Shown: in pieces, positions 1 to 40,020 of the stretch | Layout of the letters: each line of letters begins with the position of its first letter | How positions within the stretch are numbered: the first letter of the stretch is position 1 | Virus genome (UHGV): UHGV-0084069 | Origin: a virus | Length of the DNA: 40,020 nt | Direction: 5' to 3' (one strand) | Notes under the pieces: generated by a model | What the model was told of the DNA's origin: nothing | What the model saw: the letters and a program-made list of their open reading frames with translations, nothing else | Databases searched by the model: none | Program-made: the position numbers and the translations under genes

Positions 1-162
1 TATGTGGCGCTGAGTCGCTGGGAGCCACGGCTGACGCTGGATTCCATCACCATCAACAGCAATTTTGACGGTTCAATGGTGGTGGAGCTGACCGGGCGGC
101 GGAATAACGGTGTGCCTGTTTCCCTTTCCGTATCAACAGGAGCAGAGAATGGCAGTGATTGA
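1..162 (+). CDS. baseplate assembly protein W (GPW/gp25 family), C-terminal fragment; start lies left of the window
   Basis: Frame 1 is open from the window edge to TGA 160-162 (...LTLDSITINSNFDGSMVVELTGRRNNGVPVSLSVSTGAENGSD); the stop overlaps the ATG of the J-like gene, and gene order W-J-I-H-G matches P2. Confidence 0.5.
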   Translation, partial: YVALSRWEPRLTLDSITINSNFDGSMVVELTGRRNNGVPVSLSVSTGAENGSD

Positions 163-1057
163 CCTTTCGCAGTTACCTGCGCCGCAGATTGTGGATGTGC
201 CGGACTTTGAGACGCTGCTTGCCGAACGCAAGGCAGAATTTGTGGCGCTTCATCCGAAAGATGAGCAGGAAGCAGTGATGCGTACGCTGGAACTGGAATC
301 TGAACCCGTCACCAAATTGCTGCAGGAGAACGCTTACCGTGAGTTGCTTCTGCGCCAGCGCATTAACGAAGCCGCGCAGGCTGTGATGGTGGCTTACGCG
401 ATGGGCGGCGATCTTGACCATCTCGCTGCTAACTACAACGTGAAACGCCTGACGGTGACACCTGCTGATGATGACGCTGTACCGCCCGTTGCGGCTGTGA
501 TGGAAAGTGATGAAGCGTTACGCCTGCGTGTGCCTGCAGCCTTTGAAGGGCTTTCTGTTGCTGGGCCAACTGCCGCTTATGAGTTTCATGCACGAAGCGC
601 CGACGGTCGGGTGGCGGATGCCAGTGCAACCAGTCCGGCACCTGCAGAGGTGGTGCTTACGGTCCTAAGCCGTGAAGGCGACGGAACAGCAGAAAAAGAC
701 CTGCTGGATGTGGTGGAGAAAGCCCTGAACAGTGAGAACGTCCGCCCGGTGGCTGACCGTCTGACGGTTCGCAGCGCGGAAATCATCCCGTACCGCGTGG
801 AAGCCACCATTTTTCTCTATCCGGGGCCGGAAGCAGAGCCGGTAATGGCAGCGGCAAAAGCCAGCCTGCAGAGGTACATCGCCAGTCAGACGCGGCTTGG
901 TCGGGATATTCGCCGTAGCGCCATTTTTGCCGCGCTGCATGTTGAGGGTGTTCAGCGTGTGGAACTGGCTTCCCCGCTGGCGGATGTGGTCCTGAACAAA
1001 ACGCAGGCGGCATCATGTACGCAGTGGAGAGTGACCAACGGGGGTACGGATGAATAG
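149..1057 (+). CDS. baseplate assembly protein J (P2 gpJ-like)
   Basis: ORF 110..1057 with first ATG at 149 (MAVIDLSQLP...), 302 aa, the P2 gpJ size; sits between the W fragment and the I-like gene. Confidence 0.8.
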   Translation: MAVIDLSQLPAPQIVDVPDFETLLAERKAEFVALHPKDEQEAVMRTLELESEPVTKLLQENAYRELLLRQRINEAAQAVMVAYAMGGDLDHLAANYNVKRLTVTPADDDAVPPVAAVMESDEALRLRVPAAFEGLSVAGPTAAYEFHARSADGRVADASATSPAPAEVVLTVLSREGDGTAEKDLLDVVEKALNSENVRPVADRLTVRSAEIIPYRVEATIFLYPGPEAEPVMAAAKASLQRYIASQTRLGRDIRRSAIFAALHVEGVQRVELASPLADVVLNKTQAASCTQWRVTNGGTDE

Positions 1058-1655
1058 TCTGCTGCCACCGGGTTCAACGCCACTGGAGCGCCGACTGGCG
1101 CAAACCTGCAGCGGGATTTCTGATCTGCAGGTGCCGCTGCGTGACTTGTGGAATCCGGCAACCTGTCCGGTCAGTTTCCTGCCTTATCTCGCTTGGGCGT
1201 TCTCTGTGGATCGCTGGGACGAGGGCTGGACAGAAAGCGTCAAACGTCAGGTGGTGAAGGATGCTTTTTATATTCATCAGCATAAAGGAACCACCAGTGC
1301 CGTGCGGCGGGTGGTGGAGCCGTTCGGCTTTCTGATCCGCATTATTGAGTGGTGGCAGACCGGAGAGGCACCGGGCACGTTTCGCCTGGATATCGGCGTG
1401 CAGGACCAGGGCATCACTGAAGATACCTATCTGGAACTTGAGCGGCTGATAAGCGATGCCAAACCATGTAGCCGTCACATGATCGGCATGTCCATCAATC
1501 TGCAGACCAGCGGTCCGCATTGGGTGGGGGCCGCCAGCTATCTTGGCGAAGAAATCACGATCTATCCGTATATCAACGAAACAATTATTTCCGGCGGCAC
1601 CGCGCATGAAGGCGGGGCGGTCCATGTTATTGACACAATGAGAGTGAATCCATGA
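1050..1655 (+). CDS. phage tail protein I (P2 gpI-like baseplate protein)
   Basis: 201-aa ORF overlapping the J stop and the fibre start; position and size fit P2 gpI. Confidence 0.7.
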   Translation: MNSLLPPGSTPLERRLAQTCSGISDLQVPLRDLWNPATCPVSFLPYLAWAFSVDRWDEGWTESVKRQVVKDAFYIHQHKGTTSAVRRVVEPFGFLIRIIEWWQTGEAPGTFRLDIGVQDQGITEDTYLELERLISDAKPCSRHMIGMSINLQTSGPHWVGAASYLGEEITIYPYINETIISGGTAHEGGAVHVIDTMRVNP

Positions 1656-3172
1656 GCACAAAATTTTATACCCTGCTGACGGATATTGGCGCGGCGAAAC
1701 TTGCCAGCGCCGCCGCGCTCGGTGTGCCGCTAAAAATTACCCATATGGCGGTGGGCGATGGCGGCGGAGCATTGCCGACGCCGGACGCAAAGCAGACTGC
1801 ACTGGTAAATGAGAAACGCCGGGCTGCGCTGAATATGCTCTATATCGACCCGCAGAACAGCAGCCAGATTATTGCTGAACAGGTGATCCCTGAAAATGAG
1901 GGTGGTTGGTGGATACGTGAAGTGGGTCTGTTTGATGAGTCCGGGGCATTGATTGCCGTAGGCAACTGCCCGGAAAGCTATAAGCCGCAACTGGCTGAAG
2001 GCAGCGGGCGCACCCAGACCGTGCGCATGGTGTTGATTACCAGCAGCACGGACAATATCACCCTGAAAATCGACCCTGCCGTCGTGCTGGCAACCCGCAA
2101 GTATGTGGATGACAAGGTACTGGAGCTGAAGGTGTTCGTGGATGATAAGATGGCAAAACATCTTGCCGCACCGGACCCGCATTCACAGTATGCACCCAAA
2201 GAAAGCCCGACATTGACCGGAACACCCAAAGCGCCAACGCCAGCGGAGGGGAATAACACCACGCAGATTGCGACCACCGCGTTTGTTCAGGCGGCACTGA
2301 TGGCCCTTATTAATGGTGCGCCAGCCACACTGGATACGCTGAAAGAAATTGCCGCTGCCATTAATAATGACCCGAAATTCAGTACCACCATTAACAATGC
2401 GCTGGCACTGAAAGCGCCGCTGTCAAGTCCGGCACTCACCGGAACGCCAACAGCCCCCACTGCCGCACAGTCGGTTAACAATACACAGATTGCCACTACG
2501 GCTTTTGTGAAATCGGCGATTGCGGCAATGGTGGGTTCTGCACCTGCGGCACTGGATACACTGAACGAACTGGCGGCGGCGCTGGGGAATGACCCGAACT
2601 TTGCCACGACAATGCTTAATGCACTGGCAGGTAAACAACCGCTGGACAATACGCTGACTAATTTGAGTGGAAAGGATGTAGCTGGTCTTCTCGCATACCT
2701 TGGTTTGGGAGAAGGTTCGGCATTACCCGTTGGTGTGCCTGTTCCGTGGCCCTCAGCCACTCCGCCAACAGGCTGGCTAAAATGCAACGGAGCAGCTTTT
2801 TCTGCTGAAGAATACCCGGAACTGGCAAAGGCTTACCCGACAAATAAATTGCCTGATTTACGTGGTGAGTTTATTCGTGGCTGGGATGATGGGAGGGGCG
2901 TTGATAGCGGTCGAGGATTACTTTCGCTCCAAAGTAGTCAAAACTTGTCGCATTCTCACGATGATCTTGGGTCTATGGGGGGGAGAGCGGTTGGTGTCCC
3001 TGGAACAACATCCGTATATGCGAAGAAATATTATGGTTCAAATGAAGGATATCAGACTCGGCCAGCAGGTGGTTGGTCTGGCTCAGCATCAGGATTAACA
3101 TCATTAGAAAGTGGTGGGAATGAATCTCGTCCTCGCAACGTCGCATTTAACTACATCGTGAGGGCCGCATAA
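1652..3172 (+). CDS. tail fibre protein (P2 gpH-like): constant N-terminal part, two tandem shaft repeats, C-terminal tail-collar receptor-binding domain
   Basis: 506-aa ORF; repeated TQIATTAFV fibre motifs; LGLGE hinge at residues 350-354; C-terminal GWLKCNGAAFSAEEYPELAKAYP collar-like motif; followed by a tfa gene. Confidence 0.8.
   Translation: MSTKFYTLLTDIGAAKLASAAALGVPLKITHMAVGDGGGALPTPDAKQTALVNEKRRAALNMLYIDPQNSSQIIAEQVIPENEGGWWIREVGLFDESGALIAVGNCPESYKPQLAEGSGRTQTVRMVLITSSTDNITLKIDPAVVLATRKYVDDKVLELKVFVDDKMAKHLAAPDPHSQYAPKESPTLTGTPKAPTPAEGNNTTQIATTAFVQAALMALINGAPATLDTLKEIAAAINNDPKFSTTINNALALKAPLSSPALTGTPTAPTAAQSVNNTQIATTAFVKSAIAAMVGSAPAALDTLNELAAALGNDPNFATTMLNALAGKQPLDNTLTNLSGKDVAGLLAYLGLGEGSALPVGVPVPWPSATPPTGWLKCNGAAFSAEEYPELAKAYPTNKLPDLRGEFIRGWDDGRGVDSGRGLLSLQSSQNLSHSHDDLGSMGGRAVGVPGTTSVYAKKYYGSNEGYQTRPAGGWSGSASGLTSLESGGNESRPRNVAFNYIVRAA
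2207..2641 (+). repeat. in-frame tandem duplication (~72 codons x2) in the fibre shaft
   Basis: Protein repeats PTLTGTPKAPTPAEGNNTTQIATTAFVQAAL...LALKAPL and PALTGTPTAPTAAQSVNNTQIATTAFVKSAI...LAGKQPL. Confidence 0.6.
2688..2713. other. candidate 26-bp DNA-invertase crossover site (gix/hix/pix-like), left copy
   Basis: TTCTCGCATACC TT GGTTTGGGAGAA: two dyad half-sites around a 2-bp core; covers the LGLGE codons of the fibre gene; inverted copy at 4570-4595. Confidence 0.6.
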
Positions 3173-3774
3173 TGACGCAGGCAAAATTAAACAGTGAGCT
3201 TATTGCCACGGAAGCCGGTGATATTACTGTGTTTAACTACGATGGTGAAACACGGGAGTATATTTCTGCATCAACTGAATATCTTGCTGTGGGTGTCGGT
3301 ATCCCTGCATATTCCTGTTTAGATGCTCCTGGCACCTACAAAGCTGGTTATGCAATCTGCCGTTCTGCAGATTTTAACTCATGGGAATATGTACCAGACC
3401 ATCGCGGTGAAATTGTCTTTAGCACCGAAACAGGAGAATCAAAAGAAATCACAGCTCCGGGTGATTACCCTGAAAATACAACCACTATCGCCCCGTTAAC
3501 GCCATACGATAAATGGGATGGTGAGAAATGGGTGACCGATACTGAGGCACAGCATAGCGCCGCAGTAGAAGCGGCAGAAGCACAGCGCCAGTCACTGATT
3601 GATGCAGCAATGGCTTCCATCAGTCTGATTCAGCTGAAATTGCAGGCCGCACGTAAACTGACGCAGGCAGAAACAACCAGACTTAACGCCGTGCTGGATT
3701 ACATTGACGCGGTGACGGCAACAGATACCAGCACCGCGCCGGATGTCATCTGGCCTGAACTGCCGGAGGCGTAG
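3172..3774 (+). CDS. tail fibre assembly protein (Tfa, P2 gpG / Mu U family)
   Basis: 200-aa ORF with ATG overlapping the fibre stop (TAATG); conserved Tfa C-terminus ...LDYIDAVTATDTSTAPDVIWPELPEA. Confidence 0.8.
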   Translation: MTQAKLNSELIATEAGDITVFNYDGETREYISASTEYLAVGVGIPAYSCLDAPGTYKAGYAICRSADFNSWEYVPDHRGEIVFSTETGESKEITAPGDYPENTTTIAPLTPYDKWDGEKWVTDTEAQHSAAVEAAEAQRQSLIDAAMASISLIQLKLQAARKLTQAETTRLNAVLDYIDAVTATDTSTAPDVIWPELPEA

Positions 3775-4198
3775 GCCATTCAATATCTGGCGCACTGGAG
3801 GTATCAACCAGTTCCAGTGCGTCCAGATAATCCAGCCACAAATTATATTGCGCCAGTTCATCATCTTTCAGACGACCAATAGCGGCTTTACCGGGCCATT
3901 GCTTACTGTTCATGTATTCGTTGGCCTGGTTAATTAGTAGCTGTCTTTCTGATTCAGTAATTTCAATAAGTTCTTCATGCGTGGGTGGAGGAATATCTGC
4001 CCACGCAGGCAGCCCATCATCTCCGGCAATACGGATTTTTCCTTGTGGCGGTTCAGCCATAAACTCACTGATAATATTTTGATTTACTTCCTTAGCGTCT
4101 GATAAATCCCATCCCTCTGATTTATATTTATCAATCATATCCACAGGGAAAAAAGCATTATGCCTTGCGCTATAAACATATTCGTTCATATAAATCAC
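3746..4198 (-). CDS. tail fibre assembly protein (second Tfa, convergent with the first)
   Basis: 150-aa ORF ending ...LDYLDALELVDTSSAPDIEWPTPPAVQAR; its 3' end overlaps the + strand tfa by 29 bp. Confidence 0.8.
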   Translation of the reverse strand: MIYMNEYVYSARHNAFFPVDMIDKYKSEGWDLSDAKEVNQNIISEFMAEPPQGKIRIAGDDGLPAWADIPPPTHEELIEITESERQLLINQANEYMNSKQWPGKAAIGRLKDDELAQYNLWLDYLDALELVDTSSAPDIEWPTPPAVQAR

Positions 4199-4209
4199 CC
4201 TGAATAAAA

Positions 4210-4872
4210 TTACTCACCAACAGCCCACCAACTGTAATTCATCGATACTGTGGAACTGGTTGATGCAGTTCTGTAAGCGGAATTAAAACCGGTTAATGTT
4301 GGGCCTTCTGCGGTCATCACGAATCCCCGCCCAGCACCTAAAGGCGCACCACCATCACCAGAATGAGTAAGCATGGCGCAGTCCACTTTTTTAGGAAAAG
4401 GGATGCTGAATGTAATTCTCATTGTTTGCGTCGATAATGTCGGCGTAACCGCACCACGACCATATTGCAGGATTTTCCCGTTGGGTAATTTCATCCATCC
4501 ATCACCATTGGCAAAAGAGGCCATGTCCGGTATCTGATTTTCCCCTGTCCCCACATCCCGTTTTGCCGCTTCTCCCAAACCAAGGTTTTCGAGAGCCGTT
4601 TTCACCGTGCCATCCGATTTGATATCGCCAAACGGATTCTTGCGGCTTAACAGCAGCGCACGAAGCGCGGTAAGCAACTGGTCGTGCCGCCCCTTCTCCA
4701 GGCTGGCACCGGATGCCTCCACCACGCTGCAGAGTTCTTCCTGCAACATATCAAAGTAGTCATCATCCAGATCGGTGGCAGGCGTGCCAGTCTGGGGGTT
4801 ACCACGGGTAAAACCGTTCTTACCCGCGCCGAACTTATCCTTCTGCGCGGTTTTCGTGTCTATACGATGCAT
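4210..4872 (-). CDS. short tail fibre protein (e14 StfP / Mu S-like): short constant N-terminus plus exchangeable C-terminal domain
   Basis: 220-aa ORF starting 4 nt after the gp48-like gene stop; LGLGE hinge at residues 97-101 coincides with the right crossover site. Confidence 0.75.
4570..4595. other. candidate 26-bp DNA-invertase crossover site (gix/hix/pix-like), right copy, inverted relative to 2688-2713
   Basis: TTCTCCCAAACC AA GGTTTTCGAGAG; resembles hixL TTCTTGAAAACCAAGGTTTTTGATAA (recalled); shares an 18-bp perfect inverted identity CTTCTCCCAAACCAAGGT with the left site. Confidence 0.6.
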
Positions 4873-4875
4873 GGA

Positions 4876-5460
4876 TTACTCCGGATATTTAAAAATTACG
4901 TAGGTATGCGACGGGCAGAGTTTGTTAAGCACACACTCGACAACGGTGTCACCCCAGATACGCAGTGCGGAATCACAGGGATCGCCACATGTCATCCAGG
5001 TGGTGTTGGTGGTGGTTGGCATGTTGACCTGCCAGTAATACCGCCATTCCGGCGCATTCACCGCGTCAGTACAGGCCGATGAGCCGGTGAAGGTGCTTTT
5101 GTCGTATCTCGTGATGGTGGCATCTGGCCTGCCCAGGGCAGCAAGCTGTGCAAGATAAAAATCCTCGTAGATGCCGCCCGCCAGGTTAACCTTCGCATCC
5201 AGCCGTTGCTGACGCTGGCGAAGGGGCTGCGTTCCCGCCGGAATACATTCATCCGGCAGACCGCACAGACGCTCCCAGCGGTTTATCAGTTCAGTGGTGG
5301 TGCGCGGATCCAGCTCCCGCATCAGGGCATCCGCACGCTGATGAACGCGGGTTAATGACGGTGCCGCACCGGCAATCGCCGGATCGCTGGCTGACCACGC
5401 CGGACCGGGTGGCAACAGTGCCGACAACAGACGGATGTAATCATCGTTTGTCACGTCCAT
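4876..5460 (-). CDS. tail protein, Mu gp48 / YmfQ-like (DUF2313 family)
   Basis: 194-aa ORF immediately upstream of the fibre gene; position matches Mu gp48 and e14 YmfQ. Confidence 0.65.
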
Positions 5461-6509
5461 GAAATCGTCCCCAGAACCGCCAGTTCATTTTTCGCAATGG
5501 AGATATTGTCTGCCGGTGCAAGCAACTGATGGCTATATTCCCCGTTCGCACCGGAAATCGCCTCACTGATACGCGATACCTTCAGTTCTCCCTGCGGATA
5601 ACCATCACGCAGAAGAAACGAACGCAACTCCGCGGTGATGGCGGCTCGTATTTCTGGTGTGTCCGGCGTCACGCGGATATGAAAATCCACCGTATGTGCC
5701 ACCGGCCTGAATACATACAAATCAGAGCCTGCCACCGGGGCCAGTGGCACGATATGTTGTCTTGCTGCCGTTTCCGTTGATTCTTCCGGAATGGGATTAA
5801 TCAGGTCACTGCTGGCAATCATCACACCGACAGTTCCCGTTCCCATCCAGTGACGGTATGTCCATGCGCGGGTAATGCCGGGCACTTCTTTAGCCCAGAC
5901 GACATAGTCCCCGTCAGCCCCGCCCTGAGGCGTCCAGTAATACCGCTCAATGACGCGGGCGCGCCACGTTTCCAGCTCTTCAGTATCAAATCCGCCTGTC
6001 AGGGTGTCAGCCACACCGGAAGACGGCAGACCATTCACCGGCGTGACCAGGATTAATGCCGTACCGTCGTCAGCGTTACCGACCGCACCTGCACTTGAGC
6101 AGGCGATCGGCACGCGCAGGACACCACCGGAGCTGGTTGCATCGGCAGTTGCCGTGTACTGAACCAGGTCATCGCGCTGAATAACACTCCCGGCGGTCAC
6201 CTTCAGGCCATCGCTGACACCTTCCCAGCGCATATACCCGCTGGCAGCCGTGGCCCCCTTGCGCGGACACCGTTTCATCGCAGCATGTCGCGCCAGCCAG
6301 AACTCATCGCACAGGTCAGGCAGCATGTTCATTGCCAGATAATCGATGTAACCGTAAACCGTATGCAGCGCCGCCGCATACACCTTTGCCCGCACGTCTT
6401 CATCCATGCGCCGGAGCGTGTCGCTGACGTCCAGCCTGGCGAATAAATCGTTACGGAGCATACTGATATTTTCTGCCAGCGTCGGGCGCTGAAATTCACT
6501 GTCCGCCAT
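5451..6509 (-). CDS. baseplate J-like protein (Mu gp47-like)
   Basis: 352-aa ORF in the Mu-type baseplate block, overlapping its neighbours. Confidence 0.7.
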
Positions 6510-6924
6510 GCGTTATCGCACTCCACAGATCATCAAAAGAAATCATTACCGGTCCGTCACGACGCCACAGAGTGATACTGTTACCCAGTTCATTAATCCC
6601 GGTGCGGCGGATATCCAGATCAATACGGGACACCACGCCGTCATCAATCATCCATTGCAGGCATTCGCGGATATACCCCCTTACCGTCTGCACCAGCTGA
6701 TTGGTCAGTTTGCTGCGCTGAAGCAGCCACAGTCGGGAGCCGTAACAGTCATTCTGTACCGCAGGCCAGGTATCCCCCCACCATCCCATCGGGACGTCGG
6801 CGTTGTCATCAGGCTCCGCCCGCCGCCAGGTAAACAGGGAAATCACCACGGCGCGGGTCAGCGGATCCAGCGGTGCGCTGGCGCAGGTGCGTTTACCGTT
6901 CACCGTCAGCCACAGTTCCATCAT
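6496..6924 (-). CDS. baseplate protein, Mu gp46 / GPW-gp25-like
   Basis: 142-aa ORF between the V-like and J-like genes. Confidence 0.6.
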   Translation of the reverse strand: MMELWLTVNGKRTCASAPLDPLTRAVVISLFTWRRAEPDDNADVPMGWWGDTWPAVQNDCYGSRLWLLQRSKLTNQLVQTVRGYIRECLQWMIDDGVVSRIDLDIRRTGINELGNSITLWRRDGPVMISFDDLWSAITHGGQ

Positions 6925-7469
6925 GCCTCCATCGCTTTATCAGGTTTGTCGGTGTTACTGCCATGACCGTTCTCTCTGTGACGATGCCCGTTATAGGCAA
7001 GCCGCATCGCTGACATGGTGGTACCGCCGGAGTCGCACAGGTCTTTCACCTGTCCGGTCACTTCCAGGTCCATTTCAAAACGTGCTCTGGGCGCATTGCG
7101 AAACGTGATCGTTTTACCTGCACCGTCCACCACGATCCCCTCCCGGGTCAGCGTCACAGACTGCCCCTGATCGTCATAGACAGCCACCTCACCCGTCTGC
7201 AGCCCTTTCAGGCGGTAGCGCCGGTCCGACACCGTAACAACCACCGCATGAGAACGGTCGCCATCCGGAAACAACACCACCGCTTCCGCACCGCTGTTTG
7301 CCCTTGCGGTAAAACCGTAGGGTTCAAGATGTTCAACCCCGGCTTTGGGTTCACCGGCAATCAGGGACACATCCACGGTCTGACATTTCGTGGCGGCACT
7401 GATGCTTTTCACCACTGCCCGCCCAATCAGGCCGAGAAGTTGTCGCTGCATGGCTTCAATCGTCCTCAT
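6921..7469 (-). CDS. baseplate assembly protein V / spike (Mu gp45-like)
   Basis: 182-aa ORF, position-conserved in the Mu tail module. Confidence 0.6.
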   Translation of the reverse strand: MRTIEAMQRQLLGLIGRAVVKSISAATKCQTVDVSLIAGEPKAGVEHLEPYGFTARANSGAEAVVLFPDGDRSHAVVVTVSDRRYRLKGLQTGEVAVYDDQGQSVTLTREGIVVDGAGKTITFRNAPRARFEMDLEVTGQVKDLCDSGGTTMSAMRLAYNGHRHRENGHGSNTDKPDKAMEA

Positions 7470-8548
7470 CAGAACGGGTCCTCCTGTACTCTGGCTTTTT
7501 TCTTTTTCCGCGCGCCGGGGGCTTCGGGTTCAGGCAGATAAGCATCAGGTGGGCCGACACGGATTTCCGTCAGGGTGCCATTCTGGTCCTGAGTAAACGT
7601 GACTTCCGAGACAAGCAGTTCGGTATTGTCGAAACCACAGACCGGATCGAAGACAATCACCCGCTGGTTGGGCTGCCACAGCGTACCGTTACCCTGTCGC
7701 CAGCCCTGCACCACATAGGTGGTTTCATCCGTCCGCGCCGCCCGTTGTCGGGCTTCAAAGTCAGCACGCGCAATACAGCCTGCCCCCGTAGCCTGCCCTG
7801 TCTGCCTGATATACATCGGACGGTAACGGGCAATAAATGCGTCCTCTGTGCGGGCCCGCAGCGCAGTTGTGGTGGCCTCACCGAAATCATCGTCGTTTCC
7901 GGCACGCTGCCCCGCCACCTGGTAAACAGAAAACCGCTCCCGGATACTCTTCTCCGTATCGCAGGAAAGGATGTTTTCCCCGAGTACCAGCGCGGTATGT
8001 GCCCGCGTTGAGCCAATACCGCCAATCACCAGCCTGCCGTGCGGGTCGTCATAAGCCAGCGCCTGCTGCTGACCGAGTATTTTGTTAATCACCTCGATCA
8101 CCGTTTCACCGTGATCAGGCTGGACATCAGGAATAACACCCGACGGCGCACCGCTGTTCACCACCTCAATGCCGAAGGGCGCAGCAAGCGCCTGCGCAAT
8201 CTGTACCAGTGATCGTCCGTTAAACTGTGTCGGTTCAGCTGCACAATCAATCAGGTCAGCGGTCAGACTGCGTCCGGCAATACCGGTGCTGACCGAACGG
8301 GCATCGTAACGAACGGGCGTCGCCTCCACCCAGCCGGTGATCACCAGCTCATCACCAATCAGCACCTCCACTTTTGAACCGTTTTTAATGCGCGGCTGAA
8401 GCGTGGTGATACCCTCATCACCCGGCCACTGGCGGGTGATCTCCACACTGAAATCCCGCGCCAGTCGTTCAACACCGGCACCGATGCGCACCGATGTCCA
8501 GCCATTCCACTCCCGGCCATTTACCCGTAGCGTGACATTGTCGTTCAT
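7469..8548 (-). CDS. baseplate hub protein (Mu gp44 / P-like)
   Basis: 359-aa ORF following the DNA-circularisation-like gene. Confidence 0.55.
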   Translation of the reverse strand: MNDNVTLRVNGREWNGWTSVRIGAGVERLARDFSVEITRQWPGDEGITTLQPRIKNGSKVEVLIGDELVITGWVEATPVRYDARSVSTGIAGRSLTADLIDCAAEPTQFNGRSLVQIAQALAAPFGIEVVNSGAPSGVIPDVQPDHGETVIEVINKILGQQQALAYDDPHGRLVIGGIGSTRAHTALVLGENILSCDTEKSIRERFSVYQVAGQRAGNDDDFGEATTTALRARTEDAFIARYRPMYIRQTGQATGAGCIARADFEARQRAARTDETTYVVQGWRQGNGTLWQPNQRVIVFDPVCGFDNTELLVSEVTFTQDQNGTLTEIRVGPPDAYLPEPEAPGARKKKKARVQEDPF

Positions 8549-9915
8549 TGCACTGGCACCTTCAGAGGGATCACCGGCACAAAGCCGGGATGCGTAATGG
8601 CATTACGCCGGATAATGTCCGCATCACGCGCCGCGTTATCAAACCAGGTCGCCGCCAGCACCAGCGCGGGTAAAACCTCATCCGGTGTGCGCTGAATGAT
8701 CCGTGCAGACTGTTCAAGGCGCGTGTTGATATCCGCATTCAGATCTGCTTTCACCCGGCGCAGTGCCAGAAACAGCGCATCACTGGTTGTACGGGACAAC
8801 TCCTTATCAATTGCCGTATTCAGTGTGTCGCGAATGTCAGTCAGTTCTTCCCACGTTGGCAGGTCAACCGTGTTTTTCACCGCCGGTGCATTGTTCAGTG
8901 CCGGATGCGTGACGGAAGGCCAGCCAGTGCTCTGCGCAGGTGTTGTTGACTGCCCCACTGCGGCATTCTGCATCACCGCGGAAGTTGTTGGCGCAGGCAA
9001 TCGGGTGACGGCATACGCCGCTTCGCTGATTGCGGTCGTACGAAGGGTACTGGCAACCTCGTTACGCTGATGCGTCGCCGTGGCGGTGGTTTTACTGTCC
9101 GTTTTCCAGACGCCGCGCGGTTGCAGATCGCTGCCGAGGCTGACACCGGAAAGCGTTTTGATCATGGTGACCAGGTCGCTGGCGTTACCATAAAGGCGTT
9201 TCCCGGTACGCCACATTTTCTGCACCTGCTCAACGAAATTTTTGCCTGACGATGGTGGCGGCAGAAGTACCGAGATATCCCCCTGCAACAGCCTGGCGGC
9301 ATCCGATACGGCAGAATCCACCACTTTCATCGCATCAGAAACATACCCAAGCATTGTGCTGGCATTACCGACGACGTCGTTCTGCACAAAATCTGCCACG
9401 CCATCGATACTGAAACCACTGAAGCTGTCACTGATGCAGTCATCCAGTGCAGAACAGGATGACATCAGCGTCTGCGCCGTCGCCGCACCTGAAGTGGGGT
9501 AAGAGAGTTCTCCCGCTTCGACAAACTTCAGGTCAAAGCGGACAATACGCCCTTCACTCTTCGATGTGCTGACCCGAACTTCCCCGTCAACACAGACTTT
9601 CAGCTCACCGTAAGTCGGATGGACAAGCGTGCCGGGACCGGGTTTATTCAGCGCGTCAATCAGGCGATCGCGCTGGTCAAAGCAGTCATCTCCCACCACA
9701 TAAGCTGTGATGGACGGGCGGAAAGTGATTTTCCCCAGGTCTTCGGTATAGGGTTTGTCGCGGTTCGGGTATTCGTGCGTTTCCACACGACGACCGGTTC
9801 CCGCACTTTCTTCTTCAACCTTAAACGGCACACCGCGAAATGACGCGTCCTGAAGTCTGTCTTTCCACGTCATATAAACTCCGTACATAAAAAATCCCAC
9901 CGGAGTGGGACTCAT
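8545..9915 (-). CDS. Mu gp43 (N)-like DNA circularisation / tail protein
   Basis: 456-aa ORF directly downstream of the tape measure gene. Confidence 0.55.
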   Translation of the reverse strand: MSPTPVGFFMYGVYMTWKDRLQDASFRGVPFKVEEESAGTGRRVETHEYPNRDKPYTEDLGKITFRPSITAYVVGDDCFDQRDRLIDALNKPGPGTLVHPTYGELKVCVDGEVRVSTSKSEGRIVRFDLKFVEAGELSYPTSGAATAQTLMSSCSALDDCISDSFSGFSIDGVADFVQNDVVGNASTMLGYVSDAMKVVDSAVSDAARLLQGDISVLLPPPSSGKNFVEQVQKMWRTGKRLYGNASDLVTMIKTLSGVSLGSDLQPRGVWKTDSKTTATATHQRNEVASTLRTTAISEAAYAVTRLPAPTTSAVMQNAAVGQSTTPAQSTGWPSVTHPALNNAPAVKNTVDLPTWEELTDIRDTLNTAIDKELSRTTSDALFLALRRVKADLNADINTRLEQSARIIQRTPDEVLPALVLAATWFDNAARDADIIRRNAITHPGFVPVIPLKVPVQ

Positions 9916-9933
9916 TAACAGATTAATTTTTCA

Positions 9934-11769
9934 TTACCTGCCAAAGCGCGTATAGCCAACATCATGGCTGACATCAAAACCGCTGGATCGCGTTTCCATA
10001 ACCCGCATACCCGGAGGCGAATTCATAAAAGAGACCTTGATCTCACCATCAACTTTTGGCGCAGAAGCTTTGTTAATCATGAAGGGATTCGGGCCTGTGG
10101 CACCGGAGGCGTTGTTTGACTGAGCCGGATCTACCGCCGGATAAGGTGTGTATCCCCGCGCCGGTATTCCCGTCCCATAAGCATCATAAGCACCCGCGCC
10201 CCACTGCGCAGAGTTAATGGCATCGACCGTGTCACCGGAACTGTCGGTAAACCACTCAATAATTGGCTTCAGCTTGTCCCACATATCCTGAAACCACTTA
10301 ACAACCGGCCCCCAGTTATTGATCACCATCCCCAGCGGCGACCAGGCAAAAACTTTCTTAAGGAGTTCCCAGCCAGCCTCAAAATAAGGACCAATGGTTT
10401 CCCAGAGTTTCTTAAAATAAGGTCCGACAACATCCCAGTTAGTGATAATTAATCCCGCAGCCAGGGCTATCGCCGTCGCAATCATGCCAATCGGCGTCAT
10501 CGACATGATCCTGCTGACAATACTGATGGCACCGCCAACGCCCATCAATCCCAGTTTCAGAATCGCAAGACCGGCAGCAAGCCCGACGACGCCGCGAATA
10601 ACCCGGGGATTTTCATCCGCAAACTTCGTGAATTTTTCCCCCAACTCCCCCAGCCATTGCGTGATATTTTTAGCGTCACCAGAAAATGCGCCGCCAATAG
10701 CTGCAAGACCGTTAGTTGCGGTCCCCGTCATTGCCTCCCACAGGTTGGACAGCGTACCAAGCTGGGCCTGAACACGTTTATTCAGGCTGGCCTGTTTATT
10801 CATCTTCTGCTGGATCTGATCGTAGCCATCCTTTCCTTTATCGATCAGAGCATTGACCACCTGAAGGGTTTCGGCATCATCACCAAATATTGCCTTAAGT
10901 ACACCGGTTCGCTTAACGTCGGTCAGTTTTCGCAGCTTTGCCAGTTGCCTGAACATGTTATCAAGACCGCCAAAACTCCCTTTGCCATCAGTAAAATCGA
11001 GCTGTACCCCGAGTTTCTGGCGGGCCATGATTTTATTGACGTCCCTGATTTTCTTAACGCTTAATCCGGACTGGATAACTTTTCGCAGGGCATTACCTGC
11101 CGACTCCCCGTTCATCCCCATCTGATCCATCATGACACTGATGGGGGCAAGACTCTGTGCAGCCTGAAGACCGTCCTTATTCACCATCTTCAGAACAGAG
11201 CTGGTTTTAGTGAAGAATGACAGCATGTTGGTGTCGTCAACGCCCAGATAAAACGCCTTCTGAATTGTGTCGAACAGCCCCATCATGTCTTCTGAGGCCG
11301 TTCCGGTAGCATCCTGCATCTTTGCGGCAAACTCGGCAGCCGCTTCCGGTGTTTTTTTCAGTTGTACCGCAAGATAAGCTGTCGCTTTACCCACACCACC
11401 CAGAATGTTTTCTGCCGGGATCCCCTGACGCACCAGCATCTGCATCATGTTCTGGAAATCAGCCGTTGTACCGGGTAGCTGGTTACCCAGGCCAATAGCC
11501 AGTTTATTGATGTCCTGAAAGCTCTTTCCAACCTCGCCGTTCGCATCCATCATGGCGACTTTCAGCCCGGTAGCGGCGTTTTCCTGATCGGCATAAGATT
11601 TCAGGGAAAGCGTCAGCCCCGCTGCCAGTCCGCCACCAAGCGCCAGCCCACCCTGTGACGCCTCTTCCGCCTGGCGTTTAAATCCCCGGATTTTCTTTTG
11701 CATTTTCGACAGCGCGGGAGAAAGCCTGTCGACACCGGTGATCAACGCCTTAAGCTCAAATTCAGCCAT
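9934..11769 (-). CDS. tail tape measure protein
   Basis: 611-aa ORF with a Gly/Ala-rich hydrophobic central region and coiled-coil N-terminus; preceded by the chaperone frameshift pair. Confidence 0.75.
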   Translation of the reverse strand: MAEFELKALITGVDRLSPALSKMQKKIRGFKRQAEEASQGGLALGGGLAAGLTLSLKSYADQENAATGLKVAMMDANGEVGKSFQDINKLAIGLGNQLPGTTADFQNMMQMLVRQGIPAENILGGVGKATAYLAVQLKKTPEAAAEFAAKMQDATGTASEDMMGLFDTIQKAFYLGVDDTNMLSFFTKTSSVLKMVNKDGLQAAQSLAPISVMMDQMGMNGESAGNALRKVIQSGLSVKKIRDVNKIMARQKLGVQLDFTDGKGSFGGLDNMFRQLAKLRKLTDVKRTGVLKAIFGDDAETLQVVNALIDKGKDGYDQIQQKMNKQASLNKRVQAQLGTLSNLWEAMTGTATNGLAAIGGAFSGDAKNITQWLGELGEKFTKFADENPRVIRGVVGLAAGLAILKLGLMGVGGAISIVSRIMSMTPIGMIATAIALAAGLIITNWDVVGPYFKKLWETIGPYFEAGWELLKKVFAWSPLGMVINNWGPVVKWFQDMWDKLKPIIEWFTDSSGDTVDAINSAQWGAGAYDAYGTGIPARGYTPYPAVDPAQSNNASGATGPNPFMINKASAPKVDGEIKVSFMNSPPGMRVMETRSSGFDVSHDVGYTRFGR

Positions 11770-11944
11770 GTGTGCGTTTCTCCTGCTCTATCCTGTTTGC
11801 CTGACTGACCAGCAAGGGAATTTCACTGATCGGCATATTCAGCAATTCGAAGGGATTAATGCGCCAGTAGCTGGCGCAGTCAAAGAAGCGATCAGTGAGG
11901 TATTCAGCCGTCAGGCCTGGAGGAAAAAACCAGCCACAAGCCAC
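11762..11944 (-). CDS. -1 frame extension of the tail assembly chaperone (frameshift product C-terminus)
   Basis: ORF in the -1 frame overlapping the chaperone 3' end across slippery TTTTTTC; ends at the tape measure start. Confidence 0.45.
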   Translation of the reverse strand: MACGWFFPPGLTAEYLTDRFFDCASYWRINPFELLNMPISEIPLLVSQANRIEQEKRTHG

Positions 11945-12180
11945 GCCGCTGCATTCAGGTCTGCCGGAGACATCTGGTCGACAGAGCTTTGCGGCACTTT
12001 CGCCAGCCGCACAATGTATTTCGACACCACATGCGCCAGAAGTCTGACGGACTCATCCTGATTCATCTGGTAGGGATACCCCAGCTCGCGAACATCCTTC
12101 CCGGTGGGTTCATCAAACTCCAGTACGGAGAGTGTCTCACCATGAGCGATAATCGGTTTCTTTAACTCAAGCTCTTTCAT
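11911..12180 (-). CDS. tail assembly chaperone (Mu gp41 / lambda G-like)
   Basis: 89-aa ORF between the tube and tape measure genes; ends ...WLVAGFFLQA across a slippery heptamer. Confidence 0.55.
   Translation of the reverse strand: MKELELKKPIIAHGETLSVLEFDEPTGKDVRELGYPYQMNQDESVRLLAHVVSKYIVRLAKVPQSSVDQMSPADLNAAAWLVAGFFLQA
11923..11929 (-). other. candidate -1 programmed ribosomal frameshift slippery heptamer (T TTT TTC on the coding strand)
   Basis: + strand GAAAAAA, i.e. G-GTT-TTT-TCC in the chaperone frame, 5 codons before its stop. Confidence 0.45.
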
Positions 12181-12536
12181 TACTGGTAATCCCCTTCTTC
12201 ACCGTGGAACTCAAGATCAACCGTCCCTTCTTCGGCATTATGGTTCGCTTCTCCGTGCAGCCAGGCGGACGACAATACATAGACCTGACCGTTCGCCAGC
12301 TCGGCAGTGATGGTCATCTCATCAGACGAGGTGATTTTGTTCACCGGAAAATTCTTCGGCACCTTGAAGGTCCCTTTGACATAAGGCGCACGGTGAGTTT
12401 CCTTGCGGTCCACTGAACCGTCCAGGCCGATGATGTCATCATTGACCGTCCTGTTCATGGGCACCTCAATGCCGCCGGTCAGCGATAGCTGCTGACCGTC
12501 AATTTTGAAATAACAGGTTCCCCCGATACGGGCCAT
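12180..12536 (-). CDS. contractile tail tube protein (Mu gpM-like)
   Basis: 118-aa ORF immediately after the sheath gene. Confidence 0.7.
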   Translation of the reverse strand: MARIGGTCYFKIDGQQLSLTGGIEVPMNRTVNDDIIGLDGSVDRKETHRAPYVKGTFKVPKNFPVNKITSSDEMTITAELANGQVYVLSSAWLHGEANHNAEEGTVDLEFHGEEGDYQ

Positions 12537-14032
12537 TATGCAGACTCCTCTGAATACTGAAGACGGAACTGGTTAACCACGGCAAAAACACGCAACTGGT
12601 TAACATAGTCAGGCGGGAACAGCGTGTTCAGGCGGTTCGGATCGCTGGCATCACGCTCCACAACCAGGTACTGCTTAAACAGTTCGTAGTTTTCCACGAT
12701 CCCCGCACGCTCAAGCTGACGGTAGGTTGCCAGCAGTTCCCCTTTGATTACCGCCGGGGTGACAATCGCCTGACCGGGACCAAAGCGGGTACCGTCGCTG
12801 GCAAGCTTGTGACGCCCGTACTTACTGGTAATGACGGATTTCAGTTTGCGCAGTACATACGCGCTGGTATGCAGCGTCTCGCTGTCGAGGTAGCTGTTAT
12901 CCGCAACACCGTAAGCATTTTTCCTGTACGTGGTGACATCACGCTGAATGCGCAGCACCCCGCTTTCGACATACGCCGTTGCCACGCCATGAGACAGCAG
13001 GGTCTGCTGCTCGGTCATCGTGAACCGTTTCCCCTTCGGCGCAGGCAACATACCTACCAGCTCACCGGTCTGCGTGGGACGTGCCGGATCGTTGCGGATA
13101 AACACCGCTGCGCGGGCGGTACGGCTTGCCGCCAGCTCGTCGGCAGGCGTCTGGGTCTCTTTTTCGTACCCCGCCAGGGTGATGTGCTGCTGGTTAAACT
13201 GGTCACCTGCGTTCACCAGTTCTGACAGTGTGCCGGTCTTTGCCGTATACACATGACCATACAACTGACGCGCATAGCTCCAGCGACCGCTGGTATCGTT
13301 CATCTCGGTCACCAGCGTGTTAACGGAGGCCGTGTCGTTGAACGGCAGACCGATATAATCAAACGGCTCATCCGCCATTGCAGCCACCGCGCCGGTGAGA
13401 ACCGGAGCGCCCGTTCCGGCGGTCCCCGTCGCCACGGCAATCTGTACGCCCGCTGGCAGCACTTCGCCCCCACCGAAGCCGTAGTAATTGAGGCTGACAG
13501 GAATTTCATTCCCGCAAAGCCCCTTATGACGCGCGGTCAGCGTGACAACACCAGCCGAAGATGAAGCTGTAAACGGCAGAGTCGGAACGGCATTGATGGC
13601 ATCTTTGATACTGCTGGCAATCGTCGTGACGTTATCGCCGTTGGTCACCGGAGCCTGCACGCGGGTACGTCCCACATAGACATTCACCGTGCCGCTTTCG
13701 GTTGCTTCCCCGGTCACCGTCAGCGTAACCGTTGCCGCCGCGCCTGTGGCTTCCGGAACGGCAATCACATACAGCTCACCAAACGGGTCGGTCTGGCGAT
13801 AAGCCTCGACCATACGCGCCAGCTGACTTCCCGCACCACAAATCTGGCGTGCATAGTCTGCCGACGGCATCAGCACCAGACTGTTGGCAACAATCTCTGC
13901 ACCGTTATTGGCATGACCAATCAGCAGCGATGCTCCGCTGTCCTGTGCAGTATTCGCCGCCTGGTTATCCATTTCCGCATAAAACAGCGGAACCAGCGTA
14001 TTCGACGGAATGGTGTTAAAGCTTATCGTCAT
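12536..14032 (-). CDS. contractile tail sheath protein (Mu gpL-like)
   Basis: 498-aa ORF (MTISFNTIPS...) followed by the tube gene. Confidence 0.8.
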   Translation of the reverse strand: MTISFNTIPSNTLVPLFYAEMDNQAANTAQDSGASLLIGHANNGAEIVANSLVLMPSADYARQICGAGSQLARMVEAYRQTDPFGELYVIAVPEATGAAATVTLTVTGEATESGTVNVYVGRTRVQAPVTNGDNVTTIASSIKDAINAVPTLPFTASSSAGVVTLTARHKGLCGNEIPVSLNYYGFGGGEVLPAGVQIAVATGTAGTGAPVLTGAVAAMADEPFDYIGLPFNDTASVNTLVTEMNDTSGRWSYARQLYGHVYTAKTGTLSELVNAGDQFNQQHITLAGYEKETQTPADELAASRTARAAVFIRNDPARPTQTGELVGMLPAPKGKRFTMTEQQTLLSHGVATAYVESGVLRIQRDVTTYRKNAYGVADNSYLDSETLHTSAYVLRKLKSVITSKYGRHKLASDGTRFGPGQAIVTPAVIKGELLATYRQLERAGIVENYELFKQYLVVERDASDPNRLNTLFPPDYVNQLRVFAVVNQFRLQYSEESA

Positions 14033-14186
14033 CGGTGTTCACCTTTTTATTCACGCGCCGGATATCACCCGCTGCTTCACGGCGCAGCCAGTAGTTGTTC
14101 TCGTCAACATTTCGCCCTTCGGTGGGCAAAAGGTCACCGCGGGCAGGGTCAGGCACTGACCGCCCTTTAACAGGTTTCACAAACAT
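14016..14186 (-). CDS. small hypothetical protein upstream of the sheath gene
   Basis: ATG at 14186 (MFVKPVKGRSVPDPARGDLLPTEGRNVDENNYW...); its stop overlaps the sheath start; below the 60-aa track cutoff. Confidence 0.3.
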   Translation of the reverse strand: MFVKPVKGRSVPDPARGDLLPTEGRNVDENNYWLRREAAGDIRRVNKKVNTDDDKL

Positions 14187-14194
14187 GAAGATTC

Positions 14195-14755
14195 TCAGGA
14201 AGGAAGGGTTATTTCGGTGTGATGTTCGATATCGCCGTCAGGCCCGTTACCGGGATCGAGATAATCAACATCAATCGCCAGCGTTCGCAGTTCATCCAGA
14301 CTGTTCAGGTCATCCTGCTGGCGGGTATCGTCTTCGGTCAGCTCGCTGATGACCGAAAAATCGAACTGATAAATCAGCTCATGACGATTCAGATCCAGCA
14401 GCGTGCCGCCGTCATAGGTAATCGGGTTACCGCACGCTTCCGGGTTCCAGCCCAGCAGGGCCTTAAAGAGCATCTGCCGGACATCGTCCACCACATCATA
14501 CGAGGTAAACTGACCGCGCTCATCACGCCCGTTACTCAGTATGACAACCACGGAGAAACCCTCTTTCAGCTCCTGCCAGTAGTCGGTCTGGCTTTTGTTT
14601 TCTCCCGGAGAATCATCACCCGGTACAACATATGCCGCCGGGAGTTTCAGCTTTCCGACCTCCGGCAGATTTTTGAACTGGGCCGCGCCTGCAACCCGGT
14701 TTTCAAAATACGGACAGCGGGCACGCAGTGCAGCAATAACAGGCGTCAGTTTCAT
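14195..14755 (-). CDS. virion structural protein (Mu gp37-like; tail terminator / sheath stabiliser candidate)
   Basis: 186-aa ORF between head-tail joining genes and the sheath. Confidence 0.45.
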   Translation of the reverse strand: MKLTPVIAALRARCPYFENRVAGAAQFKNLPEVGKLKLPAAYVVPGDDSPGENKSQTDYWQELKEGFSVVVILSNGRDERGQFTSYDVVDDVRQMLFKALLGWNPEACGNPITYDGGTLLDLNRHELIYQFDFSVISELTEDDTRQQDDLNSLDELRTLAIDVDYLDPGNGPDGDIEHHTEITLPS

Positions 14756-15258
14756 CTGTGTCGTCGCTCCGGCTTCAGTGATTTACGCAATTCCCGCGCC
14801 AGAAAATAGCGTGTCCAGCTGCGGTTCTTTTCAAGCGTTTCCACCATGAAGTTATTACGTGGAGCCAGTCGCCAGCCGCTGCCACCGGATGCACCACGAT
14901 GATGGCTGCGACGACGCTTTGCCCCTCGCCTCACGCCATAGAACAAAAAAGCCGGATAAAAATCACCGGTGATACGGCGGTTTCCCTCTCCATTACGCTG
15001 GTTAGGGGCTATACGTGCCATAAAACCAGGACGATGTTTACTGGCTCTGGGTACCATGTAACCAATCGAACGAGCCAGGCGTCCGGTCTGATAACCGGGG
15101 TTTTCACCCGGTGCCGACCGCGCACGGCGCATCACCAGCCGACGGGCATCACGCATATGACGCTGACCAATCGTGACAAACGCCCGCCGGACACGGGCGC
15201 GGTTAAAGCGCATCTCCGCGGGCTGCTGAAAATCAACGTGCAAAAAGGAAGTCGCCAT
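14752..15258 (-). CDS. head-tail joining protein (HK97 gp10-like candidate), Arg-rich
   Basis: 168-aa ORF in the head-tail connector block. Confidence 0.45.
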   Translation of the reverse strand: MATSFLHVDFQQPAEMRFNRARVRRAFVTIGQRHMRDARRLVMRRARSAPGENPGYQTGRLARSIGYMVPRASKHRPGFMARIAPNQRNGEGNRRITGDFYPAFLFYGVRRGAKRRRSHHRGASGGSGWRLAPRNNFMVETLEKNRSWTRYFLARELRKSLKPERRHR

Positions 15259-15643
15259 TGTTGCCTCCGTGACTCTGCGTAAATTCGCCCAGCTCCGTAC
15301 ACTCCAGCAGCAGAAAGCGCCGCGCCCCGTTCAGATCACGCTGACGTTTCACCCGGTACACACTGTCACCGCAGACCACCTCATAATCAGCGGTGATCCC
15401 CCGGCGGTAGCGAATGGTGATGTAATGGGTGATGGCGTCTCCGGTCTGCGCGGTTTCCTGCCAGGTAGTGGCACTGGTCTGGACAACCTTCGCCCATGCC
15501 CGGAACGCAACCGGATATTGAGGCTCCACGCCAAAGTTATCCGCGGGCATATCCACCCGCTGGCGGATCAGGACGCGTTTATTCAGTTCGCCGGGGTCCG
15601 GCAGAATGTAGGTTGCGCTGGTCTGCGCCTGACGAATTTTCAT
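15233..15643 (-). CDS. head closure / head-tail adaptor protein
   Basis: 136-aa ORF downstream of the gp6-like connector gene. Confidence 0.5.
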   Translation of the reverse strand: MKIRQAQTSATYILPDPGELNKRVLIRQRVDMPADNFGVEPQYPVAFRAWAKVVQTSATTWQETAQTGDAITHYITIRYRRGITADYEVVCGDSVYRVKRQRDLNGARRFLLLECTELGEFTQSHGGNNGDFLFAR

Positions 15644-15963
15644 TGCGGAAAGTACCTGTACGGGCCGACAAGCCAGCTAAAACTCTGCGGCATGTCGAGT
15701 TTCTCCACTTCCGTAACCGAAGAGCGGTTTTCGTAAAAATGGCTGATAAGCATCAGCATCCCCAGACGAATATCATCCGGCAGGTGCAGCCCGTCCGGAT
15801 CGCTGTCCGGAATGGTTTCATCCGGTGCATAGAGCTTCCGGTTCAGATACGTTTCCGTCCGCTTTTGCGCCGCACAGGCCAGCAGTTGCAGATGGCGGTC
15901 ATCAGCATCGAAATCCTCATCCAGCCGGAGTTGGGCTTTAATCTCTTCCATTGTCAGAAGCAT
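15640..15963 (-). CDS. head-tail connector protein (gp6-like)
   Basis: 107-aa ORF downstream of the major capsid gene. Confidence 0.55.
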   Translation of the reverse strand: MLLTMEEIKAQLRLDEDFDADDRHLQLLACAAQKRTETYLNRKLYAPDETIPDSDPDGLHLPDDIRLGMLMLISHFYENRSSVTEVEKLDMPQSFSWLVGPYRYFPQ

Positions 15964-15965
15964 AC

Positions 15966-16166
15966 TCAGCCCTCTTTACTGGTCGTGGCTTTTTTCTCTT
16001 TTGCCGCTTTACTGCTTTTTGCACTGGTTCCGCGCTCTGCTAACCCGGCCTGAAGTGCAATCTCCTGCACCCGGGCAGGAAGCGCCCCGTCGTCATACTC
16101 ACCGGCCCGAATGACCTCAACACGCATACCGTCCGGTGACCATTTCAGATCTTGTTTCAGGATCAT
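15966..16166 (-). CDS. small hypothetical head-module protein
   Basis: 66-aa ORF between the capsid and connector genes. Confidence 0.35.
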   Translation of the reverse strand: MILKQDLKWSPDGMRVEVIRAGEYDDGALPARVQEIALQAGLAERGTSAKSSKAAKEKKATTSKEG

Positions 16167-16215
16167 GATTCTTCACCCGTCAGAACAGGGGGCGCGGTTC
16201 CGCGCCCCTGAATGA

Positions 16216-17421
16216 TTACGCCGCTGCAATCTTCAGCAGTTTGATGGCCTGCGAATCGACCAGCATCCCGCCGGTGCGCTTGGTGGTATAAAAACCGACA
16301 AACGGTTTATTGGTGTACGGATCACGCAGAATGCGGGTGCCGATACGGTCAACGATGGTGTAACCCCGTTTGAAGTTACCAAATGCAATGGCTTTCGCAT
16401 CAGCGGCGATATCCGGCATCTGTTCGTTTTCAGCGATACCGTAACCCGCCAGAGAGGACGGCTGCCCCAGTTCCAGCCCCGGACGCCACAGATAGTTACC
16501 CTCGCTGTCTTTCAGCAGACGGATGGCAAACAGGCTGTTGTTGTTCATCATGAACTTCGCGCCAGTGCGGTGTGCCTTACGTAGCGTGTAAATCAGTTTG
16601 ATAATGGCGTCTGCGGTCACCGTCGTCGCTTCACCGGATACAATATGCTGAAGTTTGCCGAACGCCCGGACCTTGTCGGTTTCATCAGTGGATTCATACG
16701 CCAGGAACCCTTTCGGCTTCTTGGTGCCATCGCCTGAGGTAAAGGCAATTTCTTCCTGTTCGGCAAATTCGGTTGCCAGCTCGCTGTTGATCCAGGCCTC
16801 TACGTTGAAGAAGGCATCGTCCAGCATTTTCTGGGTAGCCTGCGGGTTGCCGTAGATTTCCCCCATGAGAGGTTCAATCAGCTCCAGTCTGGAGGTGGCA
16901 GTCTGGGATCGCGTATCCGTTTCCCCCACCCATCCGGAAGCCGTACCGCCCAGATTCACCAGTTTTTTGTAGTCGGAACCGCCAACGGTGATCACCGTGG
17001 CTTCCTGACGCATCACCACTTCATCTTTCAGCAGGTTAAGAATGTTGCGATCCAGTTCTTCCGGCACGGCGTAGCCACCGTCTTCATCGGTACCCACCTG
17101 CAATGCCTTACGCTCCAGATCGCGCAGACCGTCTTCACGGCCTTTACGCAGGAAGCCCACAAACGCCTCTTTATGCTCGGTGGCCAGTTTATTTTGCGCT
17201 CCACCAGCCGGACGTTTCAGCTCAAGCAGCTCTTTTTCAAGGTCGCTTTTGAGATTTTCCAGCTCGCTGAGTTTCCCGTTCAGGGTTTCCACCTGCCCGG
17301 CAAGCTTGCCTTTTTCCTGCTCAATCGCATCCACGCGCTTGTCGTTCTTTACTTTGAAGTCGTCAAACTTCTGCTGCAGCTCCTGCGCGATCTGTTCCAC
17401 ATCTTTAATATCAACCGCCAT
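16216..17421 (-). CDS. major capsid protein (HK97 family)
   Basis: 401-aa ORF following the prohead protease; coiled-coil N-terminal delta-domain-like region. Confidence 0.8.
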   Translation of the reverse strand: MAVDIKDVEQIAQELQQKFDDFKVKNDKRVDAIEQEKGKLAGQVETLNGKLSELENLKSDLEKELLELKRPAGGAQNKLATEHKEAFVGFLRKGREDGLRDLERKALQVGTDEDGGYAVPEELDRNILNLLKDEVVMRQEATVITVGGSDYKKLVNLGGTASGWVGETDTRSQTATSRLELIEPLMGEIYGNPQATQKMLDDAFFNVEAWINSELATEFAEQEEIAFTSGDGTKKPKGFLAYESTDETDKVRAFGKLQHIVSGEATTVTADAIIKLIYTLRKAHRTGAKFMMNNNSLFAIRLLKDSEGNYLWRPGLELGQPSSLAGYGIAENEQMPDIAADAKAIAFGNFKRGYTIVDRIGTRILRDPYTNKPFVGFYTTKRTGGMLVDSQAIKLLKIAAA

Positions 17422-17435
17422 CGTATTTCTCCTGA

Positions 17436-18122
17436 TTAGAAGTTCAGATTTTTCAGTGCATTCAGTGCAGAGCCCACATCCTCAGCGTCGCGCAGGGACA
17501 GTGCGCCATAGCCCCCGGCCATGAATGCTTTGGCCTGGGTACGGGAGAGTCCGACATCACGCAGGACTCTTTCGATTTTTTTCTGTTCGGGGATTTCACC
17601 GCGGGCCAGCGCGTTCTTGACGTCGCTGATCCGCGCCTCGTCGTTAGACGGGAACGTCACCAGACTGACTTCCCAGAGGTCGATTTCTTTCAACAGAAAG
17701 GCTTCTTTACTCCGGTCGTATTCCCAGTCTTTCAGGACGTACCCAATAGAAAGGCCGGTTAACGAACCGGCCTTCATGTGTGCATGTGCGCGTTTTGCGA
17801 GGGGATCATCATCAATGAGCAACCGTCCCCTGACGTAAAGCCCGACATCGTCTTCCTTCATTTCGGTATAAACACCGATGGGTTCATCCATGCGGTGCTG
17901 CCAGAGCAGCGCAGGTAACGCTTTTCTGTCACTCCACGCCCGCAGGGAAGCAGCAAATGCCCCGGACATCACCACATCATCGTGGCTGTCCTTTACACCA
18001 AAGACGGAGCCATACCCTTCAAACTCACCGGAGTCACTGACAGATTTCAGACTCAGCGGTACATCAAGACGTTGTTTCGTCTGCATTGGCGTTATCCTTC
18101 TGCTTACCGGCTTTACTGCCAT
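17436..18122 (-). CDS. prohead maturation protease (HK97 family)
   Basis: 228-aa ORF between the portal and capsid genes. Confidence 0.75.
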   Translation of the reverse strand: MAVKPVSRRITPMQTKQRLDVPLSLKSVSDSGEFEGYGSVFGVKDSHDDVVMSGAFAASLRAWSDRKALPALLWQHRMDEPIGVYTEMKEDDVGLYVRGRLLIDDDPLAKRAHAHMKAGSLTGLSIGYVLKDWEYDRSKEAFLLKEIDLWEVSLVTFPSNDEARISDVKNALARGEIPEQKKIERVLRDVGLSRTQAKAFMAGGYGALSLRDAEDVGSALNALKNLNF

Positions 18123-19305
18123 CGGAGGGTTTCGTGGTCATATTCATCGGTGTGAGATAGACATCACCACCGGGACGCGGATTCATATCTTCCAGGTCGC
18201 GGCAGTCATTGGGAGAGTAAATTCCCCAGTTGATCCCGGTGGCATAGGCTTCAAAACGGGACTTCATATCCCCGCGCAGTAACGCCCCGGCGTTAAATTT
18301 GGCGTAATAAATGCCCTGCTTACTTTTTCGTACCAGTCCGGTGTTGATCCGCTGCTCAATGCGGGTCAGATACGGCACCAGTGAATAGTTGATAAATCCC
18401 AGCCCCAGTTCTTCGATATTGTTGAAGGTGGCGCGATCGGTGTTCTGCACCATGTGCAATGGCACACGGAACAGACGACAGATTTCTTCAAGCTGAAACT
18501 TGCGGGTTTCCAGGAACTGGCTGTCCTCGGCGTTCAGCGCCATCGACTTCCAGTCCAGCCCCATCTCAAGGATCATCGGGCGGTGAGCATTACCAAGCCC
18601 GGTGTGACGCTCCTCAAAATCTTTCTTCAGGCGCTCGTAAGCCTGATCCGACAACGTCTGCTCTGTACGCAACACACCCGACGTCACCGCACCATTGCTG
18701 AACAGTCTGGCCCCGTGCTCTTCGGTCGCTGCCGCCAGCGATATTGCCTCGCGGGCATAGGCGATGGGATTCAGCCCCACCAGTCCGTCCAGCGTCAGCG
18801 TGCGCACATGCCAGATATCTTCCTGGCTCAGCACATCCGTGGAGCCGTCCGGGAATGTGACCTGATAGACCGGCTCCCAGCTACTGTTAAGCTTCGGTAC
18901 CACACAGCCGGGATCGACGGGCAGCAGTTCAGCCACTTCGCCAAATGCTTTCACTTTGTAGGCGTAAAAGTTTCCCCTCAGGCACAGACAGGTGACCACC
19001 AGATCCCAGAACTCCTGCGGCGTCATATAGCCATTGGGATGCGTGGAGATCAGTTTATGCAGACGTTCGCCGGTGGCTCTCTGCTTCAGGCTGCCGTTCA
19101 GGTGATACAGATTGCAGGGCAACATCCCGACCGACTCTGCCAGCACTCTGACGCAGGAAAAAACCGCCGTCAGTCGCATGGCCCGCTGACTGCTGATCTG
19201 CTTTCCGGTATAGGTGTCGTAGGACAACCCGATGGCATCCGCCAGCTCTGCTGGCGTGGTCACCGGTGCGTCACTTTTTCGTTGAAATAATCCAGAAAAG
19301 AACAC
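18064..19305 (-). CDS. portal protein (HK97 family)
   Basis: 413-aa ORF downstream of terL; C-terminus overlaps the protease gene. Confidence 0.8.
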   Translation of the reverse strand: MFFSGLFQRKSDAPVTTPAELADAIGLSYDTYTGKQISSQRAMRLTAVFSCVRVLAESVGMLPCNLYHLNGSLKQRATGERLHKLISTHPNGYMTPQEFWDLVVTCLCLRGNFYAYKVKAFGEVAELLPVDPGCVVPKLNSSWEPVYQVTFPDGSTDVLSQEDIWHVRTLTLDGLVGLNPIAYAREAISLAAATEEHGARLFSNGAVTSGVLRTEQTLSDQAYERLKKDFEERHTGLGNAHRPMILEMGLDWKSMALNAEDSQFLETRKFQLEEICRLFRVPLHMVQNTDRATFNNIEELGLGFINYSLVPYLTRIEQRINTGLVRKSKQGIYYAKFNAGALLRGDMKSRFEAYATGINWGIYSPNDCRDLEDMNPRPGGDVYLTPMNMTTKPSDGSKAGKQKDNANADETTS

Positions 19306-19487
19306 TATTTACCTCCGCCGACAGACGACTGTGTACGGTCGAGATATCGCGCCACCAGCCACGACCAGAACAGGCACAACGCCCCGGCAACAACAAACCC
19401 CGCCGGGGGATAAATCAGCCAGGCACCATACGCCAGCAAAAGCGCCCCCAGCACGCCCACCAGAGGCGCGAGAATCAGCATGATCAT
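19305..19487 (-). CDS. small hydrophobic protein between terL and portal
   Basis: 60-aa ORF, largely hydrophobic ([49 protein letters not shown]...). Confidence 0.4.
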
Positions 19488-19498
19488 AATTACCTCAG

Positions 19499-21232
19499 TT
19501 AAAGCGAGCGGATCCCATAGGACTCAATGTGGTCAGACAGCGTGTCTTCTTTCTCGTACAGCATGGCTCTGCCAACCGCCATAATCAGCGCAACTGCACC
19601 ATCGATTTTGTTTTCCGCCTGCTCTTTGACGGGCTTCACTAAATCATCGTTACCTGGCATGTTTTTGCCGACCACATTGCCGATACACCAGGTCATGATG
19701 GGATTGCCGTCATGATGAAAGCGTCCCGATTCAATCGCTGCCTCCAGCTCTTTCATCGGGTCGGACATATTGGCGAAGTTCTGGACGATAGTAACGGGAT
19801 TCAGGTCTTCATCAGCAAGGTCATGTGACAGCCCGGTCGCTCCGAAAGGGTCGATGGGTGACTCACTGACCGGGCTGATTTTGTTCGCCGCTTTGGCCTC
19901 TTCGAGGATGTAGCGATAATCCACCTCTGCACCATCGGTAACGGTCAGAACGCCCATTTCCACCCATTTCTGAAAGCGTTCGGCTGTCCGGCGATCTTCA
20001 TTTTTCTCGACGCTGTACACCGTGTCATACGGTACCCAGAAACGCGGGGCCACACTGTAGTAATGCGTTTTACCGTCAATCTCGCGGGTATAAAGTCGCG
20101 CCATGCTGTTCATATCCAGTTTACGCGCCAGGTCAAAGGCCAGAATGCACGGCTGCCCCTCGAACTGCTCAAGAGTCAGTGATTTATCCTCGCAGCTCTG
20201 CCAGCTCACCAGGTTGAAATACGCCGAACGCGCCGACACCCAGATATTGAGGTGTTTTGTTTTAAAGACGTTTGCCAGACGGGCGTTATTTTTCGCACGC
20301 TGCTGCTGACTTAACAAAAATTCGCGATAAACCGACACGCCAATATTTGGATTGGCTTTTTCCAGCACCTGCGGGTTGGTCCAGTCGTCACCTTCGTCAA
20401 CGGTATAGATGATCCCGAACAGTTCATCGTTGGGTACCGAACCGTTGAGCATCTCGATAACTTCCCGTCGCTTGTCGTAGCACGGCCCCTCAATGTTGTA
20501 CCCGGCAGTAGTAATGGCCCACATCAGTGGCTGACGTCGCGCCCCCATCCCGGTAAGCATCGTGGTGTAAAGCGCATCGGTGGCGTGCTCGTGATATTCA
20601 TCCACCACCGCACAGTGGGGTGATGAACCATCACCGGGGTTACCGATCAGCGGTTCAAACCGCGCGCCATCCTCCGGACGATTCATGTTTGAGGCGTTAA
20701 CCTCAATCCCGAACGCTTCCGTCAGCATGGGTGTGCGTTTACACATCAGTCGCGCCGGGCGAAAGACTTCCCACGCCTGTTTCTCTGTCGTGGCACCGGA
20801 ATACACTTCCGCGCCAAACTCGTTATCACAGACAAAACAATACAGGGCAACACCGGCAGAGATTGCCGATTTGCCGTTCTTACGGGGGATTTCGGTATAC
20901 ACCTCCCGGAAGCGGCGCAACCGGGTGCCTTTATTGACCCAGCCAAACGCACAGCAGATCACAAATAGCTGCCACGGCTCCAGCGTGATGGGCATCCTCT
21001 TGAATGCCCACTCACCCTTGGTGTGCGGCAACAGCTGAATAAATTTCGCGGCCCGTTCAGCCAGGTCCTTGTCGAAGCGGTAACGAAACGACTTACTTTT
21101 TTCCGCCATCAGGTCATCAAGATGGCGCTGGCAGGCCTGAATCACAAACTGGCAGGCCACAATCTTTCCGCGAACGACATCCCGGGCATACTGATTGGCA
21201 GCATTTACGTTGGGGTAAGATTTCCGGCTCAT
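19499..21232 (-). CDS. terminase large subunit
   Basis: 577-aa ORF; overlaps the small-subunit stop; portal follows. Confidence 0.85.
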
Positions 21233-21732
21233 GATTCGATGATTTTCAGAAACGGGTTAGTGGCTTTCTTCTTCCCCGCCAGGCCAATCAGACGCTGGCG
21301 GCTGCTGGGGTCGAGTCCGAGCATTGCCCCCGTACTGCTCATCTCGGACTCCTGTTCTTTTTTGGCGGTCAGCTCCGGATTTTTGACCATACCGCCCATT
21401 GCACCGGTGATGGTATTGCCCTGTCTGGCAATATTTTTCACGGCACGTCGCCAGAACTCGTAGGCCACGCACCACCGCTCAAGCACTGCGAGGTCAGTCA
21501 CGCACAGCAGGCCCTGACCGCAGAGTTCTTTGGTTGTCAGTTGCCACATGATCGTAGCGAGAGGGAGATCTTCTTCAGCGAACCACTCCGGTGGCTCAAC
21601 ACCTTTGATGGGCGTAAAAACAGGTTCATCTTTATTCAGGGCTCGCTTGCCGGGGTTTCCGGCCAGCGCCTTGCGCGCCGTTGGCTTGGGGCGACGCCCG
21701 GAACGCCCCGCCGTTCCAGCCATATGCGGCAC
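21229..21732 (-). CDS. terminase small subunit (P27 family)
   Basis: 167-aa ORF ([30 protein letters not shown]...) directly upstream of terL. Confidence 0.75.
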
Positions 21733-21848
21733 TCCTGGTTAAATTTCATTTTTCGCGGGTATAAAAAAACGATGGGGCGGGCAGTCCGGAAGACGTCAGG
21801 CCGCAGGGATTTGACCCGCCCCTCCCCTCAGGCAGTTGAGAATCATTA
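21733..21848. other. candidate cos region between the HNH and terS genes
   Basis: GC-rich inverted repeat GGGGCGGG ... CCCGCCCC in the HNH-terS spacer, the usual cos position in HK97-type packaging modules. Confidence 0.3.
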
Positions 21849-22199
21849 TCACTTCAACCGTTCACGGGCCGTCTTCGCCTTATGACACGGCCAGCACAGA
21901 CTCTGCAGATTACAGTCGGCATCAGTGCCGCCATGCGCTTTAGGGATGATGTGGTCAACGGTTTTCGCCTCACGTACCACACCACCACGCAGACATAACT
22001 GACACAGGCCTTTGTCACGCTTCAGTACACGTTCACGGATAGCATCCCATTTCGAACCGTAGCCGCGCTGATGACGGGACTGGCCTGGCTTGTATTGCCT
22101 CCAGCCTTCGCTTTTGTGGCTTTCGCAGTAGCCTGACGGGTCTGTGGTGGTATGGCGGCAGCCACGAACACGGCAGGCTTTTGGGATTCGTGATGGCAT
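21849..22199 (-). CDS. HNH endonuclease (packaging-associated)
   Basis: Cys/His-rich HNH motifs (CQLCLRGG...VDHIIPKAHGG...CWPCH); start set at the internal Met (MPSRIP...) preceded by GGAG; the ORF track extends to 22298. Confidence 0.7.
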   Translation of the reverse strand: MPSRIPKACRVRGCRHTTTDPSGYCESHKSEGWRQYKPGQSRHQRGYGSKWDAIRERVLKRDKGLCQLCLRGGVVREAKTVDHIIPKAHGGTDADCNLQSLCWPCHKAKTARERLK

Positions 22200-22724
22200 A
22201 TGTACTCCAATGAAGAAGCCACCGACATAGCCTCCTCCATTCATCGTGAAACTATTTTCATCTACCCAGTAATGAATTCTTTGTAGAGTTGTGATCAATA
22301 CAACTCACTAATGGAGAGGCTTGTCCAACACGTTGGACAAGTTTCCTGTTTGATTTACTGGACACTATAGAAGGACAGAATGCCTTCATCACTCGAATAA
22401 CATCAATTAAGGAGGTTCAACATGTTTCATTCCACAAATCATCAGGCTGTAATTATGGCTGCATCAGCTTGTGCCACAGACCTTTTCCGCTTCACTTTGA
22501 GCCTGATTCATTTCTACCTGACCGGCTCGCCTCTATCTTTTTAATCCCCGCTTTATCCAAATTGCATTGCCAGAATGCCGACAACAGACTGACATTCAAA
22601 TCCTGACTACCTCCAATAGTCTGACCGTACACCTATATAGTTTTAATTTTCATCAATCCATTTAACTATCGTTTAATTGTTGTCACATAGGATTCTGCCG
22701 TTTTTAACAATGCAGGATAATAAG

Positions 22725-23018
22725 ATGAAAAAAATGTTGTTTTCTGCCGCTCTGGCAATGCTTATTACAGGATGTGCTCAACAGACGTTTACTGTTGGAA
22801 ACAAACCGACAGCAGTAACACCAAAGGAAACCATCACCCATCATTTCTTCGTTTCGGGAATTGGACAGGAGAAAACTGTTGATGCAGCCAAAATTTGTGG
22901 CGGCGCAGAAAATGTTGTTAAAACAGAAACCCAGCAAACATTCGTAAATGGATTGCTCGGTTTTATTACTTTAGGCATTTATACTCCGCTGGAAGCGCGT
23001 GTGTATTGCTCACAATAA
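22725..23018 (+). CDS. bor: Bor lipoprotein (serum-resistance moron)
   Basis: MKKMLFSAALAMLITGCAQQTFTV... with a lipobox; 97 aa; opposite strand to the late operon, as in lambda and DLP12. Confidence 0.8.
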   Translation: MKKMLFSAALAMLITGCAQQTFTVGNKPTAVTPKETITHHFFVSGIGQEKTVDAAKICGGAENVVKTETQQTFVNGLLGFITLGIYTPLEARVYCSQ

Positions 23019-23049
23019 TTGCATGAGTTGCCCATCGATATGGGCAGCT

Positions 23050-23511
23050 CTATCTGCACTGCTCATTAATATACTTCTGGGTTCCTTCCAGTTGTTTTTG
23101 CATAGTGATCAGCCTCTCTCTGAGGGTGAAATAATCCCGTTCAGCGGTGTCTGCCAGTCGGGGGGAGGCTGCATTATCCACGCCGGAGGCGGTGGTGGCT
23201 TCACGCACTGACTGACAGACTGCTTTGATGTGCAACCGACGACGACCAGCGGCAACATCATCACGCAGAGCATCATTTTCAGCTTTCGCATTAGCTAACT
23301 CCTTCGTGTATTTTTCATCCAGTGCAGCAACATCACGCTGGCGCATCTGCATGTCAGTAATTGCCGCGTTCGCCAGCTTCAGTTCTCTGGCATTTTTGTC
23401 GCGCTGGGCTTTGTAGGTAATGGCGTTATCACGGTAATGATTAACAGCCCATGACAGGCAGACGATGATGCAGATAACCAGAGCGGAGATAATCGCGGTT
23501 ACTCTGTTCAT
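23050..23511 (-). CDS. i-spanin Rz
   Basis: N-terminal TM segment plus coiled coil; ATG overlaps the endolysin stop (ATGA); contains the embedded Rz1 frame. Confidence 0.75.
23109..23291 (-). CDS. o-spanin Rz1 (lipoprotein embedded in the +1 frame of Rz)
   Basis: Lipobox VVGC followed by a Pro-rich sequence ([18 protein letters not shown]), fully inside Rz. Confidence 0.65.
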
Positions 23512-24005
23512 TGCTGACCCCACAAACAGATTTCACGCTCAATCTCACGACGAGTCATGAGACCTTTCCATTGCTTACCGCCAGCATATGTCCAGCGACG
23601 TAGCTGATCACATGCGCCTTTGATATCGCCCTGGTTTATTTTGCGAAGAAGCGTCGATGTTCTGAAATTGCCAGCGCCCACGTTGTAAACGAACGAGTAA
23701 AGAGCGCCGCGCGTTGTTTCCGGTATATCAACTTTTATGTACGGGTTAATTTGTCTGGCGACCGTGGCAAGGTCTTTATTCAGGAGGGCTTTGCATTCTG
23801 CTTTGGTATACGTTTTACCGAGCATGATGTCTTTTCCTGTATGCCCGTGACATACAGTCCATACACCAACAATATCTTTGTATGGTATGTAGCTGACACC
23901 TTCCAGACCATCGTTACCACTTGGGCCAGTAATTAACACTGATGCTATAGCAATTGCTCCGCCACCAATAGCAGCAGCAACGGCTTTTCGTAATGATGGA
24001 GGCAT
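23508..24005 (-). CDS. SAR endolysin (phage 21 R-type lysozyme)
   Basis: 165 aa with an N-terminal Gly/Ala-rich signal-anchor-release segment ([20 protein letters not shown]); overlaps the holin stop. Confidence 0.85.
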
Positions 24006-24220
24006 TATTCACCTCTCGCAGCCTTGCGCTTATCTTCTTTAATCTTGAAATAAAGGTTTGTCAGGTACGTCAGCAGGCCAAATACCAGGCTACCCAGCAC
24101 TCCAATTGCCGCCCACTGTGAGGGCGTGACTTTATCTAGCAGCTGTAAAAACCAGTACCCGGCACTACCTGCTGAGGTGCCATAGGCGACACCCGTTGTT
24201 AACTTATCCATGGATTTCAT
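24005..24220 (-). CDS. pinholin (phage 21 S-type) with dual start motif
   Basis: 71 aa beginning MKSMDK (Met1 and Met4 give antiholin and holin forms); two TM segments. Confidence 0.8.
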
Positions 24221-24791
24221 AACCCCACCTCGCAGACAAAGCGGGTGTAAATTGAGGGAATACTACGAAACGTAACAGACTCGGAGTCAGTGAATAACTC
24301 AGGTATTGGGTTATCAGCTAATATCGAGACTCAAAAAATGGAAAAACCCGCTCGACGGCGGGTTTAAGCTGTGTGACGAAGTAACCACTCTTAACAGCAT
24401 AACCAATTTTTTACGTACGTAAACCACTAAATGATATTTGCGAGAATGCTACCGAGTATTGAAAACACCACTACAAATACATAAGCAAATCTCAACAAAT
24501 AACCAACAAATAATTTCCAGCGTTATTTTTAGCCGATTTAAATTGAACCTTCAAATTATAGAGCACTTATAAATAACAGCCATTAATATAAATTGGCTAA
24601 TAGATTTATTTTTATTCAGCCAAGAGCCATGAATAGGATTCGATAGAAAAAGTTCAGATAAAAATAGAGATCTACTTCACAAATCAAATGAGAAACCAAA
24701 ACTTACATCTTGAAATAATCACATTGATTAGATGAATATTTATCGCGCAGTGACATCATTTTTTAATAATAGTTCAAAAAAAGGGCTCACG

Positions 24792-25874
24792 ATGAAAAAA
24801 TTAACAGTGGCAATTTCTGCTGTAGCTGCATCAGTACTGATGGCGATGTCTGCTCAGGCAGCTGAAATTTATAATAAAGACAGTAACAAGCTGGATCTGT
24901 ACGGGAAAGTTAATGCTAAGCACTACTTCTCCTCTAATGATGCAGATGATGGTGATACTACTTATGCCCGTCTTGGCTTCAAAGGTGAAACCCAAATCAA
25001 CGATCAACTGACTGGTTTCGGTCAGTGGGAATATGAATTCAAAGGCAACCGCGCTGAATCTCAAGGTTCCTCCAAAGATAAAACCCGTCTTGCCTTCGCT
25101 GGCCTGAAATTCGGTGACTACGGCTCCATCGATTATGGCCGTAACTACGGTGTAGCATACGATATTGGTGCATGGACCGACGTTCTGCCAGAATTCGGTG
25201 GCGATACCTGGACCCAAACAGATGTATTCATGACTGGTCGCACCACAGGTGTTGCAACTTATCGTAACAATGACTTCTTTGGTCTGGTTGATGGTCTGAA
25301 CTTTGCTGCTCAGTATCAGGGTAAAAATGACCGCACTGACGTAACTGAAGCTAATGGTGATGGTTTCGGTTTCTCCACTACTTATGAGTATGAAGGATTC
25401 GGTGTAGGTGCAACCTATGCTAAATCTGACCGCACTAATAATCAGGTTATCTACGGTAACAACAGCCTGAATGCATCTGGTCAAAATGCTGAAGTATGGG
25501 CAGCTGGTCTGAAATATGATGCGAACAACATCTATCTGGCTACCACCTATTCTGAAACCCAGAACATGACTGTTTTTGGTAATAACCATATTGCCAACAA
25601 AGCACAAAACTTCGAAGTAGTTGCACAATATCAGTTCGACTTCGGTCTGCGTCCGTCCGTTGCTTACCTGCAATCTAAAGGAAAAGACTTGGGTGCGTGG
25701 GGTGATCAGGACCTGGTTGAATATATTGATGTAGGTGCAACCTATTACTTCAACAAAAATATGTCCACTTTTGTTGATTACAAAATCAACCTGATTGATA
25801 AGAGCGATTTCACGAAAGCATCTGGCGTTGCTACCGATGATATCGTTGCTGTAGGTATGGTTTACCAGTTCTAA
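24792..25874 (+). CDS. nmpC: outer-membrane general porin, OmpC/NmpC (Lc) family, prophage-encoded
   Basis: Signal peptide [23 protein letters not shown] then [16 protein letters not shown]...; C-terminal ...VGMVYQF; lies between Q and the lysis genes on the opposite strand, as nmpC does in DLP12. Confidence 0.85.
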
Positions 25875-26011
25875 TTTGATTACTAAAAGATATGTTGCGG
25901 GAGGCTTTGCCTCCCCAACATATAAGTGGCTCCCTCAAGCCACTTCCTTTAGGAGCACAACCTTGCTTCTAACTATATAAACCTTCTGTTATATATTACC
26001 CTTTATTTTTG

Positions 26012-26046
26012 GGGGCGTCTCAACGCCCCATTTTTAATAATTTTTA
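26012..26046 (+). terminator. rho-independent terminator downstream of the porin gene
   Basis: GGGGCGT-CTCAA-ACGCCCC stem-loop followed by ATTTTTAATAATTTTT. Confidence 0.5.
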
Positions 26047-26062
26047 GTAAACAATTGGCATA

Positions 26063-26446
26063 TTAATTAGAGTTATTAACAACGATATCCATCTCTAACC
26101 GGATATCTAATGCCATTAACATCCCTTCAATTATACCCTCAGCCTTCTGTAACCTTTTCCCGATATAACCATCAGAGCAGCAATGCTTACCTGCCAGTGA
26201 CATGAATGTCATACCGACTACATAATAATCTACTAATAAATCGTGCAAATCGCTGTTGTTCTTTTTCAGACGGGCCATGCACCCGCAAATGATCATCGCG
26301 TCATCGTCACAACATTGCGGGCGAGATTTTACTTTTGAAGGAATTAATCCCTTAAAACCGGCGGCAATGGACGACCAGGTCACATCTTCATGATTATTAG
26401 CCGCCCACGCTCCCCAACGCTCAAGAACCATCTGAATATCACGCAT
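26063..26446 (-). CDS. late antiterminator Q (phage 21/82 type)
   Basis: [24 protein letters not shown]...; Cys-rich zinc-binding region; located before the lysis cassette. Confidence 0.8.
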
Positions 26447-26531
26447 CAACTTACTCCACAAAAATCAGACCAGAACGCCAATTACAAGCAAAAATCAATA
26501 AAACAGTATTAGTTGATTGTTATCTCTGGCT

Positions 26532-26669
26532 TCATACTCCTGCTCCTGTCAGGGTTTTGGCGTAATTCTTCAGTATTCGGTAATCGGTCAAAACAGAACC
26601 GGGGAAACGATATAAGCGCAGATGCCCCCAGCGGTGGCGAAGAAGTTCTGCCATATAAAACTCAAACAT
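26532..26669 (-). CDS. YlcG-like small protein
   Basis: 45-aa [48 protein letters not shown]; ATG overlaps the rusA stop (TGATG). Confidence 0.45.
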   Translation of the reverse strand: MFEFYMAELLRHRWGHLRLYRFPGSVLTDYRILKNYAKTLTGAGV

Positions 26670-27031
26670 CATTCATTCCCCATTTCGGTGATGGTCAGTT
26701 CCAGCCTCCCACCTTTGGTAACAGGCATCTTCACAACACGGTAATCAACGACCTGAGCATCATCCAGCCAGAAACCTGCTTTAGTGAGTGCGTCAAAAGC
26801 GGCTTTTTGCAGATTATCCAGGTCACGGCGACGGCGATCCGGCATGTGGCACTCAATGCGGATTTTCACAGGCATAGCCAGGCCGATATCCAGCATTGCG
26901 TTTTTAATGATTCGGGCGACGTTATCGCGGTATGCCTGCCCCTCTGCGCTGACGTGCGTGCGCCCGCGATTATGGCGGTAATAGCGATTATTGCTCGGAG
27001 GCCAGGGTAATGTGATGCTGTAGGTATTCAC
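26669..27031 (-). CDS. rusA: Holliday junction resolvase RusA
   Basis: 120 aa, [26 protein letters not shown]... Confidence 0.9.
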
Positions 27032-27318
27032 GCCTTAATAACCCCCTCTTTCAGCCAGATAACCTGTGTTCTCGCCATACCTTCCAGCGCGCATTCTTTT
27101 GCATATGCAGCATCGACAAAATGTGTGCGGCGGTCGATTTCGTCGTGGCAGGCAGAACATGCAATGGTGGCAATCAGGTCTGGCGGTTTGGTACCGGTGC
27201 CGCACAATCCAGTCAGCCGGATATGTGCCAGTACAGACGTTTCAGGGTTGCCATTACATACGCCAGGGATTCTTACCTGGCATTCCCGACTACGCGCTGC
27301 TTTTCTCAAATCAGCCAT
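27028..27318 (-). CDS. DUF1364-family nin-region protein (YbcO-like)
   Basis: Start at the internal ATG ([23 protein letters not shown]...) preceded by AAGGAGG; four-Cys motif; the track ORF starts at an upstream TTG. Confidence 0.65.
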
Positions 27319-27481
27319 GATTCCTCCTTGCTGCCAGTCGCAACCATTTTTTATCAACCAGGCTGGCGGTATATCCGAGCAGTGTTGGTATTTCGGAAGG
27401 CTTCAGCTCCGGTTTACGCTTACGACGATTTGGTACTCTGTAGATGTGTCCGTTCATGACCCGAATAAGCGGTGTAGCCAT
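27311..27481 (-). CDS. ninE: NinE-like protein
   Basis: 56-aa [40 protein letters not shown]...; ATG overlaps the ninB stop (TAATG) and its stop overlaps the ybcO-like start. Confidence 0.5.
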   Translation of the reverse strand: MATPLIRVMNGHIYRVPNRRKRKPELKPSEIPTLLGYTASLVDKKWLRLAARRNHG

Positions 27482-27936
27482 TACGCCTCCTGCTTGTCGC
27501 GCAGCAGCTGGAACTCGCAGCTCTGCGGAATAGTCAGGTGGCAGCCAATATTCATCGCCCAGGCTTCAACCTTACACAGGAAGACATACATCTCTCCGGT
27601 ATCAAGATCGGAGGTATGGCGTAACGACTGGATAGTAGTGATTTCGCCGGTTACGACATCAACCAAGTCCTTGGTTTCATAACCGAGGTATGTGTGTTTG
27701 AGTGCATCTTTTACCCATACTGCAGTAGCGAACGTTTTCCCCCTGCTGATGAGGTACTCGCTGATTTCGCTGTACCACATGTGGCTGAGTGCATTCTGGG
27801 AAAGACTGCGTCTTTCGCGCCACGGTTTAAGCACCATGCGAAAGCATTTGCCGTCCTCCAGATAAGACTGGATCTGCTGACCGATAGCGGTGAAGTTACC
27901 GCGATGCAATTTGATACCGTCTTGTGGGAGGTTCAC
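27481..27936 (-). CDS. ninB: NinB / Orf-family recombination mediator
   Basis: 151 aa; ...[17 protein letters not shown]... resembles the NinB core. Confidence 0.7.
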
Positions 27937-28130
27937 GCTTCACCTCCGCAGAGGTCAAACGTTGGATGCAAAAAAACGCAGGTGCATTTCTGCATCTGTG
28001 AATGGAGAAGATAGGTTGGATTGTATGTGCGCATAAACGTCCCCGTTTAGCGCAGAAGTCACCGGAGTTGTTCAGGCTCCAATGGCATGATTATGGCTGG
28101 TTGATTATTGGAAATCAAATGTGCTGAAAA

Positions 28131-28385
28131 TTAGTCTGCCAAGTCTTCCTCAGTCGCAACTGGGTAATTCCAAATATCAAAAAAAGCTATAGCCTCCTGC
28201 CATTTGCTCCATAAGTTATCAAGTACTTGTGTAGGTTCCGTACTTTTAAAAACAGAATCAGCCGCATCACCGTTATGAACTTCCTCGTACAGTTCCATTA
28301 TTAGCAGATTAACAAAGTACTGTTTCAACATTAATGCCTGATTACCTTCTTTCTGCTGGCTATCCTGCTTGATGATCTCCATCAC
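28131..28385 (-). CDS. hypothetical acidic protein (AT-rich cargo)
   Basis: 84-aa ORF in low-GC DNA at the edge of the accessory island. Confidence 0.35.
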   Translation of the reverse strand: MMEIIKQDSQQKEGNQALMLKQYFVNLLIMELYEEVHNGDAADSVFKSTEPTQVLDNLWSKWQEAIAFFDIWNYPVATEEDLAD

Positions 28386-29239
28386 CCGTACTAGGCACCT
28401 GATGATATCCGCTGCATCATTAACGCTCCATTCAGATCTGCGCTTATCTTTAGCTGATGTATTTGCTCTCTCAGCACAAGCCTTTAAAGGCTAATAAAGG
28501 TAAAGTCTATTTTGTAGCTGTAGCGTTTTTTTAAGTACTTCTTCTTGGCAAATGCCCCCTATGCTGCAACCAATGTGCCAATCGCAGAAATACCCGCCAC
28601 CATTGCAACTCCAGTCTGAACCGTCAAAGCCCCATATAATCATCACTCCTTATAAAATACTCTGTCAGTAATATCTAATAGGGGATTTTGGTAAGCAATA
28701 AAATTTATATCCATATCAGTTTATAATCTTTTCGGGCTGCTAACAGTGGATATCCAGTAGCTCTCACTCGCCACAGTGATGAATACCTGAGTATTCACTA
28801 ACTTCTATCACAGAGGGCAGGAAAAACCAGAAAAATGGCGCCCCAAAACATATATAATTAAAAGAGAAACATTTTCCGTTAAATGATATAGCTTCGACTA
28901 AATTCATTCTAAGCATACATAAAAACGAAGCCCTCTTTTTTATGTATGCACTAATTTGAGCTAGAATTAATAAACACATATTGTTAACTGGATGCACTTA
29001 AATCTAGGACCAGCAAACAGTATTGATACAATCTCATTCACGTCTACCAATTCACTTATCACAATAAGTTAAGTGAATTAACAACCCATCAAAAATACGC
29101 AAAAACATATCATCTTCAATGCATTACATTAAAAGAACCACTAAACACTTGTTTACTAAATATTTCACAAAGATAATTATAATAAACACCAACACCCCCA
29201 CCAATAAAATATAAAAAAGGGGGGGTATTGCAACAGAAA

Positions 29240-30025
29240 TTAAACTACCTGTTTCTTTTTATTGTCTGGAGATTTTTCATACTCCACTTTAGGTGCTGAG
29301 AAATTTAAATCTAGTGTTTGATTATTTGTCTTTCTATTTTTAGGTCTATTGACCAACCTCTCATCAATTAATGCAGCAGAAATATAATCATTAAATACTT
29401 TTATTTCCTGATAAATCTTATCAGCCAAAGCATCTATGCTTTTCCACATAGCGCTATTTTTAGAGGATGTATCTTTAAGCTCCCTATTAATTTCCTGATG
29501 AAATCCCCGTAACTGATTAATAAACTCCGATACTTTCCGCTCTAAAGAAGTTCTTGACTCCAAAATATAATCAATGTGCTCTTCCTTTATTTCCAAATCC
29601 CTAATTAGCTCTTTGTTTTTTTCTAATAGTGCTTCTTCTTTAGCAACAAGTCGTAATATTTTCGTTTCATTAGCTGTCAGTTCAACTAGAGCTCTGTTAA
29701 TTTCATCACGAATTAATAATTCATTGCGCTTAGAAGACGATGATTCATGTTGAATAATTTTTTCAATACAGTAATCTTTAGCTTGTTTTATTTCGCAGCA
29801 TATACCCTTCCATTTATCCCTCTCTAATCTAATTTTTCCCTGCAACTCCTTATTATTTTCTCTTTTTGTAATAAAAGATGAAAACCATAAAGAAAAGACG
29901 GCAACTGAAGGATACACCCACTGAGCAATATCGTCAGACGCTTGATAATAGTGCAATATTCTACTGGCACCAAGAGTTAATGCACCTGTCAATATGAATT
30001 GAAATGCCCCCATGAAACTTATCAT
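29240..30025 (-). CDS. hypothetical membrane-anchored coiled-coil protein (cargo gene B)
   Basis: 261 aa; two N-terminal hydrophobic helices (FMGAFQFILTGALTLGASRIL; VYPSVAVFSLWFSSFIT) then a long K/E-rich heptad-like region; markedly AT-rich; 6 nt downstream of gene A. Confidence 0.7.
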   Translation of the reverse strand: MISFMGAFQFILTGALTLGASRILHYYQASDDIAQWVYPSVAVFSLWFSSFITKRENNKELQGKIRLERDKWKGICCEIKQAKDYCIEKIIQHESSSSKRNELLIRDEINRALVELTANETKILRLVAKEEALLEKNKELIRDLEIKEEHIDYILESRTSLERKVSEFINQLRGFHQEINRELKDTSSKNSAMWKSIDALADKIYQEIKVFNDYISAALIDERLVNRPKNRKTNNQTLDLNFSAPKVEYEKSPDNKKKQVV

Positions 30026-30031
30026 AATGAT

Positions 30032-30538
30032 TTAATCCCGCATTAGAAGAAAATCATGTTTAATACCTTTTGCTTTCATATGCTCACTGAAACTTACTGG
30101 AGCATTTTCTAAAAATCTCAGATTTGTATAGATCAATTGGTTTAGTAAGGGAGAGGAAAAATCTACAATTGATGGAAGGTAAAACTCAGTACTCAATGAA
30201 ATATTGAGTTCATCATCTACACCTTGACTCAACGAATGAGATTTTATACCAATGGCGTATTTATTGTGCTCATCAATTAAAGATAATATTTCTTCGTTAG
30301 AAAGCTTTTTCTCCAACTGTTCAAAAACAAAACTTATGCTTAGTGAAATACAATAAGCATTTGGTCTTTTAAAAAGGCCATATATAATTTTTAAAGGTTC
30401 ATCATCCTTATCCGATGAGAAATCGAATCCACCAAAAGCATGATAATTATCATCATCAACAAGCTTAAACTTTTCTTCTTCAACATTTATTACACCTTCA
30501 ACATTAGTTAGAAGAGTAAATAAATCGGAATTTTTCAT
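30032..30538 (-). CDS. hypothetical soluble acidic protein (cargo gene A)
   Basis: 168 aa; AAGGAG 7 nt upstream of the ATG; markedly AT-rich; no family recognised. Confidence 0.7.
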   Translation of the reverse strand: MKNSDLFTLLTNVEGVINVEEEKFKLVDDDNYHAFGGFDFSSDKDDEPLKIIYGLFKRPNAYCISLSISFVFEQLEKKLSNEEILSLIDEHNKYAIGIKSHSLSQGVDDELNISLSTEFYLPSIVDFSSPLLNQLIYTNLRFLENAPVSFSEHMKAKGIKHDFLLMRD

Positions 30539-30896
30539 TTAGTACTCCTTACAGTATCTACTTTAATATCATTTTACCGTTTAATATTACATCTTGCACT
30601 AAAAACAAGTAGTCTACAGTATGCCACCCGCAGCCTCTTTATGATTACTTATTGTCCATATTCCTGAAATTTCCCTTTGGTGCAATTGCATACCATTCCA
30701 GCCTCTTCCTCCAGTGCCACCATCCAGTATGTCACTGCATACCTACCGTTGATTATGCACATCAAGTTCTGTTCACTCTACAGCGCCACTACATTTTTCA
30801 TAACACTCTTAACAGGCATATCATATGTATGAGCAACGTCTTAGCAACTGAATGTACTATTTGTCACAATGTAATGAATAATTGCCTCTTTGTCCG

Positions 30897-31598
30897 TCAT
30901 ACACTTGCTCCTTTCAGTCCGAACTTAGCTTTAATTTCTGCGATCTTCGCAAGAGCCTGTGCACGATTTAGAGGTCTACCGCCCATGACAGGAAGTTGTT
31001 TTACTGGTTCAGGTATAGCCTCACCACGGTTAATTCGCGCTGTCATACAGGTCAGTTCATCGGCAGCCTTGCGCCGTAATTCCGCGTCAGTCAGCGCATT
31101 GGCCCGCATGTTCTGGTACAAGTTGGTAACCAACCAGTAATGCGCGTTCGATTTCCACGGATAAGACTCCGCATCCGGATACAGGCCACGCTTCCGGCAA
31201 TACTCGTAAACCATATCAACCAGCTCGCTGACGTTTGGCAGCCCGGCGTTAACAGATGCTTCTTCCCGGCACCAGGCGACAAACTGCCCGGGTGATGGCA
31301 GGAATGGTCGATTCTGCCGACGGGCTACGCGCATTCCAGCGTTAACCTGTTCCATTGTGGTGATCCCGTTTTCCCGGAAAGCCAGAACCCACTGGCGGCG
31401 GATTTCGTTCAGTTCATTCTGGTCACGGTTAGCCAGGCTCGCCGGGAAAGTTGCCAGTAACTGGCTGAACACACCGTTGATGATCTGCGCTACCTGCTGT
31501 ACCTGTGGCTTTTCGTCGTACTGTTCCGGCATGTTGTTGGCGATCCGACGCATCTGCTCACGGTCAAAGTTAACCATCTGTGCGGCGATGTTTTTCAT
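30897..31598 (-). CDS. P: replication protein P (lambda P-like DnaB helicase loader)
   Basis: 233 aa, MKNIAAQMVNFDREQMRRIANNMPEQYDEKPQVQQ..., near-identical to recalled lambda P. Confidence 0.9.
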   Translation of the reverse strand: MKNIAAQMVNFDREQMRRIANNMPEQYDEKPQVQQVAQIINGVFSQLLATFPASLANRDQNELNEIRRQWVLAFRENGITTMEQVNAGMRVARRQNRPFLPSPGQFVAWCREEASVNAGLPNVSELVDMVYEYCRKRGLYPDAESYPWKSNAHYWLVTNLYQNMRANALTDAELRRKAADELTCMTARINRGEAIPEPVKQLPVMGGRPLNRAQALAKIAEIKAKFGLKGASV

Positions 31599-32614
31599 AA
31601 ATCCACCCCGTAAATCCAGTCAGTGTTTGTCAGGTCGAGTTTTGGTTTGCTGGCTATCATGCCTGCCTGTTGCTTGTTACGGTTGATTTCGAGCTGGGTC
31701 CACTTGTCGCGGAGTTTGGCCGGACTCAGCACGTTACCGGACCAGAAGTTGTCCTGGCATGCCCAGCGGAACAGTACACACATGTCGCGGTGGTTACGTC
31801 CGTCACGTTCACGCATCAGGCGGATATCGTTAGCCCACCCTGCAAAATTCGGTTTTCTGGCTGATGGCGCGATGGTCTTCACCATGTCAAACATCCACTC
31901 TGCGGCGGTCAGGTCTTCTGCTGTCCCCCACTTGCTGCCGCTCTGAATTGCAGCATCCGGTTTCACCACAGGAAGATCGTTTTCTGGCTGGTCAGAGGAT
32001 TCGCCAAAATTCTCGGACGAAAAAGGTTTTATATTGTCTTTTGTTAGTTTGTCTTTTGTGTTTACCTGATTCGGGTAAACGTCTTTACCTGATTTGGGTA
32101 AACTTTTCTTACCTGATTCAGGTAAATTTACCTCTTTCAGGTAAACTTTATTTTTCTTACCTGATTCGGGTAATGTTGACCATTCACTGACCACATTATT
32201 AATGCCGATATTCCGCCCGCTCTGAATAAAAATCCCACGCTTTACCAGAACACTTTTTGCAGCAGAACACTTGTGCGGCAATATCCCGGTCAACTCGGAA
32301 AGTTGCTCGTTGCTCACCCAATCCAGTTTTTTATTAAAGCCATATGTTTTGCGCATGACAGCCAGGAAGACCAGAAGCTGGTGCTGTGTTAATCCGGCCA
32401 GCATCACAGCTTCCAGCAACTCATTTGCAATGCGCGTATAACCATCATCGAGATCTGCCACGCGCGGCTCCTTTTGTGCCACATCCGGCACTGGAAAATT
32501 GAATATCTCAGCAGTGTTTGCCATAATTCCTCCCGCAATGAGTGTGTTACGGTTTGCACCTGAAAGTCGGTTCTGTTCCAGCAGACCGGCTTTCGCCATT
32601 TCTGAACCTGTCAT
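31595..32614 (-). CDS. O: replication initiator O (lambda O-like) containing the origin iterons
   Basis: 339 aa; N-terminal DNA-binding domain, internal LPESGKK repeats encoded by the iterons, C-terminal P-interaction region; upstream of P. Confidence 0.85.
   Translation of the reverse strand: MTGSEMAKAGLLEQNRLSGANRNTLIAGGIMANTAEIFNFPVPDVAQKEPRVADLDDGYTRIANELLEAVMLAGLTQHQLLVFLAVMRKTYGFNKKLDWVSNEQLSELTGILPHKCSAAKSVLVKRGIFIQSGRNIGINNVVSEWSTLPESGKKNKVYLKEVNLPESGKKSLPKSGKDVYPNQVNTKDKLTKDNIKPFSSENFGESSDQPENDLPVVKPDAAIQSGSKWGTAEDLTAAEWMFDMVKTIAPSARKPNFAGWANDIRLMRERDGRNHRDMCVLFRWACQDNFWSGNVLSPAKLRDKWTQLEINRNKQQAGMIASKPKLDLTNTDWIYGVDL
32062..32175. repeat. origin of replication: five 18-19 bp iterons (TTACCTGATTCGGGTAAAC-like) plus AT-rich stretch inside O
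   Basis: Copies start near 32062, 32085, 32109, 32128 (degenerate) and 32157; each is a partial palindrome TTACC...GGTAA. Confidence 0.75.
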
Positions 32615-33150
32615 ATCGCCCCCAGCATGGTAGTAACCATCGCCATCAATGGACCAGCCAGATCTGGGTCCACACGAAACATCGACACAATACCTTCACT
32701 AATTTCCTTCAGTTTCTGGTGGCGTGGTGCGTTGAGAATGACAGCCTGTTTTGCCTCACTGAGTTCCTTTTCCATTTCAGCCAACCTAGCCATGAAGCTA
32801 TCCTGCTCAACCAGGTAACCGCGATATTCCAGCGGTAGTACCGCCAGAATTGCCGGGGTCAGTTCACGCACGTTATTTCGGTATTTTTCAGAATCGAATT
32901 TGTTATCGAGGAAGCGGAACAGCTTCTGGCGTGCACGGCTGACATCATCAGGGAAATCGATGGTGCCGCCGCCCTGCTCCCGATACTCATTCACAATGAG
33001 TGTGGCAACGACATCCTGATTATCTACAGCCGACCAGGCGCGGACGGCATCACGGATCTTTTCGTGGCCTGGCACCTGTTTTGTTTGAGAACGATTTATC
33101 ACCGCAGTCGGGCTAAATCCGCTAGTCTGTTGGTATGTAAGTGGTTGCAT
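32611..33150 (-). CDS. CII-like regulatory protein candidate
   Basis: 179-aa ORF between cro-like and O, the lambda cII position; no motif verified. Confidence 0.4.
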   Translation of the reverse strand: MQPLTYQQTSGFSPTAVINRSQTKQVPGHEKIRDAVRAWSAVDNQDVVATLIVNEYREQGGGTIDFPDDVSRARQKLFRFLDNKFDSEKYRNNVRELTPAILAVLPLEYRGYLVEQDSFMARLAEMEKELSEAKQAVILNAPRHQKLKEISEGIVSMFRVDPDLAGPLMAMVTTMLGAI

Positions 33151-33219
33151 AATTGACTCCTTTAGTTTGAATTGACTGTTAAGTTGATTGCTTATTGTTA
33201 AAGAGCGTGAAATGGAAAT

Positions 33220-33450
33220 TTAAGCTGCGTTCTTTTCGGTGTGTGGAAACAACTTCGGAAGATCCGGGCGAATCTGGTATGCCTTCACTACTCCACCAGT
33301 AGCCGTAACAATGCTGCCGACATGTTCAGGGGATACCTTTGCTTTGTTGTGAAGCCACTTATAGATGGCCTGCTGTGAAACTTCGCAAGCAGCGCCCAGT
33401 TTCTTTTGTGAACCAACGATATTGATCGCTGTTTTGATAGCTGGGTTCAT
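33220..33450 (-). CDS. Cro-like HTH transcriptional regulator
   Basis: 76 aa with HTH ...QKKLGAACEVSQQAIYKWL...; divergent from the repressor gene; GGAGG RBS. Confidence 0.65.
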   Translation of the reverse strand: MNPAIKTAINIVGSQKKLGAACEVSQQAIYKWLHNKAKVSPEHVGSIVTATGGVVKAYQIRPDLPKLFPHTEKNAA

Positions 33451-33554
33451 AACAACCTCCGTGGTTAATTTGAATCAAGATTAAAACCATGGTTGTTTTT
33501 AGTCAACAACCATTTTCGTTTGATGGAATAAAACCTTGGTTGTACATTTGGACT
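33451..33554. promoter_or_regulatory. immunity-region divergent promoter/operator region (OR-like)
   Basis: Repeated partial palindromes AAAACCATGGTTGTTTT (~33483-33499) and AAAACCTTGGTTGTAC (~33530-33545) between the cro-like and repressor starts. Confidence 0.5.
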
Positions 33555-34244
33555 ATGAAAACAACACTCTCAGAAAGACTTAAAGAAGCCAGATTAGCGC
33601 GAGGCCTTACACAAAAGGCGCTTGGGGATTTGGTCGGGGTTAGCCAGGCTGCTATTCAGAAAATCGAAACAGGGAAAGCTAATCAAACAACTAAAATCGT
33701 GGAGATCGCGAACGCTTTGGGTGTGCGCGCAGAATGGTTATCTTCTGGCGTTGGAAATATGTCAGACAGTACAGTGCAACCAATACAATCAACTGTCAGC
33801 CATTCCAAATACTTCAAGATTGACGTTCTTGATATAGAAGTCAGTGCTGGGCCGGGAGTCATCAACCGTGAGTTTGTAGAAGTTCTACGCTCGGTTGAGT
33901 ACTCGTTTGACGATGCTCGTCACATGTTCGATGGTAGGAAGGCGGAAAATATCCGCATCATTAACGTGCGTGGTGACAGCATGTCAGGAACGATCGAACC
34001 AGGTGATCTGCTGTTCGTTGATATCACAGTTAAATCTTTCGACGGTGATGGTATCTATGCGTTTCTGTACGACGACACAGCCCATGTAAAGCGCCTGCAA
34101 ATGATGAAGGATAAGCTGCTGGTCATCTCTGATAACAAAAGCTACTCACCGTGGGACCCGATCGAGAAAGACGAGATGAACCGGGTGTTCATCTTCGGTA
34201 AGGTTATTGGGAGCATGCCGCAGACATATAGGAAGCATGGGTAG
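33555..34244 (+). CDS. CI-type prophage repressor (N-terminal HTH, C-terminal S24 LexA-like peptidase domain)
   Basis: MKTTLSERLKEARLARGLTQKALGDLVGVSQAAIQKIE... HTH; C-terminal GDSMSGTIEPGDLLFVD with downstream KR; the track ORF starts upstream at 33489. Confidence 0.8.
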   Translation: MKTTLSERLKEARLARGLTQKALGDLVGVSQAAIQKIETGKANQTTKIVEIANALGVRAEWLSSGVGNMSDSTVQPIQSTVSHSKYFKIDVLDIEVSAGPGVINREFVEVLRSVEYSFDDARHMFDGRKAENIRIINVRGDSMSGTIEPGDLLFVDITVKSFDGDGIYAFLYDDTAHVKRLQMMKDKLLVISDNKSYSPWDPIEKDEMNRVFIFGKVIGSMPQTYRKHG

Positions 34245-34365
34245 TACCAATTAAAAATTATCAACTGGGCATTGTGCTCATTCAGTAAAGAACTAATTCC
34301 TATCTTTGCTCTAGGTAGTAATATTAAGCCACCGCAATAATATCTTTACCTAACGGCGTAAGAAT

Positions 34366-34391
34366 CCCGGTCACCGTGCCGGGTTTTCTTT
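34366..34391 (+). terminator. candidate intrinsic terminator after the repressor gene
   Basis: CCCGG-N8-CCGGG followed by TTTTCTTTT. Confidence 0.35.
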
Positions 34392-34520
34392 TGCCCCCCC
34401 CCTCATCACACACACCGTTAAAAAAACCACCATAACCTCGCTTCAGTTATCGCTATGCGATTCAAGTCACAAAATAAATCCATCCTAAATACAACCAGTT
34501 ATATCTAAAACAACCAATAA

Positions 34521-34565
34521 AACAACTTTTGTTGTTGACGATAAAACAACTGTAGTTTTAAATAA
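34521..34565 (+). promoter_or_regulatory. candidate pL-like promoter with overlapping operators (OL-like)
   Basis: Perfect palindrome AACAACTTTTGTTGTT overlapping -35 TTGACG (34535-40); 17-nt spacer; -10 TTAAAT; second element AAAACAACTGTAGTTTT. Confidence 0.4.
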
Positions 34566-34636
34566 GTTCATCGCAACAACACAACGATACGGCAACTACC
34601 TGATTCACCGTTGCGATGACCGCTTAGATCCGCAGT

Positions 34637-35047
34637 TTGAATTTCAGCAGGCTTCGGGGAGTGCGAGGGGTGAAACGGACGCGTGAACGTCGGTGTGACC
34701 AGCTGAAATTAACTCAACATTTCATACCTCAGTCGCTTCAACGAGGCGGCTTAGTTATGACAACCGGCGGCCATCCACCGCCTGAATACGCGCAGAAGTC
34801 TCTATATGTTCAGCAGCCCAGCTTACGGGCAGGAGTTTTTATGGTTCATCAACATTACGGAACGCAGACCGTTAATCGAGGTGCGGTCATGCCAGGAATG
34901 CTGGTCAAACACAAAGATGGTACCTGGACTGCATCAGCTAATTTACGCGGACGGCTATATCTGCATCGCGGCATCGAGCGCACTTATACCCGTGATTTGC
35001 TCGTGGAAGTTTTTCTCGACGGACGCGGTAACGGCCTGAATCACTAA
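34637..35047 (+). CDS. first gene of the early-left operon; Arg-rich N-terminus, possible N-like antiterminator
   Basis: ORF from TTG 34637; alternative GTG at 34673 preceded by GGAG would give an N-terminus MKRTRERRCDQLKL resembling the lambda N arginine-rich motif; an internal ATG (MTTGG...) is also possible. Confidence 0.4.
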   Translation: MNFSRLRGVRGVKRTRERRCDQLKLTQHFIPQSLQRGGLVMTTGGHPPPEYAQKSLYVQQPSLRAGVFMVHQHYGTQTVNRGAVMPGMLVKHKDGTWTASANLRGRLYLHRGIERTYTRDLLVEVFLDGRGNGLNH

Positions 35048-35123
35048 CCCCCCTTTCCTGTTTTCCTAATCAGCCTGGCATTTCGCGGGCGATATTTTCA
35101 CAGCCATTTTCAGGAGTTCAGCC

Positions 35124-35420
35124 ATGAACGCTTATTACATTCAGGATCGTCTTGAGGCTCAGAGCTGGGCACGTCACTACCAGCAGATCGCCCGTGAAGA
35201 GAAAGAGGCAGAACTGGCAGACGACATGGAAAAAGGTCTTCCACAGCACCTGTTTGAATCACTCTGTATCGATCATTTGCAACGCTGCGGGGCCAGCAAA
35301 AAAGCCATTACCCGTGCGTTTGATGACGATGTTGAGTTTCAGGAGCGCATGGCAGAACACATCCGGTACATGGTTGAAACCATTGCTCACCACCAGTTTG
35401 ATATTGATTCAGAGGTATAA
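35124..35420 (+). CDS. gam: Gam (RecBCD inhibitor), 98-aa short form
   Basis: [54 protein letters not shown]..., near-identical to recalled lambda Gam. Confidence 0.85.
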
Positions 35421-35425
35421 AACGG

Positions 35426-36211
35426 ATGAGTACAGCACTCGCAACGCTGGCAGGGAAGCTGGCTGAACGTGTCGGCATGGATTCTGTCGACCCACAGGAA
35501 CTGATCACCACTCTTCGCCAGACGGCATTTAAAGGTGATGCCAGCGATGCGCAGTTCATCGCATTGTTGATCGTCGCCAACCAGTACGGCCTTAATCCGT
35601 GGACGAAAGAAATTTACGCCTTCCCTGATAAGCAGAACGGCATTGTTCCGGTGGTGGGCGTTGATGGCTGGTCCCGCATCATCAATGAAAACCAGCAGTT
35701 TGATGGCATGGACTTTGAGCAGGACAATGAATCCTGTACATGCCGGATTTACCGCAAGGACCGTAATCATCCGATCTGCGTTACCGAATGGATGGATGAA
35801 TGCCGCCGCGAACCATTCAAAACCCGCGAAGGCAGAGAAATCACGGGGCCGTGGCAGTCGCATCCCAAACGGATGTTACGGCATAAAGCCATGATTCAGT
35901 GTGCCCGTCTGGCCTTCGGATTTGCTGGTATCTATGACAAGGATGAAGCCGAGCGCATTGTCGAAAATACAGCATACACTGCAGAACGTCAGCCAGAACG
36001 CGACATCACTCCGGTTAACGATGAAACCATGCAGGAGATTAACACTCTGCTGATCGCCCTGGATAAAACATGGGATGACGACTTATTGCCGCTCTGTTCC
36101 CAGATATTTCGCCGCGACATTCGCGCATCGTCAGAACTGACACAGGCCGAAGCAGTGAAAGCTCTTGGATTCCTGAAACAGAAAGCCACTGAGCAGAAGG
36201 TGGCAGCATGA
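35426..36211 (+). CDS. bet: Bet (Red-beta single-strand annealing protein)
   Basis: 261 aa, [48 protein letters not shown]..., lambda Bet. Confidence 0.9.
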
Positions 36212-36888
36212 CACCGGACATTATCCTGCAGCGTACCGGGATCGACGTGAGAGCTGTCGAACAGGGGGATGATGCATGGCACAAATTACGGCTCGGCGTC
36301 ATCACCGCTTCAGAAGTTCACAACGTGATAGCAAAGCCCCGATCAGGAAAGAAGTGGCCTGACATGAAAATGTCCTACTTCCACACCCTGCTGGCTGAGG
36401 TTTGCACCGGTGTGGCTCCGGAAGTTAACGCTAAAGCGCTGGCCTGGGGAAAACAGTACGAGAACGACGCCAGAACCGTGTTTGAGTTCACTTCCGGCGT
36501 AAATGTTATTGAATCCCCGATCATCTATCGCGACGAAAGTATGCGCACCGCCTGCTCTCCCGATGGTTTATGCAGTGACGGCAATGGCCTTGAGCTGAAA
36601 TGCCCGTTTACCTCCCGGGATTTCATGAAGTTCCGGCTCGGTGGTTTCGAGGCCATAAAATCGGCTTACATGGCCCAGGTGCAGTACAGCATGTGGGTGA
36701 CACGAAAAGATGCCTGGTACTTTGCCAACTATGACCCGCGGATGAAGCGTGAAGGACTGCATTATGTCGTGATTGAGCGGAATGAAAAGTACATGGCGAA
36801 TTTTGACGAGATGGTGCCGGAGTTCATCGAAAAAATGGACGTGGCACTGGCTGAAATTGGTTTTGTATTTGGGGAGCAATGGCGATGA
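36208..36888 (+). CDS. exo: Exo (Red-alpha 5'-3' exonuclease)
   Basis: 226 aa, [40 protein letters not shown]..., lambda Exo; ATGA overlap with bet. Confidence 0.9.
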
Positions 36889-37043
36889 AGCATCCTCACG
36901 ATAATATCCGGGTAGGCGCGATCACTTTCGTCTACTCCGTTACAAAGCGAGGCTGGGTATTTCCCGGCCTTTCTGTTATCCGAAATCCGCTGAAAGCCCA
37001 GCGGCTGGCTGAGGAGATAAATAATAAACGGGAGAGTGTATGA
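36885..37043 (+). CDS. small translationally coupled ORF after exo
   Basis: ATGA overlaps at both ends (exo stop and next ATG); [52 protein letters not shown]. Confidence 0.4.
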
Positions 37044-37792
37044 TTCATTTTCACGGTGGTCCAATAACTCCCGATACCTGTGCGTTGAAAGCCTGGAAAG
37101 GCAGACACGCATTCATCAGTTTTGCTAATCCAGCTCAGATTGATCTGGCTTCCGAAGTCACCCAATCATTTGCTCTTGATAATGGTGCATTCACATTCTG
37201 GACAAAAAACAAGGCCATAGACTGGAATGAATATTACAGATTTGTTGAACGCTGGGGTAATCACCCTCGTTTCTCATTCGCGGTTATCCCGGATGTTATC
37301 GGCGGAACCAGTGAAGAGAATGACGCCCTGATTGCGGCATGGCCTCACGGTAAATTTATTGGTGCTCCGGTGTGGCACATGAACGAACCAGATGAGCGAT
37401 TTATTCGTCTGTGCCATGAGTTTCCCCGCGTCTGCATCGGCTCGATGGGGGAATACGATGCAAAACGACCGAGAGCGTGTCGGGCTAAACTACGCGATCT
37501 TATACGTCATGTTGTAGATCAGTACGGCTACCCAATCACCAAGATTCATGGGTTACGGATGTTAAATAAAGACATTTTTACTCATGTACCGCTTTCGTCT
37601 GCAGACAGCACGAACGTCGCAAGAAATATAGGCATCGACAAATCCTGGGTAGGTTCGCCATATGCTCCCGCAAGTAAAGAAACCCGTACGCAAGTTCTTG
37701 TGGAACGCATTGAATCATTCAACAGTGCCAGTTCACTTAATTACAACGCTGAACGGGACGTCTTTACCCCTCAACTGGCATTCGAAGTGTGA
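37040..37792 (+). CDS. hypothetical 250-aa protein (early-left cargo); function unknown
   Basis: [33 protein letters not shown]...; contains ...AVIPDVIGG..., loosely reminiscent of the DSGG motif of tRNA-guanine transglycosylase-like enzymes (weak). Confidence 0.6.
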   Translation: MIHFHGGPITPDTCALKAWKGRHAFISFANPAQIDLASEVTQSFALDNGAFTFWTKNKAIDWNEYYRFVERWGNHPRFSFAVIPDVIGGTSEENDALIAAWPHGKFIGAPVWHMNEPDERFIRLCHEFPRVCIGSMGEYDAKRPRACRAKLRDLIRHVVDQYGYPITKIHGLRMLNKDIFTHVPLSSADSTNVARNIGIDKSWVGSPYAPASKETRTQVLVERIESFNSASSLNYNAERDVFTPQLAFEV

Positions 37793-37799
37793 GGCCAAT

Positions 37800-38015
37800 A
37801 TGACAATAGAACATAATAACGCCCTTCGCAGCATTGCCCGTCAGGCTAATTATGAAATCAAAAAAGCCAGACAGCAGTTTCCGGATAAAAACGTCAATGA
37901 CATTTGCCGTAGCGTACTAAAGAAGCACCGCGAAACGGTAACGCTGATGGGATTCACACCGACTCATTTAAGCCTGGTGATCGGCATGTTAAACGGCGTC
38001 TTTAAGGAACGGTGA
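37800..38015 (+). CDS. hypothetical 72-aa protein
   Basis: Internal ATG (MTIEHNNALRSIARQANYEIKKARQQ...) preceded by GAGG; the track ORF 37662.. overlaps the preceding gene. Confidence 0.45.
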   Translation: MTIEHNNALRSIARQANYEIKKARQQFPDKNVNDICRSVLKKHRETVTLMGFTPTHLSLVIGMLNGVFKER

Positions 38016-38113
38016 ACATGAAAAGCAAAATCATCAGGGAGCTACAGGCTCCTTTTTTATTGTTCGCATTCATCCTCAAGCGTATTAACCAACAATTCAG
38101 GGATTAATGGAAG

Positions 38114-38332
38114 ATGGCAGACATCATTGATTCAGCATCAGAAATCGAAGAATTACAGCGCAATACAGCAATAAAAATGCGTCGTCTGAACTACCAGACT
38201 GTATCCGCAACTCATTGTTGTGAGTGTGGCGATCCGATAGATGAGCGAAGACGCCTGGCTGTTCAGGGTTGTCGGACTTGTGCAAGTTGCCAGGAGGAGA
38301 TCGAACTTAAGAACAAACAATGGGGACTGTGA
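38114..38332 (+). CDS. TraR/DksA-family C4 zinc-finger protein
   Basis: 72 aa with CCECGDPIDERRRLAVQGCRTCASC four-Cys motif. Confidence 0.65.
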   Translation: MADIIDSASEIEELQRNTAIKMRRLNYQTVSATHCCECGDPIDERRRLAVQGCRTCASCQEEIELKNKQWGL

Positions 38333-38379
38333 TGGCCTCAAAGCAGCAAATTTCAACATCGTCCAACTGAGGTGTAAAA

Positions 38380-38658
38380 ATGTTCAGAATCATTTTTCCT
38401 AACACCTGGTACGTCGACCACCACGGCACTCCCTGCAAAATCCTGCGTTCTACCCACAACAAAGTTCACTACATCCGAAAAGGCAGAACATGTATCGCCA
38501 GCATGTTCCGCTTTAATCATGACTTTGAACCTGTGAATAAAGCTGATGCAGATCGGATAGCAGAAGAGATCGAAACGGCAGAACACATTAAGAAGTTACG
38601 TGACATGCGTTCAAAAAGCAGAGGTAACCATGGAATCATACAGCCTCACACTCGATGA
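38380..38658 (+). CDS. hypothetical protein
   Basis: 92-aa ORF upstream of and overlapping the excisionase start. Confidence 0.45.
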   Translation: MFRIIFPNTWYVDHHGTPCKILRSTHNKVHYIRKGRTCIASMFRFNHDFEPVNKADADRIAEEIETAEHIKKLRDMRSKSRGNHGIIQPHTR

Positions 38659-38980
38659 GGCCTGTCAGTTTCTTAAGATATCCAGACCAACCGCCACCAA
38701 CTGGATACGAACAGGCCGCCTACAGGCAACACGTAAAGATCCAACCAAGCCAAAATCTCCTTACCTCACAACACGGCAAGCCTGCATTGCGGCGCTTCAG
38801 TCTCCGCTGCATACTGTCCAGGTGAGCGCGGGTGATGGCATAACAGAGGAAAGAAAATGTCACTCTTCCGCAGAGGTGAAATATGGTACGCCAGTTTCAC
38901 ATTGCCGAACGGTAAAAGATTTAAACAGTCTCTTGGAACAAAGGACAAAAGGCAGGCGACAGAACTCCATGACAAGCTAA
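38630..38980 (+). CDS. xis: excisionase / AlpA-family DNA-binding protein
   Basis: [36 protein letters not shown]; GAGG RBS; immediately upstream of and overlapping int by about 124 nt, so the true 3' end is uncertain. Confidence 0.55.
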
Positions 38981-40020
38981 AGGCTGAAGCATGGCGGGTC
39001 AGCAAACTTGGTGAAATACCTGATATAACGTTCGAGGAAGCGTGTGTCAGGTGGCTTGAAGAGAAAGCACATAAAAAATCACTGGACGATGACAAAAGCC
39101 GGATCGGATTCTGGCTTCAACATTTCGCAGGAATGCAACTAAGAGACATTACTGAATCAAAAATTTATTCAGCAATGCAGAAAATGACGAACCGGCGTCA
39201 TGAGGAAAACTGGAAACTCAGGGCAGAAGCATGCAGAAAAAAAGGGAAACCTGTTCCAGAATACACGCCAAAACCAGCGTCCGTTGCAACGAAGGCTACG
39301 CATCTTTCATTTATAAAGGCCCTACTAAGAGCCGCAGAGCGTGAATGGAAAATGCTGGATAAGGCACCAATTATTAAAGTGCCTCAACCAAAGAATAAAC
39401 GGATCCGCTGGCTGGAGCCCCATGAAGCACAAAGGCTGATTGATGAATGTCCGGAGCCATTAAAGTCTGTTGTTGAATTTGCACTGGCAACAGGCTTAAG
39501 ACGCTCGAACATCATCAACCTTGAATGGCAACAAATAGATATGCAGCGCCGGGTGGCATGGATAAACCCGGAAGAGAGTAAATCAAACCGCGCAATTGGC
39601 GTTGCGCTGAATGATACTGCATGTCGCGTATTGAAAAAACAAATCGGGAATCATCACCGTTGGGTATTTGTGTACAAGGAAAGCTGTACCAAACCAGACG
39701 GAACGAAAGCGCCAACAGTAAGGAAGATGCGGTATGACGCAAACACAGCCTGGAAAGCGGCGCTGAGACGGGCTGGTATTGATGATTTCAGATTTCACGA
39801 CTTGAGACACACCTGGGCAAGTTGGCTGGTTCAAGCCGGAGTCCCGTTGTCAGTTTTACAGGAAATGGGAGGCTGGGAGTCTATCGAAATGGTTCGTCGA
39901 TATGCTCACCTTGCACCTAATCACCTTACCGAACACGCACGGCAAATAGACTCGATCCTGAACCCATCGATCCCAAATTTGTCCCAGTCAAAAAATAAGG
40001 AAGGTACTAATGATGTGTAA
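38857..40020 (+). CDS. int: tyrosine integrase (IntD / phage 21 family)
   Basis: 387 aa, [48 protein letters not shown]...; C-terminal catalytic region [17 protein letters not shown]...VRRYAHL; stop is the last 3 nt of the window. Confidence 0.9.

Follow-up and report, generated by a model that had tools for sequence, protein, structure and literature searches.

A single invertible tail-fibre cassette flanked by P2-type and SfV-type prophage arms in a metagenome contig

Invertible fibre loci and the cassette of the window

The closest described system is the P invertible segment of prophage e14 in E. coli K-12 (pinE, stfP/ycfK, tfaP, tfaE, stfE), which is related to the Mu G, P1 C and p15B Min segments. 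It carries inverted sites of 26 bp, two alternative fibre C-termini with convergent chaperone genes, and a constant 5′ part of the fibre gene that lies outside the segment. Similar invertible fibre loci occur in P2-like prophages (Peduoviridae) such as those of UMNK88, MS 57-2 and EPEC E2348/69. Inversion of loci of this kind has been documented in E. coli cultures, where it was seen for e14-type segments and was also reported for P2-like prophages (PMC4272514). Native e14/SfV-like and P2-like prophages have the same order, i.e. site, C1, tfa, tfa, C2, site and invertase. In a normal prophage the cassette thus adjoins the constant fibre part at one end and the invertase gene at the opposite end.

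The window, the whole stretch of 40,020 nucleotides that was analysed, comprises the first 40 kb of NODE_277_length_46268_cov_6.64 (ENA ERZ772937), a 46-kb short-read metagenome contig with a k-mer coverage of 6.6. Position 1 of the window is the start of this contig. Gene identities were assigned from open reading frames and Pfam matches. Positions 2688-4595 form a single 1.9-kb invertible tail-fibre cassette of the serine-invertase (Pin/Gin/Cin/Min) type, and its crossover sites belong to the same sequence family as those of the e14 P segment. The left 26-bp site (2688-2713, + strand; TTCTCGCATACC TT GGTTTGGGAGAA) has its core at 2700-2701 and an outer half of the P2 H type, and is identical to the in-gene site of two native P2-like prophages. 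The right 26-bp site (4570-4595, + strand; TTCTCCCAAACC AA GGTTTTCGAGAG) has its core at 4582-4583 and an outer half of the StfP type, and is identical to the in-gene site of four native e14/SfV-like prophages. The two sites are inverted and have the same inner half (TTCTCCCAAACC); read outwards from the cassette interior, each core is AA. Taken by itself, the 12-mer core motif was only mildly enriched (five matches against 1.26 expected, a number reached in 3 of 100 shuffles); the case for the sites is made by the full 26-bp identity to native sites, not by this motif.

The cassette interior (2714-4569) carries C1 and a tfaE-type gene in one direction and a tfaP-type gene and C2 in the other. 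It contains two alternative fibre C-termini, each with its own chaperone and placed tail to tail, and its bounding sites lie within fibre genes. On the + strand, a P2 H-type tail fibre gene (1652-3172; Pfam Phage_tail_fib and Collar) consists of a constant part (1652-2699) joined at the crossover site to the variable C-terminus C1 (2702-3172), and is followed by the tfaE-type fibre assembly chaperone for C1 (3172-3774; Caudo_TAP). On the − strand, an StfP-type short fibre gene (4210-4872; Gp53-like_C) consists of a constant part (4596-4872) joined to the variable C-terminus C2 (4210-4569), and the tfaP-type chaperone for C2 (Caudo_TAP) occupies 3746-4189/4198 in the gene call, with 147 amino acids from the ATG at 4189. 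RefSeq gives the homologues of this region the names ymfQ, stfP, tfaE and pinE.

The two tfa genes are convergent and have 29 bp in common (3746-3774), as originally predicted. This overlap had been taken for the point at which two independent fibre/tfa sets met, but the sets are two halves of one cassette, with its ends fused to the constant parts of H and StfP. The overlap itself is the conserved centre of the cassette and not a junction, because the same overlap was found inside every native cassette examined, in P2-like and e14-like prophages alike. A simulated flip joined the constant part of H to C2 (473 aa) and the constant part of StfP to C1 (253 aa); both fusions stayed open, so that either C-terminus is in frame with the constant part, and the latter protein was identical to a native one (L023). 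Both flip states also occur in the native cassette of the same prophage lineage, among relatives that are 99.9% identical: L022 has the orientation of the window, and L021, L023, L024, L025 and L031 are flipped. The invertible nature of the segment, i.e. its 26-bp sites, the missing invertase and the two flip states of the relatives, had escaped the original prediction.

Hybrid flanks of the cassette

The left arm carries P2-type genes on the + strand. A 3′ fragment of W (gpW/gp25; 1-162), called in the source contig and truncated by its start, is collinear with native P2-like GPW/gp25, and is followed by the baseplate gene J (149-1057; Baseplate_J) and the tail gene I (1050-1655; Tail_P2_I, E=7e-55). 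Positions 1-2714 are 100% identical to four native P2-like prophages, whose identity ends at the left site. The exact J protein was found in many native P2-like prophages, while the exact 506-aa H protein and the exact tfaE-type protein were found in the source contig only. A complete P2-type tail module (V W J I H G, then FI FII E T U D) is not contained in the window; the P2-type genes are the W fragment, J, I, H and tfa, after which a Mu-type baseplate follows on the opposite strand. Two complete baseplate and tail-fibre modules had been claimed; two prophage arms are indeed present, but V and most of W of the P2 arm lie beyond the contig start.

The right arm begins with a Mu-type baseplate set on the − strand (4876-9915), identified by Pfam matches and 99.95-99.99% identical to native relatives. 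It comprises gp48/YmfQ (4876-5460), gp47 (5451-6509), gp46 (6496-6921), gp45 (6921-7469), gp44/GpP (7469-8548) and a DNA circulation protein (8545-9915). The remainder of an SfV-like prophage, a type that combines a lambdoid early region with an HK97-type head and a contractile tail of the Mu type, extends over 9934-40020, with the tape measure gene (9934-11769, − strand), tube, sheath, head, terminase, lysis, Q, replication, cI and recombination genes, and an integrase at its right-hand end (38857-40020). The structural region is collinear with, and over ~17 kb 97-98% identical to, Shigella phages SfII, SfI, SfIV and SfV. The integrase is of the thrW type, and its exact protein adjoins proA-proB-phoE in all 10 contexts among the matches listed. 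The placement of the genes in two strand sets, the assignment of the Mu-type set to a lambdoid prophage and the derivation of the arms from two different prophages were thus correctly foreseen. The short fibre showed zero differences from its native form, and the exact protein was also present in an unrelated metagenome scaffold.

Both ends of the cassette abut the constant part of a fibre gene, that of P2-type H at the left end and that of e14/SfV-type StfP at the right end. No homologue of an invertase was detected in the 40-kb window by tblastn with native Pin, and the cassette therefore lacks the adjacent invertase of other invertible segments; in all native relatives a resolvase-family gene of 184 or 188 aa adjoins the cassette, and in native P2-like prophages the invertase, sheath and tube genes come after it. 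Homology to cassettes in the P2 context stopped at 4588, and homology to cassettes in the e14 context began at 2697-2700. Since both ends are fibre constant parts and an invertase is missing, the sequence crosses from a P2-like into an SfV-like prophage within the cassette. The cassette is common to both prophage families, and a fusion of P2 H and StfP through one cassette is what an exchange between two prophages at their cassettes should produce. The P2 lineage normally lies beside ybjL and the SfV-like prophage at thrW/proA.

Only the superficial gene order in the window would agree with a plain abutment of two complete prophages at the tfa/tfa overlap or with a single, conserved genome of a hybrid phage, and we consider both extremely improbable. 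Abutment is contradicted by the native overlap described above, and it would give two cassettes and two invertases instead of one cassette and no invertase. A single conserved phage genome, which had been named as an observation that would overturn the idea of two prophages, does not agree with the surveys: no phage record contained both arms, and a P2::e14-type join was found in only one of 5426 complete E. coli genomes (FDAARGOS_1287, NZ_CP070071.1). An e14::e14-type join was found in none of these 5426 genomes, nor was a thrW-ybjL hybrid, though both prophage lineages are common.

Allele switch within the cassette and origin of the join

Compared with five native relatives, the window showed 25 differences within 2752-3802, none within 3803-4588 and just two in the next 7.9 kb. 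The left 1.1 kb of the cassette is thus an allele other than the native SfV-type one, whereas the right 0.8 kb matches the latter without a difference. The switch between the prophages therefore most likely lies between 3803 and 4595, which from this comparison would be the interval of a crossover or of a false join. The tfaE-type chaperone differed from the native SfV-type allele by 18 nt and 4 aa, and the variable tip C1 was identical to that allele. The mismatches across the cassette resulted in merely five amino acid changes, indicating that they are natural alleles and not sequencing errors. A 47-mer of window-specific alleles (2750-2796) was present in 15 IMG/VR contigs, where it lay in P2, stfP or invertase surroundings and next to different cassette tips, indicating a circulating allele. 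The best cassette copies in complete E. coli genomes were only 91-95% identical and occurred in both contexts, and were hence uninformative for assigning the cassette to one prophage. MS 57-2 was rejected as a parent: its P2 arm matches the window at 99.96% identity, but it has a different cassette and does not rank among the 60 complete genomes nearest to the SfV-type arm, of which the best was 98.9% identical.

The join must be put down either to an assembly error or to a rare inversion that involved two prophages. An assembly error had been named in the original prediction as something that would refute it, and it is a serious possibility. We regard it as most likely, though with only moderate confidence, that a short-read assembler left a repeat shared by the two prophages along the wrong path, an in silico origin suggested by the context. 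The assembler would have left the P2-like copy inside the shared cassette and continued into the SfV-like prophage. In agreement with this, the join crosses a repeat common to both prophage families in a low-coverage contig that has just 2.7 kb of P2 DNA ahead of the cassette at its very end. Other short-read contigs of the same prophage likewise break in or at the cassette, and a second hybrid join (L057) occurred among only 15 IMG/VR contigs, while hybrid joins are very rare in the complete genomes surveyed. That an assembler joined the two prophages across the shared cassette is, on these grounds, the origin to which we give moderate credence. An assembler working from the usual parents, however, could not have made the junction of the H constant part with C1. 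Just ~15 bp (2700-2714) are common to the SfV-type cassette and the P2 relatives whose arms are identical, so a P2-type H in physical continuity with this type of cassette must exist in the sample. This combination was not seen in any other place. Also, the orientation of the join is that of a real inversion between the ybjL and thrW prophages, judged in part by the MG1655 gene orientations around these loci.

FDAARGOS_1287, a complete genome, shows the same kind of fusion. As in the window, a P2 arm is followed by one cassette with two in-gene sites and then by an e14-type arm. Unlike in the window, the two prophages lie in tandem beside ssrA and the inversion spans only 47 kb, with its reciprocal junction (invertase, cassette, pinE) visible at that distance, giving the rearranged flanks of an inversion between prophages. 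Such structures do therefore form in cells, which argues against an assembly error. With ~96% identity to the window, another cassette allele and another integrase, FDAARGOS_1287 is an independent case. An inversion endpoint formed by recombination between fibre genes had been proposed for the window; FDAARGOS_1287 matches this proposal exactly, but a junction at the tfa/tfa overlap, as had been assumed, does not fit, the overlap being native. A degraded P2-like prophage, one of the four with arms identical to the window (L036), was rejected as a further cassette-linked inversion, and shows a local rearrangement of tail genes.

A genuine inversion endpoint, formed by RecA-type homologous recombination between cassette copies at ybjL and thrW, is possible but rather unlikely. 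Such an event would flip ~0.6 Mb of one replichore, from thrW to ybjL, and would split both prophages. The allele switch sits within the cassette, as a homologous crossover predicts, and the geometry suits an inversion and not a deletion, in part according to the MG1655 map. FDAARGOS_1287 is a real inversion of this kind, although 47 kb across and between tandem prophages, and in E. coli O157 recombination between prophages is an established cause of inversions (Iguchi et al. 2006, cited in PMC13492144). Against this origin, the surveyed genomes lacked a thrW-ybjL hybrid, the sequence would look identical to a false join through the same repeat, and its source is a low-coverage short-read metagenome contig. 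In addition, a 0.6-Mb inversion within one replichore is expected to be counter-selected.

A site-specific origin, in which a Pin-family invertase recombined crossover sites of the two prophages and the whole cassette derives from one of them, is improbable. The exchange would have involved either the H site and the pin-proximal site, or the StfP site and the site beside the P2 invertase, and the window would then represent an intermediate of a cassette swap between co-resident phages. In its favour, the match to P2 relatives whose arms are 100% identical breaks off precisely at the inner boundary of the left site (2714), and SfV-type homology begins at the core (2697-2700). ZH49 has in P2 surroundings the same cassette allele that H1827/12 has in e14 surroundings, with homology stopping at the site cores, indicating that cassettes move between the two families at these sites. 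The uniqueness of the exact H protein to the source contig and the identity of the C1 tip to the native SfV-type allele are likewise consistent with it. The 25 differences from the native SfV-type cassette, however, all lie on the P2 side, while the adjoining 8.7 kb are nearly identical. Exchange at the left site would thus require an additional gene conversion event, and exchange at the right site would require 786 bp to be identical by coincidence. Invertases of this family also depend on sites in cis, on an enhancer and on a synapse of defined topology, and action across ~0.6 Mb is expected to be very inefficient. A literature search for invertase-mediated inversion between two prophages gave nothing specific. 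That a phage invertase really joined sites of unrelated prophages ~0.6 Mb apart, swapping tips and toggling an inversion, is more doubtful still. If it were true, one flip would swap the receptor-binding tips of P2-type and SfV-type tails, and the enzyme could also switch a large chromosomal inversion back and forth; cassettes would move between co-resident phages in two successive steps.

Comparison with known systems

If the join was made by an assembler, it is a warning that invertible fibre cassettes in unrelated prophages are repeats at which short-read assemblies can fuse two phages into a seeming hybrid. If it is real, it is a further case of prophages serving as substrates of chromosomal inversion, with both prophages split and immobilised, and it hints at how near-identical fibre cassettes, with boundaries exactly at the crossover sites, reach P2-like and e14/SfV-like phages. 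Current understanding of these systems is unchanged under either reading.

The window differs from the e14 P segment in that a P2-type H, with its in-gene site and constant part, takes the place of the invertase-proximal site and pin, so that both ends of the segment sit inside fibre genes, and no invertase or enhancer lies nearby. With the P2-like fibre loci it shares the J-I-H arm, 100% identical over 2714 bp to several native prophages, the same in-gene site and the same cassette type. Native P2-like loci continue into the invertase, sheath FI and tube FII, whereas in the window the StfP constant part comes next, together with a Mu-type baseplate encoded on the opposite strand. Should the join be real, it would also resemble the large inversions of E. 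coli O157:H7 (Iguchi et al. 2006, Gene 372:199), for which homologous regions of co-resident prophages supply the inverted repeats. The join in the window would likewise have used a repeat carried by each of two prophages. In O157:H7 the repeats are reportedly long stretches common to lambdoid prophages, unlike the 1.9-kb invertible fibre cassette common to two unrelated phage families seen here. Neither an assembly error nor a rare inversion is a new kind of system, and the cassette itself is of an ordinary, already known type.

Gene content of the two arms

The ORF list and the Pfam scans bore out the gene map of the original prediction. On the + strand, a 3′ fragment of P2 W (1-162) was followed by J (149-1057), I (1050-1655), an H-type fibre gene with tail-collar domains (1652-3172) and a Caudo_TAP chaperone gene (tfa; 3172-3774). 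The − strand carried a second chaperone gene (tfa; 3746-4189), which overlaps the first by 29 bp (3746-3774) as had been predicted, a short fibre gene with a Gp53-like C-terminus (4210-4872) and, beyond it, Mu gp48/YmfQ, gp47, gp46, gp45 and gp44, then the genes of a DNA circulation protein (to 9915) and the tape measure. This set runs on into a lambdoid prophage that is complete and has a contractile tail of the Mu type. Its structural region is 97-98% identical to Shigella phages SfII, SfI, SfIV and SfV, and the prophage ends with an integrase gene (38857-40020). The exact integrase protein adjoined proA-proB-phoE, i.e. the thrW site, in all ten of the contexts listed.

A full-length OmpC/NmpC-type porin gene (24732-25874, + strand; Porin_1, E=4e-153) was located in a low-GC island (GC 0.39-0.44) between the Q antiterminator gene (26063-26461) and the lysis genes, on the opposite strand; it resembles the porin morons carried by other lambdoid prophages. 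A very AT-rich island (28500-30600, GC 0.32-0.35) contained two ORFs on the − strand (29240-30025 and 30032-30538) with no significant Pfam or PADLOC match, the match to MCRA being sub-threshold only; both proteins also occurred in the related prophages L011, L014 and L020. Two near-palindromic AAACCWTGGTTG motifs (33484-33495 and 33531-33542), picked up solely through their resemblance to the core of the crossover sites described below, lie at the start of a cI-like repressor gene (33489-34244) and are possibly operator sites.

The fibre cassette and its hybrid flanks

When 5426 complete E. coli genomes were searched by megablast, thousands matched only from about 2697 rightwards. In the typical e14/SfV-type prophage of RX24, the order in the left-to-right direction of the window was pinE, short fibre C-terminal fragment, tfaE, convergent tfa, Gp53-like fibre and ymfQ, and in the typical P2-like prophages of UMNK88 and MS 57-2 it was H, tfa, convergent tfa, Gp53-like fragment, recombinase, sheath and tube. 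These gene orders indicate that both families natively share one device, a segment of about 1.9 kb between the constant part of a fibre gene and a serine invertase gene, comprising two alternative fibre C-termini, each with its chaperone, arranged tail to tail. The convergent tfa genes had been proposed as the meeting point of two tail modules; since the same 29-bp overlap was internal to every native (single-prophage) copy examined, it is not the junction.

The cassette is bounded by 26-bp crossover sites with a constant inner half and core (TTCTCCCAAACC AA) and an outer half varying with the flank: GGTATGCGAGAA at the P2 H flank, GGTTTTCGAGAG at the StfP flank, CGTTTAAGAAAA at the P2 invertase flank and CGTTTATGAAAA at the pin flank. 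These correspond to the pix sites known from the e14 P segment and to sites of the gix/cix/hix family. Both flip states were present among close relatives of the SfV-type prophage, and the e14 and P2-like loci flip in culture (PMC4272514). The pin genes beside the native cassettes of RX24 (L002, 7701-7937) and PSS-16 (L021, 12315-12716 and 14161-14865) are annotated as pseudogenes, and the fused fibre gene of PSS-16 also has an internal stop; both cassettes are probably locked in a single orientation. In another compared locus, L045, the conserved fibre C-terminus start was found twice on the same strand, 1 kb apart (12431-12477 and 13426-13472), with a third, weaker copy nearby. This points to an inversion region made up of several segments, as in Min or shufflon systems.

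In the window, the outer half is H-type at the left site (2688-2713) and StfP-type at the right site (4570-4595). One cassette is thus joined to two constant fibre parts; both invertase-proximal sites are absent, and no invertase homologue was found in the whole 40-kb window. Both fusions remained open after a simulated flip, giving H-N::C2 (473 aa) and StfP-N::C1 (253 aa), the latter identical to a native protein. Such a structure is expected when the cassettes of two prophages undergo reciprocal exchange.

The position of the switch was narrowed by comparison with native loci. P2-like prophages encoding an identical J protein (L032, L036, L040 and L041) were 100% identical to positions 1-2714, lost this identity precisely where the left site ends on its inner side, and carried cassettes of other types. 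Two same-J prophages are degraded: in L036 (9900-14909) part of the tail gene block is inverted after the cassette, and L033 (8507-9990) is without everything from H to T. Native SfV-type arms (L022-L025, L027, L030 and L031) were 99.95-99.99% identical over 4569-12460. Their cassettes, seen in full in L022-L025 and L031, were all of one allele, from which the window differed at 25 internal positions (six at 2752-2836, one each at 3363 and 3495, seventeen at 3537-3690 and one at 3802); zero differences followed over 3803-4588, and the 7.9 kb after that had just two. As the 25 differences cause just five amino-acid changes and some of these alleles also occur in other cassettes, they are natural alleles. 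On the simplest reading of these sequences, the left 1.1 kb would come from a different copy of the cassette, one continuous with the P2 arm, and the change to the SfV-type copy would lie somewhere in 3803-4595.

Origin of the join

The window covers the first 40,020 bp of ENA ERZ772937 NODE_277_length_46268_cov_6.64, the name of which suggests a SPAdes short-read metagenome assembly, and the P2 part makes up only the first 2.7 kb of this contig. The assembler may have joined two prophages in silico through the cassette, which we consider somewhat favoured. Other short-read contigs of the same prophage (L027-L030) ended inside or at the cassette, marking it as an assembly trouble spot, and hybrids were almost absent in complete genomes and present in short-read-derived sets, which counts for an assembler join.

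When the two flanks only were used as query, the P2::e14-type arrangement was found in a single one of the 5426 complete genomes, FDAARGOS_1287, and no phage record with both arms was found; this speaks against one conserved phage genome, a case allowed for in the original prediction. In FDAARGOS_1287, a P2-like prophage, from its integrase to the H constant part, is followed by one cassette and a reversed e14-type prophage that extends as far as its own integrase. Roughly 3 kb beyond lie reversed P2 ogr, D, U, T, E, tube, sheath and invertase; next comes a second cassette, which has the two invertase-type sites at its ends, and after it pinE and ssrA. The arrangement amounts to an inversion of 47 kb with the cassettes of two tandem prophages as its endpoints. 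The two prophages (L001, L010; NZ_CP070071.1, 61-135 kb) lie between glaH and ssrA, and the reciprocal cassette has both invertase genes at its sides. An analogous flank test for a cassette shared by two e14-type arms gave none in the 5426 genomes. One such case, L057, was present among 15 IMG/VR contigs. In L057 (UViG_2617271072_000006, 5857-12446), two e14/SfV-type baseplate arms with 97.8% mutual identity meet head-on at one cassette, which has an StfP-type site at either end (8262-8287 and 10017-10042); this second hybrid may be either real or an assembly product.

FDAARGOS_1287 shows that such inversions happen, which favours a real event at the window locus. The H-N::C1 junction must, moreover, be physically present in the sample, because the stretch common to the usual parents is only about 15 bp long at this point and the H protein of the window had no other occurrence in the collection. 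The geometry also fits: the P2 lineage adjoins ybjL and the SfV-type prophage is at thrW, and the fibre genes of prophages at these sites presumably point the same way, judging by MG1655 gene orientations, so that the join seen here is what cassette exchange would leave behind on inverting, rather than deleting, about 0.6 Mb. We nevertheless regard a homologous inversion between the two cassettes as rather unlikely, an invertase-mediated exchange as quite improbable and any other origin as equally so. An assembler join is still somewhat preferred.

Possible cassette movement and known inversion systems

One cassette allele was found both in a P2-like prophage (L043, ZH49) and in an e14-type prophage (L044, H1827/12). 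Compared with L001 (22688-24540), these showed about 8-12 differences in 1.85 kb, and homology stopped at the crossover-site cores, indicating that the cassette acts as a module moving between phage families. The pattern is consistent with site-specific movement between unrelated phages, and the sharing of an allele by P2 and e14 contexts may merit its own study.

In all properties tested but one, the window cassette conforms to the family of the e14 P-segment, Mu G, P1 C and p15B Min. The exception is the adjacent invertase, a feature of that family that is absent here. In E. coli, prophage-prophage recombination is an established cause of inversions (Iguchi et al. 2006, cited in PMC13492144), and fibre cassettes are reported to be swapped among co-resident prophages in ST131 isolates (bioRxiv 10.1101/2022.05.07.487787). 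Everything at the window locus is within known kinds.

Follow-up and report, generated by a model that had tools for sequence, protein, structure and literature searches.

An e14-type invertible tail-fibre segment with the fibre gene of a P2-like prophage in the place of its invertase gene

The DNA analyzed here, UHGV virus genome UHGV-0084069, is a stretch of 40,020 nucleotides (the window) that corresponds to contig NODE_277, with 6.6x coverage, of an ENA metagenome assembly (ERZ772937). The contig starts inside P2 gene W and carries just 2.7 kb of P2-type sequence, next to a full-length e14-like prophage of ~37 kb (Table 1). Positions 1-2714 were 99.96% identical in DNA to the P2-like prophage of MS 57-2, which is intact and has its own segment, a 188-aa recombinase and a sheath gene. 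Positions 4560-6238 were 97.4% identical to ymfQ-stfP in the stfP-ymfQ-jayE flank of K-12 e14, and the baseplate genes at 4876-9915 were 99.7-99.99% identical to those of the e14-like prophages L022-L025. In other genomes, the neighbors of the integrase gene are genes of the Aldedh, AA_kinase and porin types; we take these to be proA-proB-phoE. These assignments bear out the proposal of a first-pass annotation that the constant fibre parts on the two sides come from different tail modules, the left one being of P2-type J/I/H and the right one of the Mu/e14-type gp44-gp48 baseplate.

Table 1. Coordinates of the features of the window and the basis of their assignment
Feature	Position	Strand	Basis
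P2-type baseplate protein J, 302 aa	149..1057	+	Pfam Baseplate_J_N/M/C
P2-type tail protein I, 201 aa	1050..1655	+	PF09684 Tail_P2_I
Constant N-terminal part of P2-type fibre H, aa 1-349	1652..2699	+	PF12571 Phage_tail_fib
Left crossover site	2688-2713	+	TTCTCGCATACC TT GGTTTGGGAGAA; core 2700-2701
Variable receptor-binding part, Collar domain (aa 355-506 of 506-aa fibre)	2714..3172	+	PF07484 Collar
Tail-fibre assembly chaperone for Collar cassette, 200 aa (tfa200)	3172..3774	+	PF28596 + PF02413 Caudo_TAP
Tail-fibre assembly chaperone for Gp53-like cassette, 147 aa as called	3746..4189	-	PF02413 Caudo_TAP
Variable receptor-binding part, Gp53-like_C (aa 102-220 of 220-aa fibre)	4210..4569	-	PF21882
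Right crossover site	4570-4595	+	TTCTCCCAAACC AA GGTTTTCGAGAG; core 4582-4583
Constant N-terminal part of e14-type fibre StfP, aa 1-96	4596..4872	-	97.4% DNA identity to K-12 e14
e14/Mu-type baseplate genes: gp48/YmfQ, gp47/J, gp46, gp45, gp44/P, DNA circulation protein	4876..9915	-	Pfam
Rest of e14-like prophage: tape measure, tube, sheath, HK97-type head, lysis, lambdoid early region	9934..40020	-	ORF list, annotation of homologous FDAARGOS_1287 region, Pfam families
Integrase	38857-40020	+	Within e14-like prophage remainder

The interval between the two sites holds two convergent cassettes, each consisting of a receptor-binding part (Collar or Gp53-like_C) followed by a Caudo_TAP chaperone gene; the chaperone of the Gp53-like cassette would be 150 aa long if started at the GTG at 4198. 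Pfam domains thus support the earlier description of two convergent receptor-domain and tfa cassettes in ~1.9 kb. Flipping 2701-4582 in silico yielded in-frame proteins of 473 aa and 253 aa, each followed by the matching tfa gene, as expected from the claim that inversion would swap the fibre tips in frame. Neither the exact tfa200 protein nor the 506-aa protein is known from any other contig, and exact look-ups of the 220-aa fibre and of tfa200 gave no informative second context. The same Collar cassette was found fused to at least 5 different P2 H variants.

Direct reading and a repeat search both recovered the two inverted 26-bp sites with 18 bp of perfect identity that had been described. 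The perfect inverted stretch joins 2697-2714 to 4569-4586, and among inverted repeats within the first 9 kb the site pair ranks first in length, its arms (2689-2714 and 4569-4594) being complementary at 24/26 positions. The proposed layout of dyad half-sites around a 2-bp core was also seen, in the form 12+2+12, with half-sites TTCTCGCATACC / TTCTCCCAAACC in the left site and TTCTCCCAAACC / CTCTCGAAAACC in the right site. The cores match, since the left one is TT and the right one, AA on the + strand, reads TT when inverted. When the right site was used as a query with up to 3 mismatches, exactly these 2 sites were recovered in 40 kb and 0 in 100 shuffles; the analytic expectation for a comparable pair is ~5e-4. 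Even when up to 7 mismatches to the chosen consensus were allowed, a search detected no third crossover site in the 40-kb window. Both sites lie, as had been noted, on the LGLGE codons of the fibre genes, at residues 350-354 of the 506-aa protein (nt 2699-2713) and residues 97-101 of the 220-aa protein (nt 4584-4570). The left site has an outer half, GGTATGCGAGAA, of the P2-H type and an inner half common to all sites, and does not differ from the site on the H side of the inversion system in the intact P2-like prophage of MS 57-2. The right site matches the pix site inside stfP (ycfK) of K-12 e14 at 26/26 positions.

The e14 element of K-12 contains the invertible P segment, with pix sites and the invertase PinE (Plasterk and van de Putte 1985, as cited in PMC4272514), and its inversion has been documented by whole-genome sequencing and PCR (PMC4272514). 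Like the P segment, the window has the StfP constant part, a site, two convergent fibre-tip and tfa cassettes, and a second site. Among near-identical e14-like prophages, the segment has the window's orientation in L022 and the flipped orientation in L023, L024, L025, L027 and L031, and the 253-aa flipped fibre, with the Collar part on the e14 StfP constant part, was found exactly in 22 contigs. The 473-aa flipped P2 fibre H predicted for the window was absent from the public sequence collection searched. Both orientations therefore exist for the segment in near-identical e14-like prophages, but not, in that collection, for the window's two-constant context. Together with the 26/26 pix match and the presence of pin in cis in the flipping relatives, these data uphold the Gin/Hin/Pin type first suggested, and the interval is an ordinary e14-type Pin/Gin-family invertible tail-fibre segment.

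No serine recombinase was detected in the 40-kb window by tblastn with PinE and the P2 invertase or by blastn with their DNA, in agreement with the earlier remark that an invertase gene is absent. Typical e14-like prophages have pinE immediately to the left of the corresponding site, an order seen in thousands of E. coli genomes; an invertase gene adjoins that site in L003, L004, L022-L025, L031 and L032, and in L022 it is a Resolvase gene at the left site. In the window, the place of pinE is taken by the P2 fibre part, and in two closed genomes described below both invertases sit at the reciprocal joint. The missing invertase is thus explained by displacement. In the Hin system the enhancer lies ~100 bp from a site (PMC3798978), and on the Hin/Gin model the Pin enhancer is probably inside pin. 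Because the window contains no pin or other invertase DNA, an enhancer placed as in Hin cannot be present. With the enhancer presumably gone together with the invertase gene, inversion of the segment in the window's context may be much less efficient. The P segment of e14 is also flipped in trans by PinQ, a Pin-family invertase that belongs to another prophage, Qin (PMC12529663).

That a fibre gene from a second prophage, of the P2-like type, stands in place of the invertase gene points to a rare inter-prophage rearrangement or to a metagenome mis-join. The homologies to the P2-like (MS 57-2) and e14-like (L022) references overlap in 2700-2714 only, and the overlap starts with the core dinucleotide at 2700-2701. 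Positions 2700-13000 align to L022 (CP070393.1) at 99.74% identity without gaps, the match beginning at the core TT (2700). Mismatches to otherwise near-identical e14-like relatives are distributed unevenly, with 25 in 2700-3802, in two patches, and 2 in 3803-13000; between the patches, 2837-3362 is identical to these relatives, and 3803-4569 also shows 100% DNA identity to them. The P2-H constant part is joined to other C-termini in the intact P2-like prophages of MS 57-2 (473-aa H) and L032. The native segment of L032 is ~98.4% identical to that of the window, with identical stretches of ~500 nt, and homology to L032 ends exactly at 4583. A simple mosaic of e14-type and P2-type reference segments was considered for the segment and rejected, as 15/45 variable positions are private to the window.

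With moderate confidence, we favor the explanation that the window is the "double-constant" joint left by a large inversion that involved the inversion systems of two prophages. Under this explanation, an e14-like prophage whose left site normally abuts pin would have acquired the H constant part of a P2-like prophage at that position, through recombination between crossover sites of two prophages in one chromosome by one of their invertases. The serine invertases of the two prophage types were 85% identical in two representative copies. Exchange at the central dinucleotide between the P2 H-side site and the e14-like pin-side site would invert all DNA between them and leave the order H-constant, segment, StfP-constant in the window, with a "double-invertase" joint of pin, segment and P2 invertase elsewhere. 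The meeting of the homologies at the core suggests that an invertase rather than RecA made the joint. Both fibre genes would then be expressed from their own late operons, so that both cassettes would be in use at once; both prophages would probably no longer be able to excise, and local flipping would now be rare because the invertase and enhancer are remote.

The same linkage was found in closed E. coli genomes. FDAARGOS_1287 carries the P2-H/segment/e14-StfP joint at ~83.2-85.0 kb and a reciprocal joint of sheath, P2-recombinase, segment and pinE at ~130.3-132.3 kb, which corresponds to an inter-prophage inversion of 45-49 kb. In bR_120_Kylling, an equivalent pair of joints connects two P2-like prophages ~95 kb apart. 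Both invertase genes were located at the other joint in both genomes. The reciprocal joint of FDAARGOS_1287 was found by reading the neighboring annotation; a query composed of pinE, the MS 57-2 P2 segment, the invertase and the sheath gene covered the pinE end in no genome, because one P2 segment type dominated the query. An adjacency query for int, spacer and ogr found no un-inverted relatives of FDAARGOS_1287.

An assembly artefact is the alternative with the greatest weight, although we consider it less probable than the inter-prophage inversion. Here, an intact P2-like and an intact e14-like prophage with near-identical segment copies would have been present in one strain or in mixed strains, and a short-read assembler would have run from the P2 H gene through the shared segment into the e14 flank. 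The low coverage of a contig that begins within gene W, the native ~98.4% segment of L032 with its ~500-nt identical stretches, and the tfa200 and 506-aa proteins seen on this contig alone are all consistent with such a mis-join, as is the tendency of draft assemblies of the relatives (L027-L030) to break at the segment. Near-perfect e14-like identity starts only at 3803, and the private alleles of the left cassette could be those of a P2 copy. Three observations argue in the opposite direction: the exact match of 2837-3362 to e14-like relatives, the existence of the same linkage with reciprocal joints in two closed genomes, and, if the P2 partner resembles MS 57-2, the mere 15 nt of exact sequence common to the P2 H-side site of such a segment and the e14 pin-side site. 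Such a length is below the usual k-mer sizes of assemblers.

Several further observations weigh against the inter-prophage inversion as the origin of the window. Since P2-like prophages can natively carry a ~98.4% segment and the Collar cassette occurs on at least 5 H variants, each joint alone is normal; what is unusual is the linkage across 1.9 kb, and short reads could mis-link two such copies. The split in mismatches at 3803 fits a join within the segment (~3803-3925) at least as well. The joint is rare, with 1/5,426 closed genomes containing the P2-H/e14-StfP junction, and the contig combines low coverage with a short P2 part. If the P2-like prophage occupied ybjL, as it does in MS 57-2, with the e14-like prophage beside proA, the sites would presumably be ~0.57 Mb apart on the K-12 map, a long distance for an invertase that depends on an enhancer and on supercoiling.

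Distance would be no obstacle to RecA-dependent homologous recombination between the segment cassettes, which could produce a real large inversion that does not involve an invertase acting at the 26-bp sites. Homologous inversions from one prophage to another are known from E. coli O157, P2-like and e14-like segments are up to ~98% identical over 1-2 kb, and a change of partner inside the segment would fit the contrast between 25 mismatches in the left part and 2 in the right. We nonetheless judge this route improbable. With the nearest relatives as reference, the P2 homology gives way to the e14 homology inside the site, and the e14-like relatives of FDAARGOS_1287 show a single unbroken match to it that begins at the site or core and covers the full segment. 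Further, because the identical stretch 2837-3362 lies between the mismatch patches, a single crossover fails to explain the mosaic.

The first-pass annotation had favored a purpose-built architecture, in which a dedicated switch with its invertase encoded elsewhere exchanges the determinants of host range between two tail modules. In favor of such a switch, the two sites are intact and their cores match, the reading frame is kept at either end of the swap, and Pin-family invertases act in trans (PMC12529663). The architecture is contradicted by the normal presence of pinE at this position, by the intact state elsewhere of the prophage to which the P2 part belongs, and by the reciprocal joints in closed genomes. 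Each half is a piece of a prophage that exists in complete form elsewhere, and the arrangement occurs in a single closed genome of the thousands surveyed. Both prophages are split, so neither module is part of an excisable phage, and the lack of a nearby invertase gene presumably means that there is no enhancer. We therefore regard a dedicated switch as very improbable.

Compared with known systems, the window differs from K-12 e14, which is a remnant, in containing a full-length prophage, and in lacking both pinE and the pin-side outer half-site (CGTTTATGAAAA in K-12), in place of which it has the P2-type H part and outer half. Invertible fibre segments are also known in P2-like prophages, as in EPEC E2348/69 (PMC4272514). 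The latter strain was considered as clean proof of an active P2-H site and set aside, as its matching prophage is rearranged at a quasi-site instead. Like the P2-like systems, the window has the left site and H constant part of MS 57-2, and the L032 segment is practically the same, with the same bounding cores. In MS 57-2 and L032, the far site precedes genes for a 186-188-aa recombinase and the sheath, whereas in the window it adjoins an opposite-strand StfP constant part. The 26-bp sites with two 12-bp half-sites and a 2-bp core, and the in-frame swap of a fibre C-terminus plus chaperones, are shared with Mu G/Gin, P1 C/Cin and Salmonella H/Hin, and homology places the relatives' invertases (Resolvase + HTH_7) in the same serine invertase family as Gin, Cin and Hin. 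Unlike these systems, which have one constant part and an adjacent invertase gene holding the Fis enhancer, the window has two constant parts, no invertase gene and presumably no enhancer.

Multiple-inversion systems include Min of p15B and a three-site P2-like "shufflon" in EPEC (PMC4272514). FDAARGOS_1287 and bR_120_Kylling resemble these in having more than two compatible sites, with four sites on two prophages forming one network. In contrast to the clustered sites of Min and the shufflon, the extra sites reside in another prophage, at a distance of 45-95 kb or more, and their pairing splits both prophages. Inversion or "translocation" of fibre genes among co-resident prophages has been described in ST131 (bioRxiv 10.1101/2022.05.07.487787). 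That work and the PinQ study show that the invertases and sites of different prophages cross-react within one cell, and that fibre segments pass from P2-like prophages to those with Mu-type fibre genes or the reverse; neither paper contains reciprocal double-constant/double-invertase joints or large inversions at crossover sites. A literature search, with most subscription journals outside it, found no paper on invertase-made inversions between prophages.

Tentatively, we hypothesize that the Gin/Pin-type sites of co-resident prophages form a single recombination network in which two inversions exchange host-range segments. A first inversion would let one segment complete the fibre genes of two unrelated tail machines simultaneously, while the reciprocal joint takes up both invertases; a second, at the two sites still unpaired, would rebuild the two prophages, each now with the host-range segment of the other. 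If true, this two-step process would be a natural recombinase-mediated cassette exchange, and would explain why a core-bounded cassette occurs on P2-like and e14-like prophages and on several P2 H variants. The joint in the window, if real, would be an intermediate of host-range cassette exchange between unrelated temperate phages, and would indicate that prophage invertases can make large chromosomal inversions (45-95 kb in the closed genomes), by which two prophages are broken apart and should become unable to excise. These possibilities bear on the horizontal spread of tail-fibre genes, on structural variation in E. coli and on "orphan" invertible segments detected in scans. As a practical matter, fibre segments common to several prophages are spots where short-read and metagenome assemblies may join unrelated elements.

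Direct reading of the sequence, a repeat search and shuffling all bore out the pair of inverted sites described in the first-pass annotation. The two sites are complementary at 24 of 26 positions and form the longest inverted repeat detected by a repeat search of the first 9 kb. When the right site was used as a query with up to three mismatches, only two places in 40 kb were matched, both being the sites themselves, and none in 100 shuffles; the analytic expectation for the pair is ~5e-4. Each site covers the codons CTT GGT TTG GGA GAA (LGLGE), which encode residues 350-354 in the 506-aa fibre and 97-101 in the 220-aa fibre, as had been proposed. The two convergent cassettes of receptor tip and chaperone were found between the sites, and in silico inversion of 2701-4582 produced fibres of 473 and 253 aa, both in frame, in agreement with the predicted swap. 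The reported absence of an invertase gene was confirmed, as neither tblastn with two invertase proteins nor blastn with the corresponding genes gave a match in the window. Assignment to the Gin/Hin/Pin type also held, on the layout and matching cores of both sites and the flipping of the same segment in sister prophages. In the Gin/Hin/Cin/Pin class the invertase gene is adjacent to a site, whereas the segment in the window has no adjacent invertase, most likely because of a secondary rearrangement.

Features of the window, with sites as read directly from the sequence
Feature	Position	Strand	Detail
Left site	2688-2713		TTCTCGCATACC TT GGTTTGGGAGAA
Right site	4570-4595		TTCTCCCAAACC AA GGTTTTCGAGAG
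Collar-domain fibre tip and 200-aa Caudo_TAP chaperone	between sites	+	
Gp53-like_C tip and 147-aa chaperone	between sites	-	
Bor lipoprotein gene	22677-23018	+	opposite late genes
Gram-negative porin gene	24732-25874	+	opposite late genes; PF00267, E = 4e-153

All close relatives of the window are E. coli prophages. From 2697/2700 onward, the right-hand 37 kb of the window matches a single prophage type present in thousands of E. coli genomes, with a Mu-like baseplate (gp44-gp48/YmfQ), a contractile tail, an HK97-type head and a lambdoid early region. Sequence comparison identifies this type as a full-length relative of e14, a cryptic prophage of K-12: window 4560-6238 is 97.4% identical to e14, and the right site is identical at 26 of 26 positions to the site within K-12 stfP/ycfK. 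In typical e14-like members pinE (184 aa) directly adjoins the left site, whereas the window has the constant part of the P2 fibre gene H there. Near-identical prophages were retrieved by exact-protein look-up with the YmfQ-like protein as the query. One of these, L022 (CP070393.1), is 99.74% identical to window 2700-13000 without gaps; its match begins at the core TT, and a Resolvase gene occupies the place of the window's P2 DNA. The segment is inverted relative to the same flanks in the relatives L023, L024, L025, L027 and L031, and the exact sequence of the predicted flipped 253-aa fibre is present in 22 contigs. Therefore, the segment flips naturally with pin in cis. Inversion of the K-12 P segment has been documented experimentally (PMC4272514), and the switch itself is this e14 P segment, an already known member of the Gin/Hin/Cin/Pin class. 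Several draft and metagenome contigs of the same e14-like prophage (L027-L030) stop within a few hundred bases past the stfP-side site, as assemblies commonly do where a segment is repeated or actively inverting; the window's contig runs through.

The left end of the window has a different source. Window 1-2714 is 99.96% identical, with one mismatch, to an intact P2-like prophage of E. coli MS 57-2, whose H constant part bears a site identical to the left site. After this site MS 57-2 has another, different invertible segment, then a 188-aa recombinase, the sheath and tube genes and further genes as far as ogr, next to ybjL; the window instead carries the e14-type segment and no recombinase. 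Homology to P2 (1-2714) and to e14 (2700 onward) coincides solely in TTGGTTTGGGAGAAG, which starts with the core dinucleotide, and the left site is of P2-H type in its outer half and of e14 type from the core onward. Gin/Hin/Pin-family invertases cut at the central dinucleotide and swap half-sites; PinE and the P2 invertase are 85% identical. A second intact P2-like prophage, L032, matches window 1-4583, ending exactly at the right-site core, and has its own recombinase and sheath genes after the segment. Thus, the segment is a core-bounded cassette common to two unrelated prophage families. At least five different P2 H variants carry the Collar tip of this segment. A 768-aa Salmonella Typhi protein (P0029), named "Gifsy-2 prophage tail fiber protein" in its source, shares 96% identity with the window's 506-aa fibre across 84% of its length, a similarity that suggests circulation of the same fibre parts outside E. 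coli.

A composite query of both constant parts was run against 5,426 closed E. coli genomes. Linkage of P2 H, segment and e14 StfP was found in one, FDAARGOS_1287, where a P2-like left half (int to H) meets a convergent e14-like prophage via one segment. Approximately 45 kb onward lie the inverted P2 right half (ogr to sheath, with the P2 recombinase), a second segment, pinE and ssrA, and inverting 45-49 kb between the outer or inner site pair yields two intact prophages in tandem. The match of its e14-like relatives extends in one piece from the site/core across the whole segment; therefore, P2 gives way to e14 at the site in this genome. At its double-constant joint, the inner half of the stfP-side site (L001 24515-24540) is a different one, TGCTCTTAAACC; the annotation treats stfP as a pseudogene and calls a 79-aa Gp53-like ORF separately. 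The e14 fibre of this strain may therefore be broken.

A query for the reciprocal double-invertase joint retrieved the closed genome of bR_120_Kylling. Here one segment, between ybjL and pflB, separates two P2-like right halves that point towards each other, and ~95 kb off the two left halves do the same across another segment in the order H, tfa, tfa, H, with four of four sites intact. These reciprocal double-constant and double-invertase joints imply an inversion of ~95 kb between crossover sites. The joints lie at ~2,140,639-2,144,399 (L033) and 2,236,721-2,239,848 (L034) of NZ_CP182374.1, and the P2-like prophages sit at ybjL and between pflA and pflB. A TIR-domain protein, WP_000549631.1, whose gene may serve anti-phage defence, is cargo shared by MS 57-2 (L004 2608-3225) and bR_120_Kylling (L034 6436-7053); the P2-like lineage carrying it is the one that matches the window's left end.

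Cross-prophage pairing, giving reciprocal double-constant and double-invertase joints through inversions of 45-95 kb, was thus seen in 2 of 5,426 closed genomes with probes restricted to these prophage types. From these joints, the window has the architecture of one of the two reciprocal products of an inter-prophage inversion, and its invertase is "missing" because both invertase genes land at the other joint. The dedicated switch between two tail modules put forward in the first-pass annotation was not sustained, since closed genomes show reciprocal inversion products, and we consider it very improbable. The pairing of crossover sites from different prophages is the less familiar element. 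Trans-acting Pin invertases (PMC12529663), three-site shufflons in P2-like prophages (PMC4272514) and an undissected fibre-gene "translocation" among co-resident ST131 prophages (bioRxiv 10.1101/2022.05.07.487787) have been reported; no description of the reciprocal joint pair was found in the literature searched. The P2-like prophage of EPEC E2348/69 (L036, NC_011601.1, 869,238-880,943) lacks the invertible segment, and its block hyp-V-W-J-I-H(constant) is in reverse orientation. At both new joints, one half of a native crossover site is connected through a TA core to one half of a quasi-site; the quasi-site, reconstructed as TTCCAAGTAACC TA CGTTTAGCATAA, lies at the 3' end of gene S. The arrangement resembles the outcome of an aberrant invertase reaction at a secondary site.

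In the proposed mechanism, either invertase would pair the P2 H-side site with the e14 pin-side site and invert the DNA between them. Both fibre genes would then be complete, each with a chaperone, so that both cassettes would be in use at once, and both prophages would be split and unable to excise. A local flip of 2714-4569 would be chemically possible with invertase in trans, and flipping of the e14 segment by a Pin-family invertase of another prophage has been described (PMC12529663). This invertase family needs a Fis-bound enhancer, which in Hin lies ~100 bp off one site (PMC3798978); local flipping is probably rare because the enhancer would now be remote. Two successive inter-prophage inversions may exchange host-range segments between unrelated prophages, with the window as an intermediate.

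Whether the joint in the window is itself real and made at the sites we judge to be evenly balanced. The window makes up nucleotides 1-40,020 of contig NODE_277 (46,268 nt, coverage 6.6x) in the ENA metagenome assembly ERZ772937. An assembly mis-join is possible, if doubtful: the contig is of low coverage, with just 2.7 kb of P2 sequence at its start. Each joint is normal by itself because P2-like prophages can natively carry a ~98% identical segment. The unusual feature is solely the linkage of the two joints over 1.9 kb, and short reads cannot bridge identical stretches of ~500 nt. The mismatches to near-identical e14-like relatives number 2 in 3803-13000 and 25, in two patches, in the left cassette. 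Patch 2752-2836 holds six changes in the fibre tip, all synonymous; patch 3363-3802 holds 19 in the C-terminal half of the chaperone and is closer to the K-12 and O157 tfaE type. Across the segment, 15 of 45 variable positions are private to the window, and the exact 200-aa chaperone is unique to it in the public collection. Gene conversion, sequence from the P2 partner or path switching by the assembler could each account for the patches. A change from P2 to e14 near 3803-3925, by RecA or the assembler, fits this pattern at least as well as a left-site switch plus gene conversion. In favour of a real joint made at the sites, 2837-3362 is identical to the e14-like relatives, FDAARGOS_1287 switches at the site, and the MS 57-2-type P2 site and the pin-side site have just 15 nt in common. 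A RecA-made inversion is in our view unlikely. The window's e14-like integrase belongs to a locus that we read as proA; were the P2-like prophage at ybjL, as in MS 57-2, the inversion would span ~0.57 Mb, estimated on the K-12 map. Such a span is long for a supercoil-dependent invertase and counts against a site-made joint.

Further along the e14-like part of the window, the porin and Bor genes look like lysogenic-conversion cargo.

Follow-up and report, generated by a model that had tools for sequence, protein, structure and literature searches.

The window analyzed here covers positions 1 to 40,020 of a metagenome contig of 46,268 bp with ~6.6x coverage. From ~4.6 to 40.0 kb it almost certainly carries a lambdoid myovirus prophage belonging to the SfV/SfII/e14 family, a common and well-described kind of E. 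coli prophage that combines lambda-like control, an HK97-like head and a Mu-like contractile tail. The lambdoid gene order is contiguous, running int-xis-exo-bet-gam-kil, cI, then cro-like, cII-like, O, P, nin and Q, and in the late region S-R-Rz, HNH-terS-terL-portal-protease-capsid, neck, and sheath-tube-TMP-baseplate-fiber. Protein families were called with Pfam, NCBIfam (curated cut-offs), PHROGs and PADLOC, together with a per-protein identity table. The late region (4518-21848) is 97-98% identical in DNA to the Shigella flexneri phages SfII, SfI, SfIV and SfV, and E. coli vB_EcoM-689R6 shares this identity from the fiber constant part to terS, which bears out the SfV-like organization proposed in a preliminary description of this DNA. 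The homologies to SfV, Mu and HK97 behind this assignment were put to the test and held. Every structural ORF of the element aligns over its full protein length with an intact relative, and these alignments contain no IS element or frameshift.

The int gene (38857-40020, plus strand), whose stop codon ends the window, encodes a tyrosine integrase of the SfV/P22 type, 98.2% identical to SfV Int and 89.7% to that of P22; xis (38630-38980, plus strand) encodes an excisionase 97% identical to SfV Xis. The identity of Int to its homologue IntD, which is also 387 aa, is 73%, and that to an icd-site integrase of the phage-21/e14 kind is 27%, values that rule out the phage-21/IntD type named previously. 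Copies of the identical Int elsewhere are followed 15 bp further on by the tRNA-Thr(CGU) gene thrW and then proA, in every context with downstream DNA (24 contigs, grouped into 9 places), and none of these contexts has attP-cargo-pinE in that position. A threonine tRNA is therefore expected at the attachment site instead of the arginine tRNA first suggested, and the evidence points to thrW, where SfV also attaches. The early-left operon (34841-38658, plus strand) contains kilR (34841-35047; PHROGs Kil), gam (35124-35420), bet (35426-36211), exo (36208-36888), a DUF1317 gene after exo, genes for a 250-aa (37040-37792) and a 71-aa protein, a TraR-like gene (38114-38332) and a DUF4222 gene (38380-38658), with Pfam matches made on identical proteins. 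Red and P had been called lambda-identical, which is exact for Bet (100%) only; Exo is 97%, Gam 96% and P 98% identical. Other genomes pair the same early-left module with an integrase of IntD type at argU/fimZ.

The cI repressor gene (33489 or 33554 to 34244, plus strand) encodes an S24 peptidase (Pfam Peptidase_S24; PHROGs repressor family). Minus-strand genes are cro-like/YdaS (33220-33450; Pfam YdaS), cII-like/YdaT (32611-33150; Pfam YdaT, PHROGs cII-like), O (31595-32614; Phage_rep_O, 67% identical to lambda) and P (30897-31598; Phage_lambda_P). The Pfam matches of cI and of these four genes were made on identical proteins. Downstream of P is a minus-strand cargo cassette (29240-30538) with a GC content of 0.32-0.35, encoding proteins of 168 aa (30032-30538) and 261 aa (29240-30025); the pair is kept together in related prophages, and the cassette matched no Pfam family above cut-off and none in PADLOC or PHROGs. 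The Q/nin genes (26063-28997, minus strand) are 94-99% identical to their DLP12 homologues and collinear with L037, and comprise ybcN (27481-27936), rusA (26669-27031), ylcG, ybcO, ninE, small ORFs and a QuuD-type Q antiterminator (26063-26446; Phage_antitermQ). The lysis cassette is of the phage-21 type, as described before, with a holin (24005-24220; 100% to DLP12 EssD, Pfam Phage_holin_2_1 'P21 holin S'), a SAR-type endolysin (23508-24005; 99% to DLP12 RrrD, Phage_lysozyme), Rz (23050-23523; 98% to lambda vs 93% to DLP12) and Rz1 (23109-23291), all on the minus strand. Two morons are on the plus strand, an NmpC/OmpD-like porin (24792-25874; 91% to DLP12 NmpC) and a bor/iss-like lipoprotein (22725-23018; 89% to DLP12 BorD, Lambda_Bor).

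The packaging, head and neck genes, all on the minus strand, begin with an HNH endonuclease (21849-22199; Pfam HNH), a P27-family small terminase (21229-21723; Terminase_4, NCBIfam sm_term_P27) and the large terminase (19499-21232; TerL_ATPase, TerL_nuclease). These are followed by YmfR (19305-19487), the portal (18064-19305; portal_HK97), the prohead protease (17436-18122; proheadase_HK97) and the major capsid protein (16216-17421; major_cap_HK97). The four NCBIfam matches all exceed their curated cut-offs, in agreement with the P27 and HK97 assignments made earlier, and Pfam likewise confirms the HNH gene. The head genes have 98% DNA identity to SfII, whereas the capsid and portal are only 25-27% identical to those of SfV and the protease has no match there; by this comparison, portal, protease and capsid are of SfII/SfI/SfIV type and not of SfV type. 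The neck block encodes a 66-aa protein (15966-16166), a head-tail connector (15640-15963; Phage_connect_1), a head closure protein (15233-15643; Phage_HCP), a 168-aa protein (14752-15258) and the tail terminator (14195-14755; Phage_tail_terminator), with full-length matches for 14195-16166 in UID2309220003 and FDAARGOS_1287.

The tail proteins, also encoded on the minus strand, are 94-100% identical to SfV orf7-orf20 and 26-45% identical to Mu L, N, P and gp45-48, so that the Mu-type sheath, tube and baseplate stand as first reported. They comprise a DUF2635/Mu gp38-like protein (14016-14186; DUF2635), sheath (12536-14032; Phage_sheath_1, 36% to Mu L), tube (12180-12536; Tail_tube), tail assembly chaperone (11911-12180; Phage_TAC_7) and tape measure (9934-11769; PhageMin_Tail), a block (9934-14186) 98-100% identical to SfV orf11-14. 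The baseplate and hub genes (4876-9915), 97-99% identical to SfV orf15-20 and 26-45% to Mu N, P and gp45-48, encode an N-like 'DNA circularization' protein (8545-9915; DNA_circ_N), a P-like hub (7469-8548; GpP-like), gp45/V (6921-7469; Phage_Mu_Gp45), gp46 (6496-6924; GP46), gp47/J (5451-6509; Baseplate_J) and gp48/YmfQ (4876-5460; Phage_Mu_Gp48). Last is a 220-aa short tail fiber of the SfV/e14 type (4210-4872; StfP/gp53-like, Gp53-like_C), 98% identical to the UID2309220003 fiber and 62% to SfV orf21.

By homology, lysogeny would be kept by the LexA-like cI repressor, and its SOS cleavage would lead to expression of the cro/cII-like, O/P and Red genes. The QuuD-type Q protein would then turn on a single long minus-strand late operon, yielding a phage-21-type pinholin, SAR endolysin and Rz/Rz1, HNH-assisted packaging by a P27-type terminase, the HK97-type head and the Mu-type contractile tail. 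The SfV/P22-type Int and Xis would carry out integration and excision at thrW, and a Pin/Gin-family serine invertase is predicted to flip a 1.9-kb segment and so switch host range.

This segment, a predicted Pin-type invertible fiber segment, lies between 26-bp crossover sites at 2689-2714 and 4569-4594, which form an inverted repeat (26 nt, arms 92% complementary, 1854 nt apart). The left site, of the P2 fiber-side type, exactly matches the H-side site in the P2-like prophages of UMNK88 and MS 57-2 and has the AAACC-NN-GGTTT core common to e14 pix and Mu gix sites. The right site, CTTCTCCCAAACCAAGGTTTTCGAGA, is of the SfV/e14 fiber-side type and identical to the fiber-side sites of e14 (K-12), SfV, UID2309220003 and PSS-16. 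For e14, the same TTGGTTTGGGAGAAGG repeat has been reported together with trans-acting PinQ, PinR and PinE (PMC12529663). The SfV-like fiber runs from its constant N-terminal part (4872-~4582) through the right site into a variable cassette (4581-4210), and an exact copy spanning the site is present in a second metagenome (L004). Two convergent tail fiber assembly genes, both Caudo_TAP, overlap within the segment: an H-linked one (3172-3774, plus strand, 200 aa), 90-93% identical to homologues in prophages of the P2-like as well as the SfV-like kind, and one of the SfV-like fiber cassette (3746-4198, minus strand, 147-150 aa), 97-98% identical in both P2-like (UMNK88) and SfV-like (UID2309220003) contexts. 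Position 3746, which had been taken as the start of the element, is the end of the latter ORF, and the invertible segment around it rules out a left boundary there. Among relatives both segment orientations exist, one in UID2309220003 and pCE-O153H30-A and the other in PSS-16.

P2-like baseplate and fiber genes lie to the left of 3746, where there is neither host DNA nor an att site. The plus-strand genes at 1-1655, for the 3′ end of baseplate W (1-162), J (149-1057; Baseplate_J) and I (1050-1655; Tail_P2_I), are those of a second phage type and not part of the lambdoid element, with 97-99% amino acid identity to the UMNK88 and FDAARGOS_1287 P2-like prophages. They are followed by a 506-aa P2-like tail fiber H (1652-3172, plus strand; Phage_tail_fib, Collar), whose constant part (1652-~2701) continues through the left site into a variable C-terminal cassette (2702-3172), and which is found at 97% identity in a normal P2-like prophage (L047). 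Positions 200-2713 are 99.8% identical in DNA to the MS 57-2 P2-like prophage, and this identity ends at 2714. The fiber genes on the two sides of the segment come from different phages, with P2-like J-I-H to its left and the SfV-like fiber to its right, and both outer half-sites are of fiber-side types. P2-like homology spans 1 to 4583-4588, and SfV-like homology begins at 2697 or 4568 and continues rightwards.

The known relatives are arranged differently at this joint. Like the Mu G, P1 C and e14 P segments (Din family: Gin, Cin, Pin, Hin), the segment has 26-bp imperfect inverted sites with the AAACC-NN-GGTTT core, two convergent cassettes each with a variable fiber C-terminus and a chaperone, and a constant fiber N-terminus outside that is read in across the site; unlike them, it has no adjacent invertase gene, and none is present in the window. 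E. coli has P2-like prophages with an invertible H/G region (UMNK88, MS 57-2, GCA_050540925.1), and one of this kind is collinear and ungapped with 1-4583 (96.5%; W, J, I, H, tfa, tfa', Sv'), but in these prophages the segment leads to the invertase and the FI sheath gene, whereas here it leads to the opposite-strand SfV-like fiber and baseplate. The distal late order of e14 matches (ymfR, portal remnant, jayE (gp47), ymfQ (gp48), stfP, tfaP) and continues with tfaE, stfE', pinE, cargo and attR; however, e14 is a 15-kb remnant in icd with another integrase, while the element in the window has retained its full set of head and tail genes and lacks pinE. The Shigella serotype-converting phages share the lambdoid early genes, HK97-type head and Mu-type tail. 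In contrast to them, the window has no gtr O-antigen modification genes and continues after the fiber with an invertible segment and P2-like genes; its early and lysis regions belong to the lambda/DLP12 type and not to that of SfV.

In this phage type, a normal genome is closed in the order int-attP-Avs2-pinE-segment-fiber, and pinE, cargo and attR complete it in a circular copy and in chromosomal copies elsewhere. In this contig the constant part of H, with I and J behind it in convergent orientation, stands beyond the segment instead of the invertase, so that both cassettes are in frame with a fiber gene at once, one per phage, and both forms would be expressed simultaneously. The window contains no attR and none of the cargo found beside pinE. 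The element had been called gene-complete from int to fiber, and this holds for the integrity of its ORFs but not for pinE, cargo and attR. As found in the contig, the lambdoid prophage is not a self-contained excisable element, and with the P2-like joint, these missing parts and a low-coverage contig, the proposal that it may be inducible is unsupported as the sequence stands.

The joint was read from the window alone, and at the start of a low-coverage metagenome contig it is either a real inter-prophage recombinant or an assembly join. Our preferred reading, to which we give an even chance, is that two co-resident prophages recombined at their invertible loci. Such an exchange could be invertase-catalyzed at the crossover sites or RecA-dependent within near-identical segments, and would be the same kind of event as a ~47-kb inversion between prophages of E. 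coli FDAARGOS_1287 (NZ_CP070071.1). That closed genome has the same convergent P2 H -> segment <- SfV-like fiber joint, and the reciprocal pin <- segment -> pinE joint lies ~47 kb away. It differs from the window in that both joints are visible in two prophages in tandem near ssrA, its SfV-like fiber is broken (a stfP pseudogene) where ours is intact, and its early region and integrase are others. Gin/Hin-family invertases normally act only on inverted sites that lie close together near an enhancer, so a long-range exchange between prophages is not their expected reaction. Such a joint was found in only 1 of 5,426 closed E. coli genomes, which gives a real event a low prior. If the joint is real, the lambdoid prophage has been parted from its pinE, cargo and attR, and Int and Xis alone could not excise a unit genome until the rearrangement was reversed.

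Somewhat less probable, though a serious contender, is an assembly chimera, in which two normal prophages, one SfV-like (fiber-segment-pinE-cargo-attR) and one P2-like (H-segment-pin-FI), were present in the same strain or in different ones, and their near-identical segments were collapsed so that one flank of each was joined. Most of the segment matches segments in the normal P2-like prophage L047 at 99-100% identity, and its right part matches one in the SfV-like context of L004 at 100%; had both prophages in the sample carried near-identical segments, the assembler could have crossed between them. As a SPAdes-style metagenome node at 6.6x, the contig reaches only 2.7 kb into the P2-like side, the joint is as rare as noted above, and invertible fiber segments have been documented to give rise to spurious contigs (PMC4134206). 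Against this, judging from how assemblers behave, a contig would normally stop at a collapsed segment whose ends each have four possible flanks, and the occurrence of the same architecture, reciprocal joint included, in a closed genome shows that it is biologically possible. Both fiber ORFs stay in frame across the crossover sites, but the same would be true of a chimera, so this does not discriminate. Were the contig chimeric, the lambdoid prophage would be complete and probably inducible, as originally proposed.

We consider it improbable that a real joint arose by another route, either a deletion between directly oriented sites of neighboring prophages, removing pin, pinE and all between, or a cointegrate formed when an invertase inserted a circular copy of the lambdoid phage at the invertible locus of the P2-like prophage. 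Circular copies of this phage type do exist, such as pCE-O153H30-A (44.8 kb), in which the int stop lies 5.9 kb from the pinE-side site, a distance similar to the 6.2 kb of contig beyond the window. Such a cointegrate would place attP, cargo and pinE after int rather than thrW, but the identical Int, wherever downstream DNA is available, is always followed by thrW-proA. Both deletion and intermolecular fusion are also disfavored by Gin/Hin-family invertases. Least probable is the self-contained prophage of the preliminary description (3746-40020+, complete from int to fiber, with a phage-21/IntD-type integrase at an arginine tRNA), for although the description of its gene order and intact ORFs is correct, IntD is a homologue of equal length and the early-left module does occur with such an integrase at argU/fimZ, the Int identities and the thrW flanks of identical copies speak against it, as do the position of 3746 inside the invertible segment and the P2-like genes to its left.

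The window begins a metagenome contig of 46,268 bp (ena:ERZ772937:NODE_277, coverage tag 6.64) and covers its first 40,020 bp; base composition changes along the window. Plus-strand genes with a GC content of 0.54-0.58 occupy 1-3 kb, a minus-strand late operon (GC 0.49-0.59) runs from about 4 to 22 kb, and the early region at about 22-40 kb is patchier (0.32-0.55) and includes an island of markedly low GC at 28-31 kb. ARAGORN found no tRNA in the window and an Rfam scan of it returned zero matches. Nucleotides 1-4588 match P2-like prophages on the plus strand through W', J, I, H and a tail fibre assembly gene; next come a second assembly gene, convergent with the first, and a fragment encoding a fibre C-terminus. 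SfV-like prophages match rightwards from 2697-2712 or 4568-4575, and a 26-nt inverted repeat, with arms at 2689-2714 and 4569-4594, bounds the overlap between the two kinds of match. The preliminary description had begun the prophage at 3746; that position proves to be the overlap of two chaperone genes inside the repeat-bounded segment rather than the end of an element.

In e14 (K-12), SfV and other SfV-like prophages the fibre-side site has exactly the sequence of the right arm of the repeat, CTTCTCCCAAACCAAGGTTTTCGAGA, and the H-side site of P2-like prophages has exactly that of the left arm. An AAACC-NN-GGTTT core, also found in Mu gix, is present in both arms, and published work identifies this repeat as the inversion site of the e14 P segment (PMC12529663). 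These paired crossover sites lie in inverted orientation inside fibre coding sequence and enclose, in 1.9 kb, two convergent cassettes, each with a variable fibre tip and a chaperone. The cassette ORFs are at 2702-3774 (+) and 4581-3746 (-), both with Caudo_TAP chaperone genes. Among relatives the segment is found in both orientations, which shows that the inversion module works in this phage group.

What sets the window apart is the flanks of this module. Normal relatives have the constant part of a fibre on one side of the segment and an invertase on the other, as H-segment-pin-FI in P2-like prophages, fibre-segment-pinE-cargo-attR in SfV-like prophages and stfP-segment-pinE-mcrA-attR in e14. 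Their invertase-side sites differ in the outer half (…AACGTTTAAGAAA or …AACGTTTATGAAA), whereas in the window both outer half-sites are of the fibre-side type and each flank is the constant part of a fibre, the two coming from different phages. Because of this, the 506-aa H and the 220-aa SfV-type fibre both enter the segment as complete in-frame ORFs. Searching the whole window by tblastn with PinE, Gin and P2-type Pin gave noise only (E ≥ 0.47), and inversion in this arrangement would need an invertase supplied in trans.

The normal arrangement is also found in pCE-O153H30-A (NZ_CP172337.1, L024), a 44.8-kb circular record that closes as int-attP-Avs2-pinE-segment-fibre. Deposited as a plasmid, this 44,831-bp record contains the whole genome of such a phage, in the order int, attP region, Avs2, pinE, invertible segment, fibre, late genes and early genes, and it probably represents phage DNA that has been excised or is replicating, not a plasmid. 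The record was opened within a few bases of a crossover site.

Relatedness to other prophages shifts at the crossover sites. The P2-like prophage of MS 57-2 is 99.8% identical over 200-2713 and unrelated right after the site, while L047, a normal P2-like prophage (GCA_050540925.1), is 91-96% identical in the constant part of H and 99-100% just inside the segment. These shifts show the segment to be a mobile cassette, bordered by the crossover sites, that passes between P2-like and SfV-like phages. Such borders are consistent with trans-acting Pin-family invertases, which have been reported for the e14-type system (PMC12529663), or with recombination anchored at conserved sites. The segment is 99-100% identical to that of L047 over most 200-bp windows, and 4201-4800 has a 100% identical counterpart in another metagenome, where the context is SfV-like (L004). 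As it resembles both contexts this closely, its sequence does not separate the two possible parentages, nor thereby site-specific from homologous exchange. Abrupt changes in relatedness to P2-like prophages were seen at 2714 and 2800 (L023, L047).

To ask how often the convergent joint occurs, both a contiguous query and a split query omitting the segment were run against 5,426 closed E. coli genomes. Each found it in a single genome, that of E. coli FDAARGOS_1287 (NZ_CP070071.1, about 83.2-132.3 kb; L014 and L015), where a P2-like and an SfV-like prophage lie in tandem near ssrA. The order there is P2-like int…J-I-H → segment ← fibre…SfV-like prophage…int, and the reciprocal joint follows about 47 kb further on as ogr…FI ← pin, segment, pinE →, where the two outer half-sites are both invertase-side. 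This arrangement is an inversion of about 47 kb between the invertible loci of the two tandem prophages, and it follows that the architecture of the joint in the window is biologically attainable. We consider the odds that the joint in the window is a real recombinant to be about even.

The strongest competing explanation, to which we give somewhat less than an even chance, is that the joint is an artefact of metagenome assembly. The contig is a low-coverage metagenome sequence, and the segment is near-identical in L047 and L004, so a sample holding both prophages could have presented the assembler with a collapsed repeat; spurious contigs arising from invertible fibre segments are documented (PMC4134206). 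Against a chimera stands FDAARGOS_1287, a closed genome in which the same joint is accompanied by its reciprocal. Other routes to the joint, by deletion or through a cointegrate, seem to us highly improbable.

A more specific form of the real recombinant is a physical joint made by a Pin-family invertase acting between the crossover sites of two different resident prophages, which we regard as speculative and rather unlikely. If it were true, the P2-like and SfV/e14-like invertible fibre loci would form one recombination network that swaps receptor-binding cassettes between unrelated phage families, which fits mosaic boundaries lying exactly at the sites. Both prophages could then be reversibly split and "locked", with both fibre variants expressed at once. 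A non-exhaustive literature search found no description of inter-prophage inversion at these sites; the literature does report invertase cross-talk between prophages and fibre "translocation" between prophages.

To the right of the joint, 4518-21848 aligns in one piece with Shigella phage SfII at 98.0% identity (megablast against phage genomes), and SfI, SfIV, SfV and E. coli phage vB_EcoM-689R6 are 97-98% identical to the same late region by megablast. An HK97-type head with a P27-type small terminase and an HNH endonuclease had been proposed, and the profiles agree: TIGR01558 (sm_term_P27), TIGR01537 (portal_HK97), TIGR01543 (proheadase_HK97) and TIGR01554 (major_cap_HK97) all scored above their curated cut-offs in NCBIfam, HNH was matched in Pfam, and further Pfam/NCBIfam matches were to Terminase_4, TerL, Phage_portal, Peptidase_S78, Phage_capsid, tail terminator and Tail_tube. 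The Mu-type contractile tail likewise withstood the homology check. Its genes stand in Mu order (gp38-like, sheath, tube, chaperone, TMP, N, P, gp45-48, fibre), and the proteins from head-closure/tail-completion to gp48 are 94-100% identical to SfV orf7-orf20 by tblastn. Identity to Mu is 26-45%, with the sheath at 36% to L, the N-like protein at 26%, the P-like protein at 35%, and gp45, gp46, gp47 and gp48 at 30%, 45%, 30% and 29%; the tube and TMP gave no direct tblastn match to Mu.

The suggested SfV-like organisation describes the late region as a whole but not the capsid, portal and protease: the SfV capsid and portal are only 25-27% identical to those of the window, the SfV protease has no match, and all three are of the SfII/SfI/SfIV type. 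Every structural ORF aligns full-length with an intact counterpart by tblastn, and no IS element or frameshift was seen in these ORFs. The claim that the element is gene-complete from int to fibre thus holds for its structural genes, but pinE is missing from the prophage. In serotype-converting phages the O-antigen modification genes gtrA, gtrB and gtr(type) lie between the fibre genes and attP, whereas E. coli relatives have Avs2 or mcrA in that place. SfV GtrA, GtrB and GtrV found nothing in the window by tblastn, and their expected region falls outside it.

The gene order is lambda-like, with int-xis, recombination genes, divergent cI/cro, O/P, nin, Q, lysis and a late structural operon (ORF map and homology), and the early region (22-40 kb) is 95-98% identical to a set of E. 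coli lambdoid phages in several pieces. Together with the Pfam and NCBIfam profiles, these results bear out the reading of the element as a mosaic of lambdoid modules. Protein-by-protein tblastn was run against lambda, SfV, DLP12, Mu and P22. Red and P had been called lambda-identical, which is so for Bet (100%) and only approximately for Exo (97%), Gam (96%) and P (98%); O is 67% identical to its lambda counterpart. Q is 98% identical to QuuD, and the Phage_antitermQ profile was also matched in Pfam. The lysis cassette is, as proposed, of the phage-21/DLP12 type, with an S21-family pinholin and a SAR endolysin. The holin matches Phage_holin_2_1 ("Bacteriophage P21 holin S", E = 2e-35), and it and the endolysin are 100% and 99% identical to EssD and RrrD, identities that refer to DLP12 and not to phage 21 itself; Rz is 98% identical to that of lambda and 93% to that of DLP12. 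Between Q and the holin lies an intact NmpC/OmpD-like porin gene (24792-25874, +), 91% identical to K-12 nmpC, which in K-12 is interrupted by IS5. A bor/iss-like lipoprotein gene is at 22725-23018.

A promoter and terminator scan and a reading of the spacer found no N-like gene between cI and kil. The cI-kilR spacer (34245-34840) has a terminator-like hairpin at 34366-34383 and, at about 34490-34560, AAAACAAC-type repeats that may be pL operators. Relatives have varied cargo in this spacer, including Panacea-domain, SIR2, HipA-like and DUF6414 genes.

The 387-aa Int is 98.2% identical to that of SfV, 89.7% to that of P22, 73% to DLP12 IntD, 27% to an icd-site integrase of the phage-21/e14 kind and 22% to lambda Int; Xis is 97% identical to SfV Xis by tblastn. 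An identical Int occurs on 24 contigs, representing 9 distinct contexts, and wherever downstream DNA is present it holds proA, proB, phoE, crl, frsA and gpt. A tRNA-Thr(CGU) gene lies 15 bp past the int stop in one of these (L006), and the PGAP annotation of strain G1/2 gives the same arrangement. The thrW gene is the site of SfV-group and P22 phages. Since identical copies of Int adjoin tRNA-Thr(CGU)/proA elsewhere and its identities are of the SfV/P22 type, the attachment site of this prophage, which falls beyond the window, is expected to be thrW. This displaces the earlier assignment to a phage-21/IntD-type integrase with an arginine-tRNA site: an integrase of the IntD (DLP12, argU) or phage-21/e14 (icd) kind was set aside at 73% and 27% identity, with identical copies residing at thrW.

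The preliminary description considered the prophage possibly inducible, which is not inferable from this contig. With a physical joint, attL (at thrW) and attR would be misarranged for Int/Xis and pinE is missing, so induction would give a unit genome only after the rearrangement had been reversed. Should the joint instead come from assembly, the prophage is a normal family member that looks intact, and its induction is plausible. In both cases the element combines known modules in a new mosaic and does not represent a new kind of element. Lambdoid myoviruses of the SfV/e14 type are widespread in E. coli and Shigella, every module has relatives at 90-100% identity, and the prophage itself is routine. 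The junction has modest wider interest, as it shows the 26-bp sites to be exchange points for receptor-binding cassettes between P2-like phages and lambdoid myoviruses, and in at least one closed genome whole prophages are rearranged against each other at such sites. It is also a warning that invertible segments can give misleading metagenome contigs.

Two further loci were noted in the early region. Directly downstream of P, the position of ren in lambda, lies a low-GC gene pair (29240-30538, -; GC 0.32-0.35) encoding proteins of 168 aa and then 261 aa. The pair matched no PADLOC or PHROGs family and, in Pfam, only MCRA below threshold; it recurs together in related prophages and may be a moron or defence candidate. 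The 261-aa protein has only 6 homologue clusters, none of them named, and a single-sequence AlphaFold model of it shows only helices, at low confidence (pLDDT 60). On the early-left side, a 250-aa protein (37040-37792, +) matches no Pfam family, aligns with the N-terminal half of PHROG 887 (annotated as queuine tRNA-ribosyltransferase) and is very widespread, its exact sequence being present in 2,604 indexed blocks. At least five integrase/attachment-site combinations accompany this early-left module: lambda-type, argU, thrW, icd and one beside an MlrA-like regulator gene.

Follow-up and report, generated by a model that had tools for sequence, protein, structure and literature searches.

A mobile two-gene cassette pairing a predicted chaperone-fold protein with a putative membrane protein as a credible defence candidate in lambdoid phages

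The closest described analogue of the locus studied here is the CesT/Tir-like and PspA dyad, exemplified by YjfI-YjfJ of E. coli and BacA-BacB of P. aeruginosa, in which the gene for a small cytosolic chaperone-fold protein comes first and an all-helical, coiled-coil, membrane-associated partner follows a few nucleotides downstream. This dyad is a stress-response unit and not a defence system. Among prophage genes, RexA/RexB combines a soluble protein with one of the inner membrane and sits in a lambdoid cargo slot; to our knowledge, RexB is a four-transmembrane protein that lacks a long cytoplasmic coiled coil, and RexA has no known chaperone fold. The Zorya protein ZorA joins a membrane part to a long intracellular helical tail. 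SNIPE (PD-lambda-1) is a single 500-aa protein with an N-terminal membrane anchor and a cytoplasmic functional part (DUF4041 plus a nuclease domain); experiments have validated this membrane-bound prophage protein as a defence factor (10.1101/2022.05.12.491691; 10.1101/2025.11.03.685801). Finally, class I type III secretion system (T3SS) chaperones (CesT, SycE, SicP, ExsC) and YbjN are proteins of about 120-145 aa, the former serving secreted effectors, and 'TY-chaperones' of this fold have been predicted as parts of conflict systems (PMC9503650).

Here we describe a pair of genes, A and B, in UHGV virus genome UHGV-0084069 (the window, 40,020 nucleotides in full), which we regard as a credible new defence candidate. 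The pair has the gene order, co-orientation and short gap of the CesT-PspA dyad, but B shows no PspA identity in its sequence: there is no sequence kinship between A and DUF2170 or between B and PspA_IM30, the N-terminal hydrophobic hairpin belongs to B, and the dyad is a chromosomal stress operon whereas A-B is AT-rich, rare and found in mobile-element cargo slots. As in RexA/RexB, a soluble protein is combined with one predicted to reside in the inner membrane, and by analogy the cytosolic partner may control a membrane effector; B nonetheless differs from RexB, and A from RexA, in the features named above, the PADLOC RexA and RexB models match neither protein, and the two slots differ, with RexAB itself occupying the neighbouring cI-side slot of L028 (PADLOC E = 3.5e-115 and 2.1e-55). 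SNIPE shares with A-B its slot in sibling prophages and shares with the predicted B an N-terminal anchor followed by a cytoplasmic part, but it is one protein encoded on the opposite strand, and neither A nor B carries a nuclease or DUF4041 signature. At 168 aa, A is longer than the class I chaperones, and it would presumably serve a resident membrane protein instead of a secreted effector. B, as predicted, resembles ZorA in overall layout but lacks a MotA/ExbB domain and has no ZorB partner; matches to ZorA, found for 3 of the 13 B members at E 1e-3 or weaker, fall in the ZorA tail region and involve coiled-coil segments only.

Organisation and boundaries of the cassette

The features of the segment, given in the direction of transcription, are as follows.

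30897-31598, minus strand: replication gene P (ORF; lambda-type, 233 aa), the upstream boundary, outside the cassette
30539-30896, minus strand: leader of 358 nt, present only in carriers of the A-B cassette
30614-30633, minus strand: terminator-like hairpin within the leader, separating A-B from P
30571-30599, minus strand: weak promoter-like element in the leader, GTGCAA-17-TAAAAT, a putative promoter
30032-30538, minus strand: gene A, 168 aa, acidic, predicted YbjN/CesT ('TY-chaperone') fold
29240-30025, minus strand: gene B, 261 aa, basic, with a hydrophobic hairpin, a helical/coiled-coil region and a disordered tail, all predicted
29963-30025, minus strand: residues 1-21 of B, hydrophobic segment 1
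29867-29920, minus strand: residues 36-53 of B, hydrophobic segment 2, the most conserved block of B
29616-29622, minus strand: A7 homopolymer tract inside B, the frameshift site in several E. coli isolates
29330-29338, minus strand: residues 230-232 of B, N-R-K motif in the predicted-disordered tail
29190-29230, minus strand: probable intrinsic terminator, a C7/G-run hairpin followed by a U-rich tract, directly 3' of the B stop
28718-29189, no strand assigned: AT-rich stretch of about 470 nt, part of the insert
28131-28646, minus strand: pseudogene of a 169-aa phage protein (phrog_1779), the downstream boundary, outside the cassette, with ORFs of 51 aa and 84 aa
27481-27936, minus strand: ybcN/ninB (ORF and annotation), the first conserved nin-region gene past the slot

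The original prediction, made from this sequence, described two co-oriented genes 6 nt apart, and the open reading frames bear this out: both begin with ATG, the gap reads TAAATCATTATG, and a strong AAGGAG Shine-Dalgarno sequence (30545-30550) lies 6 nt 5' of the ATG of gene A. That A and B are real genes follows from their dN/dS values of 0.05-0.27 (0.08-0.15 for gene B), which, at dS values of up to about 2, denote strong purifying selection. The compositional anomaly noted earlier is likewise present, since G+C content is 0.29-0.35 across positions ~28750 to 30700 and 0.48-0.57 in the P/O and nin genes on either side. The AT-rich island that holds A and B measures approximately 2.2 kb and is flanked by lambda-type P and ninB/ybcN, as had been stated, in the interval where most siblings carry ren.

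Several observations delimit the insert. Homology to sibling prophages stops at about 30833-30871, just beyond the stop codon of P (annotated as 'replication protein P', WP_001473962.1, in a near-identical record), and picks up again at 28717. The leader is absent from L006, L007 and L012, and a promoter scan of the region gave no more matches than shuffled sequence (8 found, 11.5 expected); several other lineages carry canonical TATAAT boxes 30-60 nt 5' of A. Downstream of B, the terminator hairpin has a predicted folding energy of -20.1 kcal/mol (z = -3.26), equalled by only 1 of 200 shuffles, and comparable hairpins follow B in L006 and L007 and in plasmids. The AT-rich stretch beyond it (G+C ~0.29-0.37) is not conserved with other cassette lineages and includes a 77-aa ORF (28764-28997) that matches no family in Pfam, NCBIfam, PHROGs or PADLOC; Rfam searches found no RNA element in 27900-31000. 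In the pseudogene at the downstream boundary, the 84-aa ORF covers positions 87-169 of the 169 positions of phrog_1779 (E = 3e-46), and L002, L003 and L027 have an intact 510-bp version of the gene. As a whole, ~28718-30870 is a horizontally acquired, self-contained cassette made up of leader, A, B and terminator. Elsewhere in the window, the cI-kil interval is empty; the sibling carriers L001 and L031 have a HipA-kinase/DUF3037 pair beside cI.

Predicted properties of proteins A and B

A is a small acidic protein (pI 4.76) in which hydropathy analysis finds no hydrophobic segment, consistent with the soluble character first ascribed to it. On the basis of structural modelling, we are confident that A adopts the YbjN/CesT (type III secretion chaperone, 'TY-chaperone') fold: the model has the 5-6-strand beta-sheet packed on helices that defines this fold, and its best structural matches belong to it. 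No corresponding signal was found at the sequence level, as none of nine A proteins matched Pfam YbjN (PF10722), DUF2170 (PF09938) or CesT even at E <= 10, alignment of the A profile to E. coli YjfI by hhalign gave a probability of 1.6% and a PDB profile search returned nothing. A viral structure library yielded no match to A at E <= 0.001. No DNA-binding domain was matched in A, whose predicted fold is of the chaperone type throughout. This fold argues for a peptide-binding partner or regulator, so of the 'sensor or regulator' role proposed earlier the second half fits and a generic sensor is disfavoured.

The two N-terminal transmembrane helices originally assigned to B (pI 8.6) fared unequally. 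Segment 1 is plausible as a transmembrane helix, with KD19 values of 1.5-2.15 and Hessa dG values of 0 to +2.7 kcal/mol across homologues, but segment 2 (WVYPSVAVFSLWFSSFIT) is only marginally hydrophobic (KD ~1.3-1.4; dG +3.5 to +4.3 for a 17-mer). The block around segment 2 has a mean conservation of 0.72, and Q35, Y38 and P39 are invariant in the 13 B sequences. Because a cluster of K/R residues directly follows segment 2, the positive-inside rule would favour a hairpin with both termini in the cytoplasm (N-in/C-in). The long coiled coil predicted for B agrees with the AlphaFold2 secondary structure, in which helices span residues 4-26, 31-93, 99-183 and 188-225 at an overall pLDDT of 63 (low confidence), and with heptad contrast, which is strongest at about residues 138-165. 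From residue 226 the tail is predicted to be disordered (pLDDT < 50 for residues 217-261), and within it N230 is invariant and R231 and K232 are at least 90% conserved among the 13 diverged B sequences, making N-R-K a candidate short linear binding motif. Frameshifting at the A7 tract splits B into two products, P0029 (141 aa, ending EKKQRAN*) and P0031 (118 aa), while A stays intact; this arrangement was seen in 6 contigs from at least 4 accessions and would be the safe order of decay if B were the harmful partner.

Neither protein exceeded threshold in Pfam, NCBIfam, PHROGs or PADLOC (searched with the window proteins and with all family members) or among PDB sequence families, so that the initial remark that neither resembles a nameable family holds at the sequence level; nor did these family searches find a housekeeping or known non-defence phage function, the outcome named beforehand as speaking against a defence role. 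Against PADLOC-DB v2.0.0 (5,027 models, known and candidate), A had no match in any of its nine members, and B produced weak, inconsistent coiled-coil matches, the best at E ~1e-3 to 1e-4 and each in at most 3 of 13 members. Matches of B to MCRA, DUF948 and the ZorA tail were rejected as coiled-coil noise, the only kind of signal returned by a PDB profile search with B, which contains no known toxin family, fold or motif. The lack of a PADLOC match is compatible with novelty and gives no positive support for defence. The family is rare: a B profile run against 1.84 billion representatives recovered only 8 relatives, of 240-277 aa except for one 42-aa fragment, and the pair occurs in 2 of 5,426 complete E. 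coli genomes, of which 3,170 have P. Searches of 100,044 species-representative genomes, PLSDB plasmids and deposited phage genomes found no copy. The literature contains no mention of the RefSeq accessions of the pair and no defence system that couples a CesT/YbjN-fold component to a membrane coiled-coil partner.

Mobility of the pair and competing explanations

All 11 lineages keep A ahead of B, with 2-20 nt between them and a G+C content of 30-36%; the divergence of A correlates with that of B (r = 0.94) down to identities of 34% and 23%, respectively; and the two genes are never apart in the 11 diverged loci, which answers the question of co-occurrence raised at the outset. In enteric bacteria, A-B moves as a fixed unit among prophages, a phage satellite, small plasmids and the chromosome. 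Specifically, it occupies the same slot in lambdoid prophages of Escherichia, Enterobacter and Klebsiella, and it is present in a satellite-like (PICI/P4-like) element with AlpA, an integrase, a D5 primase and a TerS-like gene, and in chromosomal islets between core genes of Serratia and Pectobacterium. It is also the only cargo on small ColE2-Rep plasmids, represented by contigs of 2.3-4.7 kb that lack terminal repeats and whose completeness is unproven; one pair-bearing plasmid additionally encodes a ParE toxin gene. In L015 a PDC-M12/AbiL-like pair is found 4 kb away from A-B, and no T3SS or effector genes were found in the contexts examined. A-B is intact in L036 despite an IS at 30817-30821, upstream of A, and in a prophage remnant without cI, pR, O and most of P, and in one variant a joint deletion removes the 3' end of A and the beginning of B. 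These observations support the proposed horizontal acquisition into a variable slot, the pair behaving as an autonomous two-gene unit.

The P-to-ybcN slot is a genuine defence hotspot. SNIPE/PD-lambda-1 occupies it in L003 and L027; a sibling prophage in which this gene (PADLOC E = 2e-198) fills the slot encodes an identical P (WP_001473962.1). Further occupants include a HEPN pair in L026, PRTase and NADAR genes in L028 and a DndB-like gene in L012, in keeping with the variable accessory slot that had been recognised; non-defence cargo, namely emrE/ybcK and an inverse autotransporter, is found in the same slot of L002 and L029. As support for a role of A-B in defence, position in this hotspot is circumstantial.

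We consider it slightly better than an even chance that A-B is an anti-phage or anti-competitor module, by whatever mechanism. This assessment is based on a slot shared with validated defence genes in siblings, on the mobility of the pair as a unit with conserved order, gap, base composition and co-divergence, on the breadth of its contexts together with its rare and patchy distribution, and on its autonomy, seen in the terminator after B, the TATAAT boxes before A in several lineages and its survival of both the upstream IS and the loss of cI through most of P. It is also based on the predicted fold of A, which is that of peptide-binding chaperones and regulators, and on the placement of an acidic A upstream of a basic B that, in one lineage, has a frameshift while A is intact. 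More tentatively, A-B could be a gated membrane effector in which chaperone-fold A controls membrane-anchored B. B would be anchored in the inner membrane by its N-terminal hairpin, with the helical stalk, conserved C-terminal domain and tail in the cytoplasm, and cytosolic A would bind B along an extended stretch (the marginally hydrophobic hairpin or else the N-R-K tail) and keep it inactive. Infection would free or re-arrange B, which might then compromise the membrane or a step of injection or assembly, such that infection is aborted or excluded; the logic would be that of RexA/RexB, carried out by unrelated proteins. The A-B interaction, the topology of B, expression in lysogens, the trigger and any toxic or protective activity are elements that we infer, and since every prophage copy of the pair runs in the same direction as the early lytic operon, its expression may fall mainly in the lytic phase. 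A narrower proposal, which we hold to be unlikely though the most novel, is that A-B is the first chaperone-gated conditional membrane effector in bacterial immunity, where A holds the highly conserved, marginally hydrophobic hairpin of B soluble or inactive until a phage cue displaces it and B inserts or oligomerises in the inner membrane to abort infection.

Other explanations account for parts of these data. B could act in constitutive superinfection exclusion, blocking phage or plasmid injection or an envelope step from the inner membrane without killing the cell, with A as its assembly or stability chaperone. We assign this a low probability. Each of the exclusion proteins known to us (SieA, Sim, Imm, Ltp, HK97 gp15) is a small membrane protein that works singly, with no obligatory cytosolic partner, the membrane location of B is a prediction, and a passive block leaves unexplained the approximately 170 conserved cytoplasmic residues and tail motif of B. 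On the other hand, SNIPE, the validated occupant of the same slot, works at the inner membrane during injection, the most conserved block of B (Q-x-x-Y-P...) is membrane-proximal and could touch conserved host inner-membrane injection factors, and class I chaperone folds stabilise partner proteins (PMC10948618). An equally low probability attaches to addiction of the toxin-antitoxin kind, in which B would be a membrane-active toxin and A its antitoxin, with no dedicated anti-phage role, and loss of the pair would kill the cell and thereby stabilise plasmids, prophages and islets. The layout is that of a type II system, with acidic A upstream of basic B across a short gap, and being sole plasmid cargo, the frameshifting of B with A intact in several isolates, the variant losing parts of both genes jointly and persistence in the prophage remnant are all in line with it. 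Yet neither a DNA-binding antitoxin (HTH, RHH or AbrB) of the type II autoregulatory kind nor a known toxin fold was found in A-B, ParE is already encoded on one of the plasmids, and the family is very rare for such a module; moreover, behaviour of this sort and abortive-infection defence can coexist.

A mobile membrane-stress module resembling the PSP system, in which B would stabilise or remodel the stressed inner membrane under A as chaperone or negative regulator and so confer tolerance to envelope stress such as pore formers or lysis from without, seems to us improbable. It draws on the gene arrangement: the gene immediately downstream of that for BacA encodes an all-helical member of the PspA family, and BacA acts as a negative regulator of its operon partners (PMC10948618); CesT/Tir-PspA has been recognised as a conserved gene pairing (10.1101/2020.09.24.301986); and yjfI-yjfJ of E. 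coli are in the same order with an 18-nt gap. B, moreover, is modelled as all-helical with coiled-coil character. The identification of B as PspA and A as YjfI was, however, rejected at the level of sequence, given that none of the 13 B proteins matched PspA_IM30 (PF04012) even at E <= 10 and hhalign gave the B profile a probability of 0.2% against YjfJ, in addition to the poor score of A against YjfI. A distribution over mobile-element hotspots is also unlike that of chromosomal psp loci. We know of no PspA protein with an N-terminal hydrophobic hairpin. Very improbable, lastly, is a phage-specific early lytic function expressed from pR, either ren-like or accessory to replication or host takeover. 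Although the pair directly follows O-P in every prophage copy and shares the orientation of the early operon, this reading is largely refuted by distribution, as purifying selection acts on the pair on small plasmids, in the satellite and in core-gene islets with no phage genes nearby, and the intact copy in the remnant and the terminator-like hairpin between P and the pair in the window also count against it.

If A-B is a defence module, as we favour, it would be a new system whose two protein families are missing from all curated libraries, it would extend the T3SS chaperone/YbjN fold to immunity, for which there have so far been only computational predictions in other conflict systems, and it would add the lambdoid P-to-ninB slot to the known P2, P4 and PICI hotspots. 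If the pair is instead a mobile counterpart of the CesT-like/PspA dyad, a handle on a poorly understood stress module would be gained. That plasmids of 2-5 kb carry A-B as their sole cargo suggests a phenotype that is strong and selectable, and cloning offers a direct test, the pair being small (1.3 kb), self-contained and present in E. coli. Under either reading, the case cautions against annotating such genes by position alone. Were the chaperone-gated reading true, A-B would represent a new sensor-effector principle carried on prophages, satellites and plasmids, with no secretion system involved.

The A-B pair and the slot it occupies

The window is a lambdoid prophage whose early region is DLP12-like, and a near-identical H9Ecoli record forms a complete-looking ~37 kb element at tRNA-Thr/proA with myovirus-type tail genes. 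Genes A and B (the cassette) lie in an interval with the following features:

30897-31598: lambda-type P, one flank of the pair
358 nt preceding gene A: leader of the foreign segment
30032-30538, minus strand: gene A, ORF of 168 aa, ATG start
29240-30025, minus strand: gene B, ORF of 261 aa, ATG start
29190-29230: hairpin with a C/G run and U-rich tail directly after B (dG -20.1 kcal/mol, z = -3.3)
28718-29189: ~470 nt of AT-rich DNA downstream of the B hairpin, within the foreign segment
28131-28646, minus strand: phrog_1779 pseudogene, the next gene after the cassette, split into 51-aa and 84-aa ORFs
27481-27936: ybcN/ninB, the other flank

The original prediction of two co-oriented, AT-rich ORFs in the P-to-ninB position was borne out: both genes lie on the minus strand 6 nt apart, an AAGGAG Shine-Dalgarno sequence stands 6 nt 5' of the gene A ATG, and G+C content is 0.29-0.35 at ~28750-30700 compared with 0.48-0.57 in the replication and nin genes on either side. 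Both ORFs are real genes: comparison of diverged copies gives a dN/dS of 0.055-0.27 for A and B, at dS values of up to ~2. Because similarity to sibling prophages, of which thousands were compared, ends at ~30833-30871, just past the P stop, and restarts at 28717, we delimit a foreign segment of ~2.2 kb.

Several further observations concern this region. The DNA at 28718-29189 is confined to carriers of the window's cassette and is not common to other A-B lineages; it holds no supported ORF, family match or Rfam match and may be left over from earlier cargo or have a regulatory role. The phrog_1779 gene (169 aa) is intact in the sibling prophages L002, L003 and L027, and RefSeq annotates the C-terminal piece alone of the window's remnant, as a hypothetical protein. 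The top sigma-70-like match (29999-30028, plus strand, TTGAAA-18-CATAAT, 10/12) runs antisense to the A-B junction and is probably a chance occurrence in AT-rich DNA, as shuffled sequences contain no fewer promoter-like matches. The window's repressor (33489-34244, plus strand) is a 251-aa HTH and S24 peptidase protein and the two complete-genome carriers have a different 229-230-aa repressor; the same A-B segment has therefore been joined to different immunity regions. Such recombination is typical of lambdoid mosaicism.

Cargo of the P-to-ybcN slot in a sample of sibling prophages:

L002: ren, emrE and ybcK
L003 and L027: a ren-like gene and PD-lambda-1/SNIPE (PADLOC E = 2e-198; RefSeq name SNIPE)
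L026: a HEPN-domain pair
L028: a phosphoribosyltransferase-like and NADAR pair
L012: a DndB-like gene adjoining A-B
L029: an inverse autotransporter

Because the sampled siblings hold SNIPE and other varied cargo there, the slot is a genuine cargo hotspot, often but not always with defence genes. The P protein of L003 is identical to that of the window. PD-lambda-1 was discovered by functional selection; later work characterised it as a nuclease, bound to the membrane, that cleaves phage DNA while it is being injected (10.1101/2022.05.12.491691; 10.1101/2025.11.03.685801).

A second cargo slot, between the cI-type repressor and kil, is empty in the window (34245-34805). We compared it with L001 12370-13943, L033 101-1708, L035 272-1688, L037 202-1104, L038 254-1719 and L028 8928-10231. 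In other prophages with the identical A-B pair this slot is filled by defence-like cargo that differs among them: a HipA-family kinase with DUF3037 (PDC-M66-like), a 535-aa SIR2_2 protein, DUF6414, ASCH with a 353-aa protein, or a PP2C phosphatase paired with a protein kinase. A non-carrier sibling has RexAB.

Distribution and mobility of the pair

Both families are extremely rare. The window segment occurs in 2 of 5,426 complete E. coli genomes, 3,170 of which have P, and public assemblies index the exact B protein in ~180 sample blocks, each time in the same place and with the same spacing. A search of 5.8 billion proteins gave nine A clusters at 90% identity, and for B, 1.84 billion representatives scanned exhaustively with a profile yielded only eight relatives. 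No copies were present in PLSDB, deposited phage genomes or 100,044 species-representative genomes. The hosts are without exception Enterobacterales, and each copy bears the annotation 'hypothetical'.

The two genes do occur together elsewhere: all 11 diverged lineages have A then B with a gap of 2-20 nt and 30-36% G+C, even in high-GC hosts, and the divergence of A and B is correlated (r = 0.94), reaching down to 34%/23% identity. The contexts are:

Lambdoid prophages, P-to-ninB slot (Escherichia, Enterobacter, Klebsiella)
A PICI/P4-like satellite with AlpA, an Ash-like repressor, integrase, D5 primase and a TerS-like gene
ColE2-Rep plasmids of 2.3-5.2 kb, with or without mobilisation genes, the pair being essentially sole cargo
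Two-gene islets between core genes in Serratia (adjoining cysE) and Pectobacterium
A yjaZ-adjacent chromosomal site, 4 kb from a PDC-M12/AbiL-like candidate defence pair

In several lineages a TATAAT box lies 30-60 nt 5' of A, and B is followed by a terminator hairpin. Two E. coli carriers have altered surroundings. In L036 (3976-5138), an IS3-family element sits ~80 nt past P, upstream of A (window 30817-30821), and the prophage remnant L040 (4584-5488; equivalent to window 31387) has lost cI, cro and O along with the 5' part of P; A-B in both is 99.6-99.98% identical to the window. Given these varied contexts, the TATAAT boxes and terminator hairpins of several lineages, and the pair's unchanged survival of an IS insertion and a cI-to-P deletion, it acts as a self-standing mobile unit whose two genes are inherited together.

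The small contigs L010 1-2498, L011, L013 1-4745 and L014 1-5186 carry a ColE2-type replicase (PF03090) and diverged A-B, which is otherwise their sole content apart from relaxase/MobC and ParE in some. B is convergent with rep and shares a terminator hairpin with it; terminal repeats were not found, so circular completeness of these contigs is unproven. In a metagenome variant (L009 1-860 compared with L016 596-983), a deletion of ~230 nt takes the A C-terminus together with the initial ~19 residues of B, and the junction has a 23-nt overlap, which suggests short-repeat recombination or an assembly artefact.

Predicted folds and relatives of A and B

Neither protein, in the window copy or any family member, matched Pfam, NCBIfam, PHROGs or PADLOC, and PDB sequence profiles returned nothing for either. 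A is acidic (pI 4.76), has no hydrophobic segment and gave a confident AlphaFold2 model (pLDDT 87, pTM 0.82; nine-sequence alignment), which places it in the TY-chaperone structural superfamily (T3SS-chaperone (CesT)/YbjN fold) by fold only, outside its sequence families. A sequence relationship to E. coli YjfI was rejected (hhalign probability 1.6%).

B is basic (pI 8.6). Of the two N-terminal transmembrane helices originally proposed, residues 1-21 are a plausible one in every homologue, whereas residues 36-53 (WVYPSVAVFSLW...) are merely marginally hydrophobic, yet form the most conserved block of B; Q35, Y38 and P39 are invariant. Because a K/R cluster directly follows this second segment, the positive-inside rule makes an N-in/C-in hairpin with a cytoplasmic remainder likely. 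Helices with heptad character are predicted at 31-93, 99-183 and 188-225, a conserved domain spans 161-225, and a predicted-disordered tail bears a conserved N-R-K motif. An A7 tract in B (29616-29622) is frameshifted in several independent E. coli isolates, giving 141-aa and 118-aa products with A intact; this could be slippage-prone inactivation of a costly partner or simple decay.

By sequence, the pair lies outside every catalogued defence, TA, Psp and secretion-chaperone family. TY-chaperone families have been predicted as components of other conflict systems (Aravind laboratory, PMC9503650), and we found no description in the literature of a defence pair that combines a chaperone-fold protein with a coiled-coil protein of the membrane. 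What is new is thus the protein families of A and B; a mobile two-gene module of soluble regulator and membrane effector is already known.

Candidate functions

Class I chaperones and YbjN-type proteins bind an extended part of their partners. A would similarly bind an extended part of B and control it, B would act at the inner membrane, and the unit would guard its carrier against competing phages, most likely through an abortive or exclusion mechanism set off once A no longer holds B in check. Three features hint that B is the harmful one of the two: the acidic gene lies upstream of the basic one, the A7 frameshifts spare A, and in one variant a single deletion takes away both the end of A and the start of B. 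We consider a defence role of some kind slightly favoured, a gated membrane effector under the control of A a tentative proposal, and an immune effector whose membrane insertion is conditional and chaperone-gated rather unlikely.

For constitutive exclusion at the membrane, in which A would be an assembly chaperone, SNIPE in the same slot is a precedent, but the obligatory partner and the large conserved cytoplasmic part of B make it improbable. We give a similarly small chance to a toxin-antitoxin-like addiction module, which would account for the acidic-then-basic layout, the plasmids with the pair as sole cargo and the decay pattern; A, however, has no DNA-binding antitoxin domain, no known toxin fold was found, and the pair is extremely rare.

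A mobile analogue of the CesT-like/PspA membrane-stress dyad is also doubtful. A chaperone-fold gene before a helical PspA-type gene is the order described for YjfI-YjfJ and BacA-BacB (PMC10948618; 10.1101/2020.09.24.301986), the same as in A-B, and BacA is the second-best structural match of A. Against this, 0 of 13 B members match PspA_IM30 at E <= 10, and hhalign of B with YjfJ gives a probability of 0.2%. To our knowledge, PspA proteins are without a hydrophobic hairpin, whereas B has one. The copies on plasmids and chromosomes largely exclude a phage-specific early function, which seems very improbable.

The reading as a novel defence or abortive-infection module, originally proposed, is partly supported through its strong context (hotspot slot, strict pairing, mobility), and the anti-phage function itself is a putative one. 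The pair is one of many hotspot defence candidates, well delimited and easily testable, and it is noteworthy for its unusual fold combination and its striking mobility across element types.
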